A stretch of DNA of 64,000 bases from Polyangiales bacterium (GCA_038231275.1 JBBRLQ010000016.1:146749-210748); one strand, 5' to 3'; shown: positions 1 to 64,000, counted from the first letter of the stretch. Notes: generated by a model from the sequence alone, not told the origin. Program-made: numbers and translations.

Positions 1-660
1 GGCGTTCGCCATGCGCTCGAGCCCGATCACGTGACCGCGGTGTCCACGCTGGTCGCCGGGCAGAGGACGCCGCGGCGGATCGTGTCCTTCGCGGCGATCT
101 GGGGACTCGGCCACGCGCTTACGCTGCTCATCGTGGGCGGCGCGCTCGCCCTCTTCCGCGCGCAGATGCCCGCGCAGGTCGCCGACGCGTTCGAGCTGGT
201 GGTGGCCGTGATGCTCGTGGGCCTCGGCATCCGCGCGATCGCGAAGGCCCGTGCGTGCGCAAAGGCCGGGCGCATGTCGCGCTCGCATTCGCACGCGCAC
301 GCGCACGACGACTCGGGCGCGGGCGCGCGTGTGCAGCCTCTCGGCGTCGGGATCGTGCACGGCCTTGCCGGGAGCGGCGCACTGGCAGCGCTCGCGAGCA
401 CGTCGTTCGCGTCGCGCGGAGCAGGCGTGCTGTTCATCGCGATCTACGGCGCCGGTGCCGCGGTCGGAATGGCACTCCTCGCCGCGGCCGCTGTCCTCCC
501 GATGGCGCGCATCGCGAAGAGCGCGACCGCGAGCGCCGTGTTGATGGCAACGGCGGGGCTCCTATCCATCGCGCTCGGCGCCGCGTGGGGATGGCCAGTC
601 GCGAACCGCCTCGCCGCGGGAGCCCCTCCCCCCGCGCCCGCCGCTCAGCTTGCGCCCTGA
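1..660 (+). CDS. UreH/HupE/NiCoT-like nickel/cobalt transporter (5'-partial)
   Basis: Frame is open from base 1 (GVRHALEPDHVTAVST). HALEPDH motif, His-rich loop HSHSHAHAHDD, GIVHGLAGSG motif, several hydrophobic helices. Confidence 0.8.
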   Translation, partial: GVRHALEPDHVTAVSTLVAGQRTPRRIVSFAAIWGLGHALTLLIVGGALALFRAQMPAQVADAFELVVAVMLVGLGIRAIAKARACAKAGRMSRSHSHAHAHDDSGAGARVQPLGVGIVHGLAGSGALAALASTSFASRGAGVLFIAIYGAGAAVGMALLAAAAVLPMARIAKSATASAVLMATAGLLSIALGAAWGWPVANRLAAGAPPPAPAAQLAP

Positions 661-669
661 ATCGCCCCG

Positions 670-3243
670 TCAGCCGAACCAGTACGCGAGCTTCACGAGC
701 ACCACGTCGGTGGCCGGTCCCTTGCCGACCGATCCGAAGTGCAACCCGCCTACGTCGTTCGGCCCCAGCGTCACGTTCGGCTGCTGCGCGCGCGTGTACA
801 CGAGGAAGAGCGTCGAGCCGAGGCGGTACTCCCAGCGCACGACCGCGTTGACGTTGAGCACCGCCTCCTCGAAATCGGGATTGCCCGGCAACACTCCGAC
901 GAACGGCGTCAAGTCGCCCACGCGCACCGCCGAGCGCGGGCCGCCCGCGGTGAACGACGAGAACTCGGTGTAGTGCCCCGATGCGACGAGGAGCTGTCCG
1001 TACGTCTGGAGCGTGAGGCGTGGCGTAAACGTGTAGGTTGCACGAATCGTCGCGCCGAGGGCCTTCGCCTCGAGCTTGCCGAAGAGGTACTGCGACGGGC
1101 CCGCGCCGAGGCCGACGAAGCGCGGCTCGCCGAAGGTGTAAACGGCGGTGGGCAGCACCTCGACGTCGAGCTGCGTGAGTACACGGAAGAGGACGCCCGC
1201 GGTCGCGTTGAAGATGAGCCCGCCGTTCGTGACCCACTGCGACTGCGTCTCCGCGTGGAAGCTGACCTTCTTCGTCGGATCGCTCTCGACCTCGAGCTCG
1301 TAACCGGCGAGACCCGAGCGCTGGAGCGCGGTGCCGTCGCCGACTTCCCGGTCGTCGAAGTAGGCGGTGCGGTAGTGGGCTTCGGTAAAAAACTTCCAGT
1401 AGTTGTCGAGCGTGCCCGAGACGTTCAGCTGGTAGCCGCCGCCGAGATCGCGGCCGTCCAAGTTGTAGCGGTCGAAGTACTCGAGCTTCGCGTGCGCCTC
1501 GAGGAACACCCACCACTTCTCGAGCTCGCGGTACTCGAGGTCGAGTCGCCAGCGGTAGTTGTTGGCGCGGCGATCGAAGCCGAGATCGTTGACGTCGAGC
1601 TTCCGGTCGTTGAACTCCGCGTTGAGCGCTCCGACCCAGTGCTTGCCGCCCTCCTTGGAGACGGTGCCTACCGCGCCGGTGCCGATGTCGCCGGGTTGAA
1701 TCGTAGTGCCGTCGGGGACGTGGCGCGGCGAGCCGTTCTGCAGCTCGGACGCGACGGCCTGGCCGTTGACGAGCCAGTCGCCGGCCTCGGACCGCCACTG
1801 CCCGTCGACGCCGACGACGTAGGCGTTGTTGAAGCAGCGTGAGCCCGCCGGGACGACGCTGCTCGGACCGGCGTGGAGCGCGGGGTTGAGCGAGCGCACC
1901 GCCGACGTCGCGTCGATCGCGTTGGGGCAGAGTTGGCCGCCGTTCGCGAGGCGCGCATGGCCGGACGTCGGCTCGGCGTAGTCGACGGCCGTGCCCATGA
2001 TTCCGAGGTACGCCTTCTCGCTGAGCTCGCGTCTGAGGCGCAGCACGTTGAACGCGGCGAGCGGCTCCACCGATCGCGTGACGCGCGTGCCGTCGCCGAG
2101 CTGGACCTGCACGTCGTTCTTCGCGGTGAGGGCCTGGAGCGTCCCGATCGTCCATCCGTCGGCGATGCGGCCGGTCAGCTTGCTGGCGCCGTAGATCGTG
2201 GGGGCGGACGGGACGTCGACGAGCTGCTCGGCGTTCACGGGATCCGTGCGGAGCTGCGGCGCGTCGGGCGAGCGACCGATGCGGCGCGTGTAGAGGAGCT
2301 GGATCGGCGTGGAGAACACGTCGACCCCCTCGAGGAAGAACGGGCGCTTCTCGGGGTAATACGTCTCGAAGTTCGTCAAGTTCAGGACGAGCTGATCGGC
2401 CTCGACCTGCGCGAAATCCGGGTTCACCGTCGCGTCGAGGGCGAGGTCGTACGTCGGGTGCCATTTCACGTCGAGGCCTGCGCTCGCCGAAAAATCGGTG
2501 CCGTGCGCGAGCTGCGTCGACGCCGCGTCGCGGTGCTCCAGGCGCCCAACCACGAACGGGCGCAGCTCGAACGGAGTCTTGGCGGTGAGGCCGCTCAGCC
2601 CATCGAGCTTTCCATAGCGGGAGACCTCACCGCCGGCGTCGCGCGGGATGAAGCTCCACTCGTCGGTCTCCTGCCGCTCGGACACACGCCGCTTGGCCTG
2701 CATCGACCACGACTGCACGGCGACGTCCGGAAAGCGGAGGATGTGGAGCGGGATCTTCATCTCCACGGTCCACCCGGTGGCGGTCACGCGCGTGCGCGCT
2801 TCCCAGTTCTCGTCCCAGTTCTCGGCGGTCTGCGTGTCGGCGAAGCGCAGCGTATCGGTGAGCACGCCCGACGCGTTGACGCGGAACTCGTACGCGCTCT
2901 TGGAGTCGCCGCGCGTACCGAACGCGATCGAGACCCAGTCCGACTCGACGAGTCGCCCGCGCCGCGTCAATCGCTCGACGATCTTCGAGCGGGCTTGCTC
3001 GCAGTCGAAGGCGACGTAGACCGCCTCGTCGTCGTACACGATCCGGAGCGTCGTCGTTTCGCTGGGCGCTTGCCCTTCGTCCGGGAATTTCTGCGTGAAC
3101 GCCGTCGACGCGGGCGTCTGTTTCCATGCGGCATCGTCAAGGACGCCGTCCATCGTGGGCGCGGACGAGACCCGCGTGGCGACCAGGTGCGGGACCGGCC
3201 GAGGCGCGGTCGCCTGCATCGGCGGGAGAGCGAAAGGAAACAC
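670..3243 (-). CDS. CBM9-like/DUF5916 outer-membrane protein
   Basis: N-terminal DGxLDDxxW...T...YD...YV sugar-binding-like domain; TVNPDFAQVEAD and YPEKRPFFLEG motifs; C-terminal beta-barrel-like end LVKLAYWFG. Confidence 0.8.
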   Translation of the reverse strand: MFPFALPPMQATAPRPVPHLVATRVSSAPTMDGVLDDAAWKQTPASTAFTQKFPDEGQAPSETTTLRIVYDDEAVYVAFDCEQARSKIVERLTRRGRLVESDWVSIAFGTRGDSKSAYEFRVNASGVLTDTLRFADTQTAENWDENWEARTRVTATGWTVEMKIPLHILRFPDVAVQSWSMQAKRRVSERQETDEWSFIPRDAGGEVSRYGKLDGLSGLTAKTPFELRPFVVGRLEHRDAASTQLAHGTDFSASAGLDVKWHPTYDLALDATVNPDFAQVEADQLVLNLTNFETYYPEKRPFFLEGVDVFSTPIQLLYTRRIGRSPDAPQLRTDPVNAEQLVDVPSAPTIYGASKLTGRIADGWTIGTLQALTAKNDVQVQLGDGTRVTRSVEPLAAFNVLRLRRELSEKAYLGIMGTAVDYAEPTSGHARLANGGQLCPNAIDATSAVRSLNPALHAGPSSVVPAGSRCFNNAYVVGVDGQWRSEAGDWLVNGQAVASELQNGSPRHVPDGTTIQPGDIGTGAVGTVSKEGGKHWVGALNAEFNDRKLDVNDLGFDRRANNYRWRLDLEYRELEKWWVFLEAHAKLEYFDRYNLDGRDLGGGYQLNVSGTLDNYWKFFTEAHYRTAYFDDREVGDGTALQRSGLAGYELEVESDPTKKVSFHAETQSQWVTNGGLIFNATAGVLFRVLTQLDVEVLPTAVYTFGEPRFVGLGAGPSQYLFGKLEAKALGATIRATYTFTPRLTLQTYGQLLVASGHYTEFSSFTAGGPRSAVRVGDLTPFVGVLPGNPDFEEAVLNVNAVVRWEYRLGSTLFLVYTRAQQPNVTLGPNDVGGLHFGSVGKGPATDVVLVKLAYWFG

Positions 3244-3247
3244 GCCG

Positions 3248-4225
3248 TCAGTTCGCCGCGCGACCGTCCCACGCCGTGAGATCGAGGGCGGCCTTCACCG
3301 CCTTGGCGAGCTCCACCGACGGGCCACGGCCCCAGTAGTGGAGGAAGAGGATGCGCGGAGTCTCCCCCGTCATGTGGTGGTGAATGGCGACGATGTCGAC
3401 GCCGGATGCGCGGAGCGATTTCAGGACGGGCTGGAGCTCGGCCTCCGACACGGCGAAGTCACCGTCGACGACCGCGGCCTCGTCGGTTCCAGCGAACGCC
3501 GCCCACGTGCTCACGCCCATCGCCTTGCCCACGGAACAGCCGCACGACGCCGTCGCCTTGCGTCCCATCGTCGCTTTGTACATTCCGTCCTTCGCGACGC
3601 CCTTCACGCCAAGGGACGCGTCGAGCTTCGCGCCGTCGATCTTGCTCGGCGACGCGAGCGCGGGGCGATCTGTGCGCGCGCGAGGCGTGGGGGATTTTTG
3701 CCTTATCGCTTTCTGCGCGTCGAGAGCGGCGCGGACGCCCTTGCCGAGGCGCTCGACGGTTCCCTCCCCGCCGATGTGCATGAAGAAGACGCGCGGCGTG
3801 TCGTAGAAAAAATGGTTGTGGAGCGCCGTCACTTCGACGGAGCCGTCGAGGAGCGCGCTCATCATCGGGTTCACTTCGTCCTCGAACGCGACGAGATCGC
3901 CCATGACCATCGCCTCTACACCGGGCTTCTCACCCGGCGTGAACGCGGCCCACGACGTCAGCCCCATGAACGGCGGCATCGTCCAGCCGTCGACGGCGAT
4001 GGGAACGTCGGCGCGCGGGAACGAGACCTTCACGGTGGCGTCTTGCGACTCGGGCTTGCCGCCGGTCGAGGCCGCGACGGCCGCCGGATCGATCGGCTTC
4101 GCCTTTGGCGTCGCGCTCGCGGTGGTGGCCGGAGGAGGAGTCGCCGGGGGCGTCGCGGGTGCCGACGCACAAGCGAACATGAGGAGTGAGGCGGCTGCGG
4201 CGAGGGCAGACTGGAACGCGCGCAT
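3248..4225 (-). CDS. DUF1259 (LppY/LpqO-like) lipoprotein, two domains
   Basis: Lipobox MFAC; two repeats of MG(L/V)xxWAAF...GD...A(L/I)H(N/H)H...F(M/L)H. Confidence 0.85.
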   Translation of the reverse strand: MRAFQSALAAAASLLMFACASAPATPPATPPPATTASATPKAKPIDPAAVAASTGGKPESQDATVKVSFPRADVPIAVDGWTMPPFMGLTSWAAFTPGEKPGVEAMVMGDLVAFEDEVNPMMSALLDGSVEVTALHNHFFYDTPRVFFMHIGGEGTVERLGKGVRAALDAQKAIRQKSPTPRARTDRPALASPSKIDGAKLDASLGVKGVAKDGMYKATMGRKATASCGCSVGKAMGVSTWAAFAGTDEAAVVDGDFAVSEAELQPVLKSLRASGVDIVAIHHHMTGETPRILFLHYWGRGPSVELAKAVKAALDLTAWDGRAAN

Positions 4226-4273
4226 GACTGGCGTCCTACCACGCGCGCGACGCTGCGAGGACGCGATCCGGCG

Positions 4274-4460
4274 TCATGGCGCGCCGCACGCGGGAGAGCT
4301 TCGACCTTCGAGCGAGACCGTCGCGCACGTCGTGAGGCCCACGGCCGCGCAGTCGACCGTCACGGGCACGCCGCGCTGACATCCTTTCAGCGTGGTGCCC
4401 GCGCATTCCTCCACGCACGACGGCGCGCTCGTGGGGATGCACGCGCGCGAGACGTCCCAT
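4274..4460 (-). pseudogene. 3' remnant of a Cys-rich myxobacterial protein
   Basis: DVSRACIPTSAPSCVEECAGTTLKGCQRGVPVTVDCAAVGLTTC...CGAP*; no credible start codon or signal peptide. Confidence 0.5.
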
Positions 4461-4671
4461 GGGCGTCCGGCCGCGGGGCGGCCAGCTCGGAAAGGTGCAG
4501 ACTGCACGCGGTGGAAACGCGTTCAGCTGCGCCATCCTCACGAGCAGCTGCACGGCCGGCGACGCCGGATCGTGCGGACCCGTCGTGTGCTGGGGCGCCA
4601 ACGGCAGCGGGCAGCTTGGCGCCGACGCGGGTGCGACGTCGAGTGTTCCCGTATCGGTGTTGGCGCCGTAA
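4459..4671 (+). pseudogene. 3' remnant of an RCC1-repeat protein
   Basis: GGNAFSCAIL...VVCWGANGSGQLG...SSVPVSV is a single RCC1/BLIP-II repeat, too short to form a propeller. Confidence 0.6.
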
Positions 4672-4680
4672 CGGCCGAGC

Positions 4681-5724
4681 CTAGAACTGCCCGGCCGCGC
4701 CGAACGTGCCGAGGCCGATCGTCGGAGAGATCCACGCGGTGGCCGGCTTCTTCGGCGCGGTCACGAGGAGGATCACGCCCGCCGCCGCCGCGACGCCGCC
4801 CACGACGAAGGCCACCGTCGAGATCGTCCCCATCGAGTGGTAGCTGTCGAGATCGGAATTGAACTGGGTCGCGTCGCCCGCGCTACACGGCTTTGTCGCG
4901 CACGCGTTGCTCGAGAGATCGCTGTGCTTGCCCATCGCGATGATGCCGGTGATGACGCCAACGAGGACACCGGCGCCGCCGACGCCGATTCCGACGTAGC
5001 CGAGCGTGCGGTTCATGGATCCGCCGTTCGTCGAGACGTCCGCGCCGGGAGGCGGCGGGTTGCCGGTCGTGGGCGGCGGCGCCTGCGGGTCGGTCGGCGG
5101 CGGCACCGGGGCGACGACGGCGGTCGGATCGCGCTCGAGGGCGAGCGTGAACGTCGCGGCCTTTCCAGGATCGACGGTGAACGTCCCGTCGCCGGCCTTC
5201 ATGCCGGGCGCCTCCGCGTGCACCGCGTGCTTGCCCGGGTTCACCGGACGCTCGAGGCCGAGGGCTGCGCTGGGGACGACCGCGCCGTCGAGCGTGACCT
5301 TCGGACCATCGGCGCCGGTGACCGTGAGCGTCACCTTCGACCGCTTGCCGGCGACCGTCTCGATCTCGGTCTTCGCGTCCTCGATGGCGCGCACGATCGT
5401 TGGGTTCGCGCCGGGCGGCGCACCCTCGAGGATGATGCGGTGGTAGCTCTCCCACGACTCGATGTACTTGCCCTGCTGCGCCTGCGCGCGCGCGAGGCCG
5501 AGCATCAGCGTCGGCGCGTGGTAGAGCGCGTCGGCTTGCGCGAAAAGCGTCTCGGCCCCCGCGTAGTCCTTCTTCTCGAGCGCTAGGTTGCCCTTCTCGC
5601 CGAGCTCGCGCGCTTGCCCGCGGTTCGCCTCGTTCTGCGCGCTCGCCGAAGAAGCGCAGAGAAGCGTGGCGAACGACAGCGCGACGCACGAGCGCGAGAA
5701 CCGAGTCAGGCGTGACAAACGCAT
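4681..5724 (-). CDS. TPR + PEGA-domain secreted/membrane protein
   Basis: Signal peptide, TPR-like helices, PEGA-like VTLDG...VNPGKHAVHAEAPG, Pro-rich linker, C-terminal Gly-rich hydrophobic segments. Confidence 0.75.
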   Translation of the reverse strand: MRLSRLTRFSRSCVALSFATLLCASSASAQNEANRGQARELGEKGNLALEKKDYAGAETLFAQADALYHAPTLMLGLARAQAQQGKYIESWESYHRIILEGAPPGANPTIVRAIEDAKTEIETVAGKRSKVTLTVTGADGPKVTLDGAVVPSAALGLERPVNPGKHAVHAEAPGMKAGDGTFTVDPGKAATFTLALERDPTAVVAPVPPPTDPQAPPPTTGNPPPPGADVSTNGGSMNRTLGYVGIGVGGAGVLVGVITGIIAMGKHSDLSSNACATKPCSAGDATQFNSDLDSYHSMGTISTVAFVVGGVAAAAGVILLVTAPKKPATAWISPTIGLGTFGAAGQF

Positions 5725-5995
5725 TCGAAGCCTCCTCTAGAGGACTGAGAGTAGAGGAGCGAGCCTATCGCATCGACGCGCGCGACCGCCAGCGACTACG
5801 ACGCGCCGGACGCGCCGACTCGAGTAGGGCGTCATGCCGAAGTGAGGGCGGTTGTGCAGCGACTGCACGCGTTTTTCGCCGGGACTGCACTCGCCGTGCA
5901 CCGGCGCACGCGCGTGCTCGCGGCTCCCACATTTTTGGCGTGAACGTTCTTCCTGTGGTGCTGGGAGAGTGATAGCTGTCAAATGAAGGGGCTTC

Positions 5996-6412
5996 TTGAT
6001 GGGACTTCGAACAAAGCTTCTCCCTGCTCTCTTCATTGCGGTGATCGTCGCCGCGGGAGGGTGCACGGGCGTGCTGGGAGATTTCTCCAGCGCGCAGATC
6101 GACGCCGATGGCGGCACGCTGCCGACCGGTGACTCCGGCGGAGACGTGAACACGCCGCCCCCGCCGCCACCCGACGACGGCGGAAGCGACGCGCCGGTCG
6201 ACATCGACTCGGGCTTCGACGCGGGTGTGGACTCGGCGATCCCGCTCGGCCCTCCCGGCAAGCCCGGCCAGTCCCTCACGGGCGGCGGCACCCTGGCGAA
6301 GAGCACGAACTACAAGGTTTGGGTCGCGGTCGGTGAATCCCCCGGTGGGCAGATCACCTCGACCTCGACCTCGTACAAGCTTCAGAGCGGCGTGATCGGC
6401 GCGACGCAGTAG
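5996..6412 (+). CDS. small secreted lipoprotein
   Basis: Lipobox AGGC, Asp/Gly/Pro linker, C-terminal GGG..KSTNYK...STSYKLQSG motif; first gene of an apparent operon. Confidence 0.7.
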   Translation: MMGLRTKLLPALFIAVIVAAGGCTGVLGDFSSAQIDADGGTLPTGDSGGDVNTPPPPPPDDGGSDAPVDIDSGFDAGVDSAIPLGPPGKPGQSLTGGGTLAKSTNYKVWVAVGESPGGQITSTSTSYKLQSGVIGATQ

Positions 6413-6421
6413 TCGCAGGAG

Positions 6422-7447
6422 ATGAGCATGTCTACGAGAGCGATCGGTGGGTTGGCACTCGTCATTGGCTTGGGTTGGTCGTCGGTCGGTCACGCCGTGC
6501 CGCAGCTCCTCACGGAGCAGGGGCGCTTGCTCGACAAGAACAACATCCCCATCACCACGCAAGTGACGATGAAGTTCAGCATCTACGCTGCGCCGGCGGC
6601 AGGCACCGCCGCGTGGACGGAGACGCAGTCGATCACGCCCGACAACGGGTTCTTCTCCGCAGAGCTCGGCTCGGTGACGCCGTTCACCGCAGGGCTCTTC
6701 GACGGAACGCCGAAGTACTTGGGCCTTCAAGTCGGCGCCGATCCGGAGATGTCGCCGCGCCAGCCGATGCTGACCACGCCGTACGCGCTCGTGTCCGACA
6801 ACGCGACCGGCGACATCACGCCGAAGACGGTGTCGGTTGGCGGCGCGGTCGTCATCGACAAGACCGGCAAATGGGTGGGCTCGCCAACGGGGCTCGTGGG
6901 TCCGCAAGGACCGGCCGGTGCCACCGGACCGGCGGGACCGACGGGCGCGCCGGGGGCGGCGGGAGCGCAAGGACCGGCGGGACCGGCGGGACCGGCGGGA
7001 CCGGCGGGCCCAACTGGCCCGCAGGGTCCAGCAGGCGCGACGGGCCCGCAGGGACCCGCAGGTCCGCCGGGACCGGTCGGGCCGATGAGCACCAGCCAGA
7101 CTGGCCCATTTTCAGTCCCGGCCTCTGCCTTTACCTACAGCTTCCCGGTCCAGATCAACATCGGCGCCGCGAAGAGCTGCTTCGTCACATCCACGGGTTT
7201 CTTGTCCAACAATCCGGTGCTCACAGGGTTGAACCAAACCTATCCGGCTTACAACGGAGGCGGGAGTGGTGACGTGAGGTCCGTCTACGGAGGTTACATG
7301 CCGTCGTCATCGTCGGCGTTCTCGTCCACGACCTATTCGTCCGTGTTCAACCTGACCCCGAATACGGTCTACCAGTTCGGATGTGCCCTCTACGCCGCGG
7401 TTGCACAGGGCGCCGGTTATTGCACCGTCTCCGTTGCCTGTTACTGA
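6422..7447 (+). CDS. secreted collagen-like fibre protein
   Basis: Signal peptide; N-terminal [13 protein letters not shown]...FSIY...WTETQ domain; about 20 Gly-X-Y triplets; distinct C-terminal domain. Confidence 0.8.
6899..7084 (+). repeat. collagen Gly-X-Y coding repeat
   Basis: GPQ/GPA/GAT triplets, including GGACCGGCG x4 at about 6971-7006. Confidence 0.9.
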
Positions 7448-7462
7448 GAGCCTCGTGACGTC

Positions 7463-8755
7463 GTGTCTCTCTTCGCGTTGAGCGACGCCGCGTGGCGCGT
7501 CGTCCTGCTCTACGCGCTTGGCGTGGCGCCCTACGCGGCGCCGCCCGAGGGTGTGGGCGCGCGCACGCCCGTCGTCGCCGCAGTGCGGTTCGCGATCTTC
7601 GTGGCGATCGCGCTCGCGCTCACCATCGTCGTCCGCCGCGCTGGCGCTAGGCACCCGCGCTTGGCGCTCCTCGCAGCGCTGAGCCTCGTAGGCGTACCCA
7701 TTGCGGCGTTCGTCTTCGCGGGCGACCGCGGACCGCTCGCGCGAGGCGCGTGGGTCGCGACGCCGCTCGTCTGGTGCACGATTGCTGCGGCGCTCGGCGG
7801 CCCGGCGGCCGCGCGTCTGTCGCGTGGAGCCGGCGAGCGGGTGGCGCGTCGGACGGCGGTCGGTCTCGTCGCGGTGGGCCTGACGCTCGGCGCGGCCAGC
7901 ATCGCGCTCGCCGCGCCGCAGCTCATGTCACGCGACGCGCTTTGGACACGCGCCATGGCGATCAATCCGGGCGATGAGAACGCGGCGCGCGCGATCGCCC
8001 TACGCGCCCGAGGGCGCGGGGATGCGCACGGCTCGTACGACACGTTCGCCGCGTGCCTGCGCCTGAAACCGAAGAACTGCGGCTGCGCCGAAGGCCTCGC
8101 CGAGGACGCCACCGACCTCGGGCGCCACCTCGACGCCCGCACAGCACTCGACGCTACGGTCACGTGCCCGCCGACCGCGCACCGCATGGCGCTGACGGCC
8201 GAGGCCCTCGTCGGAACGCGCGCGCTCGACGAAGGCATCCGCGAGGCCGATCTCGCGCTCGCCCAGTCGCCCGATGACGCGCGCGCCACGTACGCGCGCG
8301 CGTGGGGCACGTACCTGAAGGGCAATGGCACGTCGGCACGCGCCGACGCCAAGCGCGCCGTCGAGCTCGGACGTGGCACGCAGGCGCGCCTCCTCTATGG
8401 GCTGCTCCTCTATGTCGCGGGCGATCTAGACCTCGCTTCTGCGGAGTTTCAGGCCATCCTCGCGTCGGAGCCGAACAACGTGCAGGCGACGTACGACTCG
8501 GCGCTCGTCGCGCAAAAGAAAAGTCAGTACCGCGAGGCGCGCGAGGGATACCTCCGTACGTTGAAGCTCGAGCCGAGCATGGCGGACGCGCGCTACAACC
8601 TCGTCGTGCTCACCCAGGGGCTCGGCGCGACGATGGAGGCGCAGCACCACCTCGACGAGTTCGTCGCGGCGTACCCGAACGATCCTCGCGCAACCTCGCT
8701 GCGCCAGCTGCTGACCGCTCCGCCGCCCCGCCGTGCCGTTACCCTCGGGAACTAG
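7463..8755 (+). CDS. membrane-anchored TPR protein
   Basis: About 5 N-terminal TM helices, then LW..A..INP and several TPR repeats. Confidence 0.75.
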   Translation: MSLFALSDAAWRVVLLYALGVAPYAAPPEGVGARTPVVAAVRFAIFVAIALALTIVVRRAGARHPRLALLAALSLVGVPIAAFVFAGDRGPLARGAWVATPLVWCTIAAALGGPAAARLSRGAGERVARRTAVGLVAVGLTLGAASIALAAPQLMSRDALWTRAMAINPGDENAARAIALRARGRGDAHGSYDTFAACLRLKPKNCGCAEGLAEDATDLGRHLDARTALDATVTCPPTAHRMALTAEALVGTRALDEGIREADLALAQSPDDARATYARAWGTYLKGNGTSARADAKRAVELGRGTQARLLYGLLLYVAGDLDLASAEFQAILASEPNNVQATYDSALVAQKKSQYREAREGYLRTLKLEPSMADARYNLVVLTQGLGATMEAQHHLDEFVAAYPNDPRATSLRQLLTAPPPRRAVTLGN

Positions 8756-8861
8756 CAAGAACGCCACGTAGTGCCCATTTGCCACACCAGCCCTCGCTTG
8801 ACGTCGACCTTTCGCGTGAGCGCAGGCAGAACAATACTAGGGAGGCTATAGTTAAAAGCCT

Positions 8862-8877
8862 TGGCACAGCGCATGCT
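8862..8877 (+). promoter_or_regulatory. sigma54 -24/-12 promoter (OmpA/Pal gene)
   Basis: TGGCACAGCGCATGCT; GG-N10-GC spacing; AT-rich stretch upstream. Confidence 0.6.
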
Positions 8878-8924
8878 GCCGCGCTCACTTGAAAATCGAA
8901 AGCTCGACCCCAAGGAGGTTACCC

Positions 8925-9467
8925 ATGCGCCCCATCGTTGCCCTCTCTCCCCTGACGCTCGCCGCCGCGCTGATGCTCGGCTGCGCGGACAAGCCCATCG
9001 TGAATCCCCCCCAGACGCCGGTCCACCAAACGACGACGACGACCGCAGCGCCGCCTCCCGCGAAGGCGCCCGATCAGAGCGGCCGTCCGCTCCTCGTCTC
9101 CGATGACATCGTGAAGGCGTGCAACCTCCAGCTTGGCAATGTCGAGTCCGCGCCGAAGTTCGACTTCGACAAGACCGATCTGTCACCGACCGATCGCAAC
9201 GTGCTTCAGCAGATTGCGACGTGCGTGACGACCGGCCCGCTCAAGGGTCGCACGCTCAAGCTCATCGGACGCGCCGACGCGCGCGGCGAGGCCGAGTACA
9301 ACATGGGCCTCGGCGAGCACCGCGCCGACAGCGTGAAGCGCTACCTCGGAGGCCTCGGCGTGCCCGGCGGCCAGGTGACCGAGACGTCGCGCGGCAAGCT
9401 CGACGCGACGGGGACCGACGACGCGACGATGCAGCGCGATCGCCGCGTCGACATCGCGCTCCAGTAA
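8925..9467 (+). CDS. OmpA/Pal-family peptidoglycan-associated lipoprotein
   Basis: SD AAGGAGG at 8912-8918; lipobox MLGC; FDFD...GRADARG..EYN..LG..RA..V...S.G...RRV OmpA_C motif. Confidence 0.9.
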   Translation: MRPIVALSPLTLAAALMLGCADKPIVNPPQTPVHQTTTTTAAPPPAKAPDQSGRPLLVSDDIVKACNLQLGNVESAPKFDFDKTDLSPTDRNVLQQIATCVTTGPLKGRTLKLIGRADARGEAEYNMGLGEHRADSVKRYLGGLGVPGGQVTETSRGKLDATGTDDATMQRDRRVDIALQ

Positions 9468-9498
9468 CTCCAGCGGCTCCAGCTTGGAGAGAGCGGCG

Positions 9499-9978
9499 TC
9501 AGCGCAGCGGTGCGAACATGTCGGCGAGGGAGCGGGCTCCTTCGCCGCGGATTCGGCGCTGCGCTTCGGCCCACGCCTCCGAGGGGCTGCTCGGCGCGGT
9601 CTCGTCGTCGGAGGCGCGGTGCCAGCTCCATTGCTCGACCAGACGCGCGCCGCCCACGCGAAAGAGCGCCACGCCTTGCGTCTCGCGCAGGGCGCCGTCG
9701 CGTGACCTGCGGATCGTCGCCCGCGCGGCGACCAGATCTCCGTCGGCGCCGAGGATCTCGAACGCGATGTCCGCATCAGGGTGGGCGGCGCGAAAGCGGG
9801 GGACGAGCGACCGCACCGCGGCGGGCCCGAGGACGCCGGGCTGCGCGTGATCGAGGTACCCCGGCCCGAGCACCGCGTCGGCCACCGCGCCCTCACCGGT
9901 GCTCCACATCTCGAAGTACCGTCGCACGAGCGCCTCGCTCTCCAGGACCTGCGAGCCATGATTCGGGGGGATGCACAT
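9499..9978 (-). CDS. SnoaL-like/ester cyclase (NTF2-like) protein
   Basis: SD AAGGAG; LVRRYFEMWSTG...YLDH...GP...FRAAHPD...ADGDLV pattern. Confidence 0.75.
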   Translation of the reverse strand: MCIPPNHGSQVLESEALVRRYFEMWSTGEGAVADAVLGPGYLDHAQPGVLGPAAVRSLVPRFRAAHPDADIAFEILGADGDLVAARATIRRSRDGALRETQGVALFRVGGARLVEQWSWHRASDDETAPSSPSEAWAEAQRRIRGEGARSLADMFAPLR

Positions 9979-10020
9979 GCGGGGCTCCTTTCGTGCGGGC
10001 GGTCGCAATCGGAACGCTGC

Positions 10021-10062
10021 TTCCGTTTAATAGTTATACGGAACCTCCCCTCCGCTTGTCAA
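10021..10062 (-). promoter_or_regulatory. sigma70 promoter with overlapping palindromic operator (snoaL-like gene)
   Basis: TTGACA-N18-TATAAC on the minus strand; 23-bp palindrome TTCCGTTTAATAGTTATACGGAA overlaps the -10. Confidence 0.65.
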
Positions 10063-10130
10063 CGCACGCCGGAGACCCTTCTTTTCCCGCGGATTCGCCG
10101 AGTGCGAGGGGCCTGGGCTAGACTGCCGCC

Positions 10131-11174
10131 ATGGCTCGTCTTCGCATTGGAATTCTCGGCGCCACTGGCCTCGTCGGGCGCGAGACGATCGACCTCTGCC
10201 TCCGCGCGTGGCCCGACGCGGAGCTGCTTCTCTACGCCAGCCGAGACCAATCGACGAAGGTCGCCGGCAAGGAGCACCCCGTCCACGCCGCCACGCGCCT
10301 CGAGGCAGAGGACGCTCCGCGAGGCGATCTCGCCTTCGTCGCGCTCGACGACGACCACAGCAAACGCTACGTCCCGCGCCTCCTCACGCTCGGCTACCGC
10401 GTCGTCGACAAGAGCAACACGTACCGCGCGGATCCGAACGTGCCGCTCGTCGCCGCCGGCGTGAACGACGATCTCGTCGACGACAAGGTCCACCTCGTCG
10501 CGAATCCCAACTGCACGACCATCCCGCTGGCGCTCGCGACCGCGCCGCTCCAACGCCGCTTCGGCCTCACCGCCGCGACCGTGAGCACCTACCAAGCCGT
10601 CAGCGGCGCCGGCGTCGCCACGCTCGATCAGTTCCTCGCCGAATCGCAGAAAGGGTACGCCGAGCCCGATCGGCTCGGCCTCCGCTTCGATCCTGCGCGC
10701 TACGCTGGCAACACGGTCCCCCACAACGGCGGCACCGACGACAGCGGATTCTCGTCGGAGGAGCGCAAGCTCGTCTTCGAGAGCCGCAAGATCTTGCGCC
10801 TCCCCGAGCTCGCGATCTCGGCGCAGTGCTGCCGCGTGCCGGTGGCCGTCGGGCACTACGAGAACGTGTGGCTCACGCTCGGGGAGAAGGCCCCGCTCGA
10901 AGAGATCGCGCGCACGCTCGCCGACGCGCGCGAGGCCCCGTTCGTGAAGCTCCTCGGCGGCGCCGCGGGCGAAGGACTCAGCTCCGTCGCCTGCGTGCAC
11001 GATCGCGATCGCACGCTCGTCGGTCGCGTGCGCCTCGACCCGCGCGACGTGTCGGGCAAGAGCCTGTGCCTCACGGTCGTCGCGGACAACCTCCGCCTCG
11101 GGGCGGCCACCAACGCCGTTCGCATCGCGAGTCGTTGGCACAGGGCGGCCGACGCGGACCTGCGCCGAGGCTGA
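10131..11174 (+). CDS. asd: aspartate-semialdehyde dehydrogenase
   Basis: GATGLVG, ANPNCTT (catalytic Cys), STYQAVSGAG, RVPV..GH, DNLRLGAATNAV. Confidence 0.9.
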   Translation: MARLRIGILGATGLVGRETIDLCLRAWPDAELLLYASRDQSTKVAGKEHPVHAATRLEAEDAPRGDLAFVALDDDHSKRYVPRLLTLGYRVVDKSNTYRADPNVPLVAAGVNDDLVDDKVHLVANPNCTTIPLALATAPLQRRFGLTAATVSTYQAVSGAGVATLDQFLAESQKGYAEPDRLGLRFDPARYAGNTVPHNGGTDDSGFSSEERKLVFESRKILRLPELAISAQCCRVPVAVGHYENVWLTLGEKAPLEEIARTLADAREAPFVKLLGGAAGEGLSSVACVHDRDRTLVGRVRLDPRDVSGKSLCLTVVADNLRLGAATNAVRIASRWHRAADADLRRG

Positions 11175-11301
11175 GTCCGCGCGGATCCATAGGCGACGGC
11201 GCCGCGACTCGGGTCGCGAAGGGCTGCGATCTCGCGAGAGGCCGGCGCGGCGAAAAGAGGGCCACCTCGCGAATCCCCGCGAATTCCGCGGTGGCACGCG
11301 C

Positions 11302-11317
11302 TGGTGCGGTGCTTGCT
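11302..11317 (+). promoter_or_regulatory. sigma54-type promoter (AraC gene)
   Basis: TGGTGCGGTGCTTGCT with correct spacing. Confidence 0.45.
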
Positions 11318-11333
11318 CTAGGAGGGCTCCGGC

Positions 11334-12341
11334 ATGAATGGAAGCCTCTCGATCCTGGTCATCCGGGCGTTGCATACCGCGCTGTCGCGCGACGGTGAGA
11401 GCGGCGACGAGCTCTTGCGTGCGCTCGACATCCCGCGCGAGCTGCTCGAACGAGGAGACGCGCGCCTCCCCGCCGCGGTCGTCTTCCGCGCCATCGAGCG
11501 TGCCGGCGCGCTGAGCGGCGATCCGTGCTTCTCGCTCCGCGCGGCCAGTGCGATCCCTCTCGGGACCATCGACGTCCTCGACTTCGCGATGCGCAGCTCC
11601 GCCACGATGCGTGAAGCGCTAGAGCGCGCGGTCCGCTACTTCGCGCTGATCGACGATTGCAGCGAGCTGCGCCTCGACGAGTCGGACGGCGTCGCGCGCC
11701 TCTCCGTCTCGCGGCGCATCACGACGTCGCCGCGCGTCGCCACCGAGCTCCTCTTCGCGGTCCTCCTCTCGCGCGGCCGCCTCCTCACCGGCGCGCCGTG
11801 GCCGCTCCGCGAAGTGCATTTCCTCGCCGGCCCTCCCGACGACGCCGCGCCCCACCGCCGGTTCTTCGACGCGCCGGTCGTCTTCGCCAGCGTGCGCAAC
11901 GAGCTCGTCTTCGACGCGGCTTGGCTCGACACGCGCTGCGCCGAGGTCGACGCCGAGCTCTCCGCGTTCTTCGAGCGCCACGCCGAGGCGCTCCTCGCGC
12001 AGGTACACCAGCGCACCGAGCTCTTGGATCGCGTGCGCGCCGCCATCGCGGAACCCGCCGCCGGCGCGGATCCGTCGCTGGAGATCACCGCGCGGCGCAT
12101 CTCGCTGAGCCCGCGCACCTTGCAGCGCCGCCTCGAAGCGGGCGGCACGTCGTACAAAGCGCTCGTCGAAGAAGTCCGCCGCGCCCGCGCCTTGGCGCTC
12201 CTCGCCGACCCGCGCGTCGGGATCGCGGAGATCGGCGCGACCGTCGGCTACGGCGACGCGCGCGCGTTCTACCGCGCGTTCCGGCGGTGGACCGGCTCGA
12301 CGCCCGCGAAGGTGCGATGCGAGATGGTCCAGCGCGCCTGA
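11334..12341 (+). CDS. AraC-family transcriptional regulator (OruR-like)
   Basis: N-terminal ligand domain; C-terminal LSPRTLQRRL...GYGD..AFYRAFRRWTG.TP HTH. Confidence 0.9.
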   Translation: MNGSLSILVIRALHTALSRDGESGDELLRALDIPRELLERGDARLPAAVVFRAIERAGALSGDPCFSLRAASAIPLGTIDVLDFAMRSSATMREALERAVRYFALIDDCSELRLDESDGVARLSVSRRITTSPRVATELLFAVLLSRGRLLTGAPWPLREVHFLAGPPDDAAPHRRFFDAPVVFASVRNELVFDAAWLDTRCAEVDAELSAFFERHAEALLAQVHQRTELLDRVRAAIAEPAAGADPSLEITARRISLSPRTLQRRLEAGGTSYKALVEEVRRARALALLADPRVGIAEIGATVGYGDARAFYRAFRRWTGSTPAKVRCEMVQRA

Positions 12342-12369
12342 ACGCCCCGGCTGAGGGACGACGGGCCGA

Positions 12370-13833
12370 TTACTGACAGACGATCGTGGTTCCCGGGCCG
12401 TTCGGACCGACGCATTTCTTCGGCGCGACGCAGTACTGGCCGCTCGCGATGCTGCCATTTTTGCACTCGAACGCGCCGGGGTTGATGGGGCTGCAGTAAA
12501 GCCCGTCCGCTTTGCCGACGCACGTGTCGCTGCCCGTCGGCGCAGAGGCAACGGTCCCCTTCTTGATCGCCGCGGCGGCGACCCATCCGAAGCGTCCGGC
12601 CATCTCGCCGTACACGAAATACATCTTGCCGACGACCTTCGTACCGGCGTGCGTCGCGTCCTTCGTTTCGTAGAGCGCGATGCGGAGGATCGTGCGGTGG
12701 CTCGCGCTGGTGGACTTGAGCCGCTTGAACGCGAGGGCGCCGGCCGAGACGACGAACGTGTCGGTGGCGGCGCCGCCGACGAGCGGAGTCTGGTACGCGA
12801 GGTTCAGGACGTTGCCGTCGCGGAGCATGTAGTCGCGCGCCTTCTCGCTGACGTCGGGTCCGCTCTTGGGGCGAATCTTGAGCTGCGCCCACGCGGGCAG
12901 GCAGGTGGTCGACACGTAGGACGCAGGCGCGCAGCCGTAGTCTTCGGCGGACTTGACGACGTACGACGTGGCCGCGAAGGACGAGCCCGCGCGCGGGGGA
13001 AGATCGTAGCGCTTGAACGCCGGGTCGGTGATGCCGGCCGCGGCGACCCACCCGCTCGCCGAGTGTCCGCCCGCGTCGACCGAGAACGCGTACACGTACT
13101 GCTTCTCGGTGGCGCTCCCCGCGACGGTCATCTTCTTCAGCTGCCCGAAGTTGATCTTCACGCACGGGTGTCCGAGGTTCGTCGGCGCCATCGCATCGGA
13201 GTAGCAGCCTCCCTCCACCACCCCGCGCGCGGTGCCGGAGCCGTCGTAGAGCTGCTCGCCGGCGGCGAGATCCCAGCGACCGAGCTTCTCGATGATGGCG
13301 TTGCGCGCCGTCCCGTGCACGCCGCGCAGCGCACGAATGGCGCGGGGCGGGAGGTAGCGGTTGCGCCCCGGTTGGTTGTTCGCGAATTGGCAGTTGTAGG
13401 CGGAGCCGCGGCAGGTGCAGCTCGCGTTGAGCGGGTTCTTCGGGCACGAGAACTGAGCGGACCACCACGTCGGGTCCGTGAGGATCCCGACCGACGACGA
13501 CTCCGACGCGAGAAGACCGGTCATCGGCGGATCCGGCAGGATTTCCGGCAGATCGTCGGGGGTCTCCGCGGTGTCGAGGAGATCGCCGTCGGGCGCGGCG
13601 TCGCTGGCCTGCGGCCAATCGGTGGCGAGGAGCTCCTCCTCACTCGCGGCCTCGTCGGCGACGAGCTCGTCATCGCCCACGTCGAGCGCGGCGAGATCGG
13701 CGTCGGCGCTCGACCCTCCACCGGAGCCGACCGGCACAGTGGGCGCGGTCTCCCCCGACGAACAGCCGGCGGCGAGGGCGATGAAGACGAGAGAGGGAAC
13801 CGGGAGGCGGCGGATCGTGCGCGATGTGCTCAC
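12370..13833 (-). CDS. hypothetical Cys-containing lipoprotein
   Basis: Lipobox AAGC, acidic linker, host-like codon usage. GTG start at 13833 is preceded by TATGCT-N6. Confidence 0.75.
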   Translation of the reverse strand: MSTSRTIRRLPVPSLVFIALAAGCSSGETAPTVPVGSGGGSSADADLAALDVGDDELVADEAASEEELLATDWPQASDAAPDGDLLDTAETPDDLPEILPDPPMTGLLASESSSVGILTDPTWWSAQFSCPKNPLNASCTCRGSAYNCQFANNQPGRNRYLPPRAIRALRGVHGTARNAIIEKLGRWDLAAGEQLYDGSGTARGVVEGGCYSDAMAPTNLGHPCVKINFGQLKKMTVAGSATEKQYVYAFSVDAGGHSASGWVAAAGITDPAFKRYDLPPRAGSSFAATSYVVKSAEDYGCAPASYVSTTCLPAWAQLKIRPKSGPDVSEKARDYMLRDGNVLNLAYQTPLVGGAATDTFVVSAGALAFKRLKSTSASHRTILRIALYETKDATHAGTKVVGKMYFVYGEMAGRFGWVAAAAIKKGTVASAPTGSDTCVGKADGLYCSPINPGAFECKNGSIASGQYCVAPKKCVGPNGPGTTIVCQ

Positions 13834-13946
13834 TTCATGAGCATAGCGGGCCACCAAGCGTCAGCCATGGGCCAGTGGCGCCGATCTCATGGCGCCCGAA
13901 GCCGCACGGTCTTCAGGATCCGCGCGAAGCTCCGCGCCGAGGCTCG

Positions 13947-14537
13947 TCAGAGCGGGCACTCCGCGCGGAGCTCCCCGCCAAGGAGCACGAAGAGATGCTC
14001 GCCGGCCACGAAGAGCGGCTCCTTGGAGCGGAGCACGCGCGACAAGAGGAGGCCTCCCTCGACGCTCGCGAGGACCAGCGTAGCAAGCTCCCCGGCGCGC
14101 TTTCGCTTCACGCCGTTCGCCACGAACTGGTCGCGCAGGAGGCCGCACCACCGCTCGAACGCCTTGCGGCTCGCCGCGGTGATGGCCGCCGACTCCGGCG
14201 TCGACTCGAGCGCGACCGTCGCGACGGGACATCCCTCGATGTAGTCGCTCTCGGCCAGACGCTCCGCGCTCGTGCGGCACCACGCGCGCACCGCCCCCGG
14301 CAGGCTGCGCGTCTCGACGAGCAGCTCGCGCATCTGCGCGACGACGACGTCGGAGCCGAGATCGATCGCGGCGACCCCGAGCTGCTCCTTTCCACCAGGA
14401 AAGTGGTGGTACGCAGAGCCCCACGGCGTGCCCGCCGCCTCCACGAGCGTGCGCCACGACGTCGCGTGGTATCCCTGCCGGCGGAAGAGGTGCACCGCCG
14501 TCTCGATCATGCGCTGGCGCGTCGACGCTTCGGGCAT
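13947..14537 (-). CDS. TetR-family regulator (LmrA/YxaF type)
   Basis: LFRRQGYHAT...GSAYHHFPGGKEQL HTH and GCPVATVALE. An alternative start at 14609 overlaps the upstream stop (ATGA). Confidence 0.9.
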   Translation of the reverse strand: MPEASTRQRMIETAVHLFRRQGYHATSWRTLVEAAGTPWGSAYHHFPGGKEQLGVAAIDLGSDVVVAQMRELLVETRSLPGAVRAWCRTSAERLAESDYIEGCPVATVALESTPESAAITAASRKAFERWCGLLRDQFVANGVKRKRAGELATLVLASVEGGLLLSRVLRSKEPLFVAGEHLFVLLGGELRAECPL

Positions 14538-14605
14538 GCCGCTCAGCGTAGCATCGGGCGCGCGGGCTTCGCCGGTCGGCGGGATGTCTTGGCCTTCGCG
14601 GCTGC

Positions 14606-15187
14606 TCATGGAGCCGGCGTGAAGACGAAGTCGCGCCCCCCGGTCGACGGCGTGTGGTCGGCGTCCGCGCCCGCCGTACCGTGACAGGCGACGCACACCG
14701 TGCGCGCGAGACCGCCGGCGCCGAGCCCGTCGGCGACCACACCGGCGCCGTCGTGCGGGAGCTTCGTCTGTCCGCCGACGCGCGCGTACCAGTACCAGCC
14801 GTCCCCGCCGGCGCGATCGGCGTCGCTCTTGACGGTGACCGCGTAGCCAGCGGGCTCACGGTCCGTCGCGCGGAGGTAAAGCTCCTCTACCGCCGCCGCG
14901 CCCACGGGCCACGGCGCCTCGCTGCCCGCCGCAGCCGACAACACGTCATTCGCGCAGACGCGACCGAGGCCATGCGGCGACGGCGATCGCGCGCCGTGAA
15001 TCGCGGCCTCGCAGCGCCAGGTCTTGTACGCGCCGTCCGCGAGCCACGCTTCGATCGCCGCTCCGCCCGGTGGCGGGGTCTGCGCTGTGCCAGTCGCGGG
15101 CGCAGGTCCAGCCGCCGGATCGGCGGCGCTGCACGCTGCAACGAAAAAAAGCGCGCCGAAAGACGCGAGGGTGCGGGGGGAGATCAT
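14606..15187 (-). CDS. c-type cytochrome lipoprotein, cytochrome P460/c'-beta-like
   Basis: Lipobox VAAC; YKTW, SPH, WPVGAAAVEELY, GWYWY; C-terminal CVACH heme motif. Confidence 0.65.
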   Translation of the reverse strand: MISPRTLASFGALFFVAACSAADPAAGPAPATGTAQTPPPGGAAIEAWLADGAYKTWRCEAAIHGARSPSPHGLGRVCANDVLSAAAGSEAPWPVGAAAVEELYLRATDREPAGYAVTVKSDADRAGGDGWYWYARVGGQTKLPHDGAGVVADGLGAGGLARTVCVACHGTAGADADHTPSTGGRDFVFTPAP

Positions 15188-15204
15188 GGGTCCAGCCTCC
15201 TTGG

Positions 15205-15292
15205 TAAGACGATCGTCCTACCCCCACTACGTAATAGGACGATCGTCCTCGTCAAGCCCTCGCGGGCCATCGAAAGTAGGACAAGCGTCTTA
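15205..15292. promoter_or_regulatory. three TetR-type palindromic operators
   Basis: TAAGACGATCGTCCTA (15205-15220), TAGGACGATCGTCCTC (15235-15250), TAGGACAAGCGTCTTA (15277-15292); minus-strand TTGACG adjoins site 2. Confidence 0.75.
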
Positions 15293-15331
15293 ACGCGGGG
15301 TTGCGAGGCGAGAAGAGGCGCGCGAAGGCTT

Positions 15332-15775
15332 CTAGACGACCGGAGGCGGGCTCTCGGAGCGCCGAAGCCAGCGCATGCTGGGGCGCGGGGGCCGGTGAGG
15401 ATCGAGGAGCGCCGTCGCGTACTTCTGGAGCTGCTGTCGCGTGAACGGCTTGCGCAGGAAGGCGTTGGCGCCGGCGTCCTCGGCGTAGGCGATCGCCGCG
15501 GGCGACGCTTGATCGCTCATGATGAGGATCTGCACGGAGAGCAGGGAGTCGTCCCCGCGAATCAGCTCGCAGATGTCGTAGCCGGAGTTGCGGGGCAGGT
15601 TGAGGCTGACGATGGCGAGGTGCGGCGGCCGCTCAACGACGCTCTCGAGCACGTCCTCGAAGCGGACGACGACCGAGACGTCGCAGTCGATCTGACGGAG
15701 GGCCTCGACGAGGGAATCGACGATGCGCGGATCGTCCTCGACGAGGAGCACGCGCTTCTTGGTGTGGGTCGACAT
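15332..15775 (-). CDS. single-domain response regulator (atypical receiver)
   Basis: VLLVEDD...AGANAFLRKPF; the phospho-acceptor region reads IVSLNLP, with Ser where Asp is expected. Confidence 0.8.
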   Translation of the reverse strand: MSTHTKKRVLLVEDDPRIVDSLVEALRQIDCDVSVVVRFEDVLESVVERPPHLAIVSLNLPRNSGYDICELIRGDDSLLSVQILIMSDQASPAAIAYAEDAGANAFLRKPFTRQQLQKYATALLDPHRPPRPSMRWLRRSESPPPVV

Positions 15776-15781
15776 GCCCTC

Positions 15782-17140
15782 TCAGCTCGCCCCGCGCCCT
15801 GTCAGGACGACGGGCACGGTCTTCAGGATCAGCTTGAAGTCTTCCTTGAGGCTCCAGTGATCGATGTACTGCATGTCGAGGTACATCCAGCGCTCGAAGG
15901 AGATCTCGCTGCGGCCACTCACCTGCCACACGCACGTGAGGCCGGGGCGGACCGAGAGCCTCCGTCGCTGCCACGCCTCGTAGCGCGCCACTTCGGTAGG
16001 GACCGGCGGCCGGGGGCCGACGACGGACATCTCGCCGCGGAGCACGTTGACGAGCTGCGGGAGCTCGTCGATCGAAAATTTGCGGATGAAGCGGCCGATG
16101 CGCGTGACGCGCGGATCGCGCTTCATCTTGAAGACCGGGCCGCTCTGCTCGTTCGACGCCGCGAGCTTCGCCTTGAGCGCCTCGGCGTTCACGACCATCG
16201 ATCGGAACTTGAGCATGAAGAACGGCCGTCCGTGCTGGCCGACGCGCTCTTGCTTGAAGAGAACGGGGCCCTTCGACGTGATCTTGATGAGCGCTGCGAC
16301 AGCGAGGAGCAGCGGCGCGAGGGCGGCGAGCGCGAAGCCCGATGCGACGATGTCGAAGAGACGCTTCACGCGCATCTGCATCGGGTGCCGCTCGTAGCTC
16401 AAGAAATGGATGTACCCGTCGGCGAGGGCGCTCTTGTCCGCGGGGCGCGCGCGGTCGAGGCGATACGGGGTCGCCGGCAACGCGAACGGGACGCCGAAAC
16501 GCTCGCAGACGCGGATCGCCGATTGCATCGCCTCGCCATCTGCGTTCGACGTTCCCGCGAGGTAAACCTCGCTGACGTGGCGCTCGCAGAGGACACGCTC
16601 GAGGTCGGCGCTCTGGCCAAGGAGCGACGCCGGCAAGCGATCGCACGGGGCGTCGGCCGGTAGCGACAGGTAGCCGGCCAGGGTGCGCGCGCTCTCGGCA
16701 ATGGATATGCCGGTGTGGCGGCCCAGGGTGCCGCTCCCAACCACGAGGACGTCATCGTGCTCCGCCTCGGCGACGGCGCGCGCGCCGGGGAGCATGAACC
16801 GAATCCAGAGCGTGGCCGGCCAGACCACGAGGACGTAACGGAGGACGTTCGGCGAAGGCGCGACGAATGCGACCGCGCCAACAGCGACGGCGCTGGCGAT
16901 CACGAGCAGCGTGGTCAAGGCGAGGTCTCCCGCGAGCCCTTGCTGGGCGCGGCGCGCGTCGTAGTGACGAAGGACGCGGCTTCCAAACAGCCAAATCAAG
17001 AGGGCGAGCCCGGTGGTAAGTGCGGTTGCCGCCCACGGACGCCCGATCGTGGCGACGAGCACGCCGGCAGAGACCGTGAACCCGTCCGCGCCCAGGTTGA
17101 TGCGCGACGTCCGGGTGTTGGCAGCGAGGCGTGAGAGCAT
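15782..17140 (-). CDS. polyprenyl glycosylphosphotransferase (WcaJ/EpsZ-like priming sugar transferase)
   Basis: KRLFD, GPVLFKQERVG, KFRSM, DPRVT, DELPQL.NVL.GEMS.VGPRP, PGLTC.WQV. Confidence 0.92.
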   Translation of the reverse strand: MLSRLAANTRTSRINLGADGFTVSAGVLVATIGRPWAATALTTGLALLIWLFGSRVLRHYDARRAQQGLAGDLALTTLLVIASAVAVGAVAFVAPSPNVLRYVLVVWPATLWIRFMLPGARAVAEAEHDDVLVVGSGTLGRHTGISIAESARTLAGYLSLPADAPCDRLPASLLGQSADLERVLCERHVSEVYLAGTSNADGEAMQSAIRVCERFGVPFALPATPYRLDRARPADKSALADGYIHFLSYERHPMQMRVKRLFDIVASGFALAALAPLLLAVAALIKITSKGPVLFKQERVGQHGRPFFMLKFRSMVVNAEALKAKLAASNEQSGPVFKMKRDPRVTRIGRFIRKFSIDELPQLVNVLRGEMSVVGPRPPVPTEVARYEAWQRRRLSVRPGLTCVWQVSGRSEISFERWMYLDMQYIDHWSLKEDFKLILKTVPVVLTGRGAS

Positions 17141-17152
17141 GCTGCACCAAGT

Positions 17153-17168
17153 AGCAAAAACACCGCCA
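17153..17168 (-). promoter_or_regulatory. sigma54 promoter (sugar transferase)
   Basis: TGGCGGTGTTTTTGCT; the -12 lies 14 nt from the ATG. Confidence 0.6.
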
Positions 17169-17331
17169 GCTCCGCGATGTGCAACTCCCCGCGCAATCCG
17201 GCCTCATTCCGTGGTGCGGCGTGCAGAAGTGCACTCCATGTGCGACCGATGCGCAGCCTGCGCATCGCGCCCGTCCACATTCTGTGGATGCAGGCACCAC
17301 ATGCACGCCGCGGCGCGGGATTCGCCCAGCG

Positions 17332-19749
17332 TTACTCTGCCGCGCGGTCCGAGTTCGCCGCGAGGACCTCCGCGACGATCGCCTGGAGGGCCTCGGGACG
17401 GAACGGTTTGTCCAGGACCGGATTTTTCACGACGCGGACGAACTCGCGCGCCTCCGCCGTGACCGCACCGCCCGAGACGAAGACCATCTTTTTCGCCTCC
17501 TCGGGCGACGTCGCGGTCAGCTTGGCGTGGATTTCCATTCCGGAGAGGCCTGGCATTTGGAGATCGCACAGAATGACGTCGAACGCAGGTCCACGCGCTA
17601 TCCAGTCGAGCGCCTCGGCGCCGTCGGCGGTCACCTCGACCTCGTGCTCGGGTTCGAGCAGCCAGCGCACGCTGCGCGCGAAGCGGATCTCGTCGTCGAC
17701 CACGAGCACGCGACCGCGCTGTGTCGGCACCGCCGGACCGAACGATGCAGGCACCGGCGACGGTGTCGTGACCACCTCGCCCGTCGCCGCCGGCAAGAGG
17801 ACGCGCACCGTGGTGCCCTTCCCTTCCGTGCTGTCGACCATGATTTCCCCCCCGCTGGCGCTGACGATCTGATGGCAGATGGATAGACCGAGACCCGTCC
17901 CGCCTCCGGGCCCCTTCGTCGTGAAGAAAGGCTCGAAGATGCGCGGGAGGACCGCCGAGGGAATTCCGCCGCCGGTGTCCTCCACCTCGACGAGGGCGCG
18001 TCCGTCCGGCGCGGTGCCGGTGCGCACGCGGAGGACGTTCTCGCCCGGCGCCGCCGACATCGACTGCATCGCGTTGACGACGAGGTTCAAGAGGACCTGT
18101 CCCATTCGTCCTTCGCTCGCGTAGACGGGCGGCGACGCCCCGAGGTCGGTGACCAGCTTGGCACGCCGCCCGATGTCCCCCGACGCCATGTTGAGCGCGA
18201 CGGTCATCACCTTTGCGAGGTCCACGAGCGAGCGCTCGCCGTCTCCATCACGAGAGAGCGTCTTCAGATCGCGCACGATCGTCCGAATCCGCGCGGCCCC
18301 CTCCAGCGAGTCGCGCACCGACTGCTGGAGCGCGTCGAGGTCCGCCGTGCCTTCAGGGAGGACCAGGGCTGCCAACCTGCGCGAGAGCCCCTCGAGGTTG
18401 GCGATGATGAAGGCCAGCGGCGTGTTGATCTCGTGTCCTACGCCGGCGGCGAGCGTCCCTACCGTCGCCATGCGCTCGGCGAGGGCAAGCTTGGTCCGGA
18501 TCCGATTGCGCTCGGTGACGTCGCGGCACGTCACGACCATGTGCTCGGGCGCGTCGCCGTCTTCCTGCACGGGCGAGACGTGGACGTCGATCTCCACCTC
18601 GGCGCCGTCCCGACGGAGAATGACCATCTCGCCCTGGAACGGCTGGGCGGCGACGAGCGCCTCCTCGATCCGTGGCCACTCGTGCGTGGCCGATGGTCCT
18701 CGACCGAGGAGCAGCGCCGGCGTCTTGTCGAGCATCTCTGCCTCGTCGTATCCCGTGAGGCGCGAGACCGCGTCGTTGGTGAAGAGAATGCGTGGACCCG
18801 CGGGCGGCCGCTCGAGATCGGTGATGAGCACCGCCTCGCCGGAGGCGCGAACCGCGGCGGCGAGCAGCGCGACCTGCCCCGTCGCTTCCGCGCGCTCGGC
18901 CGTCGCCGCCGCGAGGAGCAGCACGGTCAAGTAGACGGTGCTCATGAAGAGCTGCAAGAGGAGCACGTCGTCCACGCGCTTCCCGAGCGCGAAGGGGCCG
19001 TAGCCAAGCGACGTCGTGACGATCGCCACCACCGACGTGGCCGCGGCGGCGATCGCTGCGCCGCGAGGCCCGAAGCGGAGCGCCGCCCACATCGCGCACG
19101 GAAAGACGAGGAACGCGGGCGAATGCGTCGCCGAGCCCAGCGCGGGACGACCGCTGAAGACGATCGCACACGTCAGCGCGAAGAGCACCGCGACCGCGAC
19201 GGCCTCGAGGTGCGGACGCTGGAGCGCGCGCGGCGAGCGTGCCCTCAACGTGAAGACCACCGGCGCAATCATCATCATCCCCATGGCGTCGCCGACGCAC
19301 CACACCGCGGCGGAGCCAGGCGCGGCAGCCCAGCGCAAACGCCCCCAGGCCGCGAGGAGCCCGACGCCCATCATCGCCCCGAGCGCCGACGTGACGACCG
19401 CGCTGCCGACGAACGCGAGCACGTCACGCACGCGCGCGAGGCGGCGGTCCACGGCGAGGCGACGGAGAAGCCAGGCGCCGGTGAGCGCCTCGATCGTTCC
19501 GGCCGTCGCGAGAAGCGACGAGAGCGGCGTATGGAGGCCGCCGAGGCGCGCGGTCATGAAGCTCCCCAGCCAGACGCCCGGCGCGTAACGTGGACCGGCA
19601 AGCGTGAGCACCACCAACGTCAGGCCCGCGGGCGGCCACATCGGGCTGACCCGCGCGTTGCCCACCGGGACGAGCTGCCCAGCCTTCGCGGCCAGGACGA
19701 ACGCCAGCGCGAGCGCGAGTAAACGCAAGATGTAGGCAGCGATCTTCAT
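17332..19749 (-). CDS. hybrid sensor histidine kinase (MASE1-PAS-HisKA-HATPase-REC)
   Basis: WPPAG and P..MWAALRFG (MASE1), [12 protein letters not shown]-box, N/G/F boxes, C-terminal receiver. Confidence 0.92.
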
Positions 19750-19949
19750 GCGACAGGCAGGGCTTTGGCTTCGCGGACGGGCGTCTGCAGCGTCGTCTCA
19801 TTCCCCCAAGAATCGTAGACGTTTCTAAGCCAGACGGCCGCCGCGCGCCACCCCCAAGCGGTTACCGCGACGTGACGATGGTCCCGTTCGGTAACGCGGA
19901 GACCCCGCGCGATTCAGCGACACGCCTTGTCCCGCCGACGTTCCGTCGC

Positions 19950-19965
19950 TGGCACCGGCCTTGCG
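19950..19965 (+). promoter_or_regulatory. sigma54 promoter (czcCBA-like operon)
   Basis: TGGCACCGGCCTTGCG, close to consensus. Confidence 0.65.
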
Positions 19966-20007
19966 ACAGAGCCCCGCGCTCTGACTGGTCGACGCTCCTC
20001 CTGCCCG

Positions 20008-21366
20008 ATGACGTTCCCCCGAGCCGCCGTCCACGCGGCGACGCTCCTACTTGCGCTCGCGGTCGGAGGCATCGCGCGCGCCGAGACGCCGTCCGCGACG
20101 GGCGCGACGTTCACTCCGCGCGCTGCGCTCGATCTCCCGTCGATGATGCAGCTCGTCGCGCGACGGTCGGCGGCGGTGCAGGCCGAAATCCTCAACCGCG
20201 AGCTGGCATCGGCCGAGGTTCGCCAGTCGCACCTCCTCGGCAACCCGACGGTCGACGCGACGTGGGGCACGATCCCCCTCGGCGAGACGAACCCGCCGCA
20301 CTTGGGCTCGCCGCTGACGTCGGTGCCGAGCTACGGCGTCGGGCTCGCCTATACGTTTCCGCTCGGCAAGCGCGGCCCTCGTCAGGAGCGTGCCGCGGCG
20401 TTGGAGGAGAGCGCCCGCTCGGGAGTGACGGCGACGGCTCGTGCGCAGGCGCTCGACTTGGCGCGCATCCTCGGTACGGCCGCGGTCGCGGGGCTGCGCG
20501 TCGAAGGGCTCGGCGGTCTCGTCGCGCAAGAGCGCGGGAGCATCGCGCTGGCAGAGAGCAGACTGTCCGGCGGGTTCGGCACGCCGCTGGACGTCGATCG
20601 GCTGAGGATCGAGCTCAATCGCACGGAGCAGCAGGTGCTCGACAACGAAGGGGACTACCGCGACGCGCTCACAGCGTGCGCCAGCCTCCTGGGCCAGCGG
20701 TGCGAGGCGTTTCCGAGCAGCGACGAAGCGCGCGAGTTCCTCGTCGCGTGGGTGAAGCGCGCGGAGGGCATCGACGGGAGAGGCGCCGCGCTCGAGACGC
20801 GACCGGACGTGCGCGCGCTGGAAGCGGCGGGCCGCGCGGCGATCGCCGAGGGCTCGTTCGCCTCCGCGCAGGCGCTCCCCGATCCGACCGTGCGCCTGGG
20901 GTACGTGTACGACCAGTTCGTCGCGTCCGGGAATCAGGCGCACTCGCTGAATCTGTCGCTCCAGTTCCCGTTGCCACTGTTCGACCACGGGCAAGCGCTG
21001 CGCGACGCGGCCGACGCTCGGCGGAGACGCCTGGGAACGCAGCGCGAGCGCGTGCTCACGGTCGCTAGGGTTCGGCTCACCGTGCTCCGGGACCTCCTCG
21101 ATGTCCGCGAACGAAGACAGGAAGTGATCGTCATGCAGATGCTGCCGCGCGCGCGAACCGTCGTGAGCGATCTCGAGAAGGCCGCCGCCACACGCCTGAT
21201 CCCGCTCACCGATGTCATCCAGGCCCGTCGAACGCTGAGCGAGGTCTTGCTGCAAGAGGCGGAGAGCTATGGCGACGCGTTCCAGGTCGCCGTGAACCTC
21301 GTCGAAGAGTCGGCCTCCGGCGTCGCCGACGTCGATCCGCGCGCGACCCGTGCGGGTGCGCCGTGA
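20008..21366 (+). CDS. czcC: TolC/CzcC-family outer-membrane efflux protein
   Basis: Signal peptide; OEP motifs (GKRG.R, RPDV, PLPLFDHGQ); first gene of an RND operon. Confidence 0.8.
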   Translation: MTFPRAAVHAATLLLALAVGGIARAETPSATGATFTPRAALDLPSMMQLVARRSAAVQAEILNRELASAEVRQSHLLGNPTVDATWGTIPLGETNPPHLGSPLTSVPSYGVGLAYTFPLGKRGPRQERAAALEESARSGVTATARAQALDLARILGTAAVAGLRVEGLGGLVAQERGSIALAESRLSGGFGTPLDVDRLRIELNRTEQQVLDNEGDYRDALTACASLLGQRCEAFPSSDEAREFLVAWVKRAEGIDGRGAALETRPDVRALEAAGRAAIAEGSFASAQALPDPTVRLGYVYDQFVASGNQAHSLNLSLQFPLPLFDHGQALRDAADARRRRLGTQRERVLTVARVRLTVLRDLLDVRERRQEVIVMQMLPRARTVVSDLEKAAATRLIPLTDVIQARRTLSEVLLQEAESYGDAFQVAVNLVEESASGVADVDPRATRAGAP

Positions 21367-22523
21367 CCGGCAAGCGCGGACGCAAGGGTTTCGCGCTCGG
21401 CGTGATCGCCGGCTCGGTGGTGACGGGCCTTGTCACGGTGCTCGTCCTCCCGAAGCTCCTGCACGTGACGCCGCCCGGCCCCGCGCCCGCGTTCTCCGTC
21501 GACGGCGACTCGGTGCACCTGAAGCCCAAGGCGGTGCCCATGAGCTTCGAGACGGCGCGCGCCGAGCTCGGCCCCCCGCTCGCGCGAAACCCCGTCACGG
21601 CGCGCGTCGCGACCATCGAGTCGCGCACCGCCCCGAGCTTCGCGCCGCTCGACGGCCGCGTCATCCAGCTCGCGGTCCACGTCGGCGATCACGCAAAGCA
21701 AGGCGACAAGCTCGTCCTCGTCCGCAGCGGAGACCTTGCGTCCATGCAGCGCGATCTGCGCGCCGCGCAGCTCTCGATCCGCACCAAGCAAGCGCTCGCC
21801 GATCGCTTGAAAATCCTCGTCGATGCGCGCGCAGCGTCGCGCAACGATCTCCTCGTCGCCGAGAGCGAGCTCAGCGAGGCGAACCTGTCCGCCTCCGCCG
21901 CCGGCGCCAAGCTGTCGTCGCTCAGCGTGAAGCAAGAGGACGAAACCAGCTACTGGGTCCTTGCGACGCGCTCCGGCACGGTCGTGCAGCTGGATGCCGC
22001 GCCGGGCAAGCAGGTCGGGCCCGACAAGGACAAACCGATCGCGACCGTCGCCGATCTCGACGAGGTCCTGGTCGTCGGCGACGTGCCGCAGAAGGAGGCC
22101 GGCTCTGTCAGCGTCGGCATGGAGGTCCTCATCACCGTCCCCGGCGTCGCCGGGCAAGAGGCGATGAAGGGGCGCGTCGAGGTCGTGTCCGACGTCCTCG
22201 ACTCCGAGCGTCAGACCGTCCCCATCCGCATCAAGGTCGCCAACATCGGGCATCGTCTCCGCCCCAACGAGTTCGTGCAGGCGTCGTTCGCGCCGCCGGC
22301 CGCCGACGAGGTCTTGAAGGTCGCCACCGAGGCGGTCGTCAGCGACGGCGCGATCTCCGTCGTCTTCGTCGAGGTCACCCCGGGCGTCTTGCGCCGGCGC
22401 CCCGTCAAGCTCGGACGCCAGAACCGCCAGCAGACCGAGATCCTCGCGGGCCTCGTCGCAGGCGAGCGCGTCGTCGTGCGCGGCGCGCTCCTCTTGCTCA
22501 ACGCCGTCGACGTGAAGGGCTGA
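21363..22523 (+). CDS. czcB: RND periplasmic adaptor (CzcB-like)
   Basis: APLDGRV...VGD, TVADLDEV, RRPVKLG...GL.AGERVV..GA; GTGA overlap with the upstream gene. Confidence 0.85.
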   Translation: MTGKRGRKGFALGVIAGSVVTGLVTVLVLPKLLHVTPPGPAPAFSVDGDSVHLKPKAVPMSFETARAELGPPLARNPVTARVATIESRTAPSFAPLDGRVIQLAVHVGDHAKQGDKLVLVRSGDLASMQRDLRAAQLSIRTKQALADRLKILVDARAASRNDLLVAESELSEANLSASAAGAKLSSLSVKQEDETSYWVLATRSGTVVQLDAAPGKQVGPDKDKPIATVADLDEVLVVGDVPQKEAGSVSVGMEVLITVPGVAGQEAMKGRVEVVSDVLDSERQTVPIRIKVANIGHRLRPNEFVQASFAPPAADEVLKVATEAVVSDGAISVVFVEVTPGVLRRRPVKLGRQNRQQTEILAGLVAGERVVVRGALLLLNAVDVKG

Positions 22524-22526
22524 TCG

Positions 22527-25500
22527 ATGTTCGAGGCGATCGCGGACGCATGCCTGAAGCACCGGCTCGGCGTCCTCGTGGGCACGCTCATCCTCTCCTT
22601 GTGGGGGGTGTGGGCGTACCTCGGCCTCACGATCGAAGCGTTCCCCGATCCGACCGACACGCAGGTGCAGGTCATCACGCGCTCGGCCGGCCAGCCCGCC
22701 GAGGAGATGGAGCGCCAGGTCTCGATCCCCATCGAGCGCGCCGTCAACGGGATGCCCGGTCTCTTCCGCGTTCGCAGCATCAACCTCTTCGGCCTCTCGT
22801 ACATCACCCTCACCTTCCGCGACGGCGTCGACGCCTATTTCGCGCGCGCGCAGACGATCGAGCGGCTGCGGCTGGTCGATCTCCCGGAGGGCGTGCGCCC
22901 CGAGCTCGGCTCGCACTCGACGCCGATCGGCGAGATTTACCGGTACACGCTGAAGTCGGAGACGAACGATCCGCTGGAGCTCCGCACGCTCGAGGACTGG
23001 GTCGCGCGCCCGCGCCTCCTGCAGGTCGACGGTGTCGCCGACGTGATCAGCTACGGCGGCCTCATCCGCGAAATCCAGGTGCGCCCCGATCCCGTCGCGA
23101 TGGCCGCGAAGCGCCTCACGATGGGCGACCTCGAGGACGCGCTCAAGCACGCGTCGATCAACGCATCGGGCGGCGTCCTCGAGCGGGGCGCCGAGCAGCT
23201 GGTGATCCGCAGCGAGGGGCTCTTCCAGAGCGTCGCGGAGATCGGCAGCGTCGCGGTGGCCTCGCGCAGTGGAACGCCGATCTTCCTCTCGGAGGTCGCG
23301 TCGGTGCACGTCGGGTGGATGCCGCGCCAAGGCATCGTCGGTCGCGGCGAAGAGCACGACGTCGTCCAGGGCATCATCCTCATGCGCCGCGGCGAGAACC
23401 CTACGGCGGTCCTCGAGCGCGTGCGTGAGAAGGTCGACCAGTTGAACCACGAGGCGCTCCCCAAGGGCACCAAGCTCGAGGTCTTTTACGATCGCACCGA
23501 GCTCGTCTCCAAGACGCTGTCGACCGTCGGCAAGAACCTCCTCGAAGGCGCGGCGCTCGTCACCATCGTGCTCTTCGTCTTCCTGCTCGACATCCGCGCC
23601 GCGCTGATGGTCGCGACCCTCATCCCGCTCTCGCTCATGTGCGCCTTCGTGTACTTACGGTCGCGGGGCATGGCGGCGAACCTGCTCTCGATGGGGGCCG
23701 TCGATTTCGGCGTCATCGTCGACGGCGCGGTGGTCGTGGTCGAGGCGATCGCCGTGCGGATGGTCGGGCTTGAGCACGTACCACCGGCAAACCACGAGAG
23801 CGAGGTCGGCGAAAGGATCCGGCGCGCGGTGAAGGACGTCGCACGCCCGACGTTCTTCGCGCTCCTCATCATCATGGCGGCGTACCTCCCCATCTTCCTG
23901 CTGGAGCGCGTCGAGGGGCGCATCTTCGCGCCGATGGCCCACACTGTGGTCGCGGCGCTCGGCGGCGGCCTCGTCTTCTCGGTCACGCTCATTCCCGTCC
24001 TCGCGACGTTCGCGTACCGAAAGCCGAGGCCGCACCACGAGTCACCCATCCTCGTCGCCGCGAGCCGCGCGTACCTCCCTACCCTGCGCGCGGCGCTTCG
24101 GCGTCCGGCGCTCGTCATCGGCGTCGCGGTCGTCGCGCTCGTCGCGTCGGTGCGCCTCCTCGGCACGCTTGGCAGCGAATTTTTGCCGGAGCTCAACGAA
24201 GGCGCGATGTACCTCACGTTCACGCTGCCCGCGAACACGTCGCTCAACGAAGGGCGCCGAATGGAGCCGGTGCTCGCGGAGATCATCGACCGGTTCCCGC
24301 AGGTCCAGTCGCGCATCAGTCAGCTCGGAAGGCCGGAGGACGGGACCGATCCGAAGCTCGCCAACAACCTCGAGTTCTTCGTCAAGTTGCGGCCCGCAGA
24401 GGAGTGGCCCAAGGACACGCCGACCCTCGGCGCGCTCATGACGAAGATGAACGACGCGATGAGCACCATCCCGGGCGTCGAGGTCAATTTCTCCCAGCCG
24501 ATCCGCGACAACGTCAACGAGAGCATCGCGGGCCAACAGGGGCAGGTGGCGCTGAAGATCTTCTCGAACGACATGGCGGAGCTCAAAATCGCGTCGGATC
24601 AGGCAAAATCAGCCCTCGCCGCGGTGTCCGGCATCGCCGATCTCGGGATCGTGAAGAGCGGCGTGCAGCCGCAAGTGAAGGTGAAGCCGAAGCGCGATCA
24701 GCTCGGGCGCTTCGGCCTCACGATGCGCGACGTGCAGGCGTTCCTCGCGACGGCGCTCGGCGGCAGCGCGGTCGCCACGATCTGGGAGGGCGATCGCTCC
24801 TTCGACATCGTGCTCCGCCTCCCCGACGCGTCGCGCGACACGGTCGAACAGCTCGAGGCGCTCCGCATCCCGACGCAGAGCGGCGCCTTGGTCCCGCTCG
24901 GCTCGGTCGCGGACGTCACCGTCGGGTACGGCCTCGCCGCCATCAACCGCGAGAACGCGCAGCGCTACGTCGGCATCCGCATGAACGTGCGCGGCCGCGA
25001 CCTCGGCGGCTTCGTCGACGACGCGCGCAAAGCCGTCGAAGCGAAGGTCGAGAAGAAGGCCGGCATGACGCTCGAGTGGGGCGGCGAGTTCGAGTCGAAG
25101 GAGCGCGCGATGAAGCGCCTCGAGCTCGTCGTGCCGGTGGCGCTCCTCATCACGTTCGGCCTCCTCTTCAACGCGTTTCGCTCTGTGTCGCTGGCGGTGC
25201 TCGTCCTCCTGAACGTGCCCTTCGCGCTGGTCGGCGGCGCGGTGGGTCTCTGGCTCTTCGAGATGCCGGTGTCGATCGCCGCGGCGGTCGGCTTCATCGC
25301 GCTCGTCGGCCAGGCGGCGCTCAACGGCGTGCTCGTTCTTTCGGCGGTGGAGGCGCGGCGTCTCGAGGGGTGGTCGCTCGACGAAGCGATCGTCCACGGC
25401 GCCAACGATCGCCTGCGCGCCGTGCTCATGACCGCCGCCCTCGCGGCGCTGGGCCTCATTCCCGCGGCGATCTCGCGCGCGATCGGCTCGGAGATGCAGC

Positions 25501-25727
25501 GACCGATGGCGGTCGTCATCGTCGGCGGTACCGTCTCGGCGGCGACGCTGACGTTGATCGTGTTGCCGGTGATGTACCGCGCCGCGATGCCGTTCCTGAA
25601 ACGCATGGGGACGCTCGCCGAGGTCCCCGATCTCAAGACGATCCCTCCTCCGCCCGTCGTCGCGACCGATCTCGACGCGTCCGACGCGCCGGATGCGCAC
25701 GACGCTCCGGTGACCAAGCATGGATGA
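22527..25727 (+). CDS. czcA: CzcA-type heavy-metal RND permease
   Basis: IEAFPD, SMGAVDFGVIVDGAVVVVE (divalent-cation HME type), GSEFLPELNEG, RLRAVLMTA. Confidence 0.9.
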   Translation: MFEAIADACLKHRLGVLVGTLILSLWGVWAYLGLTIEAFPDPTDTQVQVITRSAGQPAEEMERQVSIPIERAVNGMPGLFRVRSINLFGLSYITLTFRDGVDAYFARAQTIERLRLVDLPEGVRPELGSHSTPIGEIYRYTLKSETNDPLELRTLEDWVARPRLLQVDGVADVISYGGLIREIQVRPDPVAMAAKRLTMGDLEDALKHASINASGGVLERGAEQLVIRSEGLFQSVAEIGSVAVASRSGTPIFLSEVASVHVGWMPRQGIVGRGEEHDVVQGIILMRRGENPTAVLERVREKVDQLNHEALPKGTKLEVFYDRTELVSKTLSTVGKNLLEGAALVTIVLFVFLLDIRAALMVATLIPLSLMCAFVYLRSRGMAANLLSMGAVDFGVIVDGAVVVVEAIAVRMVGLEHVPPANHESEVGERIRRAVKDVARPTFFALLIIMAAYLPIFLLERVEGRIFAPMAHTVVAALGGGLVFSVTLIPVLATFAYRKPRPHHESPILVAASRAYLPTLRAALRRPALVIGVAVVALVASVRLLGTLGSEFLPELNEGAMYLTFTLPANTSLNEGRRMEPVLAEIIDRFPQVQSRISQLGRPEDGTDPKLANNLEFFVKLRPAEEWPKDTPTLGALMTKMNDAMSTIPGVEVNFSQPIRDNVNESIAGQQGQVALKIFSNDMAELKIASDQAKSALAAVSGIADLGIVKSGVQPQVKVKPKRDQLGRFGLTMRDVQAFLATALGGSAVATIWEGDRSFDIVLRLPDASRDTVEQLEALRIPTQSGALVPLGSVADVTVGYGLAAINRENAQRYVGIRMNVRGRDLGGFVDDARKAVEAKVEKKAGMTLEWGGEFESKERAMKRLELVVPVALLITFGLLFNAFRSVSLAVLVLLNVPFALVGGAVGLWLFEMPVSIAAAVGFIALVGQAALNGVLVLSAVEARRLEGWSLDEAIVHGANDRLRAVLMTAALAALGLIPAAISRAIGSEMQRPMAVVIVGGTVSAATLTLIVLPVMYRAAMPFLKRMGTLAEVPDLKTIPPPPVVATDLDASDAPDAHDAPVTKHG

Positions 25728-26127
25728 GCGCATGAATCCTCCCCACGACACGCCCAGCTACGAGCTCTCGCAGGAGCAAAACGTCGACATGCGCAGCATC
25801 GGCACACACGCGATCGTGTGGGGCGGGGTCTGCGGAGCCGTGGCCGTTTTGTGCCTCGCGCTCAGCGTCGCGGGCGCCGCCGGCAAGCTCCATGGTCCGG
25901 GGTGGCGGCTCTACGCGCCGATTGGCGCCGTCAACGCGATCCTCGCCATCAACTTCGTGATCGCAGGCCGTGATTTTCGCGCGGCGATTCACCGTCCGGG
26001 CTGCGACATCACGCACGTGATGGCCGGCCTCTCGCACCTCTCTCGCGCGGTGCAGGTGCAAATCGTCGTGGCGCTGGTGTTCGTCGCGGTCGTCACCGCC
26101 GCGACGCTGTTCTTCGGAGGCTCGTGA
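25720..26127 (+). CDS. small membrane protein (YE[LF]SxxQN family)
   Basis: 3 TM helices; paralog of the next gene; overlaps the czcA stop. Confidence 0.65.
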   Translation: MDERMNPPHDTPSYELSQEQNVDMRSIGTHAIVWGGVCGAVAVLCLALSVAGAAGKLHGPGWRLYAPIGAVNAILAINFVIAGRDFRAAIHRPGCDITHVMAGLSHLSRAVQVQIVVALVFVAVVTAATLFFGGS

Positions 26128-26504
26128 CCATGGCCGAGTACGAGTTCTCCTCCGGCCAGAACGAGGTCGTCGAGCGCTTCGGGAGGCGCGCGCAGAGGCT
26201 CGGGGCGATCTCCACCGCCGGAGGATCGCTGTGTTTGCTCGCCGCGGTCCTCGGGATCCGCATCGAGGCCGACGCGTCGCGCATCCTCCTCTTCCTCCTC
26301 GCGTCGCTGCCGCAGCTCTCGGTCGGGCTGTCGTTCCTCGGCGCCGGACGCGATCTCGTCGGCGTCGTGGAGACGCAAGGTCATGACGTGACGCTGCTCA
26401 TGGACGCGATGCGAAACCTCGCCGTGGCGTTGCGCGTCCAGATCGCCATGACCGTGGTTTTCCTGGTGCTCGTGGCGGCGGTGGCGTTGGGCGTCTTGGC
26501 GTGA
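26124..26504 (+). CDS. small membrane protein (YE[LF]SxxQN family)
   Basis: YEFSSGQN and GRD...G.DVT.LM.A motifs shared with the upstream paralog. Confidence 0.7.
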   Translation: MTMAEYEFSSGQNEVVERFGRRAQRLGAISTAGGSLCLLAAVLGIRIEADASRILLFLLASLPQLSVGLSFLGAGRDLVGVVETQGHDVTLLMDAMRNLAVALRVQIAMTVVFLVLVAAVALGVLA

Positions 26505-26527
26505 GCGCGCCTTCGGGCGCGCGGTGA

Positions 26528-27436
26528 TCACGAAGACGGGCACGCGAGAGGCGGGAGCGTGTCGGCGTTGGCGCCGCGGGCGACACGAGCGGCGCGCTCG
26601 AGAACGTCGCGATGGACGTCGATCCGCGTGAGGCGAGTGAACGCGGACGTGCCGCGGCTGACGACGCCGACGACGGTGCCGTCGCGCGCGATCGCAGGAC
26701 CGCCCGAGTCACCGTGCTCGGCTCCGACGAAGAGGAAGGTCTCTCCTCCGCCGATGCCGCTCAGCGTGCCGCCGTCGTGCGTGCGGCGATGGTCGGCGCC
26801 ACCGTAGCCAACGAGGATCACCGTCTCGCCCTCGGCGGGCGCGGCGTCGACGCGAGGACGCAGGACCGGCGCGCCCGGGATCTCGCGATCGAGGACGAGC
26901 GCCGCGAGATCCGCGCCGCCGCTTCTGCCGTCGAACGGACAGCCCGGCGTGACGATCGCACCGACGCGCGCGCTTCCCCATAAAACACCGTCGGGCGCGA
27001 GCTCCACCGAGAGCTCCCGCGCGCCGAGCTCGACGCGACGGACAGGGTCCCCCTCGTGGCTCATCACGCAGTGACGCGCGGTGAGGACGACGCGCGACGC
27101 GACGAGCACGCCCGAGCAACGCCCGGCGCCAGAGAGCACGTGGACGACGGCGTCCTCCTCGTGGCGCAGACCGAGTGCCTGCGCGAGCGGCACGCGCCCA
27201 GGCACGAGCACCTCATGCTCGGTCGCGGCGGGGAGATTCGGCGTCGCGGAATGCCGTCCGATGAGGGTCTCCTCGAAGGGAAACGTGAGGGCGATTCCCA
27301 TCGCCGTCGCCGGGCGCGCGTTCGGCTCCGCGCCTACCGTGGTCACGGGGCTGAGGGGCCCAATCGTCGGGCGTCCAGCGCACCCGAGCCCGCCGAAGCC
27401 GAGCGCGAGCAGCATGCCGAGAGCGTACCTGCCCAT
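26528..27436 (-). CDS. trypsin-like serine protease lipoprotein
   Basis: SD AAGGAGG; CSGVLV..VLTARHC, DLAAL and GDSGGP catalytic-triad motifs. Confidence 0.85.
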   Translation of the reverse strand: MGRYALGMLLALGFGGLGCAGRPTIGPLSPVTTVGAEPNARPATAMGIALTFPFEETLIGRHSATPNLPAATEHEVLVPGRVPLAQALGLRHEEDAVVHVLSGAGRCSGVLVASRVVLTARHCVMSHEGDPVRRVELGARELSVELAPDGVLWGSARVGAIVTPGCPFDGRSGGADLAALVLDREIPGAPVLRPRVDAAPAEGETVILVGYGGADHRRTHDGGTLSGIGGGETFLFVGAEHGDSGGPAIARDGTVVGVVSRGTSAFTRLTRIDVHRDVLERAARVARGANADTLPPLACPSS

Positions 27437-27605
27437 CCCCGCCTCCTTCGGTGATCCCACTCCAAGAAGCGGGCCGGGATCGTCGGCGACGCTTGATCCA
27501 GGGCTTGTCGCAGGCAACACCGAAGGAGCGGGATCATCAGGCCCCACCGCGCGCCGCGCCCCGGGGCGTTTCGCGCTCGAGGGTGGTAGGGTCTCGGCCG
27601 ACGTC

Positions 27606-28925
27606 ATGCGAATCCCGCTCCGCCGCCTCCTCCTCGCCTCGCTCGTCTCGCTCGTCACCGCGTGCGCCGATGCTCCCCCACCGCCGCCGCGCGCGCCCAA
27701 CCCGGCCCGTCAGCTCGGCGCCGAGAACGAAGCCCCCACCGCCGTCGTCGAGCGCGCGCGAGCCCTCCACGCCGCGTCGATCGTCGTCGACACCCACGAC
27801 GACATCACCTCCAAAATCCTCGACGGCGGGTTCGACCTCGGCAAGCCCGACGGCAAGGCGAGCACCGATCTGCCGAAAATGAAGGCGGGCGGCATCACCG
27901 CCGAATTTTTCTCGATCTACGTGGACGCCGACATCAAGAACCACGCACGCCGCGCGCTCGACATGATCGACATCACCTACCAGCAGATCGAGCGCCACTC
28001 CGACCTGCTCTTCCTCGCCACTACCGCGGAGGACATCCGCCGCGCGAAGCGGGACGGCAAGATCGCCATCTTGATGGGAATCGAAGGCGGGCACGCCATC
28101 GAGAACTCGCTCTACGCGCTGCGCAACTTCTATCGGCTCGGCGTCCGCTACATGACCCTCACGCACACCAACACCAACGACTGGGCAGACTCGGCGGGCG
28201 GCTTCGGCAAGCCCGCGGAGGTGCGCCACCATGGGCTCTCTCCGTTCGGCGAGGAGGTCGTGCGCGAGATGCAGCGCATCGGGATGCTCGTCGACGTGAG
28301 CCACGTCTCCGACGAGACGTTCGAGGACGTCGCGCGGGTCGCCGTTGCGCCGATCATCGCGTCGCACTCATCTGCGCGCGCGATCGCGGCGAATCCTCGC
28401 AACCTCACGGACGATCAGCTCCGCGCCATCGCGAAGAACGGCGGCGTTGCGATGGTGAACTTCTACCCCGGCTTCATCGACCCCAAGCGCATCGCCGCCG
28501 ACGTCGCGTTTTTCAAGAAGCACGCCGACGAGATCAAGACGGTCCGTGAGACCTACAAGGACGATCACGCCAAGATGTACGAGGAGCTCGGCAAGATCAT
28601 GAGGGCGAACGCGCCTCCGCCGACGCCGCTGTCGGTGCTCATCGATCACATCGACCACGTGGCGAAGGTCGCGGGCATCGATCACGTCGGCCTGGGGAGC
28701 GACTTCGACGGCGTGCCATCCCTCCCCGAAGGCCTCGGCGGAATCGACGGCCTCCCCAAAATTACGCTCGAGCTCGTCAAGCGCGGGTACAAGGACGAGG
28801 ACGTGAAGAAGGTGCTGGGGGAGAATTTCTTGCGCGTGCTCGCCGCGGCGGAGGCACATGCAAAAGAGACGAAGACGACCCTCTCCGGCGATGGCAGCAC
28901 GAAGAAGCTGACCACCGGGAACTAG
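27606..28925 (+). CDS. membrane dipeptidase (peptidase M19) lipoprotein
   Basis: VDTHDD, GIEGGH, YMTLTH, DVSH, ASHS, GLGSDFDG, LGENFLRV. Confidence 0.92.
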   Translation: MRIPLRRLLLASLVSLVTACADAPPPPPRAPNPARQLGAENEAPTAVVERARALHAASIVVDTHDDITSKILDGGFDLGKPDGKASTDLPKMKAGGITAEFFSIYVDADIKNHARRALDMIDITYQQIERHSDLLFLATTAEDIRRAKRDGKIAILMGIEGGHAIENSLYALRNFYRLGVRYMTLTHTNTNDWADSAGGFGKPAEVRHHGLSPFGEEVVREMQRIGMLVDVSHVSDETFEDVARVAVAPIIASHSSARAIAANPRNLTDDQLRAIAKNGGVAMVNFYPGFIDPKRIAADVAFFKKHADEIKTVRETYKDDHAKMYEELGKIMRANAPPPTPLSVLIDHIDHVAKVAGIDHVGLGSDFDGVPSLPEGLGGIDGLPKITLELVKRGYKDEDVKKVLGENFLRVLAAAEAHAKETKTTLSGDGSTKKLTTGN

Positions 28926-28946
28926 CCAAGCCTTCTTGCAGTCGCG

Positions 28947-29828
28947 GTGTCACACTTCATGGGCGCGCACCGATCTCCACGCGAGGCTTCGTTGACCAAG
29001 AGCGATCGTGCACTCTCGACCGTCACGATGGCGCTCTTGGCGTGCTTGGTGGTCGCGTGCGCGGATCGGAAGGCCGAGGCGACACGGACCGGTGCCCCGA
29101 TCTCTTCGGCATCGGCGGCATCGGCGGTGACGGACGCGACGGCACCGACTGCGGCCAGCGCGGCGGCTCACACGGAAGACCCTGCTCCCTCGCCGCCGCC
29201 GCCCGCACACGTAGAGGCGCTCGCCGTGCCTGGCGATCTCCCCGCGTCGATCGTTCGGCGAATGGAAGGTGCTCCGCCGCGCGTCGTCTTCCTGCCCGGC
29301 ATCTGCTCGAACGCGGCAGCGTACCTCACGGCGTTTCCCGAGGCGGCGGCGCGCGCGGGCGGCGTCATCGCGATCGACGGGGACCAACCGTGCCGCGGCG
29401 CGCCGGGCTTTCGCACGTTCACGTTCGACGTCGACAAGCAGCACAAGCGCATCGAGGCCGCCCTCGGGGCGAGCGGCCTCTCGACGATCCCGGACGAAGG
29501 CGTCACGGTCGTCGGCTACTCGCAGGGCGCGGCGATCCTCGAGTTTCTCGCGCATCGGTACCCGAAGCGGTACGCGCGCATCGTCATCATCGCGCCGCCG
29601 TCGGATCCGTCTCCCGGCCATTTTGCTGCCACGCGAGGTGTCGTCACGATGTCGTGCTCCAACGACGTACCGCAGCGCATGAAGGCGGCGTCGAAGGGCA
29701 TCGCCGCGATCGGAGTACCGTCGACCTATCTGGAAATGCCGGGCTGCACGCACGGGAACATCGCGGACGGCGAGGCGACGTTCGATGGCGCGTTTACGTG
29801 GCTCGACGATCACGCGCGCGCGCCGTAG
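28947..29828 (+). CDS. alpha/beta hydrolase lipoprotein
   Basis: GYSQG nucleophile elbow and GCTHG. The start may be downstream, around 28992-29028. Confidence 0.75.
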   Translation: MSHFMGAHRSPREASLTKSDRALSTVTMALLACLVVACADRKAEATRTGAPISSASAASAVTDATAPTAASAAAHTEDPAPSPPPPAHVEALAVPGDLPASIVRRMEGAPPRVVFLPGICSNAAAYLTAFPEAAARAGGVIAIDGDQPCRGAPGFRTFTFDVDKQHKRIEAALGASGLSTIPDEGVTVVGYSQGAAILEFLAHRYPKRYARIVIIAPPSDPSPGHFAATRGVVTMSCSNDVPQRMKAASKGIAAIGVPSTYLEMPGCTHGNIADGEATFDGAFTWLDDHARAP

Positions 29829-29840
29829 CGATCGCGAGCG

Positions 29841-30443
29841 TCACCGTGTGCGGAACCGAACGGCCTTCGCGGTGAGGGTCGTCCCCTTGCCTTCGCCCCC
29901 CTCGCCGTGCTCGAACTCGACCTCGACGAGGAGATCGGCGTGGGCGGAGCGCGCTTTGTCGAGCAGCACCTGGAACGCGTGCTCTTCGCCGCCCATGTCG
30001 CCCTTGACCTCGAGCTTGCTGATCACGTCGTACGCGCGCCCCTTGACGAGATCGTTGCAGCGCACGGCCATGCCGGCCAGGTGCGTCGGCTCCTTTCCGC
30101 CCTCGCCGTGCTCGAACTCGACATGGATGACGGCGTCGGCGCCGAGCTTTGCGGCGCGGCGCTTCAGCGTCTCCAGCGCCTGGTCGGTGCTCTCCATTTT
30201 CCTGTGCACGTCGACCGGACCGAGCGCCTCCACGGGGCAGCCGATGTCGGCGGTCTGCATGACCTTGATCTTCGCGGCCCTCGCGACCGTCACCGGATCG
30301 TCGGGCACGCTCTCGTCTTCGTCGTGATCGGCGCCCGCGCTGCCCGCGCCATGCTCGTCGCCCTCGGTCGCCGCCGGCTTTTGCGGCTGGCATCCGACCA
30401 TGACCATCGAGCACGCGAGCAGCGAGATGAGAATCCGTCGCAT
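29841..30443 (-). CDS. lipoprotein with two YbjQ-like domains (copy B1)
   Basis: Lipobox MVGC; AAKLGADAVIHVEFEHGE motif with a second degenerate copy; paralog at 53081. Confidence 0.8.
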   Translation of the reverse strand: MRRILISLLACSMVMVGCQPQKPAATEGDEHGAGSAGADHDEDESVPDDPVTVARAAKIKVMQTADIGCPVEALGPVDVHRKMESTDQALETLKRRAAKLGADAVIHVEFEHGEGGKEPTHLAGMAVRCNDLVKGRAYDVISKLEVKGDMGGEEHAFQVLLDKARSAHADLLVEVEFEHGEGGEGKGTTLTAKAVRFRTR

Positions 30444-30464
30444 GGCAGTCTCCTTCTTTTCGTT

Positions 30465-30917
30465 TCAATCGACCGGGTACGGAACGGCGGGCAGGAACTT
30501 CACGGCGAGTCCCGACAAGTGCGTCGGCTCGCCCTGCGCCTCCCCGTGGTGGAACTCGACGCCGACGACAGCGTCCGCGCCGAGGCGTGCGGCCTTCGTC
30601 TGGAGCGCATGGAGCGCGCCGTCGTGCTTGCCCATCTCTTCGTGCGCGTCGACGACCCCGACGACCTGTGCAGGGCGATCGAGGTGCGTCGATTGGAGGA
30701 TCAAGACGCGCGACGGATCGCCAGCGGCGCGGCCGGCGTTGGACGGCGAGCTCGCCTCGCTCCCCTGCATGTGTCCCGTCGTTTGGTAGACGGTCACCGG
30801 ATACGACAGGTTCTGCGAGTACGAGTACGACGACTGGGGGTGAAACTCCGGGTGGTACTCGCTCTGACACGCCGCCAGCGGCAACGAGAGGAGAGCGGTC
30901 AGGAGGAGCTGCTTCAC
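30465..30917 (-). CDS. lipoprotein with one YbjQ-like domain (copy A1)
   Basis: Lipobox LAAC; DAHEEMGKH...LGADAVVGVEFHHGE; paralog at 52610. Confidence 0.8.
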   Translation of the reverse strand: MKQLLLTALLSLPLAACQSEYHPEFHPQSSYSYSQNLSYPVTVYQTTGHMQGSEASSPSNAGRAAGDPSRVLILQSTHLDRPAQVVGVVDAHEEMGKHDGALHALQTKAARLGADAVVGVEFHHGEAQGEPTHLSGLAVKFLPAVPYPVD

Positions 30918-30939
30918 GATGGCCACTCCCGGTCCCCTC

Positions 30940-30955
30940 TTCACGCGCCATGCCA
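30940..30955 (-). promoter_or_regulatory. variant sigma54-like element (cassette copy 1)
   Basis: TGGCATGGCGCGTGAA; the -12 reads TGAA, as in copy 2. Confidence 0.45.
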
Positions 30956-31096
30956 CGCGTCGCGCACGCGCAACTCCGCTGGCGTGCGCGGCGCGGAGAG
31001 GATCGAGCGGGACAAGACGCGTCGCACGCGGGCGTCGACTCAGGCGCCGAGGTCGTCACGCGGCTCACCGAGCGCGTCGAAGCGCCTAATTTCGGC

Positions 31097-31112
31097 TGGC
31101 ACGTCGCGTGGA
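31097..31112 (+). promoter_or_regulatory. variant sigma54-like element
   Basis: TGGCACGTCGCGTGGA, 14 nt before the ATG at 31125. Confidence 0.45.
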
Positions 31113-31124
31113 AGAGCCGTCGGC

Positions 31125-31514
31125 ATGCGAACAGGTACACGCCACGCCACGAACGCCTTCCTCGCGGTCTTGCTGCTCGCGCTCACCACGGCGGGCGGCC
31201 TCTTCCTCGACGCCGGCGACGATTTCGGAAAGCTCGCCCCCGCCCGGCGCGAGCTCGCCGTGTCCGATGGGCGCTTCGAAGCATGGTCGCTTCAGCTCGC
31301 GCCGGTGGAAGCCGACGCGCCTCCCCCGACTCCCGCCCCACCCACGCCCCGCGCGCCGAAGCGACACGCGCGCCGCCCTCGTCTGGCGAGGCTTCCGCCG
31401 TTGCCGCCGTTGCCGCCGGTAGGGCGCGTAGAGAGCGATGGGCCCAAGGTGCCTTCCATCAACCCCGGCGTGACGGCCGCGGTTGGGTCGCCGGGGGTGA
31501 CCGCGCGACCGTAG
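31125..31514 (+). CDS. hypothetical small exported/membrane Pro-rich protein
   Basis: MRTGTRHATNAFLAVLLLALTTAGG hydrophobic N-terminus. Confidence 0.55.
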   Translation: MRTGTRHATNAFLAVLLLALTTAGGLFLDAGDDFGKLAPARRELAVSDGRFEAWSLQLAPVEADAPPPTPAPPTPRAPKRHARRPRLARLPPLPPLPPVGRVESDGPKVPSINPGVTAAVGSPGVTARP

Positions 31515-31531
31515 AGGCCTATTCTGACGCC

Positions 31532-31846
31532 ATGCGAACGCTCGGAGCTCCTGCGTGTGTGGCGATGCTGATGGTGAGCGCCGCCGGGTGCGCGACGGTG
31601 ACGACGGCGCCCGAGGCTTCACGTCCCCAGCAAGTCGAGCTGCTTCGCGGCGCGAAGATCGAGGTGAGCGACGCCATCAAAGCGGCGACCACGAAGGCTC
31701 CCGGACGCGTGCTCGACACCGAGCTGCGCGCGAAGGGAGGCCACACGGTCTGGGAGGTCGACGTCCTTACGGCCGACGGGAAGGTCGTCGAGGTCGACGT
31801 CGACGCCACCTCGGGCCAGGCGGTGGACTCGGAAGAGCATCGCTGA
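31532..31846 (+). CDS. PepSY-domain lipoprotein
   Basis: Lipobox AAGC; AI.AA....PG.V...EL.....VWEV.V...G...EV.VDA.SG. Confidence 0.85.
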   Translation: MRTLGAPACVAMLMVSAAGCATVTTAPEASRPQQVELLRGAKIEVSDAIKAATTKAPGRVLDTELRAKGGHTVWEVDVLTADGKVVEVDVDATSGQAVDSEEHR

Positions 31847-31847
31847 G

Positions 31848-32666
31848 ATGCGCCTCGCGCAGACTCTGATCGCCCTCGCGGTGCTCGTCGTGGGGTGCAA
31901 GGGGAGCGAGAGCGCGGGGAAGCCGGCGACGCCAAGCGCGTCGGCTCCTGCCTCGAGCGCAACGGCGAGCACGAGCGCGAACGCGAACGCGATGGCGGCG
32001 ACGTCCGCGAGCGCGATCGCCAGCGGGGACGCCGGCGCGAGGATCGCGCGCACGACGGGCGGAGTCGCCGGAGCGGCCGAGACGCGCTTCGTCTTCGACG
32101 CGGACGCGGCCGGCGCGGCTCCGGCAGGCTTCACGTCGCTTCGAACGGGGAGCGGGCGCGTGGGGAGTTGGATCGTGCGCGCCGAAGGAGATGGCCCCGG
32201 CGCGCCGATGATCCTCGCGCAGACGGACGCGGATCCCACCGACAATCGCTTCCCGATGCTCCTCGCCGACGCGCCCGTCCTCGCGGACGTCCAGGTGTCC
32301 GTCCGATGCAAACCCGTGTCGGGGAAGGTCGACCAAGCGTGCGGCGTCGTGTGCCGCGCGAAGGGCGCCGACGACTACTACCTCGCGCGCGCAAACGCGC
32401 TCGAGGGCAACGTCCGCCTCTACGTGGTCGAGCACGGCAAGCGCCGCCAGCTCGAAAGCTACTCGGGCGCAGTCACGGGTGGGCAGTGGCACAAGCTCGC
32501 GCTCTGGTGCCACGGCGCCGGGCTCAGCGTCTACTGGGACGAGGCGCGGGTGCTGCGACAGGCCGACAAGACGTTCACCGAAGCCGGCAAGGTCGGGCTT
32601 TGGACCAAGGCAGACTCGGTCACCTACTTCGACGCCCTCGTCGTTCGCGAGATGTCGAACATGTAG
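31848..32666 (+). CDS. lipoprotein with DUF1080/LamG-like jelly-roll domain
   Basis: Lipobox VVGC; SGKVDQACG, YYLARANALE.NV, GKVGLWTKADS..YFD. Confidence 0.75.
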   Translation: MRLAQTLIALAVLVVGCKGSESAGKPATPSASAPASSATASTSANANAMAATSASAIASGDAGARIARTTGGVAGAAETRFVFDADAAGAAPAGFTSLRTGSGRVGSWIVRAEGDGPGAPMILAQTDADPTDNRFPMLLADAPVLADVQVSVRCKPVSGKVDQACGVVCRAKGADDYYLARANALEGNVRLYVVEHGKRRQLESYSGAVTGGQWHKLALWCHGAGLSVYWDEARVLRQADKTFTEAGKVGLWTKADSVTYFDALVVREMSNM

Positions 32667-32867
32667 CGCTCCGGGCCCCGGCGGCCGTCGTCGGTCGCCC
32701 ACGTGGGCATGTAAACGACGACCCAGTCCAAGTGAACATGACCGTCCACAGCGCGTGCCTCGCCACGCCTCGCGAGGCGCGAACGGATGACGCCCGGAGG
32801 ATCCACTCCACCTCGTGAGGTGTTGAATCCCTTGACTGACCCGGATGCGTGAACTAACCGCCGTCCC

Positions 32868-33881
32868 GTGGGATCTCGCGCCGCGTCGTCCCTCGCGCTG
32901 GCCTGCTTCGTCGTCGTGAGCGCCGCAACGACCGACGCGCGCGCCGACGGCGACGACGTCGCCCTCGACTGGGTCGCGCCCTCCGAGTGCGCGACCGGCG
33001 CGCACGTTGCTGCAGAAATCGCGCGCCTTCGTGCGGGGCCACCACGCGTGCGGGTTCGAGCACACGCGCGCATCACGCGCGACGCGAACGCGTGGTCGTT
33101 GGAGCTGACGACGGAGATCGACGGCGCCGAGCACAAGCGCGCATTCCAGGCGGCGACCTGCGGAGAGCTCTCGGACGCGGCGGCGACGGTGCTCGCGCTC
33201 GAAACCGCGGGCGAGCCGACCCCAACCCCGACCCCGACCCCGACCCCAACTCCGACGCCGACGCCGACCCCGACCCCGACCCCGACTCCGACTCCGACCC
33301 CGACGCCGACGCCGACGCCGACCCCGACTCCGACGCCGACTCCGACTCCGACGCCGACCCCGACGCCGACTCGTCCCTTTGCTGCGGGGGTTGGCGTCGT
33401 TGGAACGGGAGGCGCGGTCGGTCCCTTCGCGCTCGGCGCCGCAATCGTGGGAGCGTGGACGCCGGGCCACGAGCGTGCGGAAATCATGGCCTCGTACAGC
33501 CCCCCGACCCGTGTAGATCGCACCGATCTCTCCATCGGCGGCAACTTCAGCCTCCTCCTCTTCGGCGTCGCGGCGTGCCACGTCTTCGGAGACGGCGTCT
33601 TCCGCGCGGGGCCGTGCGCCGGGATCGAAGCTGGGCGGATCGGCGCGGTGGGCGTCGGCAACGCAGTGCAGACTCCGGAGCCGACGGGCGGCGCATGGGT
33701 CGCGCCGAAAGCGTCGGCCCTCGCGCTGGTCTCGCTGGGGCGCTTCGCGCTCCGAATCGAAGGAGGCGCCGTCATCCCGCTCGTTCGAAATACCTTCACG
33801 ATTACAGGGGTCGACCAGGTTTACCGCCCCGCCGCAGTGGTTGCCAGAGGGGGATTCGGCGTCGAGGTCGCGTTTCCGTGA
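32868..33881 (+). CDS. secreted protein with Pro-Thr linker and C-terminal beta-strand-rich domain
   Basis: Signal peptide; W.AP.EC...C.EL..A.A domain; (PT)26 linker. Confidence 0.75.
   Translation: MGSRAASSLALACFVVVSAATTDARADGDDVALDWVAPSECATGAHVAAEIARLRAGPPRVRVRAHARITRDANAWSLELTTEIDGAEHKRAFQAATCGELSDAAATVLALETAGEPTPTPTPTPTPTPTPTPTPTPTPTPTPTPTPTPTPTPTPTPTPTPTPTPTPTRPFAAGVGVVGTGGAVGPFALGAAIVGAWTPGHERAEIMASYSPPTRVDRTDLSIGGNFSLLLFGVAACHVFGDGVFRAGPCAGIEAGRIGAVGVGNAVQTPEPTGGAWVAPKASALALVSLGRFALRIEGGAVIPLVRNTFTITGVDQVYRPAAVVARGGFGVEVAFP
33216..33371 (+). repeat. (CCGACN)26 coding tandem repeat (Pro-Thr)
   Basis: 156 nt of 6-bp units. Confidence 0.95.
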
Positions 33882-34537
33882 CGACAATCGTTCCGCCGGC
33901 CACTCAACGAGAGTTGGGACCTTCGCTTTCCCCATCCATGACCCTTCGCTTGGTAGACGCCCCCAACGTCCGAGATGCGGCGCACGAGACGGCCGACGGC
34001 GTCGTCGCATTTGCAGATCTGTACGACGCGCACGCCAGCTTCGTCTTTCGCGTCGTCCTTCGCCTCGGCGTAGGGCGCGACGCCGTCGAAGACGTCGTGC
34101 AGGAGATCTTCCTCGTCGTTCATCGTCGGCTCGAAGAGTTCGAGCAGCGTTCGAAGATCCGCACGTGGATCTACGGAATCGCCGTTCGCGTGGCGCGCAC
34201 GTATCGGCGAACGCTGGCGCGGAAGCACTTGAATCCCGAGAATGGCCGCGAAGAGCTCGAATCGCACGTGTTGGCGGACGACGCGACGCGCGCGCCGGAT
34301 GCAGTGCTCGAAAAGGCGCAGGCGGCCGAGCTCGTCGTGACGATCCTGGAAGAGCTCGACGACGAGCTGCGTGAAGTGTTCGTTCTCGCGGAGCTCGAAG
34401 AAATGACGGCGATCGAGATGGGCGAGGTGCTCGGCGTGAGCGCGAACACGGTGGCATCGCGCTTGCGATTGGCGCGACGCGATTTCGATCGCGCGCTCAC
34501 CCGAGCGCGTGCCCGCGACGAATGGAGGATGCGGTGA
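33878..34537 (+). CDS. ECF RNA polymerase sigma factor
   Basis: VEDVVQEIFLVVHRRL..F.....RTWIYGIA; VFVLAELEEM...E.GEVLGVS.NTV.SRLRLAR. GTGA overlap; alternative ATG at 33938. Confidence 0.92.
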   Translation: MTTIVPPATQRELGPSLSPSMTLRLVDAPNVRDAAHETADGVVAFADLYDAHASFVFRVVLRLGVGRDAVEDVVQEIFLVVHRRLEEFEQRSKIRTWIYGIAVRVARTYRRTLARKHLNPENGREELESHVLADDATRAPDAVLEKAQAAELVVTILEELDDELREVFVLAELEEMTAIEMGEVLGVSANTVASRLRLARRDFDRALTRARARDEWRMR

Positions 34538-35397
34538 GCGATCTGAGCCGAGAGGCCCGCGCCCTGCTCTCGCGCGCAAAGAGCTCCGATCACGGCCTCC
34601 CCGACGCCGCGTCGCTCGCGCGCACGCGAGGCAGCGTCCTGCGTCGTGCGGGAATGGGCGCCGCGGCGGGCGTAGCGACCGCGGCCGCGAGCACGGCGAC
34701 GAAGGCGGCCCCCGTCCTCGTCGCAGCAGGCGCGACGGGAGTGTCTGTTTCGGTGACTGCGAAGGTCGTGCTCCTCGCGGCGCTCCTGACGGGCGGCGCG
34801 GTGGCCGCCGTATCGATTCCGAGCGCTCCGACGCCGAGCGCGCGGGTGGCGGTCGCAGTGGCTCCACACGGGCCAAGCCGAGCGCCCGAGTCGAAGCAAA
34901 CGGCCGCACCGCCGCCGGTGGCGACTCCGAGCCCGACTCCGACGCCGACTCCGACGCCGACTCCGACGCCGACGCCGGCTCCGACTCCGGCTCCGACTCC
35001 GGCTCCGACTCCGGCTCCGACTCCGGCTCCGACTCCGGCTCCGACTCCGACGCCGACTCCCGTTCCGCCCGCGTCTCCGGTTTTTTCGACGGCGTCCGAT
35101 CCGGCGCCTCTTCCGCCGCCCCCGCCCCCTCTTCCGGGCCTGTCGTCGGACATCGCGCACCTTCGCGCGTCGCAAGCCGCGCTCGCGGCCGGAGACGCGC
35201 GAACGGCGGAGCACGAAGCGGCGCGCGTGTCAGCGACTGGGCCGCTCGCAGAAGAGCGTGACGGCATGCTCACCCTCGCGGGGTGCGCTCTAGGAAGCGA
35301 CGCAGAGGCCGCGCGCCAGGGGACGGATTTCGTGCAGAGGCATCCGTCGTCCGCGCTCGTGCCGCGCGTGCGTTCGGCGTGCGGCAATTCGATTTGA
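34522..35397 (+). CDS. putative membrane anti-sigma factor
   Basis: Directly follows the ECF gene; TM helix, Pro/Thr linker, TPR-like C-terminus (LAEER...F..RHP.S). Confidence 0.7.
34924..35061 (+). repeat. Pro-Thr/Pro-Ala coding tandem repeat
   Basis: Contains perfect (CCGGCTCCGACT)x6 at 34975-35046. Confidence 0.9.
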
Positions 35398-35437
35398 TCA
35401 CGAAACGGCGCGTAGCGGTCACCCACGTGACGAAGAG

Positions 35438-36124
35438 GTGATCATGACCATCCGAGCTTTTCATCGCGTATTCTTGACGGCCGCCGCAACCGCAGCGGTG
35501 CTCGTGGCGTGCGGAGGCGACATCGCCATTGGTTCTTCGCAGAACCCGCTCGTCGGCGACGCGTGCGCCGTCTCCGAATGCGGAGCTACGCCGTTCACGT
35601 GCAGCAACGGCGCGGCCACCGACGTCGCATGTACGCGTCATCAAGGCGCATGCACGTGGTCGGGGAAATGCCCCGGCGATTGTCCACCCGCGAAGTGCGC
35701 GGACGAAGCCGTGGGATGCGCAGGCAGCTCCGCGGACGGCGGGCCTATCACTCCGCTTTTCCCGACCAACTTGCGTTGCGCCCCCAGCGCGTTCCGCGGC
35801 GTCGGCTCGGCGCCCGCCGATCAGTGCGAGATCCTCTTCGAATGCGCGCCGAAGCCCGTCGTCACGTGCGCGGCATCGGCATGCGCGAACCAAGGTTTCG
35901 CGTGTTTGACGGGGCCCGCAACGAACCTGCGATGCGTGCCCGATCCGAACGCCGGTGTAGGGTCCAACCCGGTGGGCGCCTGCCTGCTCCTCGGCGATTG
36001 CCCGTCGGGCAACGATGCGTCCGCGGGACCCCCGACGCCACCACCGACGTCAGCGCGGGAAACGGCAACGACGCCTCCGTCGACGCCGGACGCTGACTGG
36101 AGCGAAGCGCTGCGGTCGCTGTGA
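35438..36124 (+). CDS. Cys-rich repeat lipoprotein
   Basis: Lipobox LVAC; three Cys-rich modules, two with TNLRC...GVGS.P...C. Confidence 0.75.
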
Positions 36125-36132
36125 CCGCGTAC

Positions 36133-36570
36133 TCAGTGCGATCCGACGAGCGCAGTCGCGATGAACAGGGCCGAACAAATCCACACGGCCGCGGCGGTGA
36201 TCACGAGCGAGATCCTCACCGCGGGGCGCTGCAGGAATGGGGTCGACGGGAAGACGGACCGATACACGACCGATGCCTCGGGCTCGGGCGACTCCACTGC
36301 GAGCCAGAACTCGTCGAAGCGGCGCTGCGACTCCTGGTCGCGCGGCGGAGCGACCGTGACGCGGACATGGATCTCGGTGAGGGCCGCGTCGTTTTCGTCG
36401 TCGGCGAAGAGGTCTTGCGTTCCCGCGGCCATGGCGCCGGTCGAATCCGGCACGAGCTCGAGGTGCGGCCGCGCGCGCCAGGACACGCTCGACGCAGCGG
36501 CGTCCACGTCGACGATTTCGAGGGGGAAACGTGGAAGAACCTTGCGAGAATCGTCGGCGGTAGCGGGCAC
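36133..36570 (-). CDS. hypothetical protein with C-terminal TM helix
   Basis: GTG start after AAAGG; sigma54-like GGGCTTGCAGGTTGCC at 36617-36632. Confidence 0.5.
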   Translation of the reverse strand: MPATADDSRKVLPRFPLEIVDVDAAASSVSWRARPHLELVPDSTGAMAAGTQDLFADDENDAALTEIHVRVTVAPPRDQESQRRFDEFWLAVESPEPEASVVYRSVFPSTPFLQRPAVRISLVITAAAVWICSALFIATALVGSH

Positions 36571-36726
36571 GGGCAGACCTTTCGTGGCGGTGGCGGCGCC
36601 AGTGTTCCTCAGAATCGGCAACCTGCAAGCCCAGGCGACGCTTTTTCTCCGTCTCTTTGCGCAATCGCGCGCAACGGGGACCGCCAAACCCGTCTCGAGA
36701 GGCGCTTTTCGTCCTGACGGCTGCGC

Positions 36727-37344
36727 TTACCCCAGACCGTGCTCTTTCGCGATCGCCGCGTTCTTCGCGTCGCCTCGCTGCGCCGCCGGCCGCGCTCCGA
36801 GTCGCTCGGCGTATTCCCCGAGGGTGGGGCTCGGCTCGAGCATCTTGAAGCGCAACATGAAGCGGAGCGTCCCGCCGAAGATGCAGTCGGCCATCGAGAA
36901 GCGGTCGCCCAGGACGAAGGTCCGTCCTGCGATCGCGCTCTCCATCGCGCCGACCATGCTCTCATACGTGCCCCATCCGACCTGGCCGGGCTTGAACTGC
37001 CCGCCGGAGCTCTTGGCCGACATCGCCGGCTCGATGACCGACGGCGCGAAGAGCGACCAGCGCAGATAAGGACCCCGCTCCGGATCGTCAGGCGCCGGCG
37101 CCAGCTTCCCGAGCGCGTACCGGTCAGCGAGGTAGAGCCCGATGGCCGCCGACTCGGTCACGACGACATCGCCGTCGCGCAAGATGGGGACCTTCCCCAT
37201 CGGGTTCAGCGCGAGGACCTCCGGAGACTTCTGCGCGTTCTTCATGAGGTCGACGAAGGCCAGCTCGTAGGGAGCCCCGACCTCCTCGAGCATCCAGAGC
37301 GTGTTGGCGGCGCGCGAGTAGGGGTGGTGGTACAGCGTGATCAT
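36727..37344 (-). CDS. glutathione S-transferase family protein
   Basis: SRA..LWMLEE, LNPMGKVP.L, ESAAI..YL, GDRFS.AD; SD GAGGAGG. Confidence 0.92.
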   Translation of the reverse strand: MITLYHHPYSRAANTLWMLEEVGAPYELAFVDLMKNAQKSPEVLALNPMGKVPILRDGDVVVTESAAIGLYLADRYALGKLAPAPDDPERGPYLRWSLFAPSVIEPAMSAKSSGGQFKPGQVGWGTYESMVGAMESAIAGRTFVLGDRFSMADCIFGGTLRFMLRFKMLEPSPTLGEYAERLGARPAAQRGDAKNAAIAKEHGLG

Positions 37345-37372
37345 CCGGTTCATCCTCCTCGCGGGAGATTAC

Positions 37373-37849
37373 TCAGCCGCGGCGTGCTGCGTCGATCGCC
37401 GCGACGTCGATCTTGCGCATCGTCATCATCGCCGAAAACGCGCGTTTGGCCTCGGCGCCCCCGGCGGCGAGCGCGTCCGTGAGCGTTCGCGGGGTGATTT
37501 GCCAGGAAAGGCCCCAGCGGTCCTTGCACCATCCGCACGCGCTCTCTTGCCCACCATTGCCGACGATCGCGTTCCAGTAGCGATCGGTCTCGGCTTGGTC
37601 GTCCGTCGCGATCTGGAAGGAGAACGCCTCGGTCTGCTTGAACTGCGGGCCGCCGTTGATACCCATACAAGGAATGCCGAGGACGGTGAACTCCACCGTG
37701 AGCACGTCGCCTTCCTTGCCGCTCGGGAAGTCGCCGGGTGCCTTGTGAACGGCGGTGACCTCACTCTTCGGGAAGGTCGCGGCGTAGAAGCGCGCCGCGT
37801 CGTGGGCGTCTTTGTCGAACCACAGGCAGATGGTGTTCTTCGGCGTCAT
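37373..37849 (-). CDS. VOC/PhnB-like (3-demethylubiquinone methyltransferase-like) protein
   Basis: CLWFD..A..AARFY, NGGP.F, DQAETDRYW, CGWCKDRWGLSWQI.P. Confidence 0.92.
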   Translation of the reverse strand: MTPKNTICLWFDKDAHDAARFYAATFPKSEVTAVHKAPGDFPSGKEGDVLTVEFTVLGIPCMGINGGPQFKQTEAFSFQIATDDQAETDRYWNAIVGNGGQESACGWCKDRWGLSWQITPRTLTDALAAGGAEAKRAFSAMMTMRKIDVAAIDAARRG

Positions 37850-37954
37850 CGTGGTGGGCTCCTCGTGCTCCGATTGGCGTGAAGACGCGGGAGCGTACTT
37901 CGAATCACGTGCCCAAGCCGAGCGCGATGAGTCCCCGTCGCGCGCGATGGGGAA

Positions 37955-38418
37955 ATGCGGCAGATCCATTCGGATTGGTGCGCCCCCGCGTCCGGGCAGA
38001 CGACCATCTCGGCGTTCGACTCGACGCCGCCGAGCCAAGCGACGATCGCGGCCGCGATGCACACCAACCACGGCACCACCCTCCCGAACGTCGTGCCCGC
38101 GCTCAACCACTTCCAGCACAAGAACGCGTACATCCTGTCGACGGTGTCGAGCACGAGCGGCCTCTTCAACCTGGTTCACTACAACACGGACTTCCGCACG
38201 CTCCGCTCGTCGCAGGCGTGCGCGGCAAATACCTCCCCACCTGGGCGGCGCACGGCTTCGACGGCTACCACGCGATCGCGCCGGACGGCTGGATCCAAAG
38301 CGGCAGTCGCTACTGGATCCGGGATCCGCTCCAGGTCTCATGGCGCGGCGCGCACGCGTTCCCCGCCTCGACGGTCATGACCGTGGTGCCAGGGTTCACG
38401 TCGCAGGTCGTCCGGTAA
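37955..38418 (+). pseudogene. frameshifted C39-like (papain-fold) peptidase remnant
   Basis: Q....WCAPAS...GT...LN in one frame; YH and IRDP in another frame after about 38218. Confidence 0.55.
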
Positions 38419-38491
38419 CGAAGATAGAAAAAGAGAGCGCGGCGCGCAGGAATCCGCGAAATTCGGCGCCGCAAGTGTCTACGCTTCTAGG

Positions 38492-39691
38492 ATGACCGAC
38501 GGCGGGCCGATCGATCCCGAGCTCAGCGCGAAGAACGCGCGGCTTCGCTACGTGAGCGACGACCGACCGGGGCTCTCGCGCGAGCGGATCGGGACGAGCA
38601 ACGACTTCAGGTACCTCACGGCCAGCGGCGACGAGATCGACGACGAGGCGACGCTGGCCCGCATACGCTCGCTCGCCATTCCCCCGGCGTGGGAGAAGGT
38701 CTGGATCTGCCCGCTCACCAACGGCCACATTCAGGCCACCGGCCGCGACGCCAAGGGCCGAAAACAATACCGCTACCACTCGCGGTGGCACGCGGTCCGC
38801 GACGTCACGAAGTATGCACGCATGATCGACTTCGCGACGTCGTTGCCAAAGACGCGCGCGGCGATCGAGGTTCATCTCCAGCGGCCTGGGCTACCGCGAG
38901 AGAAGGTGCTGGCCACGATCGTCCGGCTGCTCGAGGTGACGTGCATCCGCGTGGGGAACGAGGAGTACGCGCGCAAGAATCGCTCGTACGGCCTGACGAC
39001 GCTGCGCAATCGTCACGTCGACGTCTCGGGGAGCTCGGTGCGCTTTCGGTTCCGCGGCAAGAGCGGCCAGGCGCACGTCATTCGGATGAAGGACCGGCGC
39101 CTCGCGCGGATCGTCGCGCGGTGCAGCGAGCTGCCGGGCCACGAGCTCTTTCAATACATCGACGACGAAGGCGTGACGTGCACGGTGGAGTCGTCGGACG
39201 TGAACGCGTACATCAAGGAGATCTCCGGCGGCGACTTCACCGCGAAGGATTTCCGCACCTGGGTGGGGACGGTGAGCGCGGTGCGGGCGCTCCGCGAGCA
39301 GGCGCCCGCGGCGTCGGGGAACGACGTGAACAAGCAGCTCGTCGCCGCCGTGAAGCTCGTCGCCGATCGCCTCGGGAACACGGCGGCCGTCTGCCGAAAA
39401 TCGTACATCCACCCTGCGGTCATCGACGCGTGGGTCAACAGAGGCGGCTCCGACTCGATCTTCCCACCGCCCCCGAGCTCGCTGATTGACGCGAGCCCGC
39501 CGACGACGGCGAGCCGCGTCGCCGGCGAGCTCGTCGTGAACGTGAACACGCCGGAGGACGACCTCGACGCCGACGAGCTCGCGACGCTCAGGTTCCTCCA
39601 GAAGAACCCAAGCGACGAGGACGAGGCCCGCGCGCTGCGCCGCAAGCTCTTGAAGAGCATCTCGGCGGCCCGTGAAAAGAAGGCCTCCTGA
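38492..39691 (+). CDS. DNA topoisomerase IB (bacterial)
   Basis: AIPPAW, GRDAKGRKQYRYH, IRVGNEEY, FRGKSG, AKDFRTW, LGNT.AVCRKSY. Confidence 0.95.
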   Translation: MTDGGPIDPELSAKNARLRYVSDDRPGLSRERIGTSNDFRYLTASGDEIDDEATLARIRSLAIPPAWEKVWICPLTNGHIQATGRDAKGRKQYRYHSRWHAVRDVTKYARMIDFATSLPKTRAAIEVHLQRPGLPREKVLATIVRLLEVTCIRVGNEEYARKNRSYGLTTLRNRHVDVSGSSVRFRFRGKSGQAHVIRMKDRRLARIVARCSELPGHELFQYIDDEGVTCTVESSDVNAYIKEISGGDFTAKDFRTWVGTVSAVRALREQAPAASGNDVNKQLVAAVKLVADRLGNTAAVCRKSYIHPAVIDAWVNRGGSDSIFPPPPSSLIDASPPTTASRVAGELVVNVNTPEDDLDADELATLRFLQKNPSDEDEARALRRKLLKSISAAREKKAS

Positions 39692-39820
39692 CTGCGGCGC
39701 GGCGACGGCTGCCGGAGCTGGCCCACGCAAATCCCCGCCTCGCGCAGCCGTTGAGACCAACCGATGGTGGCTCCGCCGAGCTCCAGCCGCCGCGATCCGC
39801 TCGAAGCGGGTACGTTCCGC

Positions 39821-40603
39821 TCAGAACGGCGGCACGCGCACGATGTCCGACTTCTGCGAGCGGACGGTGCGCGGCGGCACGACGCGCGGAGGAGCCATGC
39901 GCGTAGAAACGAAGCGCGGGGGCGGCGAACGGAATCGCGCGGCGGCCATCGTCATCGGGCGCTTCGGCGCCGTCGTCGCGATCGGATCGACCACCTCGAG
40001 CGTCGGCCGCAGCGCCTTCGTGAGCACCGACGCGCTCGCCATGCGCGACCAGATCGTGGTGTGCTCGGAGCACTGCTCGGATTGAACGACGAGCGCGACG
40101 AGTAGAAGAACGATCCCGACAGAGAGCAGCCCGGTCGCGACCATCCAGTGCGCCGGTCCGCGCCCACGCAGGAGCGACCTCACGACGCCCGCCGGCGACG
40201 CGAACGAGCTGGGTCGCTCCTCGCGCGCGTCGTGTCCCTCTTCGAGGAGCAGCGTCTTGCGCGGCGGCGGCAGGGGGGGCAGCGATGGCAGCGGTGGCAG
40301 CGATGGCAGCGGTGGAGGCTCGACGACCGAGCAGAGATCGTCACCGTCCAGGTACACCGGCGTCGGCTCCGCCGGGCGCGGCTCCGACGAAACGAGCACG
40401 ACGCCGCTCGCCGCCGACGCCGGCACCGAATCGGGCGACTCCTCCTCGCGAGCGATCGAGTCGGCGAGCAGCTGCGCGAACTCGGCGGTCCTCACGGTGG
40501 GCTCGCTGTCCTCGTCTTCGGGAACTCCCAGCGTCCGAACCCGCCAGGCCATCGCCGGCGTCGCCAGCGGGCCGCTCGCAGTATCCGTGGACGCGGAAGC
40601 CAT
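39821..40603 (-). CDS. hypothetical Pro-rich membrane protein
   Basis: One TM helix, low-complexity sequence. Confidence 0.55.
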   Translation of the reverse strand: MASASTDTASGPLATPAMAWRVRTLGVPEDEDSEPTVRTAEFAQLLADSIAREEESPDSVPASAASGVVLVSSEPRPAEPTPVYLDGDDLCSVVEPPPLPSLPPLPSLPPLPPPRKTLLLEEGHDAREERPSSFASPAGVVRSLLRGRGPAHWMVATGLLSVGIVLLLVALVVQSEQCSEHTTIWSRMASASVLTKALRPTLEVVDPIATTAPKRPMTMAAARFRSPPPRFVSTRMAPPRVVPPRTVRSQKSDIVRVPPF

Positions 40604-40772
40604 ATCCCACGGTGATGCAATCCTCGTGCGCAGTTGTAACCCCGCGAGAAAACGCATCGGTCCGGAGAAGAACCGACGTCTCGCAGTCCTCTCTATGGAC
40701 TCGGCCTCCACGGCAACACGGGCGTCCGGGTGCGAGAGCGTGCGGCAACTGGTCACGTGCCCATCGCCGCGC

Positions 40773-41231
40773 TCAAGGGTGCTTCGTGCCCGCCTTCAGC
40801 ATCACGAGCGTCTTGGCGATCCGGCGTGCCTGCGTCTCCGGTTTCTTCGCGCCGTCCACCCACGCTGCGTATTCCTTGCGGTGCGTGTACGCGAGCGCGT
40901 CGAAGATGCGCTTGGCCGCGCGGTCCTTCGTGAGCGCACGCGCCAGCGCCGGCGGCACCGTGACCTCGCGCTCGGCCGTGTCGAGCTCGAGCTTCACCTG
41001 GATGCGGTCGCCGATCTCGATGACGGCGGCGGCGCGTATCTCCTCGCGGAAGCCGACGTAGGAGCGACCGCCGTACACCGCGACGGTCGTGCGTAGCTCC
41101 ACGCCGTTGACCGTGGCCTTCACCTTGGGCCGCGCCGAGCCGAACGCTTTGCGGACGTCGAACGGGATCTCGACGACCGGTCGCTCGCCCGCCTCGCCCC
41201 CCAGGATCGCCTTGAAGGTCTTCGTCGTCAT
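40773..41231 (-). CDS. DUF1905 + YdeI/OmpD-associated domain protein
   Basis: PFDV...G..R.KVKATVNG; VP..LA.AL...F..LAYTHRKEY..W..AKKPET..RRI. Confidence 0.9.
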   Translation of the reverse strand: MTTKTFKAILGGEAGERPVVEIPFDVRKAFGSARPKVKATVNGVELRTTVAVYGGRSYVGFREEIRAAAVIEIGDRIQVKLELDTAEREVTVPPALARALTKDRAAKRIFDALAYTHRKEYAAWVDGAKKPETQARRIAKTLVMLKAGTKHP

Positions 41232-41243
41232 CGTCTGGAGCTC

Positions 41244-41274
41244 AAGGCCTGACCGGAAGAGCCGGTCAGGCCTT
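41244..41274. terminator. perfect 13-bp hairpin (terminator or REP-like)
   Basis: AAGGCCTGACCGG-AAGAG-CCGGTCAGGCCTT, downstream of the 41314 gene. Confidence 0.6.
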
Positions 41275-41313
41275 TCCGCCAGGAGCGTTTCGCTCCGCTG
41301 CGCTTCGCTGCAC

Positions 41314-43365
41314 TCAAAGCGCGCACGACGCGCCGACGCTGCAGCAGTACGCGCCGCAATTGAGCGTGCACTTCGCGTCGTCGGCCGTGTAGTAGCCGAA
41401 CGCCACGGACCGCTCGTGCGCCGGGAGCTTGCCGACCCGCGGGCTCGCGTCCGGTCCGACCCACGGCCACGTCGTGCCCGCAGGCCACCAGGCGGGCCGC
41501 GTCGCGCGGTAGAGAGACGACGGGAGTGTCTGCGTCGACGCCGGGAGGTTCGTCGTGAGGGGCGACGCGTTCCACATCGTCTTCTGGTTCACGGTGTCGA
41601 AGTTCCCCGTCAGCCAGAGCGTCGTCCACGCCACCTTCGTCTGATCCAGCAGGAAAATCGATGGACCGCCGCCGCCGATGTACGTCTTCGACGTCGCAGG
41701 GGCCCCAGCGCCCGTCCCCGTCGTGCCGAGATCGGCGGGCAGGAGCAGCGCCGCGTTCGCGGTGCTGCCGAGCACGTTGCCGATGACGGTGAACTTCGTG
41801 TCGGCGGCGTCGATCTGCAATGTCCCGACGTTCGAGTACTGCGGCGTGAACGGCTGACTCCACACGATCGCGCTCGTCGCCTGGCCCGGGATGCTCGGCG
41901 ACCACTGGCTGGACGCGTAGTTCCGGAAGAACGTGAGATAACCCGCGTTGCCGTGCGTCGCCGACGCCGCGAGGTGCGGCGCCCAGTTGCCCTCCATGAG
42001 CTCCATGTGCGGGAACGCGCAGTGGCAGTCGATCGACGCCTCCTGGAAGCCGTCGTCGTTGTTGCCGTTGCACGCCCACGAGTTGTCCGCGTAGTTGTAG
42101 CCAGCGACGTTGCCGCCGCCCGAGTTGTTGAACACGATCGGCTTGTTCATGAAGCGCGCGATGTTGTTCTCGATGAGGTTGTCCGCAGCGCCGCACGCCA
42201 CGACGATGCCGTAGTTGTCCTGCGCGAAGCCGTAGCTCGACGAGTTGTGCACGTGGCTGTCGCGGATCACGCAGCGGTAGGTGCCGACGAGGCGCATCGG
42301 CATTCCCGAGGTCGTCCCGTCGACCTGGACGTCCTTCACCCAGCTGTACGCTGCGTTCGACACCTCGACGCCGCCCGCGTTTTGTCCGGGGTAGCCGCCC
42401 GGCTTTCCGCCTTGCACGCGCAGGTGCTCGACGCCTGCCCACTTCGTCACCGAGCCGCCGGCCTTGGAGATCTGCGCTTGCTGAGCGGTCGCGAACGTCC
42501 AGTGCAGTGGCGTCGTCAAGGTGAGCGTGGTGCCGGTGACCTTCGCGATCTCGACGCGCTCGCTCGTGCCGTGGCCCGCGGTCCGCTTGAACGCGCCGCC
42601 GCAGTCGCCGTCGTCGACGTCGCCGATGTTCGTTTGATCGACCAGCGCGAGATCGCCGGCCGCGAAGCCGGCGGCGCTCGCCACCTCGATCGTGGCGGTC
42701 TCTTTGAGCGCATCCTTGGTGAGGAGCGGCTGCGAGGCGGAGACGAAGGCGCTGTTGTAACAGACGGTGTCTTGCTCGGTGCCGATCGAAACGACCGACC
42801 CGCCCGCGGTCGCGACCAGCGTGGTCGTGCTCGCCCCCTCCGAGCCCGCACCGCGCAGAACGACGCCGCTCGGCACGTTGATCGTGGCCCCGACGCTGTA
42901 CGTCCCCGCCGCCAGCATGACGACTTGGTTCTTTCCCTTGCAGCCGTCGAGCGCGCTCTGGATGGCCGTCGCCGCGTTGCCTGCTTGCACCGGCACGGTC
43001 GCGCAGATCGTCGCGCGGACAGGGAGTCCGTCGACGCCGAGAGGGCTTCCCGTCGGCGTGTCCGCGAGGATCCCGGGGTTCCACGTCGTGGTGAAATCGG
43101 GATTGAGAAGGCCGGGCGGCGGCGCGTTGCACGGACCGCCGTCGCATGTCGCGGGCCCCCCATCGGCCACTGGTCCGCCGTCCGATCCGGGTCCGCCGTC
43201 CGATCCGGGCCCGCCGTCGGTGACGGTCCCGTCGGCCTGCGGTCCTCCGTCGCCGCTGGGGGCCGACGACGCGTCATCCCCACCGCACGCGCCCCCGCCG
43301 AGCGACGCGACGAGCGCGAACGCGACGCCAAGCCCGATCCCTGAACGCGAAAGGTCAGACTTCAT
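41314..43365 (-). CDS. right-handed beta-helix (pectate lyase-like) lipoprotein
   Basis: Lipobox GGAC; DGGP repeats; T.AIQ.ALD...V.L.AGTY...SGVVLRGAG; Asn-rich coils. Confidence 0.8.
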   Translation of the reverse strand: MKSDLSRSGIGLGVAFALVASLGGGACGGDDASSAPSGDGGPQADGTVTDGGPGSDGGPGSDGGPVADGGPATCDGGPCNAPPPGLLNPDFTTTWNPGILADTPTGSPLGVDGLPVRATICATVPVQAGNAATAIQSALDGCKGKNQVVMLAAGTYSVGATINVPSGVVLRGAGSEGASTTTLVATAGGSVVSIGTEQDTVCYNSAFVSASQPLLTKDALKETATIEVASAAGFAAGDLALVDQTNIGDVDDGDCGGAFKRTAGHGTSERVEIAKVTGTTLTLTTPLHWTFATAQQAQISKAGGSVTKWAGVEHLRVQGGKPGGYPGQNAGGVEVSNAAYSWVKDVQVDGTTSGMPMRLVGTYRCVIRDSHVHNSSSYGFAQDNYGIVVACGAADNLIENNIARFMNKPIVFNNSGGGNVAGYNYADNSWACNGNNDDGFQEASIDCHCAFPHMELMEGNWAPHLAASATHGNAGYLTFFRNYASSQWSPSIPGQATSAIVWSQPFTPQYSNVGTLQIDAADTKFTVIGNVLGSTANAALLLPADLGTTGTGAGAPATSKTYIGGGGPSIFLLDQTKVAWTTLWLTGNFDTVNQKTMWNASPLTTNLPASTQTLPSSLYRATRPAWWPAGTTWPWVGPDASPRVGKLPAHERSVAFGYYTADDAKCTLNCGAYCCSVGASCAL

Positions 43366-43449
43366 GACGGTGCTCCCGGGTTTGCGCCCGCCTTTCGACA
43401 GCCGGCGCGAGGTGCAGGCATGCTCGCATGCGGATGAGGTCTGGTCACC

Positions 43450-44592
43450 TCACCGGGTCATCGCCGGGAGGATATATTCGGTGAGGAGGCGATCGCTCTG
43501 CTCGTGCATCCCCTTGGTGTTGAAGTTGGTGCTGGTGATGACGACCACGAGCCCCATGGCCGGGAACACCACGGCCTTGTTCCCGCCGTTGCCGGTCATG
43601 TAGAACGCGGCAGTCTTCGGATCGGTCTTGACGAAGGTCTGAAGCCAGAAGAAGTACCCATACTCTTTCTCGTCGTCGATCTGCGCGTGCGGCGACGTCG
43701 ACGCTTTGACCCACGCCTCGGGGACCACGCGCACGCCGTTCCATGTGCCGCCGTTCAAGTAGAGCTGCGCAAGCTTCAAGAGATCACGGCTACGTAGGCG
43801 CAGCCCGCCGCCGGTCTGCGCGGTCCCCATCGGCGTGGACGGCCACTCGACGCTCTCGATCCCGAGTGGCCCGAAGAGGCTCGCCTTCGCGAAGTCTTGG
43901 ACGGACGTCTTCGTCGCGCGCTCGAGTAGCGCGCCGAGTAGCGAGGCGCCGGCGGTGCAGTAGCTGAACGCGCGGCCGTGAGGTGAGTCCTTTGGCCTTT
44001 TCTGCCACGGCGCGAAGCCCTTGATGGGGAGGCCGAGCGTGAAACGCGTCCAGTCCTCGGTGACGTACATCCGCTCCTCGTTGCCTTGCGAGAACTGGTT
44101 CCAGTCGTCGCACTCCAGGAGCGAGCTCATCGTGAGGAGGTCCTCGACGGTGATGGCGTCCTTGCGCGGATCGGGGTTCGCGAAGGGGCGCTTGTCGCCG
44201 AAGTAGCTCGTGACCTTGGCGCCGACACCCGGGACCTTGCCCTTGTCGATGGCGATGCCGACGAGCACCGACGTGATGCTCTTGGACGCCGAGCGCGTGT
44301 CGCGGAGCGTCGTGGCGTCGCCCTCGTAGTACTTTTCGAAGGCGAGCTCGCCGCCGCGCGAGACGAGGACGCTGCCGACCTTCTTGAAGGTGCCGGCGCG
44401 TATCGCGGTGTCCATCGCGTCGAGGCGCGAGAGCGCGCCTGCGTCAGCCGCGGTGGCGGCGGCGTTGACGGTCGCCGGAAGCGACGGGGCCAACGGAGCG
44501 GCGGATGCGGCCTGGACGGGCGCGGTCGGCGGCGGCGCGGCGGGAGAGCACGCGAGGAGCGCAGCGAACGCGACGAGGAGGGAGCGGTTCAC
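43450..44592 (-). CDS. serine hydrolase / beta-lactamase-family lipoprotein
   Basis: SASKS (SxxK), IT..LLTMSS, FSYCT, LFGPLGI, YGYFFW. Confidence 0.88.
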   Translation of the reverse strand: MNRSLLVAFAALLACSPAAPPPTAPVQAASAAPLAPSLPATVNAAATAADAGALSRLDAMDTAIRAGTFKKVGSVLVSRGGELAFEKYYEGDATTLRDTRSASKSITSVLVGIAIDKGKVPGVGAKVTSYFGDKRPFANPDPRKDAITVEDLLTMSSLLECDDWNQFSQGNEERMYVTEDWTRFTLGLPIKGFAPWQKRPKDSPHGRAFSYCTAGASLLGALLERATKTSVQDFAKASLFGPLGIESVEWPSTPMGTAQTGGGLRLRSRDLLKLAQLYLNGGTWNGVRVVPEAWVKASTSPHAQIDDEKEYGYFFWLQTFVKTDPKTAAFYMTGNGGNKAVVFPAMGLVVVITSTNFNTKGMHEQSDRLLTEYILPAMTR

Positions 44593-44593
44593 G

Positions 44594-44995
44594 CTAGAAC
44601 CACATGTCCGCGACGCAGCGGCCGTCGCGTGGCAAGTCTTCGAACGCGTCGAGGCCGTCGAAGTGGTCGATCGGCAGGCGAGCGACGGACGCAGGCTCCG
44701 CGAGGCGTACGTTGACGGCGATGCGGCGGCGTCCGTTCGCGTCGACCTCGAGGCCGCGCCAGCACGCGACGCAGCCGCAGCTCGCGCAAAAATGGATCTC
44801 GAGCGACGGCTTCGGCTTTCCCTTGCGCGTGTACACGGCCGTCGGGCCCGTGACCTTGATCCGCTCGCCTTCGTAGTCGTAGATCCACAGCACGCCGTAG
44901 CGGCGGCAGAGCGTGCAGTTGCACGCCGTGGCCGAGTCGGGCATGCCGTCGAAGGTCCAGCGGAGCGCGTCGCAGTGGCAGGTGCCGGTGAGCAT
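44594..44995 (-). CDS. GFA/CENP-V family protein
   Basis: GTCHC, CNCTLCRR and HFCASCG zinc motifs. Confidence 0.9.
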   Translation of the reverse strand: MLTGTCHCDALRWTFDGMPDSATACNCTLCRRYGVLWIYDYEGERIKVTGPTAVYTRKGKPKPSLEIHFCASCGCVACWRGLEVDANGRRRIAVNVRLAEPASVARLPIDHFDGLDAFEDLPRDGRCVADMWF

Positions 44996-45140
44996 GCGAC
45001 GAATGGTACTCCCGCTTTCGGCCGCGCGATCACGCCCGTCGACGCGACGCTTCCGACGAAGGCGCGCCGGGGATACGCTTGTACGGTTGGCTGCGGACAA
45101 GGAAATCGGGAGCGCGGAGACCCTCATCGCCGGCGAGGCT

Positions 45141-47447
45141 ATGTCCGTCGGAGCCGATGCCATCGATCGTTCACCGAGCCTCGTCGCCGGCCGGTACGAG
45201 GTGCTCGGCCTCCTCGGCGTGGGCGGCATGGGGCGCGTGTACCGCGCGCGCGATCGCTCGCTCGACGAGATCGTCGCCCTCAAGGTTTTGCGCGCGGAGC
45301 TCGTCGCCGCCAAAGGGATGCTCGAGCGCTTCCGCTCCGAGGTGAAGCTCGCGCGCAGGGTGACGAGCCCCAACGTCGTCCGGACGTTCGATCTCGGAGC
45401 GCACGAGGGCGAGATGTTCCTGACGATGGAGTACGTCGAGGGGCGCGCCCTCGCGGATCTCCTCGAGGAGCGTGGCGCGCTCCCGCCTGCCGAAGCGCGC
45501 CACATCGCGCTGGAGATTTGCGCGGGCGTCGCGGCGGCGCACGCGGCCGGCGTCCTGCACCGAGACTTGAAGCCAGACAACGTGATCGTCGCCGCCAACG
45601 GGCGCGTCGTGATCACCGATTTTGGCATCGCGCGCGTGGCCACCGGGGCCGGCGCGACGCTCGATGGCCTCGTGGGCACGCCCGCGTACATGGCCCCCGA
45701 GCAAGCACGCGCCACGCGGGAGCTCACGCCGGCCACCGACGTATACGCGCTGGGCGGAGTTCTGTACGAGATGCTCACGGGGACGCGCGCGTGGCCGGGA
45801 AGCGATCCGATCGCCGTCGCGATGGCGCGCCTTCTCCACCCGCCGCCCGATCCACGCGCGATCTGCGCGGTGCCGACGGCGCTCGCGGAGATCGTTCTTC
45901 GATGCCTCGCCGTCGAGCCGGCCGACCGGTTCGCCGGGGCCGACGCGTTGGCGGCCGCGCTGGCGGCGGCCGACGTGACGCCGGCGACGTTGAGACCGCC
46001 GGCCGCGCCGCGTCCATACGCGTTCGATCTCCCGGCGACGACCGCGTGCTCGGTCGCTCTCCTCCCCTTCGAGTGCGCCGCGCCGGAGATGCGCGAAGTC
46101 GCCGAGGGGTTGACGGAGGAGATCGTCGACGCGCTCTCGATGACGCGCGGGCTTCGCGTCCGGCCCCTCGCCTCCGTTCGCACCGCGGCAGCGGCGGAGC
46201 CCGATCCGCGCGAGATCGGCGCGCGCCTCGGCGTGGACGTCGTCGTCAACGGATCGCTGCGGCCCACGAACGACGGAGCCCTGCGGGTCACCGCGCGCGC
46301 GATCGGCGTCGCGGACGGGTTTCAACTATGGGCGACGCGTCGCGAGACGAGCACGGCCTTGCTCGTCTCGCTCGGCGACGAGCTCGCGCGCGCCATCGCC
46401 CACGCGTTGACGGCCGATCTCGACCCGGCGCCGCGCGCAGAAACACCCGACGCCCGCGCGACGGAGCTCTATCTGCAGGGGAAGCACAAGCTCCGCAAGA
46501 ATTGGCATGGTGACATAGGCGCGCTGCCGCTCCTCGAGGAGGCGGCGCGCCTTTCACCCGAGAGCGCGAACATCCTCGCCGCCTGCGCCATGGCCCTCGC
46601 GCGTGCGTCGTTCTTCGGCGGGTCGCAAGAGCACCTGGCGAGGGCACGCGATCTCGCAACGCGAGCGACCGAGCGCGGTCCGGGGCTGGGCGAAGCGTGG
46701 CTCGCGCTGGGCGTCGCGTGCTTGTACGATCGCGCGGCGACCGACGCGGCCTTCGCGCTGACCCGCGCGATCGCGCGCGCGCCCGGACTGGCGATGGCGC
46801 ACGCGCTATTGGGCGGCATTCTGCTGGAGGTCGGGCCGCTCGAGGATGCCCTCGCTCACCTGGACGCCGCGCGCGCGCTCGACCCCGACGATCCTCAGGC
46901 GGCATGGGAAGCGGCGCGCGCGCACGCCTTCGCGGGACGCGACGCGGAGTCCGCCGCCGCGCTGAACACCATCTCGACAGACCTGCCCATGTGGCGCGTC
47001 ACGCGCGCGGTGAGCGTGGCCCGCTTTGCCATATGGAAGGGCACGACGATCGATCTGGAGAACCCGCCTGTCGAGGGAGTCCCGCTGCCGATCGCCCACC
47101 TGTCGAAGGCCTACCTGCGGATCGCGCGGACTGGGACGGTCGACGAGGAAGCACGCCGCGAATTGGCGCTCGCGTCCGGGGTCGACAATCCGCGCTTCAA
47201 GTCCGCGCTCTGCCAGTTCAAGGTGGAGCTCTTCGCCTTTGCGGGCGACGCGACGACGGCGATGGCGTCGCTGCGCGAGGCGGTCGACGCGGACTTGCTG
47301 GATCGCCGCTGGCTCGAGGACTGCCCGCTCCTCGCGCCTTTCCGCGGCCAGGCGGAGTTCGAGGAGCTACTTCGCACGGTGGCGTCGCGTGCCGATCGTG
47401 TCCTCGGGGCGATCCGCGCCGCGCGGGCGCCGAAGCTGGGTGCCTGA
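45141..47447 (+). CDS. Ser/Thr protein kinase with TolB-like and TPR domains
   Basis: LG.GGMG.VY, VALK, HRDLKPDN, DFG, GTP.YMAPE; SVALLPF domain; TPR repeats. Confidence 0.92.
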   Translation: MSVGADAIDRSPSLVAGRYEVLGLLGVGGMGRVYRARDRSLDEIVALKVLRAELVAAKGMLERFRSEVKLARRVTSPNVVRTFDLGAHEGEMFLTMEYVEGRALADLLEERGALPPAEARHIALEICAGVAAAHAAGVLHRDLKPDNVIVAANGRVVITDFGIARVATGAGATLDGLVGTPAYMAPEQARATRELTPATDVYALGGVLYEMLTGTRAWPGSDPIAVAMARLLHPPPDPRAICAVPTALAEIVLRCLAVEPADRFAGADALAAALAAADVTPATLRPPAAPRPYAFDLPATTACSVALLPFECAAPEMREVAEGLTEEIVDALSMTRGLRVRPLASVRTAAAAEPDPREIGARLGVDVVVNGSLRPTNDGALRVTARAIGVADGFQLWATRRETSTALLVSLGDELARAIAHALTADLDPAPRAETPDARATELYLQGKHKLRKNWHGDIGALPLLEEAARLSPESANILAACAMALARASFFGGSQEHLARARDLATRATERGPGLGEAWLALGVACLYDRAATDAAFALTRAIARAPGLAMAHALLGGILLEVGPLEDALAHLDAARALDPDDPQAAWEAARAHAFAGRDAESAAALNTISTDLPMWRVTRAVSVARFAIWKGTTIDLENPPVEGVPLPIAHLSKAYLRIARTGTVDEEARRELALASGVDNPRFKSALCQFKVELFAFAGDATTAMASLREAVDADLLDRRWLEDCPLLAPFRGQAEFEELLRTVASRADRVLGAIRAARAPKLGA

Positions 47448-47462
47448 CGACGGACAAGGACG

Positions 47463-47630
47463 TCAGTTGCAGCCGCAGCCGCCGCCGCTGCCTGAGAGGC
47501 CGCCGGTCGCCCCCTCCGAGACGGCGCGAACGTGGCCGTCGAGACCGGGAGCGAGATCCTGCGCGGTCATCGTCGGGTGCGCGAGCTTCTCGCGATCCCA
47601 CGGCGGCACCGACGCGCAACCGGCCGAAGC
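47463..47630 (-). pseudogene. DUF4266-family remnant (no signal peptide or start)
   Basis: GCASVPPWDREKLAHPTM...H...SEGATGG..GSGGGCGCN*; the upstream frame lacks a hydrophobic leader. Confidence 0.7.
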
Positions 47631-47770
47631 TCTCTCCGGACCCCGCCCTTCGCCCTCAACAGAAGTTCCATGACGGCTCGCCGCAGTCGCATGACGTCGC
47701 CACTGTGGAGCGAAAACGCGCCGGCCCTCGTGCTCTCCGCGCATCCACCTGCCGATTGCGTGAGGCTTCG

Positions 47771-49045
47771 TCAGCCCGACACCTTGCGCGCCGTCGAGCC
47801 CTCCGGTTGCTTGTACCAACCCGGATCGTCGTAGCTCGTGATTCCTTCGCGGACCTTCAGGATCGTGAACATCCCGCCCATCTCGACCGGCCCGAACGGG
47901 CCCGTGCCGGTCATCATCGGCAGCGTGTTCTTCGGGCGCGGCATGTCCATCATCCCGCCCATGCCCGCCTCACCCATCGCCATGTAGCCCGGAAGGATCG
48001 AGCGCACCTTGCCCTCGACCGCTCCCTGCTTGACCCCGATCATGTTCGGAAGATCGTGGCTCATCGCGTTCATCGTGTGATGCGACTTGTGGCAATGGAA
48101 GGCCCAGTCGCCGGGGACGTCGGCGACGAGCTCGATGTCGCGCGTGGCGCCGACCGGCACGTCGACCGTGGTCTCGGACCAGCGGGCGCCCGGCGGGACG
48201 CGGCCGCCGTCGGTGCCCGTCGTCTGGAACTGGTAGCCGTGGAGGTGGATGGGGTGGCTGTCCATGCTCAGGTTGCCGAAGCGGACGCGGACGCGATCAC
48301 CCTTCTTCACGACGAGCGGCGCGGTGCCCGGCCACACGCGGCTGTTGAACGTGAAGATGTTGAAGTCCGTCATCACGGCCGGGTTCGGGCGCGACGTGCC
48401 GGGGGCGACGAACCATTCGTGCAGCATGATGGCGAAATCGCGATCGACGCGCGGCGTCTCCGCAACGCGGGGATGAATGATGAAGAAGCCCATCATGCCG
48501 AGCGCCATCTGCACCATCTCGTCAGAGTGCGGGTGGTACATGAGCGTGCCATGCTGGCGGAGCGTGAACTCGTAGACGTACGTCTCGCCGGGCTCGATGT
48601 GCGGCTGGTTCAAGCCGGCGACGCCGTCCATGCCGTTGGGAAGGAGCACGCCGTGCCAGTGCGCGCTCGTGCGCTCGGGGAGCTTGTTCGTGACGAAGAT
48701 GCGGACGCGGTCGCCCTCGACGGCTTCGATCGTCGGACCCGGCGTCTGCCCGTTATAGCCCCAGCAGTCGACCACCATGCCCGGCGCGAACTCGCGCTTG
48801 ACCGGCTCGGCCACGAGACGGAACACCTTGACGCCGTTGTCCATCGTCCATGGGAGCGTCGCCCCGTTCGGCATCACGACCGGCGTGTATTTGCCGTTCG
48901 CGGCAGCGCCGCCGCTGACCAGGGGGGGCGCGGCGCCTGCGGGAGCGCCGGCGGGCGCGGCCGACGCCGTGCCTCGCGTGAGCATCGATCCACCGAGGAG
49001 CGCCGCACCGGTTGCCAGCGCCCTTCGCCTGTCGAGCTTGTTCAT
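47771..49045 (-). CDS. multicopper oxidase (Tat-exported, CuoB-like)
   Basis: DRRRAL Tat-like signal; HWHG, MYHPH, HPIHLHG, HCHKSHH; Met-rich tail. Confidence 0.92.
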   Translation of the reverse strand: MNKLDRRRALATGAALLGGSMLTRGTASAAPAGAPAGAAPPLVSGGAAANGKYTPVVMPNGATLPWTMDNGVKVFRLVAEPVKREFAPGMVVDCWGYNGQTPGPTIEAVEGDRVRIFVTNKLPERTSAHWHGVLLPNGMDGVAGLNQPHIEPGETYVYEFTLRQHGTLMYHPHSDEMVQMALGMMGFFIIHPRVAETPRVDRDFAIMLHEWFVAPGTSRPNPAVMTDFNIFTFNSRVWPGTAPLVVKKGDRVRVRFGNLSMDSHPIHLHGYQFQTTGTDGGRVPPGARWSETTVDVPVGATRDIELVADVPGDWAFHCHKSHHTMNAMSHDLPNMIGVKQGAVEGKVRSILPGYMAMGEAGMGGMMDMPRPKNTLPMMTGTGPFGPVEMGGMFTILKVREGITSYDDPGWYKQPEGSTARKVSG

Positions 49046-50439
49046 GGTTGTCCTGAGGGTTGGTGATGGTGAAGGGTCGCGGGCAGGCTGAGTCGACCGC
49101 CGACCGCGCGCTCCAAGTCCGATCGCGCGATCCAGTAGTCGCGCGCGGACTCGATGAATTCCCGGTACGCCGTGACCTCGTTCTGTTTGGTCAGGAGGAG
49201 CTGATGGACGCCGAGCAGCATGGCGTCAAATTCCTGCTGCGACAGCGCGACGATTCGCTCGCGCAGAGGGATGAGGACGCGCTGGTAGCGCTCGACGATG
49301 GTGCGGCTCGCACTCAGGCGATCGCGTGCAGCGCGGACCTCCGAGCGGATGTCGACGGCGCGCGCGGCGTACCGATGCTCGCTCGCGCGAAGCGCCGCCT
49401 CGACCCGAGCGATCGCCGCTTGCCGCTGATCGAAGATGGGCAGCTCGACGCTCGCCGAGGGGCCGAGCGCGATGTTTCCGTCCTTCAGCTGCGCGCCCTC
49501 GAGGCCAACGTCGAGGGCACCGATCCAGCGACCCGACCGCGCCAGCGAGAGCACGTACCCCAGCGTTTGAACCTCGCGCAGCGACGCCTGCAAGTCGAGG
49601 CGCTGCGCGACGGCCGCCGACTCGAGGTGCTCGAGGGGCACTTCGTCTTTCGGAAGCTCCGGGAGCTTCTCGGTGAGCCGGAAGGCGGCCCGCTTGCCCC
49701 AGACCCCCATAAGGCGCGTCAAACGCTCGCGCGCCGCGGCGACGTCGGCTTCGCTGCGCGACGTGTCGAGCTGGATCTGCTCGAAGAGGCCCTGCTCGGT
49801 GGCCAGCGTGAGATCGCTCACGTTGCCGGCCGAGTTCTGCCGCTCGGCGAGCTCCGCGCTGACCTGCGCTGCGTCACGGACCGCGCGCCGCATCGCGAGC
49901 ACTTGCATCGTGCCTTGGAGCCCGTAGTACGCGGTGCGTACTTCCGCCGCGAGGTCGAGGACCGCATCGGCGACGCGCAGCTTGGCCCCCTCGAGCTGCT
50001 TCTCCGCGATCGCCTTTTTGGCCGGCAGAAACAGCACGCTCAAGAAGTCCTGGGTGACGTTCAAGACGAGGTTCGGGTCGAGCGTGTCGCGCTCCGCGGT
50101 CGTCATCCGCGCGCCGAACACCGGGTTTTTCAGAAGGCCCGCCTGAACGACGTCGGCCTGGCCGATGCTCAGCTCCTCGTAGGTCGCCTGGAGGGATCGG
50201 TTGTAGAGGAGCGCGACCTGAACGGCGGCGTCGACGGTGAGCTCCTTGGCGAGCATCCCGTCGACGGCCCGCTCGACGTCCTTGTCGGCGGCTCCCGCCT
50301 GGTTCCACTGGACGCGCTGCGCCGACCTTTGCTCCACCGCCTTCGCGACGTCGCGAAACGCGGGCTCCGGCGACGTAGACGCGCAGCCCGCGACGAGCGC
50401 GAGCAGCGGCGCGAGCGCCCTCCTCTTGGTCGCGCTCAC
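49042..50439 (-). CDS. TolC-family lipoprotein associated with the copper oxidase
   Basis: Lipobox VAGC; AVQVALL.N..LQA, ELPIFD, IRSEVR; His-containing tail. Confidence 0.88.
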   Translation of the reverse strand: MSATKRRALAPLLALVAGCASTSPEPAFRDVAKAVEQRSAQRVQWNQAGAADKDVERAVDGMLAKELTVDAAVQVALLYNRSLQATYEELSIGQADVVQAGLLKNPVFGARMTTAERDTLDPNLVLNVTQDFLSVLFLPAKKAIAEKQLEGAKLRVADAVLDLAAEVRTAYYGLQGTMQVLAMRRAVRDAAQVSAELAERQNSAGNVSDLTLATEQGLFEQIQLDTSRSEADVAAARERLTRLMGVWGKRAAFRLTEKLPELPKDEVPLEHLESAAVAQRLDLQASLREVQTLGYVLSLARSGRWIGALDVGLEGAQLKDGNIALGPSASVELPIFDQRQAAIARVEAALRASEHRYAARAVDIRSEVRAARDRLSASRTIVERYQRVLIPLRERIVALSQQEFDAMLLGVHQLLLTKQNEVTAYREFIESARDYWIARSDLERAVGGRLSLPATLHHHQPSGQP

Positions 50440-50669
50440 TTCATCTCCATGTGCTGATGATCGTGCGCGGACGCCGCGGGCGGCGGCGCGCTGCTCGCCG
50501 GGGTCGTCGCGCTGAGCGAGCCCGCGGGCACGAAGGAAACCTCGGACGCGTTCGGGTTGGCGGGATGATCGGGGGCCCGTGCCGGCTCGATGGGGTCGCC
50601 CACGCAGGCGAGCGCCGCGAGCGATACGGGAAGCACGACGATCGAAAGCACGCGGAGAGAGAAACGCAC
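50436..50669 (-). CDS. small lipoprotein with His/Met tail
   Basis: Lipobox ALAC; DHPANP.A motif; C-terminal HDHQHMEMK; ATGA overlap with tolC. Confidence 0.7.
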   Translation of the reverse strand: MRFSLRVLSIVVLPVSLAALACVGDPIEPARAPDHPANPNASEVSFVPAGSLSATTPASSAPPPAASAHDHQHMEMK

Positions 50670-50681
50670 GGTCGGCGTTCT

Positions 50682-50697
50682 AGCACTGGCGTGCCCG
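50682..50697 (-). promoter_or_regulatory. sigma54-like promoter (tolC-MCO operon)
   Basis: CGGGCACGCCAGTGCT, 14 nt before the GTG. Confidence 0.4.
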
Positions 50698-50768
50698 ACG
50701 AGGAATCGGGAGCGCACGAGCGCGCTGCCTGGACGCAGGAAGAGGAGCGTGATCTACTTTCTCGATTC

Positions 50769-52166
50769 ATGAAGGTCACCCTCCTCGGTCACGCGTCGGT
50801 TCTCGTCGAGCTCGACGGCGCCCGTTGCTTGATGGACCCGGTATTCCTGGACCCCTTCGAGGACACCGCCGTCGTGTCGTGCCCGCGACGCGAAGTGCAC
50901 GTGGACAAGCTCCCGCCGATCGACGTCTTGATCATCTCGCACGCGCACTTGGATCACTTCGACGTCCCGTCGCTCGCGCGCGTCTCTCGCGACGCTCAGG
51001 TTCTCTGTCCGAAGGATCCTCTGATCACGTACGCGCTCCAGCAGCTCGGCTTCAAGAGAGTCAACGCCGCGGAGCCGCTCACGCAAATCAAGGCCGGCAA
51101 GTACGAGTTGCTCACGACTCTCTCGAGCGTCTCCAACATCGTCGAGTTCGGCGTGGTCTTCAAGGATCGCAGCGGCACGTTCTGGAATCAGGTCGACACC
51201 ATCGTCGCCCCGGAGACGGCCGCATCGACGCTCGCGCGTGTCGGCAAGATCGATCTGCTCTTCGCGATGTACGCGAGCCAGAATTTCGGATTTTTCGAGA
51301 GTCGCCCCCTCGCGTTCCCGTACGAGACGCACGAGATGAACCTGCGGAACGTCATGGCCATCCGGCCGAGGATGGTCGCGCCGGGCTCGGCGGGCTTCCG
51401 CTTCGCCGGCCCCGGAATGGATTGGTGCAACTCGCTCCTATTTCCGATGGCGCGCGAGCGTTTTCTGGCCGACCTCGCGAAGGTTGCTCCCGACGTCCAG
51501 GCGCGGATCGCCAATCCTGGGGACGTCTTCGAGATCTCTCCGGACGCGGTCGCCCACACCGCATCGTCGTCGCCGCTCGCGACGATGCTCGAGGACGATA
51601 CCGCGCGCTTGCGCTTCGACTCCACTGGAGAGGTGCCGGCGCTGCGCGATCCCAACCCCGACGGCTATCCGCCGGAGCGCCTCACGAACGCTGTGGACGA
51701 GTGCATGGCGGGGTTCCTACGCTTCATCCGGCAAGCGTACGACGCCGGCGATCCGGTGGTCGCGGAGTACCGGCAATGCGGCGCGACGTACGCGGCCGCC
51801 GTCGTCTTCCCTGACGGGGAGGAGCGCTGGTACCGCGTCGACTTTGGCGGGGCCCAGCCGCGCGTCGTCATCGGGACCAGCGCGGACGCGCCCGCCGTAC
51901 CGCCTGACGCGATGCACCGCATCGTGGCGTCAGCGCTCGCCGCGCGCGCGGCGCACGAGAAGAGCTATTTCTACCTGCGCGCCTTCTCACGCAAGGCCTG
52001 CAACGTCTACGTGCTCACCGACAAGGATGGCAAGGCGTCGGTCGTACCGAAGGAGCTGCGCGACCTCCTGGCCTACTACTTGGAGCGCAAGGCTCCCGGC
52101 GCCGAGTTCGCCGTCAAGACCTGGATGGACCGGCAGCTGGCGCCGTACCTCGCGAAGCGGGTCTGA
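50769..52166 (+). CDS. MBL-fold metallo-hydrolase (UlaG-like)
   Basis: LGHAS, LMDP and ISHAHLDH motifs. Confidence 0.85.
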   Translation: MKVTLLGHASVLVELDGARCLMDPVFLDPFEDTAVVSCPRREVHVDKLPPIDVLIISHAHLDHFDVPSLARVSRDAQVLCPKDPLITYALQQLGFKRVNAAEPLTQIKAGKYELLTTLSSVSNIVEFGVVFKDRSGTFWNQVDTIVAPETAASTLARVGKIDLLFAMYASQNFGFFESRPLAFPYETHEMNLRNVMAIRPRMVAPGSAGFRFAGPGMDWCNSLLFPMARERFLADLAKVAPDVQARIANPGDVFEISPDAVAHTASSSPLATMLEDDTARLRFDSTGEVPALRDPNPDGYPPERLTNAVDECMAGFLRFIRQAYDAGDPVVAEYRQCGATYAAAVVFPDGEERWYRVDFGGAQPRVVIGTSADAPAVPPDAMHRIVASALAARAAHEKSYFYLRAFSRKACNVYVLTDKDGKASVVPKELRDLLAYYLERKAPGAEFAVKTWMDRQLAPYLAKRV

Positions 52167-52176
52167 CCGTAGACGG

Positions 52177-52374
52177 TCAACGATGGCCGGCGTCGGGCGC
52201 GTCGATGGCGCCGCACGAGCCTCCCTCGTGACCGCCGCACGCGTGCTTGTCGGCGGCGATGGTGGCGGGGCTCGGCGCGTCCGTGCGCGCCGCCTTAGAA
52301 TCACCCGCCGCGCCGGCGCACCCGGCGACGATTCCAAGGATCGCCGAAATCGCGAGGCTCGTTCCAATGGTCAT
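52177..52374 (-). CDS. 65-aa lipopeptide with HACGGHEGGSCG motif
   Basis: SD GAGGAGG; lipobox VAGC; sigma54 box TGGCACGCGCCGCGCA at 52389-52404. Confidence 0.7.
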   Translation of the reverse strand: MTIGTSLAISAILGIVAGCAGAAGDSKAARTDAPSPATIAADKHACGGHEGGSCGAIDAPDAGHR

Positions 52375-52569
52375 GTGCCTCCTCACCTTGCGCGGCGCGT
52401 GCCAGCGTCTGCGGTGTGTAGGGGTCCGCGCGGGGGCCGCGGAAAAGCGCCCGCCCCAGTGACGACAGGCTGGGGCGAACGGGCCCGCGCGCGCCCATCT
52501 GCGGGGCGGCGGCGACGTCGCCGTGTCACCGCTCATGCTCGACCTGCCATCTTGCCCGGATTTCTTGGG

Positions 52570-52585
52570 TGGCACGCAGCATGAA
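52570..52585 (+). promoter_or_regulatory. variant sigma54-like element (cassette copy 2)
   Basis: TGGCACGCAGCATGAA. Confidence 0.5.
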
Positions 52586-52609
52586 GTAGACGAGTCGCAG
52601 AGGCTCACA

Positions 52610-53062
52610 GTGAACAAGCTCCTCTCGATCTCGCTCGCGGCGCTGCCCCTTGCGGGATGCGCGAGCGAATCTCACCCCGAGTATCACCCGGTGTCGTCGT
52701 ACTCGGTCTCCCAGAACCTGTCGTACCCCGTCACCGTCTTCGAAACGACGGGCCACATGGCCGGGTCCGAGGCTCCGCCGATCCCGCCGGCGGCGCGAGC
52801 CGGCGTGGATCCGTCGCGCGTCCTCATCCTTCAGTCAACCCACCTGGACCGCCCATCGCAGGTCGTTGGGGTCGTCGACGCGCACGAGGAGATGGGCAAG
52901 CACGACGGCGCTCTTCGCACGCTGCAACTCAAGGCCTCACAGCTCGGCGCCGACGCGGTCGTCGGCGTCGAGTTCCACCACGGCGAAGCTCAGGGCGAGC
53001 CAACACACCTGTCGGGCCTCGCCGTGCGCTTCCTGCCCGCCGTTCCCTATCCCGTCGATTGA
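52610..53062 (+). CDS. lipoprotein with one YbjQ-like domain (copy A2)
   Basis: Highly similar to 30465-30917. Confidence 0.8.
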   Translation: MNKLLSISLAALPLAGCASESHPEYHPVSSYSVSQNLSYPVTVFETTGHMAGSEAPPIPPAARAGVDPSRVLILQSTHLDRPSQVVGVVDAHEEMGKHDGALRTLQLKASQLGADAVVGVEFHHGEAQGEPTHLSGLAVRFLPAVPYPVD

Positions 53063-53080
53063 GAAGCAAAGGAGACTGCC

Positions 53081-53686
53081 ATGCGACGAGTTCTGATTTC
53101 ACTGCTCGCGTGCTCGATGGTCGTCATGGGGTGCGAGCGCCAGACGCGCCCCGCGATGACGGGGGGTGACGAGCACGGGGCCGAGGCGGCTGGCGCCGAT
53201 CACGACGAGGACGCCATCCCCGACGATCCGGTCACCGTCGCGCGGGCCGAGCACGTGAAGGTCATGCAGACCGGCGACATCGGCTGCCCGGTCGAAGCTC
53301 TCGGCCCGGTGGACGTGCACAAGAAGATGGGGAGCACGCAGCAATCGTTGGAAGCCCTCAAGCGGCGCGCGGCCAAGCTCGGGGCCGACGCCATCATCAA
53401 CGTCGAGTTCGAGCACGGCGAGGGCGGCAAGGAGCCGACGCACCTCGCGGGGATGGCGGTGCGGTGCAACGATCTTCTGAAGGGGCGCGCGTACGACGTG
53501 ATCAGCAAGCTCGAAGTGAAAGGCGACATGGGCGGCGAAGAGCACGCCTTCGCCGCGCTCCTCGCGAAGGCGCGCGACGTCCATGCGGACCTGCTCGTCG
53601 AGGTCCAGTTCGAGCACGGCGAAGGCGGCGAGGGTCAGGGCACGAGCCTGAGCGCGAAGGCCATTCGGTTTCGCGGCTCGCGCTGA
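53081..53686 (+). CDS. lipoprotein with two YbjQ-like domains (copy B2)
   Basis: Highly similar to 29841-30443; same SD context AAGGAGACTGCCATG. Confidence 0.8.
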   Translation: MRRVLISLLACSMVVMGCERQTRPAMTGGDEHGAEAAGADHDEDAIPDDPVTVARAEHVKVMQTGDIGCPVEALGPVDVHKKMGSTQQSLEALKRRAAKLGADAIINVEFEHGEGGKEPTHLAGMAVRCNDLLKGRAYDVISKLEVKGDMGGEEHAFAALLAKARDVHADLLVEVQFEHGEGGEGQGTSLSAKAIRFRGSR

Positions 53687-53875
53687 GGCGCCTCACGCCC
53701 GCGCGGCTTGTCGGCGCGCGCGGAGCCATCGGGCCAGGCGAAGCGCCCAGAGCACGATTCCGCTCACCACGGTGAGCACCGCGAGCCCCGCCGCGCGATG
53801 CGCAGCGACGCAGAGGATTCGCGCCCGTGCGCTCGAGCGAGGCTACAGCTTCACGCGCCGCAGCCCGTCGCGCGA

Positions 53876-53911
53876 AGCTCGGTCTCGGTCATCGGAAATG
53901 CGTGGCGCTCA
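53876..53911 (+). pseudogene. scar of a P1B-ATPase 3' end
   Basis: Encodes SSVSVIGNA; 17 nt identical to copA 63386-63402, followed by synonymous differences. Confidence 0.6.
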
Positions 53912-55198
53912 GTCCGCCACCTCGCGTCGCAGCTTCGCCCATGCAAGACCGAGCCGTCGCCGCGCCGCGAGCTCCTGCATGCGGATCTCGAGGAGATCGC
54001 GCGTCGGGTCGAGGACGGCGAGCATCGAGCCTTGGCCCGCTGCGAAGCTGCCGGTTGCGCTCGCTACGACTTGCCGCGCGCGCGGCAGGATGTCCTGACG
54101 AAGGGCCAGAAGTCGAATCCGCTCGGCGAGAACGCTCTCGCGAGCGACGGCGAGGTTCCCGACGATCATGCGCTCGAGCGCCGAGATCTCGGCGCTCGAC
54201 GCGGCGACCATCGCTTGCGCTTGCGAGACGCCGGCGCCCAGACGCTCTCGCCATATGGGCACGCTGATGCCGACCATCACCATGACCCCAGGCCCGTCGC
54301 TGGTCATGTACGAGGGCCCGGCGCGAAGCAGCGCCATGGGCCCGTACATCGAGTTCATCGTATCGACGTCGGCGAGCGCGCGACGACGCTCCGCGCGGGC
54401 ACCGCCGAGCTCGGGTCGGTTCGCGATCGCCTTTCCGACGAGGGCATCCAGGGCCGGCGGATCGTTCAGCTCGTCGTTCCACGCTAGGGCCGGAATGGGC
54501 GCGGTCACGTCGCGCGCGAGCACCGCATCGAGCATGGCCTCGGCGCCACGGATATCCGCGTCGACGGCGCGACGCTCGGACCGGAAGCGCGCCGCCTCGT
54601 TATCGAGGCGCAAGATGTCGGCTTGCATGCCTTGGCCCGCGGCGTAGTGAGCGCGGGCAAGGACGAGGAGCTGTTCGGTGATTGCGATCTGCTCGTCGAG
54701 GATGAGCGGCATCTCGCGGCGCTCCGCCAGCATGTAGAACGCCTGAAGCGCCTCGAGCTCGACGTCCAGGGCCACCCGGCGTGTGTCGGCGCCCAAACGA
54801 TCGGCGTCCGCTTCGGCGGCGCGCTGCCGGTTGCCGCGCACGCGCGACATCGGAATTTCCTGCTGCAGCGTCAGGCTCCCGCTGATGCTGTGCGCGTCGA
54901 AGGGGAAATGGTTGACCTGCGTAATCACCATCGGGTCGGGCAGCGCGGCGACGATCTTGGGACGCTCGGCAGCCGCCGCAGCTCGAGCCCGCGCCGCTGC
55001 CACCTCGGAGCGTCGCTCGCGCGCGAGCCGCACGACGGTTGGCGCGTCGAGGAGAGCGGGAAGAGGCGCCGCCTCCTCGGCCTGTGCGGCCGCCGCCAGG
55101 AGCGTCCACGCGCAGACGAGCACGGTGGTCACGAACCGCGCTGCGGGCGCACCGCGCGCCCGGTTCCGTCGTCTGCATGTTGATCCGCCGCTCGGCAC
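53909..55198 (-). CDS. TolC/CusC-like outer-membrane efflux protein
   Basis: ALPDPMV, NRPEL, ISVPIWR motifs; GTG start 14 nt after sigma54-like GGGTCCAATCCTTGCT (55211-55226). Confidence 0.8.
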   Translation of the reverse strand: MPSGGSTCRRRNRARGAPAARFVTTVLVCAWTLLAAAAQAEEAAPLPALLDAPTVVRLARERRSEVAAARARAAAAAERPKIVAALPDPMVITQVNHFPFDAHSISGSLTLQQEIPMSRVRGNRQRAAEADADRLGADTRRVALDVELEALQAFYMLAERREMPLILDEQIAITEQLLVLARAHYAAGQGMQADILRLDNEAARFRSERRAVDADIRGAEAMLDAVLARDVTAPIPALAWNDELNDPPALDALVGKAIANRPELGGARAERRRALADVDTMNSMYGPMALLRAGPSYMTSDGPGVMVMVGISVPIWRERLGAGVSQAQAMVAASSAEISALERMIVGNLAVARESVLAERIRLLALRQDILPRARQVVASATGSFAAGQGSMLAVLDPTRDLLEIRMQELAARRRLGLAWAKLRREVAD

Positions 55199-55344
55199 GG
55201 CATCTTCGAGAGCAAGGATTGGACCCCGATCCGCGCACGCGCGTTGGATGCTGCGCGAGGGATCCGCATGCACATCCTGCGTGGTCGCGCAAAGACAGCG
55301 TGAAGATCGGGCCCCCTCCAGTCTCATGCCGACGTTCGAGCGTA

Positions 55345-55360
55345 TGGCTCGAGTGATGCA
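55345..55360 (+). promoter_or_regulatory. sigma54 promoter (cusBA)
   Basis: TGGCTCGAGTGATGCA. Confidence 0.5.
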
Positions 55361-55373
55361 CTTGCGGGACTCG

Positions 55374-56846
55374 ATGACCGAGCTCGCGAGGAACCCCACG
55401 CAGCAAGAGGAGCCCGACACCGCGACGGTGCTTTCGGTGCGGCCGCGGCACTCGATGCGATGGGTGGCGCTCGTGCTGACGGCGGCCTTGGCGGGAAGCG
55501 CGGGAACCGCACTGGGAGTTCGCATCGGCAAAGTCAGTAGCGCCGCCCCCACCCCTGCGCCCATGAGCGCCGAAAACGGGGTCCCCCCGCCGCCCGCGGG
55601 CGCTGGGAGCAAAGCGGTCTACATCTCGGTAACGCGACAGCAGCTCGTTGGAGTACGCACCGGAACCATCGAGCGACAGCACGTGGAAGGCGTCGTGCGA
55701 ACGGTCGGCATGCTCGCCTACGACGAAGCTCACGTCGCCCAGATCCACGTTCGGGTTGCGGGTTGGGTCGAGCAGCTGTTCGTCGACTACGTGGGCAAGC
55801 CCGTCCGGCGAGGCCAACCGCTCTTCTCCATCTACAGCCCGGATCTCGTCACCGCGCAGAGTGACTACCTCCTCGCCCTGCGCTCACGGCAGCAGGCCGC
55901 TTCAGGCCCGATCCCCGAGGCGAGGGCGGGCGCGGACAGGCTCCTCGAGGCGTCGCGCGACCGTCTGAAGCGCTGGGAGGTCTCCGACGCCGAGATCGCC
56001 AACCTCGAGAAGACCGGCCACGCGAGCAAGACGCTGACGCTCTCGTCTCCGTTCGACGGCGTCGTGCTCGAGAAAATGGCCTTCGCGGGCCAATACGTCA
56101 CTCCGGAAATGACCACGTTCAAACTGGCGGACCTCTCGTCGGTTTGGGTCATCGGACAGGTCTTCGAATACGAGGCGGCGCGCATCCACCCCGGCGACGA
56201 GATCGACGTCGAGTTCCCCTACGCGCAGGCGGCCACGCTGAAGGCGAAGGTCGACTTCATCTACCCCGAGGTCGACCCCCAGACCCGACGGGTCCGTTTT
56301 CGCGCAACGCTCAAGAACGCCGACCGGAAGTTGAAGCCGGACACGTACGTCACGCTGGTCTGGCACGGTGAGGCGGTCGACCAGCTCGCCTTGCCGAAGG
56401 AGGCGCTCATCGACACGGGCGACAGGAAATACGCCCTCCTCGCTCTGGCAGACGGATACTTCGAGCCTCGCGACGTGCAGGTTGGTCCTGCGGCCGGCGA
56501 CTTCTACCCGGTCGTCGCCGGCGTAGCGGAGGGAGACCGCGTGGTCACGTCAGCGCAGTTCCTCGTCGACTCCGAGACGAATCTCATGGCTGCGATGCAG
56601 AGCATGTCGGCGAGCATGCCGGGAATGGATATGGGCAACGGGAAACCGGCACCTGCCGCGGCGATCGCACCTTCCTCGCCCTCGCCAAGCAGCCACGCCT
56701 CCCCACCGCCGTCCCACTCCGTGCATTCTCGGCCCCCGGCGCCGTCGCCGTCCCCGTCGCCAGTGACGCCGCCATCTCCAGCAACGCCGCCATCGCCGCC
56801 GCCCATGCCGCCGATGCCGGGGATGCCGGGGATGCCGGGGATGTGA
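55374..56846 (+). CDS. cusB: Cu/Ag RND periplasmic adaptor
   Basis: GWVEQL.V..G.PV..GQPL..IYSPDL..AQ, ADLS.VWV, QFLVDSE; Met/His/Pro-rich tail. Confidence 0.88.
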   Translation: MTELARNPTQQEEPDTATVLSVRPRHSMRWVALVLTAALAGSAGTALGVRIGKVSSAAPTPAPMSAENGVPPPPAGAGSKAVYISVTRQQLVGVRTGTIERQHVEGVVRTVGMLAYDEAHVAQIHVRVAGWVEQLFVDYVGKPVRRGQPLFSIYSPDLVTAQSDYLLALRSRQQAASGPIPEARAGADRLLEASRDRLKRWEVSDAEIANLEKTGHASKTLTLSSPFDGVVLEKMAFAGQYVTPEMTTFKLADLSSVWVIGQVFEYEAARIHPGDEIDVEFPYAQAATLKAKVDFIYPEVDPQTRRVRFRATLKNADRKLKPDTYVTLVWHGEAVDQLALPKEALIDTGDRKYALLALADGYFEPRDVQVGPAAGDFYPVVAGVAEGDRVVTSAQFLVDSETNLMAAMQSMSASMPGMDMGNGKPAPAAAIAPSSPSPSSHASPPPSHSVHSRPPAPSPSPSPVTPPSPATPPSPPPMPPMPGMPGMPGM

Positions 56847-59800
56847 TGATCGAGCGCCTCATCGGGTGGAGCGGGCGCAACGCGTTCCTGGTCGTGCTCT
56901 TCATGGTCGCAATCGTGGGCGGCGGCTTCTGGGCCATCCGCAAGACGCCCATCGACGCCATCCCGGATCTCTCGGACGTCCAAGTCATCATCATGACGGA
57001 TTGGGAAGGGCGCAGCCCTCCGCTCGTCGAAGATCAAGTCACCTACCCGATCGTCACCGCGCTCATGTCGGCGCCGGGCGTCAAGGTCGTGCGCGGCTTC
57101 TCGTACTTCGACGTCTCCTTCGTTTACGTCATCTTCGAAGACGGCACCGATCTCTATTGGGCGCGCTCCCGCGTCCTCGAGTACCTGAGCGGTCTGCAGG
57201 GCCGCCTCCCCGAGGGTGTCCGTCCCCAGCTCGGACCGGACGCGACCGGCGTCGGCTGGGGATTCCAGTACGCGCTCGTCGACAAGACGGGGAAGCACGA
57301 CCTCGCGCAGCTCCGCTCGCTCAACGACTGGCACGTGCAGTACCTCCTCCGCAGCGTCCCCGGCGTCGCCGAGGTCGCGCCGTACGGTGGCTTCGTCAAG
57401 CAGTACCAAATCGAGATCGACCCAAACGCGCTGGCCGCGTACGGGATCCCGATCGACACCGTCGCGTCGGCCGTCCGCAAGAGCAACAACGACGTCGGCG
57501 GCCGGGTCGTCGAGTGGACTGGACGCGAGTACATGGTCCGCGGCCGCGGCTACATCGAGAATGTCGCCGACCTCGAGCAAGTGGCGCTTGGCGCGCGACC
57601 GGACGGGACGCCAATTCTCGTCCGCGACGTGGCGCGCGTGCACTTAGGGCCCGAGATCCGCCGCGGCGTCGCAGACCTCAACGGCGAGGGGGACGTGGCG
57701 GCCGGCATCGTGGTGATCCGGCAAGGCGTGGATACGTACAGCGTCCTGCAAAGCATCAAGAAGGAGATCAAGGAGAAGATCCAGCCGTCGCTCCCGCCAG
57801 GGGTCGAGCTCGTCACCACCTACGACCGCTCGGGGCTCATCGAGCGGTCCATCGAGACCTTGAAGGAGAAGCTCGTCGAGGAGGTGCTCATCGTCTCGTT
57901 CGTCTGCATCGTCTTTCTCTGGCACTTGCGGAGCGCGCTCGTCGCCATCCTGACACTGCCGCTGTCGATCCTCCTCGCCTTCGTCGCGATGCACGCGCTC
58001 GGTCTCGGCTCGAACATCATGAGCCTCGGCGGCATCGCCATCGCCATCGGCGCCATGATCGACGCCTCGATCATCATGATCGAGAACGCACACCAGAACA
58101 TCGAGCACGACACGACGGGACGGCCGCGGCGAGACCTCGTGATCGAGGCCGCACAGCAGGTCGGGCGGCCGCTCTTCTTCTCGCTCCTCATCATCGCCGT
58201 GTCTTTTCTGCCTATCTTCTCGCTCGAAGGGCAAGAGGGGCGCCTCTTCCGACCGCTCGCCTTCACGAAGACGTTCGCGATGGGCTTCGCGGCGCTAACC
58301 TCGGTCCTCATCGTCCCGTTCCTCATGGTGGCCTTCATTCGTGGGAAAATCCCGAAGGAGGAGAGGAACCCGATCAACCGCTTCCTCATGTGGGCGTATC
58401 ACCCGTTCGTGCGCTTCGTGCTTCGGCATCGCGCGCTGACGCTCATCGCGGCCGCGGCGCTGATGGTCGGCACCGTGCCCGTCTTCATGAAGCTCGGATC
58501 CGAGTTCATGCCGCCCCTGTACGAGGGGACGGTGCTCTACATGCCGATCACGCTGCCGGGGGCGTCGATCGAGACGGCGCGGCAAGCTCTCCAAACGCTC
58601 GACAAGCTGGTCAAGCAGGTCCCCGAGGTCGCCTCTGTCTCGGGCAAGGCGGGACGCGCGCTCACCGCCACCGATCCCGCACCGCCGGAGATGTTCGAAG
58701 TGGTCATCAACCTGAAGCCCGAGTCGCAGTGGCGACCGGGGATGACCATCGAGAAGCTCCAAACCGAGCTCGATCGCGTGGTGCGCATGCCGGGCATCGC
58801 GAACGCTTGGACCATGCCCATCAAGGGACGCGTCGACATGCTCTCCACGGGCATCCGCACAGCCGTCGGCATCAAGGTCTTCGGTCCCGACTTGGGACAC
58901 ATCAACGACATCGGCGCGCAGATCGAGGCGGCGCTCGGGGCGGTCCCAGGCAGTCGAAACGTCTTCGCGGAGCGCGTGACGGGGGGGTATTACCTGGACT
59001 TCAAGGTTAAGCGCGACCAGATCGCCCGCTACGCGCTCAACGTCGCGGACGTCGAGATGGCGATCGAATCGGCCATCGGCGGCGCGAACGTGACCACAAC
59101 GTTCGAAGGGCGGGAGCGGTACCCTGTCAACGTTCGGTACCAGCGCGTCTACCGCACGGACATCGAGGCCATCCGCCGCACGTTGATCTCCACGCCGGGC
59201 GGCGCGCAGATTCCGATCGAACAGGTCGCGGACATCGCCGCGACGACCGGACCCACCGTTTTGCGAACAGAGCAGGCGCAGCTTCTCGGCTACGTCTACG
59301 TCGACGTCGGGGACCGCGACCTCGGCGGCTATGTGAAGGACGCCAAGGCCGCGGTCGCCAAGGGCGTGAAGCTCCCGCCGGGGTACACCCTCGAGTGGAG
59401 CGGCCAGTACGAGTACATGCAGCGGGCGACCGAGCGGCTAAAGATCGTGATCCCGGTCACACTCGCGCTCGTCGTCGTCCTGCTTTTCCTGAGCACGCGC
59501 AACGCGATGAAGGTCGGCATCGTGCTCCTCGCCGTGCCGTTCTCGCTCGTGGGGGCGTTTTGGCTCCTCTGGATCCTCCACTACAACATGAGCGTCGCCG
59601 TGTGGGTCGGCATCATCGCCCTCGCCGGCGTCGACGCAGAGACCGGCGTCGTGATGCTTCTCTACCTGGACCAAGCATACGAGCGCTTCAAGGCCGAGGG
59701 TCGCATGCGGAGCCTCGTCGACCTGCGAGCCGCCGTCGAAGAGGGGGCCGTGAAGCGCATCCGCCCGAAGATGATGACGGTGATGGCGATCTTGACCGGG

Positions 59801-60016
59801 CTTTTCCCGATCATGCTGAGCCACGGCGCGGGCGCCGACGTGATGAAGCGCATCGCCGCGCCGATGGTCGGCGGGGTCCTCACGTCGTTCGTGCTCGAGC
59901 TGCTCATCTACCCAGTGATTTTTACCTTGTGGAAGGGCCGGCGAGGCTTCGAGCCTGCTCCCCTGCGCGCGGCGGAGGTCTCCGGCGGCGAACCGATCGC
60001 GGACGGCGTAACTTGA
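56846..60016 (+). CDS. cusA: CusA/SilA-type Cu(I)/Ag(I) RND permease
   Basis: DAIPDLSDVQVI, GPDATGVGW, AIGAMIDA; Met-triad contexts LYMP, PEMFE, WTMPI. Confidence 0.93.
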   Translation: MIERLIGWSGRNAFLVVLFMVAIVGGGFWAIRKTPIDAIPDLSDVQVIIMTDWEGRSPPLVEDQVTYPIVTALMSAPGVKVVRGFSYFDVSFVYVIFEDGTDLYWARSRVLEYLSGLQGRLPEGVRPQLGPDATGVGWGFQYALVDKTGKHDLAQLRSLNDWHVQYLLRSVPGVAEVAPYGGFVKQYQIEIDPNALAAYGIPIDTVASAVRKSNNDVGGRVVEWTGREYMVRGRGYIENVADLEQVALGARPDGTPILVRDVARVHLGPEIRRGVADLNGEGDVAAGIVVIRQGVDTYSVLQSIKKEIKEKIQPSLPPGVELVTTYDRSGLIERSIETLKEKLVEEVLIVSFVCIVFLWHLRSALVAILTLPLSILLAFVAMHALGLGSNIMSLGGIAIAIGAMIDASIIMIENAHQNIEHDTTGRPRRDLVIEAAQQVGRPLFFSLLIIAVSFLPIFSLEGQEGRLFRPLAFTKTFAMGFAALTSVLIVPFLMVAFIRGKIPKEERNPINRFLMWAYHPFVRFVLRHRALTLIAAAALMVGTVPVFMKLGSEFMPPLYEGTVLYMPITLPGASIETARQALQTLDKLVKQVPEVASVSGKAGRALTATDPAPPEMFEVVINLKPESQWRPGMTIEKLQTELDRVVRMPGIANAWTMPIKGRVDMLSTGIRTAVGIKVFGPDLGHINDIGAQIEAALGAVPGSRNVFAERVTGGYYLDFKVKRDQIARYALNVADVEMAIESAIGGANVTTTFEGRERYPVNVRYQRVYRTDIEAIRRTLISTPGGAQIPIEQVADIAATTGPTVLRTEQAQLLGYVYVDVGDRDLGGYVKDAKAAVAKGVKLPPGYTLEWSGQYEYMQRATERLKIVIPVTLALVVVLLFLSTRNAMKVGIVLLAVPFSLVGAFWLLWILHYNMSVAVWVGIIALAGVDAETGVVMLLYLDQAYERFKAEGRMRSLVDLRAAVEEGAVKRIRPKMMTVMAILTGLFPIMLSHGAGADVMKRIAAPMVGGVLTSFVLELLIYPVIFTLWKGRRGFEPAPLRAAEVSGGEPIADGVT

Positions 60017-60083
60017 GGACCCAGGTACGTCGGGACCTGCTACTTCGCGAAGCCCCCCGACTCTCCTCCGGCCAAGATGGAAC

Positions 60084-60680
60084 TCACTCGGAGCTCGCCT
60101 TCGCTGCGTCGCCGACGCACGTGCAGTCGGCGCATCCCGCCGCCGCGCACGCGCCGCACGTGGCGACGACGCCGCGCCGCAGCGCCTCGCGCGCCCGGAA
60201 GACGCGAACCGCGGCGTTGGAGCTCGAGATCCCGCGCTCCACGGCGAAGTCTCGGACCGCTGCTCCGTCCACCTCGATCCGCTGCAGTGCCTCGGCGTAC
60301 TCGGGCTTGAGCGATTCCGCGAGCTGCGAGACGCACGGGCAGACGCGGGGCGCAGCGTGCTCGTGAGCGTCGTCGGCGGTTGCTGCCTCGGCCGCCCAGG
60401 CCGTCAGGGCGCGGTCGGCGGTGCCGAGTCGGCGATGGTGATCCACGACGGCGTTTCGCAGCGTCCGATAGAACCACGGCACGACGAGCTTCTCGTCGCG
60501 CACCTCGGCGACGCGCAGCAACGCGCGCTCGAAGGCCTCCCGCACGAGGTCCTCCGCGGTCGCGCGGTCCCGCACGCGGCGCCCCACAAACGCGACGAAC
60601 GCGGCCCGGTGCTGCGCCAACGCGTGGCTGAGTTCTGCCCGACGGGAGTCCGCCGATGGCGGTGGGGAGGGCTCGGCCAT
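60084..60680 (-). CDS. corE: CorE-like metal-responsive ECF sigma factor
   Basis: sigma2 WFYR.LRN; inter-domain CxC (VCPCV); sigma4; C-terminal Cys-rich domain TCGACAAAGCADCTC. Confidence 0.88.
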   Translation of the reverse strand: MAEPSPPPSADSRRAELSHALAQHRAAFVAFVGRRVRDRATAEDLVREAFERALLRVAEVRDEKLVVPWFYRTLRNAVVDHHRRLGTADRALTAWAAEAATADDAHEHAAPRVCPCVSQLAESLKPEYAEALQRIEVDGAAVRDFAVERGISSSNAAVRVFRAREALRRGVVATCGACAAAGCADCTCVGDAAKASSE

Positions 60681-60762
60681 CGCCCATTCATGCGGCGCCG
60701 CGGGAGGTTGGTCAACCGGGCCGGGCTCGCCGGCTCGCCGCAACGGCCCCCCACTCGGTCGG

Positions 60763-60788
60763 TGTAATGGATTCGCGTGCGCCACGTC
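60763..60788 (+). promoter_or_regulatory. ECF-type promoter upstream of copZ (probable CorE target)
   Basis: TGTAA-N17-CGTC. Confidence 0.55.
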
Positions 60789-60832
60789 ATCGAGTTGCGA
60801 GCGACGTTGATCCGCCGCCGCGGAGGTTGCCA

Positions 60833-61051
60833 ATGGAAGCAAAAGAGACACATTTGGTGATTGCAGGAATGACATGCGGCTCGTGCGTGGCGCACGTCAG
60901 GAAGGAGCTCCTGGCGGTCGAGGGGGTCCGAGGCGCCCAGGTCGAGCGAAGCGGTAGCGCCGTCATCGACCACGAAGTCTCCGTTCCGTCGAGCAGGCTG
61001 GTCGCGGCGGTCGTCGCCGCCGGGTACGCCGCCGCGGACACGCACAGATGA
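60833..61051 (+). CDS. copZ: HMA-domain copper chaperone
   Basis: GMTCGSC motif, C-terminal AGY; SD GGAGG. Confidence 0.88.
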   Translation: MEAKETHLVIAGMTCGSCVAHVRKELLAVEGVRGAQVERSGSAVIDHEVSVPSSRLVAAVVAAGYAAADTHR

Positions 61052-61138
61052 AGTCGCCCTCGATCCATACGGGACCGACGCCGCCGTCACGGTCAACGCG
61101 GGGCCTACGTGTCCGGCACGTGGATGCTCGACGTGAAC

Positions 61139-61215
61139 TGCGACAGATGCCGCAATGTCGCACTTAATTTAGCTGGACTACACGGCTCCAAGACGCGCAC
61201 GGCACGCTCGTTGCG
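61139..61215 (+). promoter_or_regulatory. palindromic enhancer-like site plus sigma54 promoter of copA
   Basis: TGCGACA-N10-TGTCGCA, AT-rich CTTAATTTA, then CGGCACGCTCGTTGCG (61200-61215). Confidence 0.6.
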
Positions 61216-61252
61216 GCGCGTAGCCATTGCATCACGAGGAAGGAAGAGCTCA

Positions 61253-63439
61253 ATGAATCACGCGAAGCACCTCCACGCCGTGGCCTCGCCCACGGCTCCG
61301 CCGACCGGATCCTCGGCAGCCAAGACGGAGTACGTCTGCCCGATGCACGCGCAAATCGTGCGGGACGGCCCTGGCGCATGCCCGATCTGCGGGATGGCGC
61401 TCGAGCCGCGCACGGTCACGGCCGACGAAGAGCCGAACAGCGAGCTCGTCGACATGCGGCGGCGGTTCCTCGTGTCGATCGGGCCCGCGGCGATCGTGTT
61501 CCTGATGGGGATGTCGGAGCTCCTCCCCGGAATGCCGCTTCACCATGCGCTCGGCGCGCGGGCGGTGGCGTGGATCGAGTTCGCGCTCGCGACGCCCGTC
61601 GTGGTCTGGGGCGCTGCGCCGTTCTTCTTGCGCGCATGGCGGTCGGTCGTCAGCCGCAGCCTGAACATGTTCACGCTCTTCGGCCTCGGAATCGGGGTCG
61701 CGTACGGTTACAGCGTCATCGCGCTCCTGGCGCCCGCGCTTTTCCCGCCCGCGTTCCGCGGCGAAGGCGGCGTAGTCGCCGTGTACTTCGAGGCGGCGGC
61801 CGTCATCGTCGCGCTCGTACTCCTCGGACAGGTGCTCGAGCTCGGCGCGCGTAGCGAGACGAACGCCGCGATCCGCGCGCTCCTCCACCTCGTGCCGAAG
61901 TCCGCGCGACGCATCGGCAAGGACGGCGTGGAAGAGGACGTGCCGGTCGACGCCGTAGCCGTGGGCGATCTCCTCCGAGTTCGTCCGGGCGAGAAGGTCC
62001 CCATCGACGGCGTCGTGACGGAGGGCACGAGCTCGATCGACGAGTCGATGGTGACAGGCGAGTCGATCCCCGTCGAGAAGGCTAAGGGGGACCGCCTCAT
62101 CGGCGCGACGATCAACGGCACCGGCTCGATGGTGATGCAGGCCGAACGAGTCGGCCAAGGCACGCTCCTCGCACAGATCGTTCGGATGGTCGGCGAGGCG
62201 CAGCGGAGCCGTGCGCCCATTCAGAAGCTCGCCGACGTCGTCGCCGGCTACTTCGTCCCCGCGGTGGTGCTCGCGGCGATCGCCACGTTCGTCGTGTGGG
62301 CGATCTTCGGACCGGAGCCGAGGATGGCGCATGGCGTCGTGAACGCGGTCGCGGTGCTCATCATCGCGTGCCCGTGCGCGCTCGGTCTCGCGACGCCGAT
62401 GTCGATCATGGTGGCGACCGGAAAGGGAGCAGGGGTCGGCGTGCTGTTCAAGAACGCCGAGGCGATCGAAGTCATGCGAAAGGTCGACACTCTCGTCGTG
62501 GACAAGACGGGCACGCTTACAGAGGGCAAACCGAAGCTCGCTTCTACTGCCATCGTGCCCGGTGGGGACGAGGCGTCGCTCCTCCGGTTGGCTGCCAGCC
62601 TGGAGCAAGGGAGCGAGCACCCGCTCGCCGCGGCCATCGTCTCGGGCGCCAAGGATCGCAAGGTCGCGCTGGGAGCAGTGAGCGACTTCGCCTCGATGAC
62701 GGGCAAAGGCGTGACAGGGGCGATCGATGGCCATCGCGTCGCGCTGGGGAACGCGAAGCTGATGGACGAGCTCCGCATCGCCGTCGGGGACTTGGGGGCG
62801 CGCGCCGAAGCGATGCGCGCCGACGGCGAGACGGTGATGTTCGTGGCTGTCGACGAGAAGATCGCGGGGCTCGTCGGCGTTGCTGATCCTATCAAGGCCA
62901 CGACCGCCGCTGCGATCCGCGAGCTTCACGAGCAAGGCATTCGCGTCGTCATGCTGACGGGCGACAGCAAGACCACGGCGTCTGCGGTCGCGAAGAAGCT
63001 CGGGATCGACGAGATCATCGCGGAAGTGCTCCCCAACCAGAAGGCCGAGACCGTGAAGCGGCTTCAGGCCGAAGGGCGCATCGTCGCCATGGCGGGCGAC
63101 GGCGTCAACGACGCTCCGGCGCTTGCCCAGGCGGAGGTCGGCATCGCCATGGGAACGGGCGCGGACGTGGCGATGAAGAGCGCCGGCGTGACGCTCGTGA
63201 AGGGGGACCTTCATGGCATCGCGCGTGCACGAAAGCTCAGTCAGGCCACGATCCGCAACATCAAGCAGGGGCTCTTCTTCGCGTTCGTCTACAACGTCCT
63301 CGGCGTGCCCGTCGCCGCCGGCGTGCTGTACCCGGCGCTGGGCATTCTGCTCAGCCCCATGCTCGCGGCGGCGGCGATGAGCTTGAGCTCGGTCTCGGTC
63401 ATTGGTAACGCGCTACGACTGCGGCGGATGGCGCTGTAG
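61253..63439 (+). CDS. copA: copper-translocating P1B-1 ATPase
   Basis: YVCPMH...CPICGM domain; TGES, CPC, DKTGT, SEHP, GDGVND, YN, MSLSS. Confidence 0.95.
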
Positions 63440-63714
63440 GGCCCCGAGACTCGATGCCGTGCACGATCTCGGCGAGGGCGAGAGGCCGGCCTCTTTGAGC
63501 TCGAATCGTTGCACCAAGTGTCGCTTCGCCGCCACCCCCCCAAGTCGATGACGATGACGGCCGCACCGCGCGATGTGCTGGCCCCTCGATGAGCGCGAGC
63601 GAGGTGTCGAGGTGCGCCGGCTCACCTCGGTGGGACTCATGGTTGGAGGTAGACCCGATCTCAGTGCTGCGTCCACCCCTGCTGTAGGGGAGCGCAACCG
63701 GCAGCGCCTCGGTC

Positions 63715-63743
63715 ACGTCCGATAAAGGGCGGTTATCGGAAGT
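63715..63743. other. dif/Xer-like tyrosine-recombinase site candidate
   Basis: ACGTCCGATAA-AGGGCGG-TTATCGGAAGT; arms match 10/11 as an inverted repeat. Confidence 0.5.
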
Positions 63744-63827
63744 GAGGGCGCATCCGACGGATTTGCTCGAGGAGCACTCCATCTCTTGACACGCGCTCGT
63801 TCACGGCCGGCGCTTGGGATGCCGTTG

Positions 63828-64000
63828 TCACCGCTCGGCGAAGACGTACTCGTGCTGCCCGTCGTGGGTCGCGAGCGTGCGCTTGGTCCCACTACCGGCA
63901 ACGAGCTCGAACTCCCACGCGACGCCTGGTGTCGTGGTGATGAACGAGGTCGACCCGTCCGGATTCCTTCGCGACGCGACCTCGCTCTTCCACTCCCCAA
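63828..64000 (-). CDS. C-terminus of a probable serine hydrolase/beta-lactamase-family protein (partial)
   Basis: GEWKSEVASRRNPDGSTSFIT...KRTL..HDGQHEYVFAER*; not in the ORF track; family assigned from memory. Confidence 0.55.
   Translation of the reverse strand, partial: GEWKSEVASRRNPDGSTSFITTTPGVAWEFELVAGSGTKRTLATHDGQHEYVFAER

Follow-up and report, generated by a model that had tools for sequence, protein, structure and literature searches.

RcsF is an outer-membrane lipoprotein that acts as the sensor of the Rcs phosphorelay and contains two structural disulfides formed from four conserved cysteines; to our knowledge, it has no His cluster of the kind described below. BhsA/ComC, a DUF1471-type protein, is copper-induced and reduces copper permeability. 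The canonical YbjQ family consists of stand-alone proteins of ~105 residues without a signal peptide. Pfam labels YbjQ 'putative heavy-metal-binding', which is a prediction only, and our literature searches on YbjQ and UPF0145 found no study of function. We leave aside the thiamin phosphate synthase activity credited to YbjQ because we take that credit to be a mix-up with the unrelated YjbQ family. The credit is given in PMC7084401. Members of the YbjQ/UPF0145/DUF74 family form pentamers and are 'predicted to bind metals', according to the accessible part of one report (PMC4092069). In Acinetobacter, two adjacent YbjQ-family genes follow the adeIJK/adeXYZ RND efflux operon in a conserved arrangement (PMC10132057), and in Myxococcus xanthus CorR, a regulator that depends on sigma-54, switches on the copper-induced curA operon (PMC3707914), as far as the accessible text of these two reports goes.

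The 64,000-nt stretch of DNA analysed here (the window) had been annotated in a first pass as carrying a two-gene cassette, A followed by B, at 29841-30917 on the minus strand (copy 1) and again at 52610-53686 on the plus strand (copy 2). Both placements hold (Table 1), and a tblastn search of the window found no third copy. A is 150 and B 201 residues long, each with a signal peptide and an invariant lipobox Cys; A1 runs from an N-terminal C-x3-YHPEFHP motif through a disordered linker to its single domain. The copies share 119/150 residues in A (79%) and 163/199 in B (82%), with a mean column identity of 85% in the DNA alignment over the whole length including flanks. DNA likeness does not extend beyond the genes, apart from a short box 5' of A and the A-B junction AAGGAGACTGCCATG, which both copies share; the first-pass annotation had noted a shared A-B Shine-Dalgarno sequence. 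No terminators were found downstream of B1 or B2. The suggested dN/dS comparison (Nei-Gojobori) gives 0.20 for A1/A2 at a dS of 0.77 and 0.15 for B1/B2 at a dS of 0.75, falling to 0.10-0.13 for the folded parts alone, and points to purifying selection. The two copies are therefore old, diverged paralogues under purifying selection. We reject an assembly artefact because ~15% of bases differ and because B2 clusters with a protein of a different genome rather than with B1.

Table 1. Cassette copies, promoter-like boxes and neighbouring genes, in window positions
Feature	Position	Strand	Description
A1	30465-30917	-	GTG start, lipobox LAAC; lipoprotein, one YbjQ/RcsF-like domain
B1	29841-30443	-	lipoprotein; acidic His-containing linker and two tandem YbjQ/RcsF-like domains
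A2	52610-53062	+	GTG start, lipobox LAGC; lipoprotein, A1 paralogue
B2	53081-53686	+	two-domain lipoprotein, B1 paralogue
Box TGGCATGGCGCGTGAA	30940-30955	-	sigma-54-type, upstream of A1
Box TGGCACGTCGCGTGGA	31097-31112	+	sigma-54-type, before operon divergent from copy 1
Box TGGCACGCAGCATGAA	52570-52585	+	sigma-54-type, upstream of A2
Box TGGCACGCGCCGCGCA	52389-52404	-	sigma-54-like GG-N10-GC, before 65-aa lipoprotein; GC at -12
Pro-rich protein	31125-31514	+	small, 129 aa, N-terminal hydrophobic segment; divergent from copy 1
PepSY-domain lipoprotein	31532-31846	+	104 aa; Pfam PepSY E 5.3e-12; same strand as Pro-rich gene
Small lipoprotein	52177-52374	-	65 aa, C-G-x-H-x-G-x2-C motif; divergent from copy 2
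RND efflux genes	19876-25727	+	outer-membrane factor, CzcB-like adaptor, CusA/CzcA-family RND pump (pump at 22524-25727); about 4 kb from copy 1
Copy 2 context	47771-63439		multicopper oxidase, two outer-membrane factors, MBL-fold protein, CusB-like and CusA/CzcA-family genes, ECF sigma factor (CPC, Cys-rich tail), copper-type P1B-ATPase

Related loci were compared in 25 cases, all from Myxococcota metagenome-assembled genomes (MAGs), and 21 of them carry A followed by B in the same orientation. Sixteen add a small lipoprotein, S, the gene for which is absent from the window (tblastn); S, the third gene of the ancestral operon, had been overlooked in the first-pass annotation. The Pro-rich protein divergent from copy 1 has a homologue in L001 (37% identity, E 8e-16) and no match in Pfam or NCBIfam. 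The small Cys/His-motif lipoprotein divergent from copy 2 is a recurrent companion of the cassette: in L004 a homologue immediately follows B, and in L001 one follows the Pro-rich gene.

Both copies had been described as preceded by a sigma-54-like box with the same non-consensus TGAA at -12 and as facing a divergent sigma-54-like box. Conservation of the box does reach far outside the window, but the TGAA is not fixed in the family, since position -12 is A, G, T or C across the loci. The window holds 3 sites of the pattern TGGCAY-N6-TGRA, where 0.16 would be expected and 0/100 shuffles reach 3, and the related loci hold 17; every one of these sites lies 5' of a cassette or of a recurrent accessory gene. 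The -24 TGGCAC element and the spacing to -12 are those of a sigma-54 promoter, but the GC doublet at -12 is missing: its place is taken by TGAA or TGGA at the window sites, and only the box at 52389-52404 has GC. The divergent box of copy 1 fits the pattern, and its type also precedes the homologous gene in L001. That of copy 2 does not rise above chance, its own looser pattern giving 3 matches against 1.28 expected, which 16/100 shuffles reach. The box is kept at first genes and is missing upstream of 9 of 10 interior A genes. No Sigma54_activat gene is present in the window, and among the loci only L007 and L020 have such genes close to the cassette. In the 180 bases preceding 20 boxes, k-mer counts revealed no convincing shared upstream activator site, the top 8-mer occurring in 7 sequences against a maximum of 6 in mononucleotide shuffles. 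Judged by the box, the cassette promoters may be sigma-54 dependent.

The assignment of one YbjQ-like domain to A and two to B is borne out by AlphaFold models, in which B forms two strand-helix-strand-strand units, and residues 67-141 of A align to residues 55-129 of B with an hhalign probability of 99.9 and 43% identity. Confidence is low (pLDDT <50) at A residues 32-60 and B residues 19-40, with the folded domains after each. In Foldseek, the A model matches the YbjQ/DUF74 structures 3qkb, 1vr4 and 1y2i (E 1.7e-4 to 1e-3, probability 1.00), RcsF 2y1b just as well (E 9e-4) and also YdgH domain 4evu. The top match of the B model is RcsF 2y1b (E 6.8e-3), and 1y2i, 3qkb and 1vr4 match at E 0.018-0.04 (probability 0.98-0.99). 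RcsF, an equally good structural match, had been overlooked. Against the gathering cut-off of 23 bits for Pfam YbjQ_1 (PF01906), B1 (31.3 bits) and B2 (29.1 bits) score above and A1 (22.2 bits) and A2 (20.7 bits) below, and precomputed PF01906 matches are assigned to nearly all listed B homologues and to no listed A homologue. The alignment covers only profile positions 56-89 of 103, the helix-strand core; outside this core the models show likeness to YbjQ at the level of the fold only. DUF4156 (PF13698) matches the same core weakly and in part (E 0.005-0.1, 13.5-17.6 bits, cut-off 28.9), and the NCBIfam RcsF model PRK10781 matches B1 only (E 0.054, 13.6 bits, cut-off 140). The window A and B proteins have no match to Pfam RcsF (PF16358) at E up to 1, nor do window proteins match the DUF1471 model. 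Sequence searches of solved structures returned marginal matches only (1y2i, E 0.05-0.08), and the ESM Atlas returned, as leads only, the protein's own cluster, DUF1471 and RcsF at 0.87-0.89. No fused or longer relatives appeared among 8000 scored candidates, which is weak evidence; the long proteins P0365 and P0387 proved to be repeats of a different DUF4156/RcsF-like unit without any other informative domain. A and B form a real, uncharacterised subfamily of the YbjQ/RcsF/DUF4156 fold that is restricted to Myxococcota (soil myxobacteria). The literature searches turned up no description of it, in keeping with the earlier claim.

The motif first noted in the two copies is kept family-wide: scored as [VI]D.H...A[DEQN]A...F.HG[ED]...HL[SA]G, it occurs in 116/120 listed A and 102/120 listed B homologues. 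Residues H22, H26, H78, D80, D90, H92, H124, E126 and H133 are invariant in 29 A sequences, as are D78, H80, H112, E114, H121, M150, E153 and H179 in 37 B sequences. Each full domain has three invariant groups: D-x-H closes strand 1, F-[EH]-H-G-E closes strand 2 and T-H opens strand 3. Of these, D-x-H and T-H are missing from the second domain of B. In A, an invariant E-Y-H-P-E-Y-H-P lies beside the lipidated Cys. Given the topology of the fold, the D-x-H, F-[EH]-H-G-E and T-H residues are expected to come together at the same pole of the sheet. The His residues are missing from both aligned YbjQ structures, 1y2i and 2gtc. The B Cys pair is also kept, Cys129 being invariant and Cys69 present in at least 90% of the 37 aligned sequences, and A has no Cys other than that of the lipobox.

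This pair bears on one alternative, that A and B are RcsF-like envelope-stress sensors in which the tethered domain reports outer-membrane or cell-wall damage, possibly metal-caused, to a signalling partner without sequestering metal. In structure, 2y1b (RcsF) ranks first for B and among the first for A, the architecture of lipobox, disordered linker and small alpha/beta domain is the same, and, to judge from strand order, Cys69 and Cys129 could pin the domain together in the manner of the RcsF disulfides. Expression of a stress module from a regulated promoter of sigma-54 type would also make sense. However, the RcsF family models fail to recognize the proteins, A has no Cys beyond that of the lipobox, no conserved kinase or IgaA-like partner adjoins the cassette in the loci, and the many invariant His residues are left unexplained. 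We consider this alternative unlikely.

As first reported, copy 1 lies about 4 kb from RND efflux genes, the pump of which scores 948.7 bits with TIGR00914 (cut-off 701), and copy 2 lies inside a copper cluster. The proposed survey across Myxococcota loci gave a mixed answer. Hallmark metal-resistance genes occur within 7.5 kb, mostly within 3 kb, in 8/25 loci, a raw count without a random-neighbourhood background: L002 (multicopper oxidase, P1B-ATPase), L005 (outer-membrane factor, multicopper oxidase, ECF sigma factor, P1B-ATPase), L006 (CDF transporter, CsoR-type repressor), L013 (CDF transporter), L019 (CusB-type adaptor, RND pump), L020 (ChrB), L021 (CsoR-type repressor, outer-membrane factor, multicopper oxidase) and L025 (ChrA, ChrB). 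Weaker links are seen in five (TerB in L003, DUF305 in L004, FeoB in L010 and L011, an RND fragment in L016), four could not be judged (L008, L009, L012, L023), and eight have no metal gene within 7.5 kb (L001, L007, L014, L015, L017, L018, L022, L024).

These eight loci would suit a second alternative, to which we also give a low probability: that the metal link is incidental and that a conserved lipoprotein operon of other function, for example in the cell wall or in development, sits in variable islands where metal genes accumulate. Neighbourhoods are otherwise highly varied (kinases, hydrolases, S1-domain proteins), and the nearest relative of B2, P0002 in L020, has a genomic context unlike that of B2. 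Yet metal genes directly adjoin the cassette (within about 1.2 kb) in L005, L006, L013, L016, L020, L021 and L025. Moreover, the window copies each adjoin a different metal system, as do the paralogous copies that one MAG carries at L006 and L019 and another at L002 and L016. This pattern agrees with the suggested per-metal specialisation of paralogues, but the range of linked systems (copper, zinc/cobalt-type, chromate and iron) speaks against a metal-specific chaperone. Chromate, an oxyanion, is not an obvious ligand for His clusters.

The least probable alternative, general envelope protection of the DUF1471 (BhsA/ComC) type through altered outer-membrane permeability or surface with no specific ligand, could draw on the one fold that the accessible part of PMC4092069 ascribes to DUF1471, RcsF, YbjQ/UPF0145 and DUF74, on the YdgH match, on a precomputed PF07338 match in the B homologue P0063 and on the proximity of resistance systems for chemically unrelated ions, chromate included, but it is opposed by the missing DUF1471 match and by the strict conservation of His, Asp and Glu at fixed positions, which suggests a defined binding site and not a bulk surface effect.

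The reading that we favor, tentatively and at slightly less than even confidence, is that the cassette forms an operon under sigma-54 control, whose two products are lipid-anchored, metal-binding envelope proteins of an uncharacterised YbjQ/RcsF/DUF4156-fold subfamily. After export and lipidation, a flexible linker would hold the small strand-helix-strand-strand domains in the periplasm. The conserved residues expected at one sheet pole, to which A would add its motif near the lipidated Cys and B its acidic, His-containing linker, would serve as sites for divalent metal ions. Excess envelope metal could then be buffered, handed over or reported by A and B, together with S in loci that have it, and such handling would support the neighbouring efflux and oxidase systems. 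Metal handling in the cell envelope is probably the business of the A/B family; metal binding itself, association of A with B and induction of the cassette by metal are inferences. An extended version of the metal-binding proposal, which we regard as speculative and rather improbable, makes S, A and B a hitherto unknown lipid-anchored metal-storage or -sensing assembly of the myxobacterial envelope in which His-lined YbjQ-like domains oligomerise like YbjQ pentamers or dodecin cages and trap excess metal, with paralogues dedicated to different efflux systems. The cassette and the Pro-rich protein, PepSY and CGxHxGxxC lipoproteins would then form a dedicated sigma-54 regulon, with transcripts that often begin on the start codon or no more than a few bases from it.

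If A and B do bind metal, they would give the large, unexplained YbjQ/DUF4156 fold group its first functional anchor and extend the known set of periplasmic metal-handling proteins (CusF, CopC, CopK and similar proteins) by a new kind. If they do not, they are still a clean case of an RcsF-like lipoprotein outside enterobacteria. The conserved promoter box marks a small regulon and is a handle for finding its activator and signal in Polyangia. Very few genetic data exist for Polyangia.

Among known systems, the curA operon (CorSR, sigma-54) is likewise a myxobacterial metal-response envelope operon with putative sigma-54 promoters (PMC3707914), and its DUF305 lipoprotein family also adjoins the cassette in L004; as far as the accessible text of that report goes, curA has no YbjQ-like gene, and the window has no CorSR-like pair. 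The Acinetobacter tandem resembles A and B in placing a YbjQ-family gene pair beside an RND efflux operon, a likeness of gene arrangement alone, but its pump is multidrug rather than heavy-metal and its genes are uncharacterised in the accessible part of PMC10132057. DUF4156 proteins are lipoproteins too and match weakly over the same core; scores fall below the gathering cut-off, and DUF4156 is itself uncharacterised and mentioned in the literature in passing only. RcsF (2y1b, 2l8y) is the best or near-best structural match and shares the lipobox, disordered linker and small domain, but A and B have no significant match to its sequence models, no Rcs components are seen near the cassette, and in place of four conserved cysteines B has one pair and A none. 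YbjQ/UPF0145/DUF74 proteins (1vr4, 1y2i, 2gtc, 3qkb) share the strand-helix-strand-strand fold and the helix-to-strand-2 signature LGADAVVGV; A and B differ from them in carrying the His/Asp/Glu motif that is absent from 1y2i and 2gtc, in being exported lipoproteins with long linkers and, for B, in joining two domains in tandem.

The two copies of the lipoprotein cassette, A1-B1 and A2-B2, lie where the first-pass annotation had placed them, and neither a third cassette nor an S gene (an additional small lipoprotein gene of related loci) was found in the window, whose G+C content is 69%. A1 and A2 are identical at 119 of 150 residues and B1 and B2 at 163 of 199. In a DNA alignment the copies resemble each other in the genes, at the junction AAGGAGACTGCCATG between A and B and in a box of 17 bases that precedes A, and nowhere else. 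The copies have a dS of 0.75-0.77, with dN/dS values of 0.20 for A, 0.15 for B and 0.10-0.13 for the folded parts. A tree built from 44 homologues of B places P0002, which is encoded in another genome (locus L020), as the sister of B2 (support 99/91), with B1 branching outside this pair. Because of this divergence, the low dN/dS and the grouping of B2 with P0002 rather than B1, the duplication is taken to be old, with both copies maintained, and an assembly artefact is excluded as their source.

Features of the window and of related loci (L numbers); positions are those of the respective sequence
Sequence	Feature	Position	Strand	Remarks
Window	A1	30465-30917	minus	GTG start; signal peptide with lipobox LAAC
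Window	B1	29841-30443	minus	ATG start; lipobox MVGC
Window	A2	52610-53062	plus	GTG start; signal peptide with lipobox LAGC
Window	B2	53081-53686	plus	ATG start; lipobox VMGC
Window	Short box-to-start sites	31097-31127; 52374-52404
Window	65-residue lipoprotein, C-G-x-H-x-G-x2-C	52177-52374	minus	recurs with cassette
L004	Homologue of 65-residue lipoprotein	8478-8669 region		right after B
L001	Homologue of 65-residue lipoprotein	about 3201-3365	minus	after Pro-rich gene
L001	Promoter box	3770-3785
L006	S	9705-9968
L007	S	9726-9980
Window	ECF sigma factor	60084-60896	minus	beside P1B-ATPase
Window	Pro/Met-rich end of CusB-like adaptor	about 56750-56846	plus
Window	DUF5916/CBM9 and DUF1529 (DUF1259) proteins	670-3294; 3248-4273	minus; minus
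L005; L020	DUF5916/CBM9 and DUF1529 (DUF1259) proteins	11420-14038; 4117-5277		adjoin cassettes
Window	MBL-fold (Lactamase_B_2/3) protein	50379-52166	plus	just upstream of cassette
L015	Same MBL-fold protein	643-2142		just upstream of cassette
Window	Collagen triple-helix repeat ORF	6413-7447	plus	Pfam Collagen, E 4.9e-9
Window	Bacterial type IB topoisomerase	38381-39691	plus	Topoisom_I and Top1B_N_bact
L002	Multicopper oxidase, P1B-ATPase with HMBD
L005	Outer-membrane factor, multicopper oxidase, ECF sigma, P1B-ATPase, ChrB
L006	CDF transporter, CsoR-type repressor
L013	CDF transporter
L019	CusB-type adaptor, RND pump, ECF sigma
L020	ChrB
L021	CsoR-type repressor, outer-membrane factor, multicopper oxidase
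L025	ChrA, ChrB, PepSY

A word-based search returned 120 relatives for B and 483 for A, most of them metagenomic and labelled at most 'YbjQ (UPF0145 family)' or 'hypothetical'. The family is small: of 1.84 billion representatives searched exhaustively with a profile, just 238 matched at E ≤ 0.001 (169 at 1e-10). A scan of GTDB species genomes yielded 25 loci, all in MAGs whose titles place them in the Myxococcota (Myxococcales, Polyangiales, Polyangiaceae, Byssovorax, Sandaracinaceae and 'delta proteobacterium'). In 21 of the 25, B comes after A on the same strand; the exceptions have a partial B match only (L006), A without B (L002), a sequence that stops directly after A (L008) or a divergent B-like gene (L024). 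Two or three loci occur together in several MAGs (L008, L009 and L023; L002 and L016; L006 and L019), and two cassettes are interleaved within L004. Sixteen loci (L001-L012, L014, L019, L021, L024) also encode S, a lipoprotein of 61-91 residues. Its mature N-terminus is homologous to that of A (C-x3-YHPEYHP, then ∼20 conserved residues), and its proline-rich tail has endings such as PPEGFPW or PPPGFFD. In 11 loci S immediately precedes A, with stop and start codons adjacent or overlapping; it is divergent in four (L008-L011) and lies downstream in L024.

The cassettes are associated with a candidate promoter box, TGGCAY-N6-TGRA, in which TGGCAC and TG at GG-N10 spacing have the layout of sigma-54 promoters. 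The window contains three matches, compared with 0.16 expected, each of them at a cassette promoter (upstream of A1, of A2 and of the gene divergent from A1). Of 17 matches in the 25 loci, 16 sit just upstream of the operon-first S or A gene; the remaining one, in L001, precedes a homologue of window gene 31125-31514 (37% identity, E 8e-16). Where A is preceded by S, we found no box before A in 9 of 10 cases. The non-consensus -12 element that the first-pass annotation described as common to both copies is indeed the same within the window, but this does not extend to the family, where TGT or TGC variants occur in L002, L006, L008 and L019. By our reading of the listed sites, at least 12 of the 21 boxes have a start codon 28-31 bases past their initial T. 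Near-leaderless transcripts are suggested at these sites, provided that the box is a promoter, because the start lies a few bases past the expected transcription start with no Shine-Dalgarno sequence between. For the remaining boxes, those of A1 and A2 included, the distance is 20-35 bases longer and a Shine-Dalgarno sequence is present. No sigma-54 activator gene was found within the window, nor a common upstream activator site before the boxes. The copper-induced curA operon of M. xanthus is under the control of CorR, a sigma-54-dependent regulator (PMC3707914).

Both copies in the window have metal-transport genes nearby. A CusA/CzcA-family pump (TIGR00914, 948.7 bits) lies ∼4 kb from copy 1. 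Copy 2 is flanked on one side by a multicopper oxidase, an outer-membrane factor and an MBL-fold protein, and on the other by an outer-membrane factor, a CusB-like adaptor, a CusA/CzcA-family pump, an ECF sigma factor and a copper-type P1B-ATPase. For the related loci, a crude GC3 filter applied to ∼7.5 kb around the cassette gave 229 neighbouring ORFs (none in L009 and L023, one in L008, few in L012), which were annotated with Pfam at E ≤ 1e-5. Of the 25 loci, 8 have hallmark genes of metal resistance (last rows of the table), and four are too short or poorly called to judge. Five others have weaker metal links: TerB in L003, DUF305 and an ECF sigma factor in L004, FeoB in the syntenic loci L010 and L011, and an RND fragment in L016. 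No metal genes were seen within ∼7.5 kb in eight loci (L001, L007, L014, L015, L017, L018, L022, L024); an ECF sigma gene adjoins the cassette in L015 and L017. Where present, metal genes are mostly within 3 kb of the cassette. In our judgement, metal genes are probably in excess near the cassette. That the linkage is incidental, as the eight loci with no metal genes seen might be taken to indicate, we consider unlikely given the hallmark genes and their short distances.

Other neighbouring genes recur as well. The 65-residue lipoprotein has homologues in L001 and L004, and its C-G-x-H-x-G-x2-C motif could be a Cys/His metal site. Next to copy 1, the Pro-rich gene is followed by a PepSY lipoprotein, and another PepSY gene is near the cassette in L025. 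DUF5916/CBM9 and DUF1529 proteins are found both in the window and beside cassettes elsewhere, and may be part of the same islands. The window ECF sigma factor contains a CPC motif, and its C-terminus is a Cys-rich tail (CGACAAAGCADCTC); we take it to resemble the CorE-type sigma factors of M. xanthus, which are metal-dependent. The CusB-like adaptor ORF has a Pro/Met-rich end (...PPMPPMPGMPGMPGM); such tails are frequent in Cu(I)-binding proteins.

The conserved residues of A and B are rich in histidine. Residues invariant in 29 A sequences include the lipobox Cys, E20, H22, P23, H26 and P27 of E-Y-H-P-E-Y-H-P, and also H78, D80, R81, D90, H92, the GADAV core, H124, G125, E126, P131, T132 and H133. 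In 37 B sequences, D78, H80, H112, G113, E114, T120, H121, C129, M150, E153, H179 and G180 are among the invariant residues, and at least 90% of the sequences retain C69. Among the matches listed, the full domain motif occurs in 116 of 120 for A and 102 of 120 for B, and YHPEYHP-type motifs in 115 of 120 and 0 of 120, respectively. Judging from the strand order of the fold, strands 1 and 2 end, and strand 3 starts, at one and the same pole, and the conserved residues should therefore cluster there.

Pfam YbjQ_1 matches only in part (profile positions 56-89 of 103), with 31.3 and 29.1 bits for B, above the cut-off of 23, and 22.2 and 20.7 for A, just under it. In the B model (mean pLDDT 80.9, pTM 0.69), a disordered linker (residues 19-40) precedes two strand-helix-strand-strand units; with both domains confidently modelled in one chain, the model is compatible with an internal pseudo-dimer. 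The A model (mean pLDDT 68) is disordered at 32-60 and has one such unit at 71-141, and hhalign aligns A 67-141 with B 55-129 (probability 99.9). The top Foldseek PDB matches of both models are YbjQ/DUF74 (3qkb, 1vr4, 1y2i) and RcsF (2y1b, 2l8y), with selenium-binding protein 2jz7, YdgH (DUF1471), FvfA and dodecins more remote. An earlier comparison had placed RcsF, DUF1471, YbjQ/UPF0145, DUF74 and the selenium-binding protein in one fold (PMC4092069). The RcsF matches would fit a stress sensor of the RcsF type, which we regard as improbable; the NCBIfam RcsF model, like DUF4156, scores far under its cut-off for the window proteins. A general protection protein of the DUF1471 type, with YdgH among the remoter matches, is less probable still.

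The best-supported interpretation, which we favor tentatively, is that the cassette forms a regulated operon whose lipid-anchored, His-rich proteins of the YbjQ/RcsF fold would handle metal ions in the envelope. We found neither the subfamily nor its operon described in the published literature on YbjQ, UPF0145 and DUF4156, and no paper on the YHPEYHP motif. The architecture, sequence motif and genomic setting are new here, whereas the fold is already known. The nearest published parallel that we found is in Acinetobacter, where a conserved YbjQ-family gene pair, likewise uncharacterised, follows the adeIJK efflux operon (PMC10132057).
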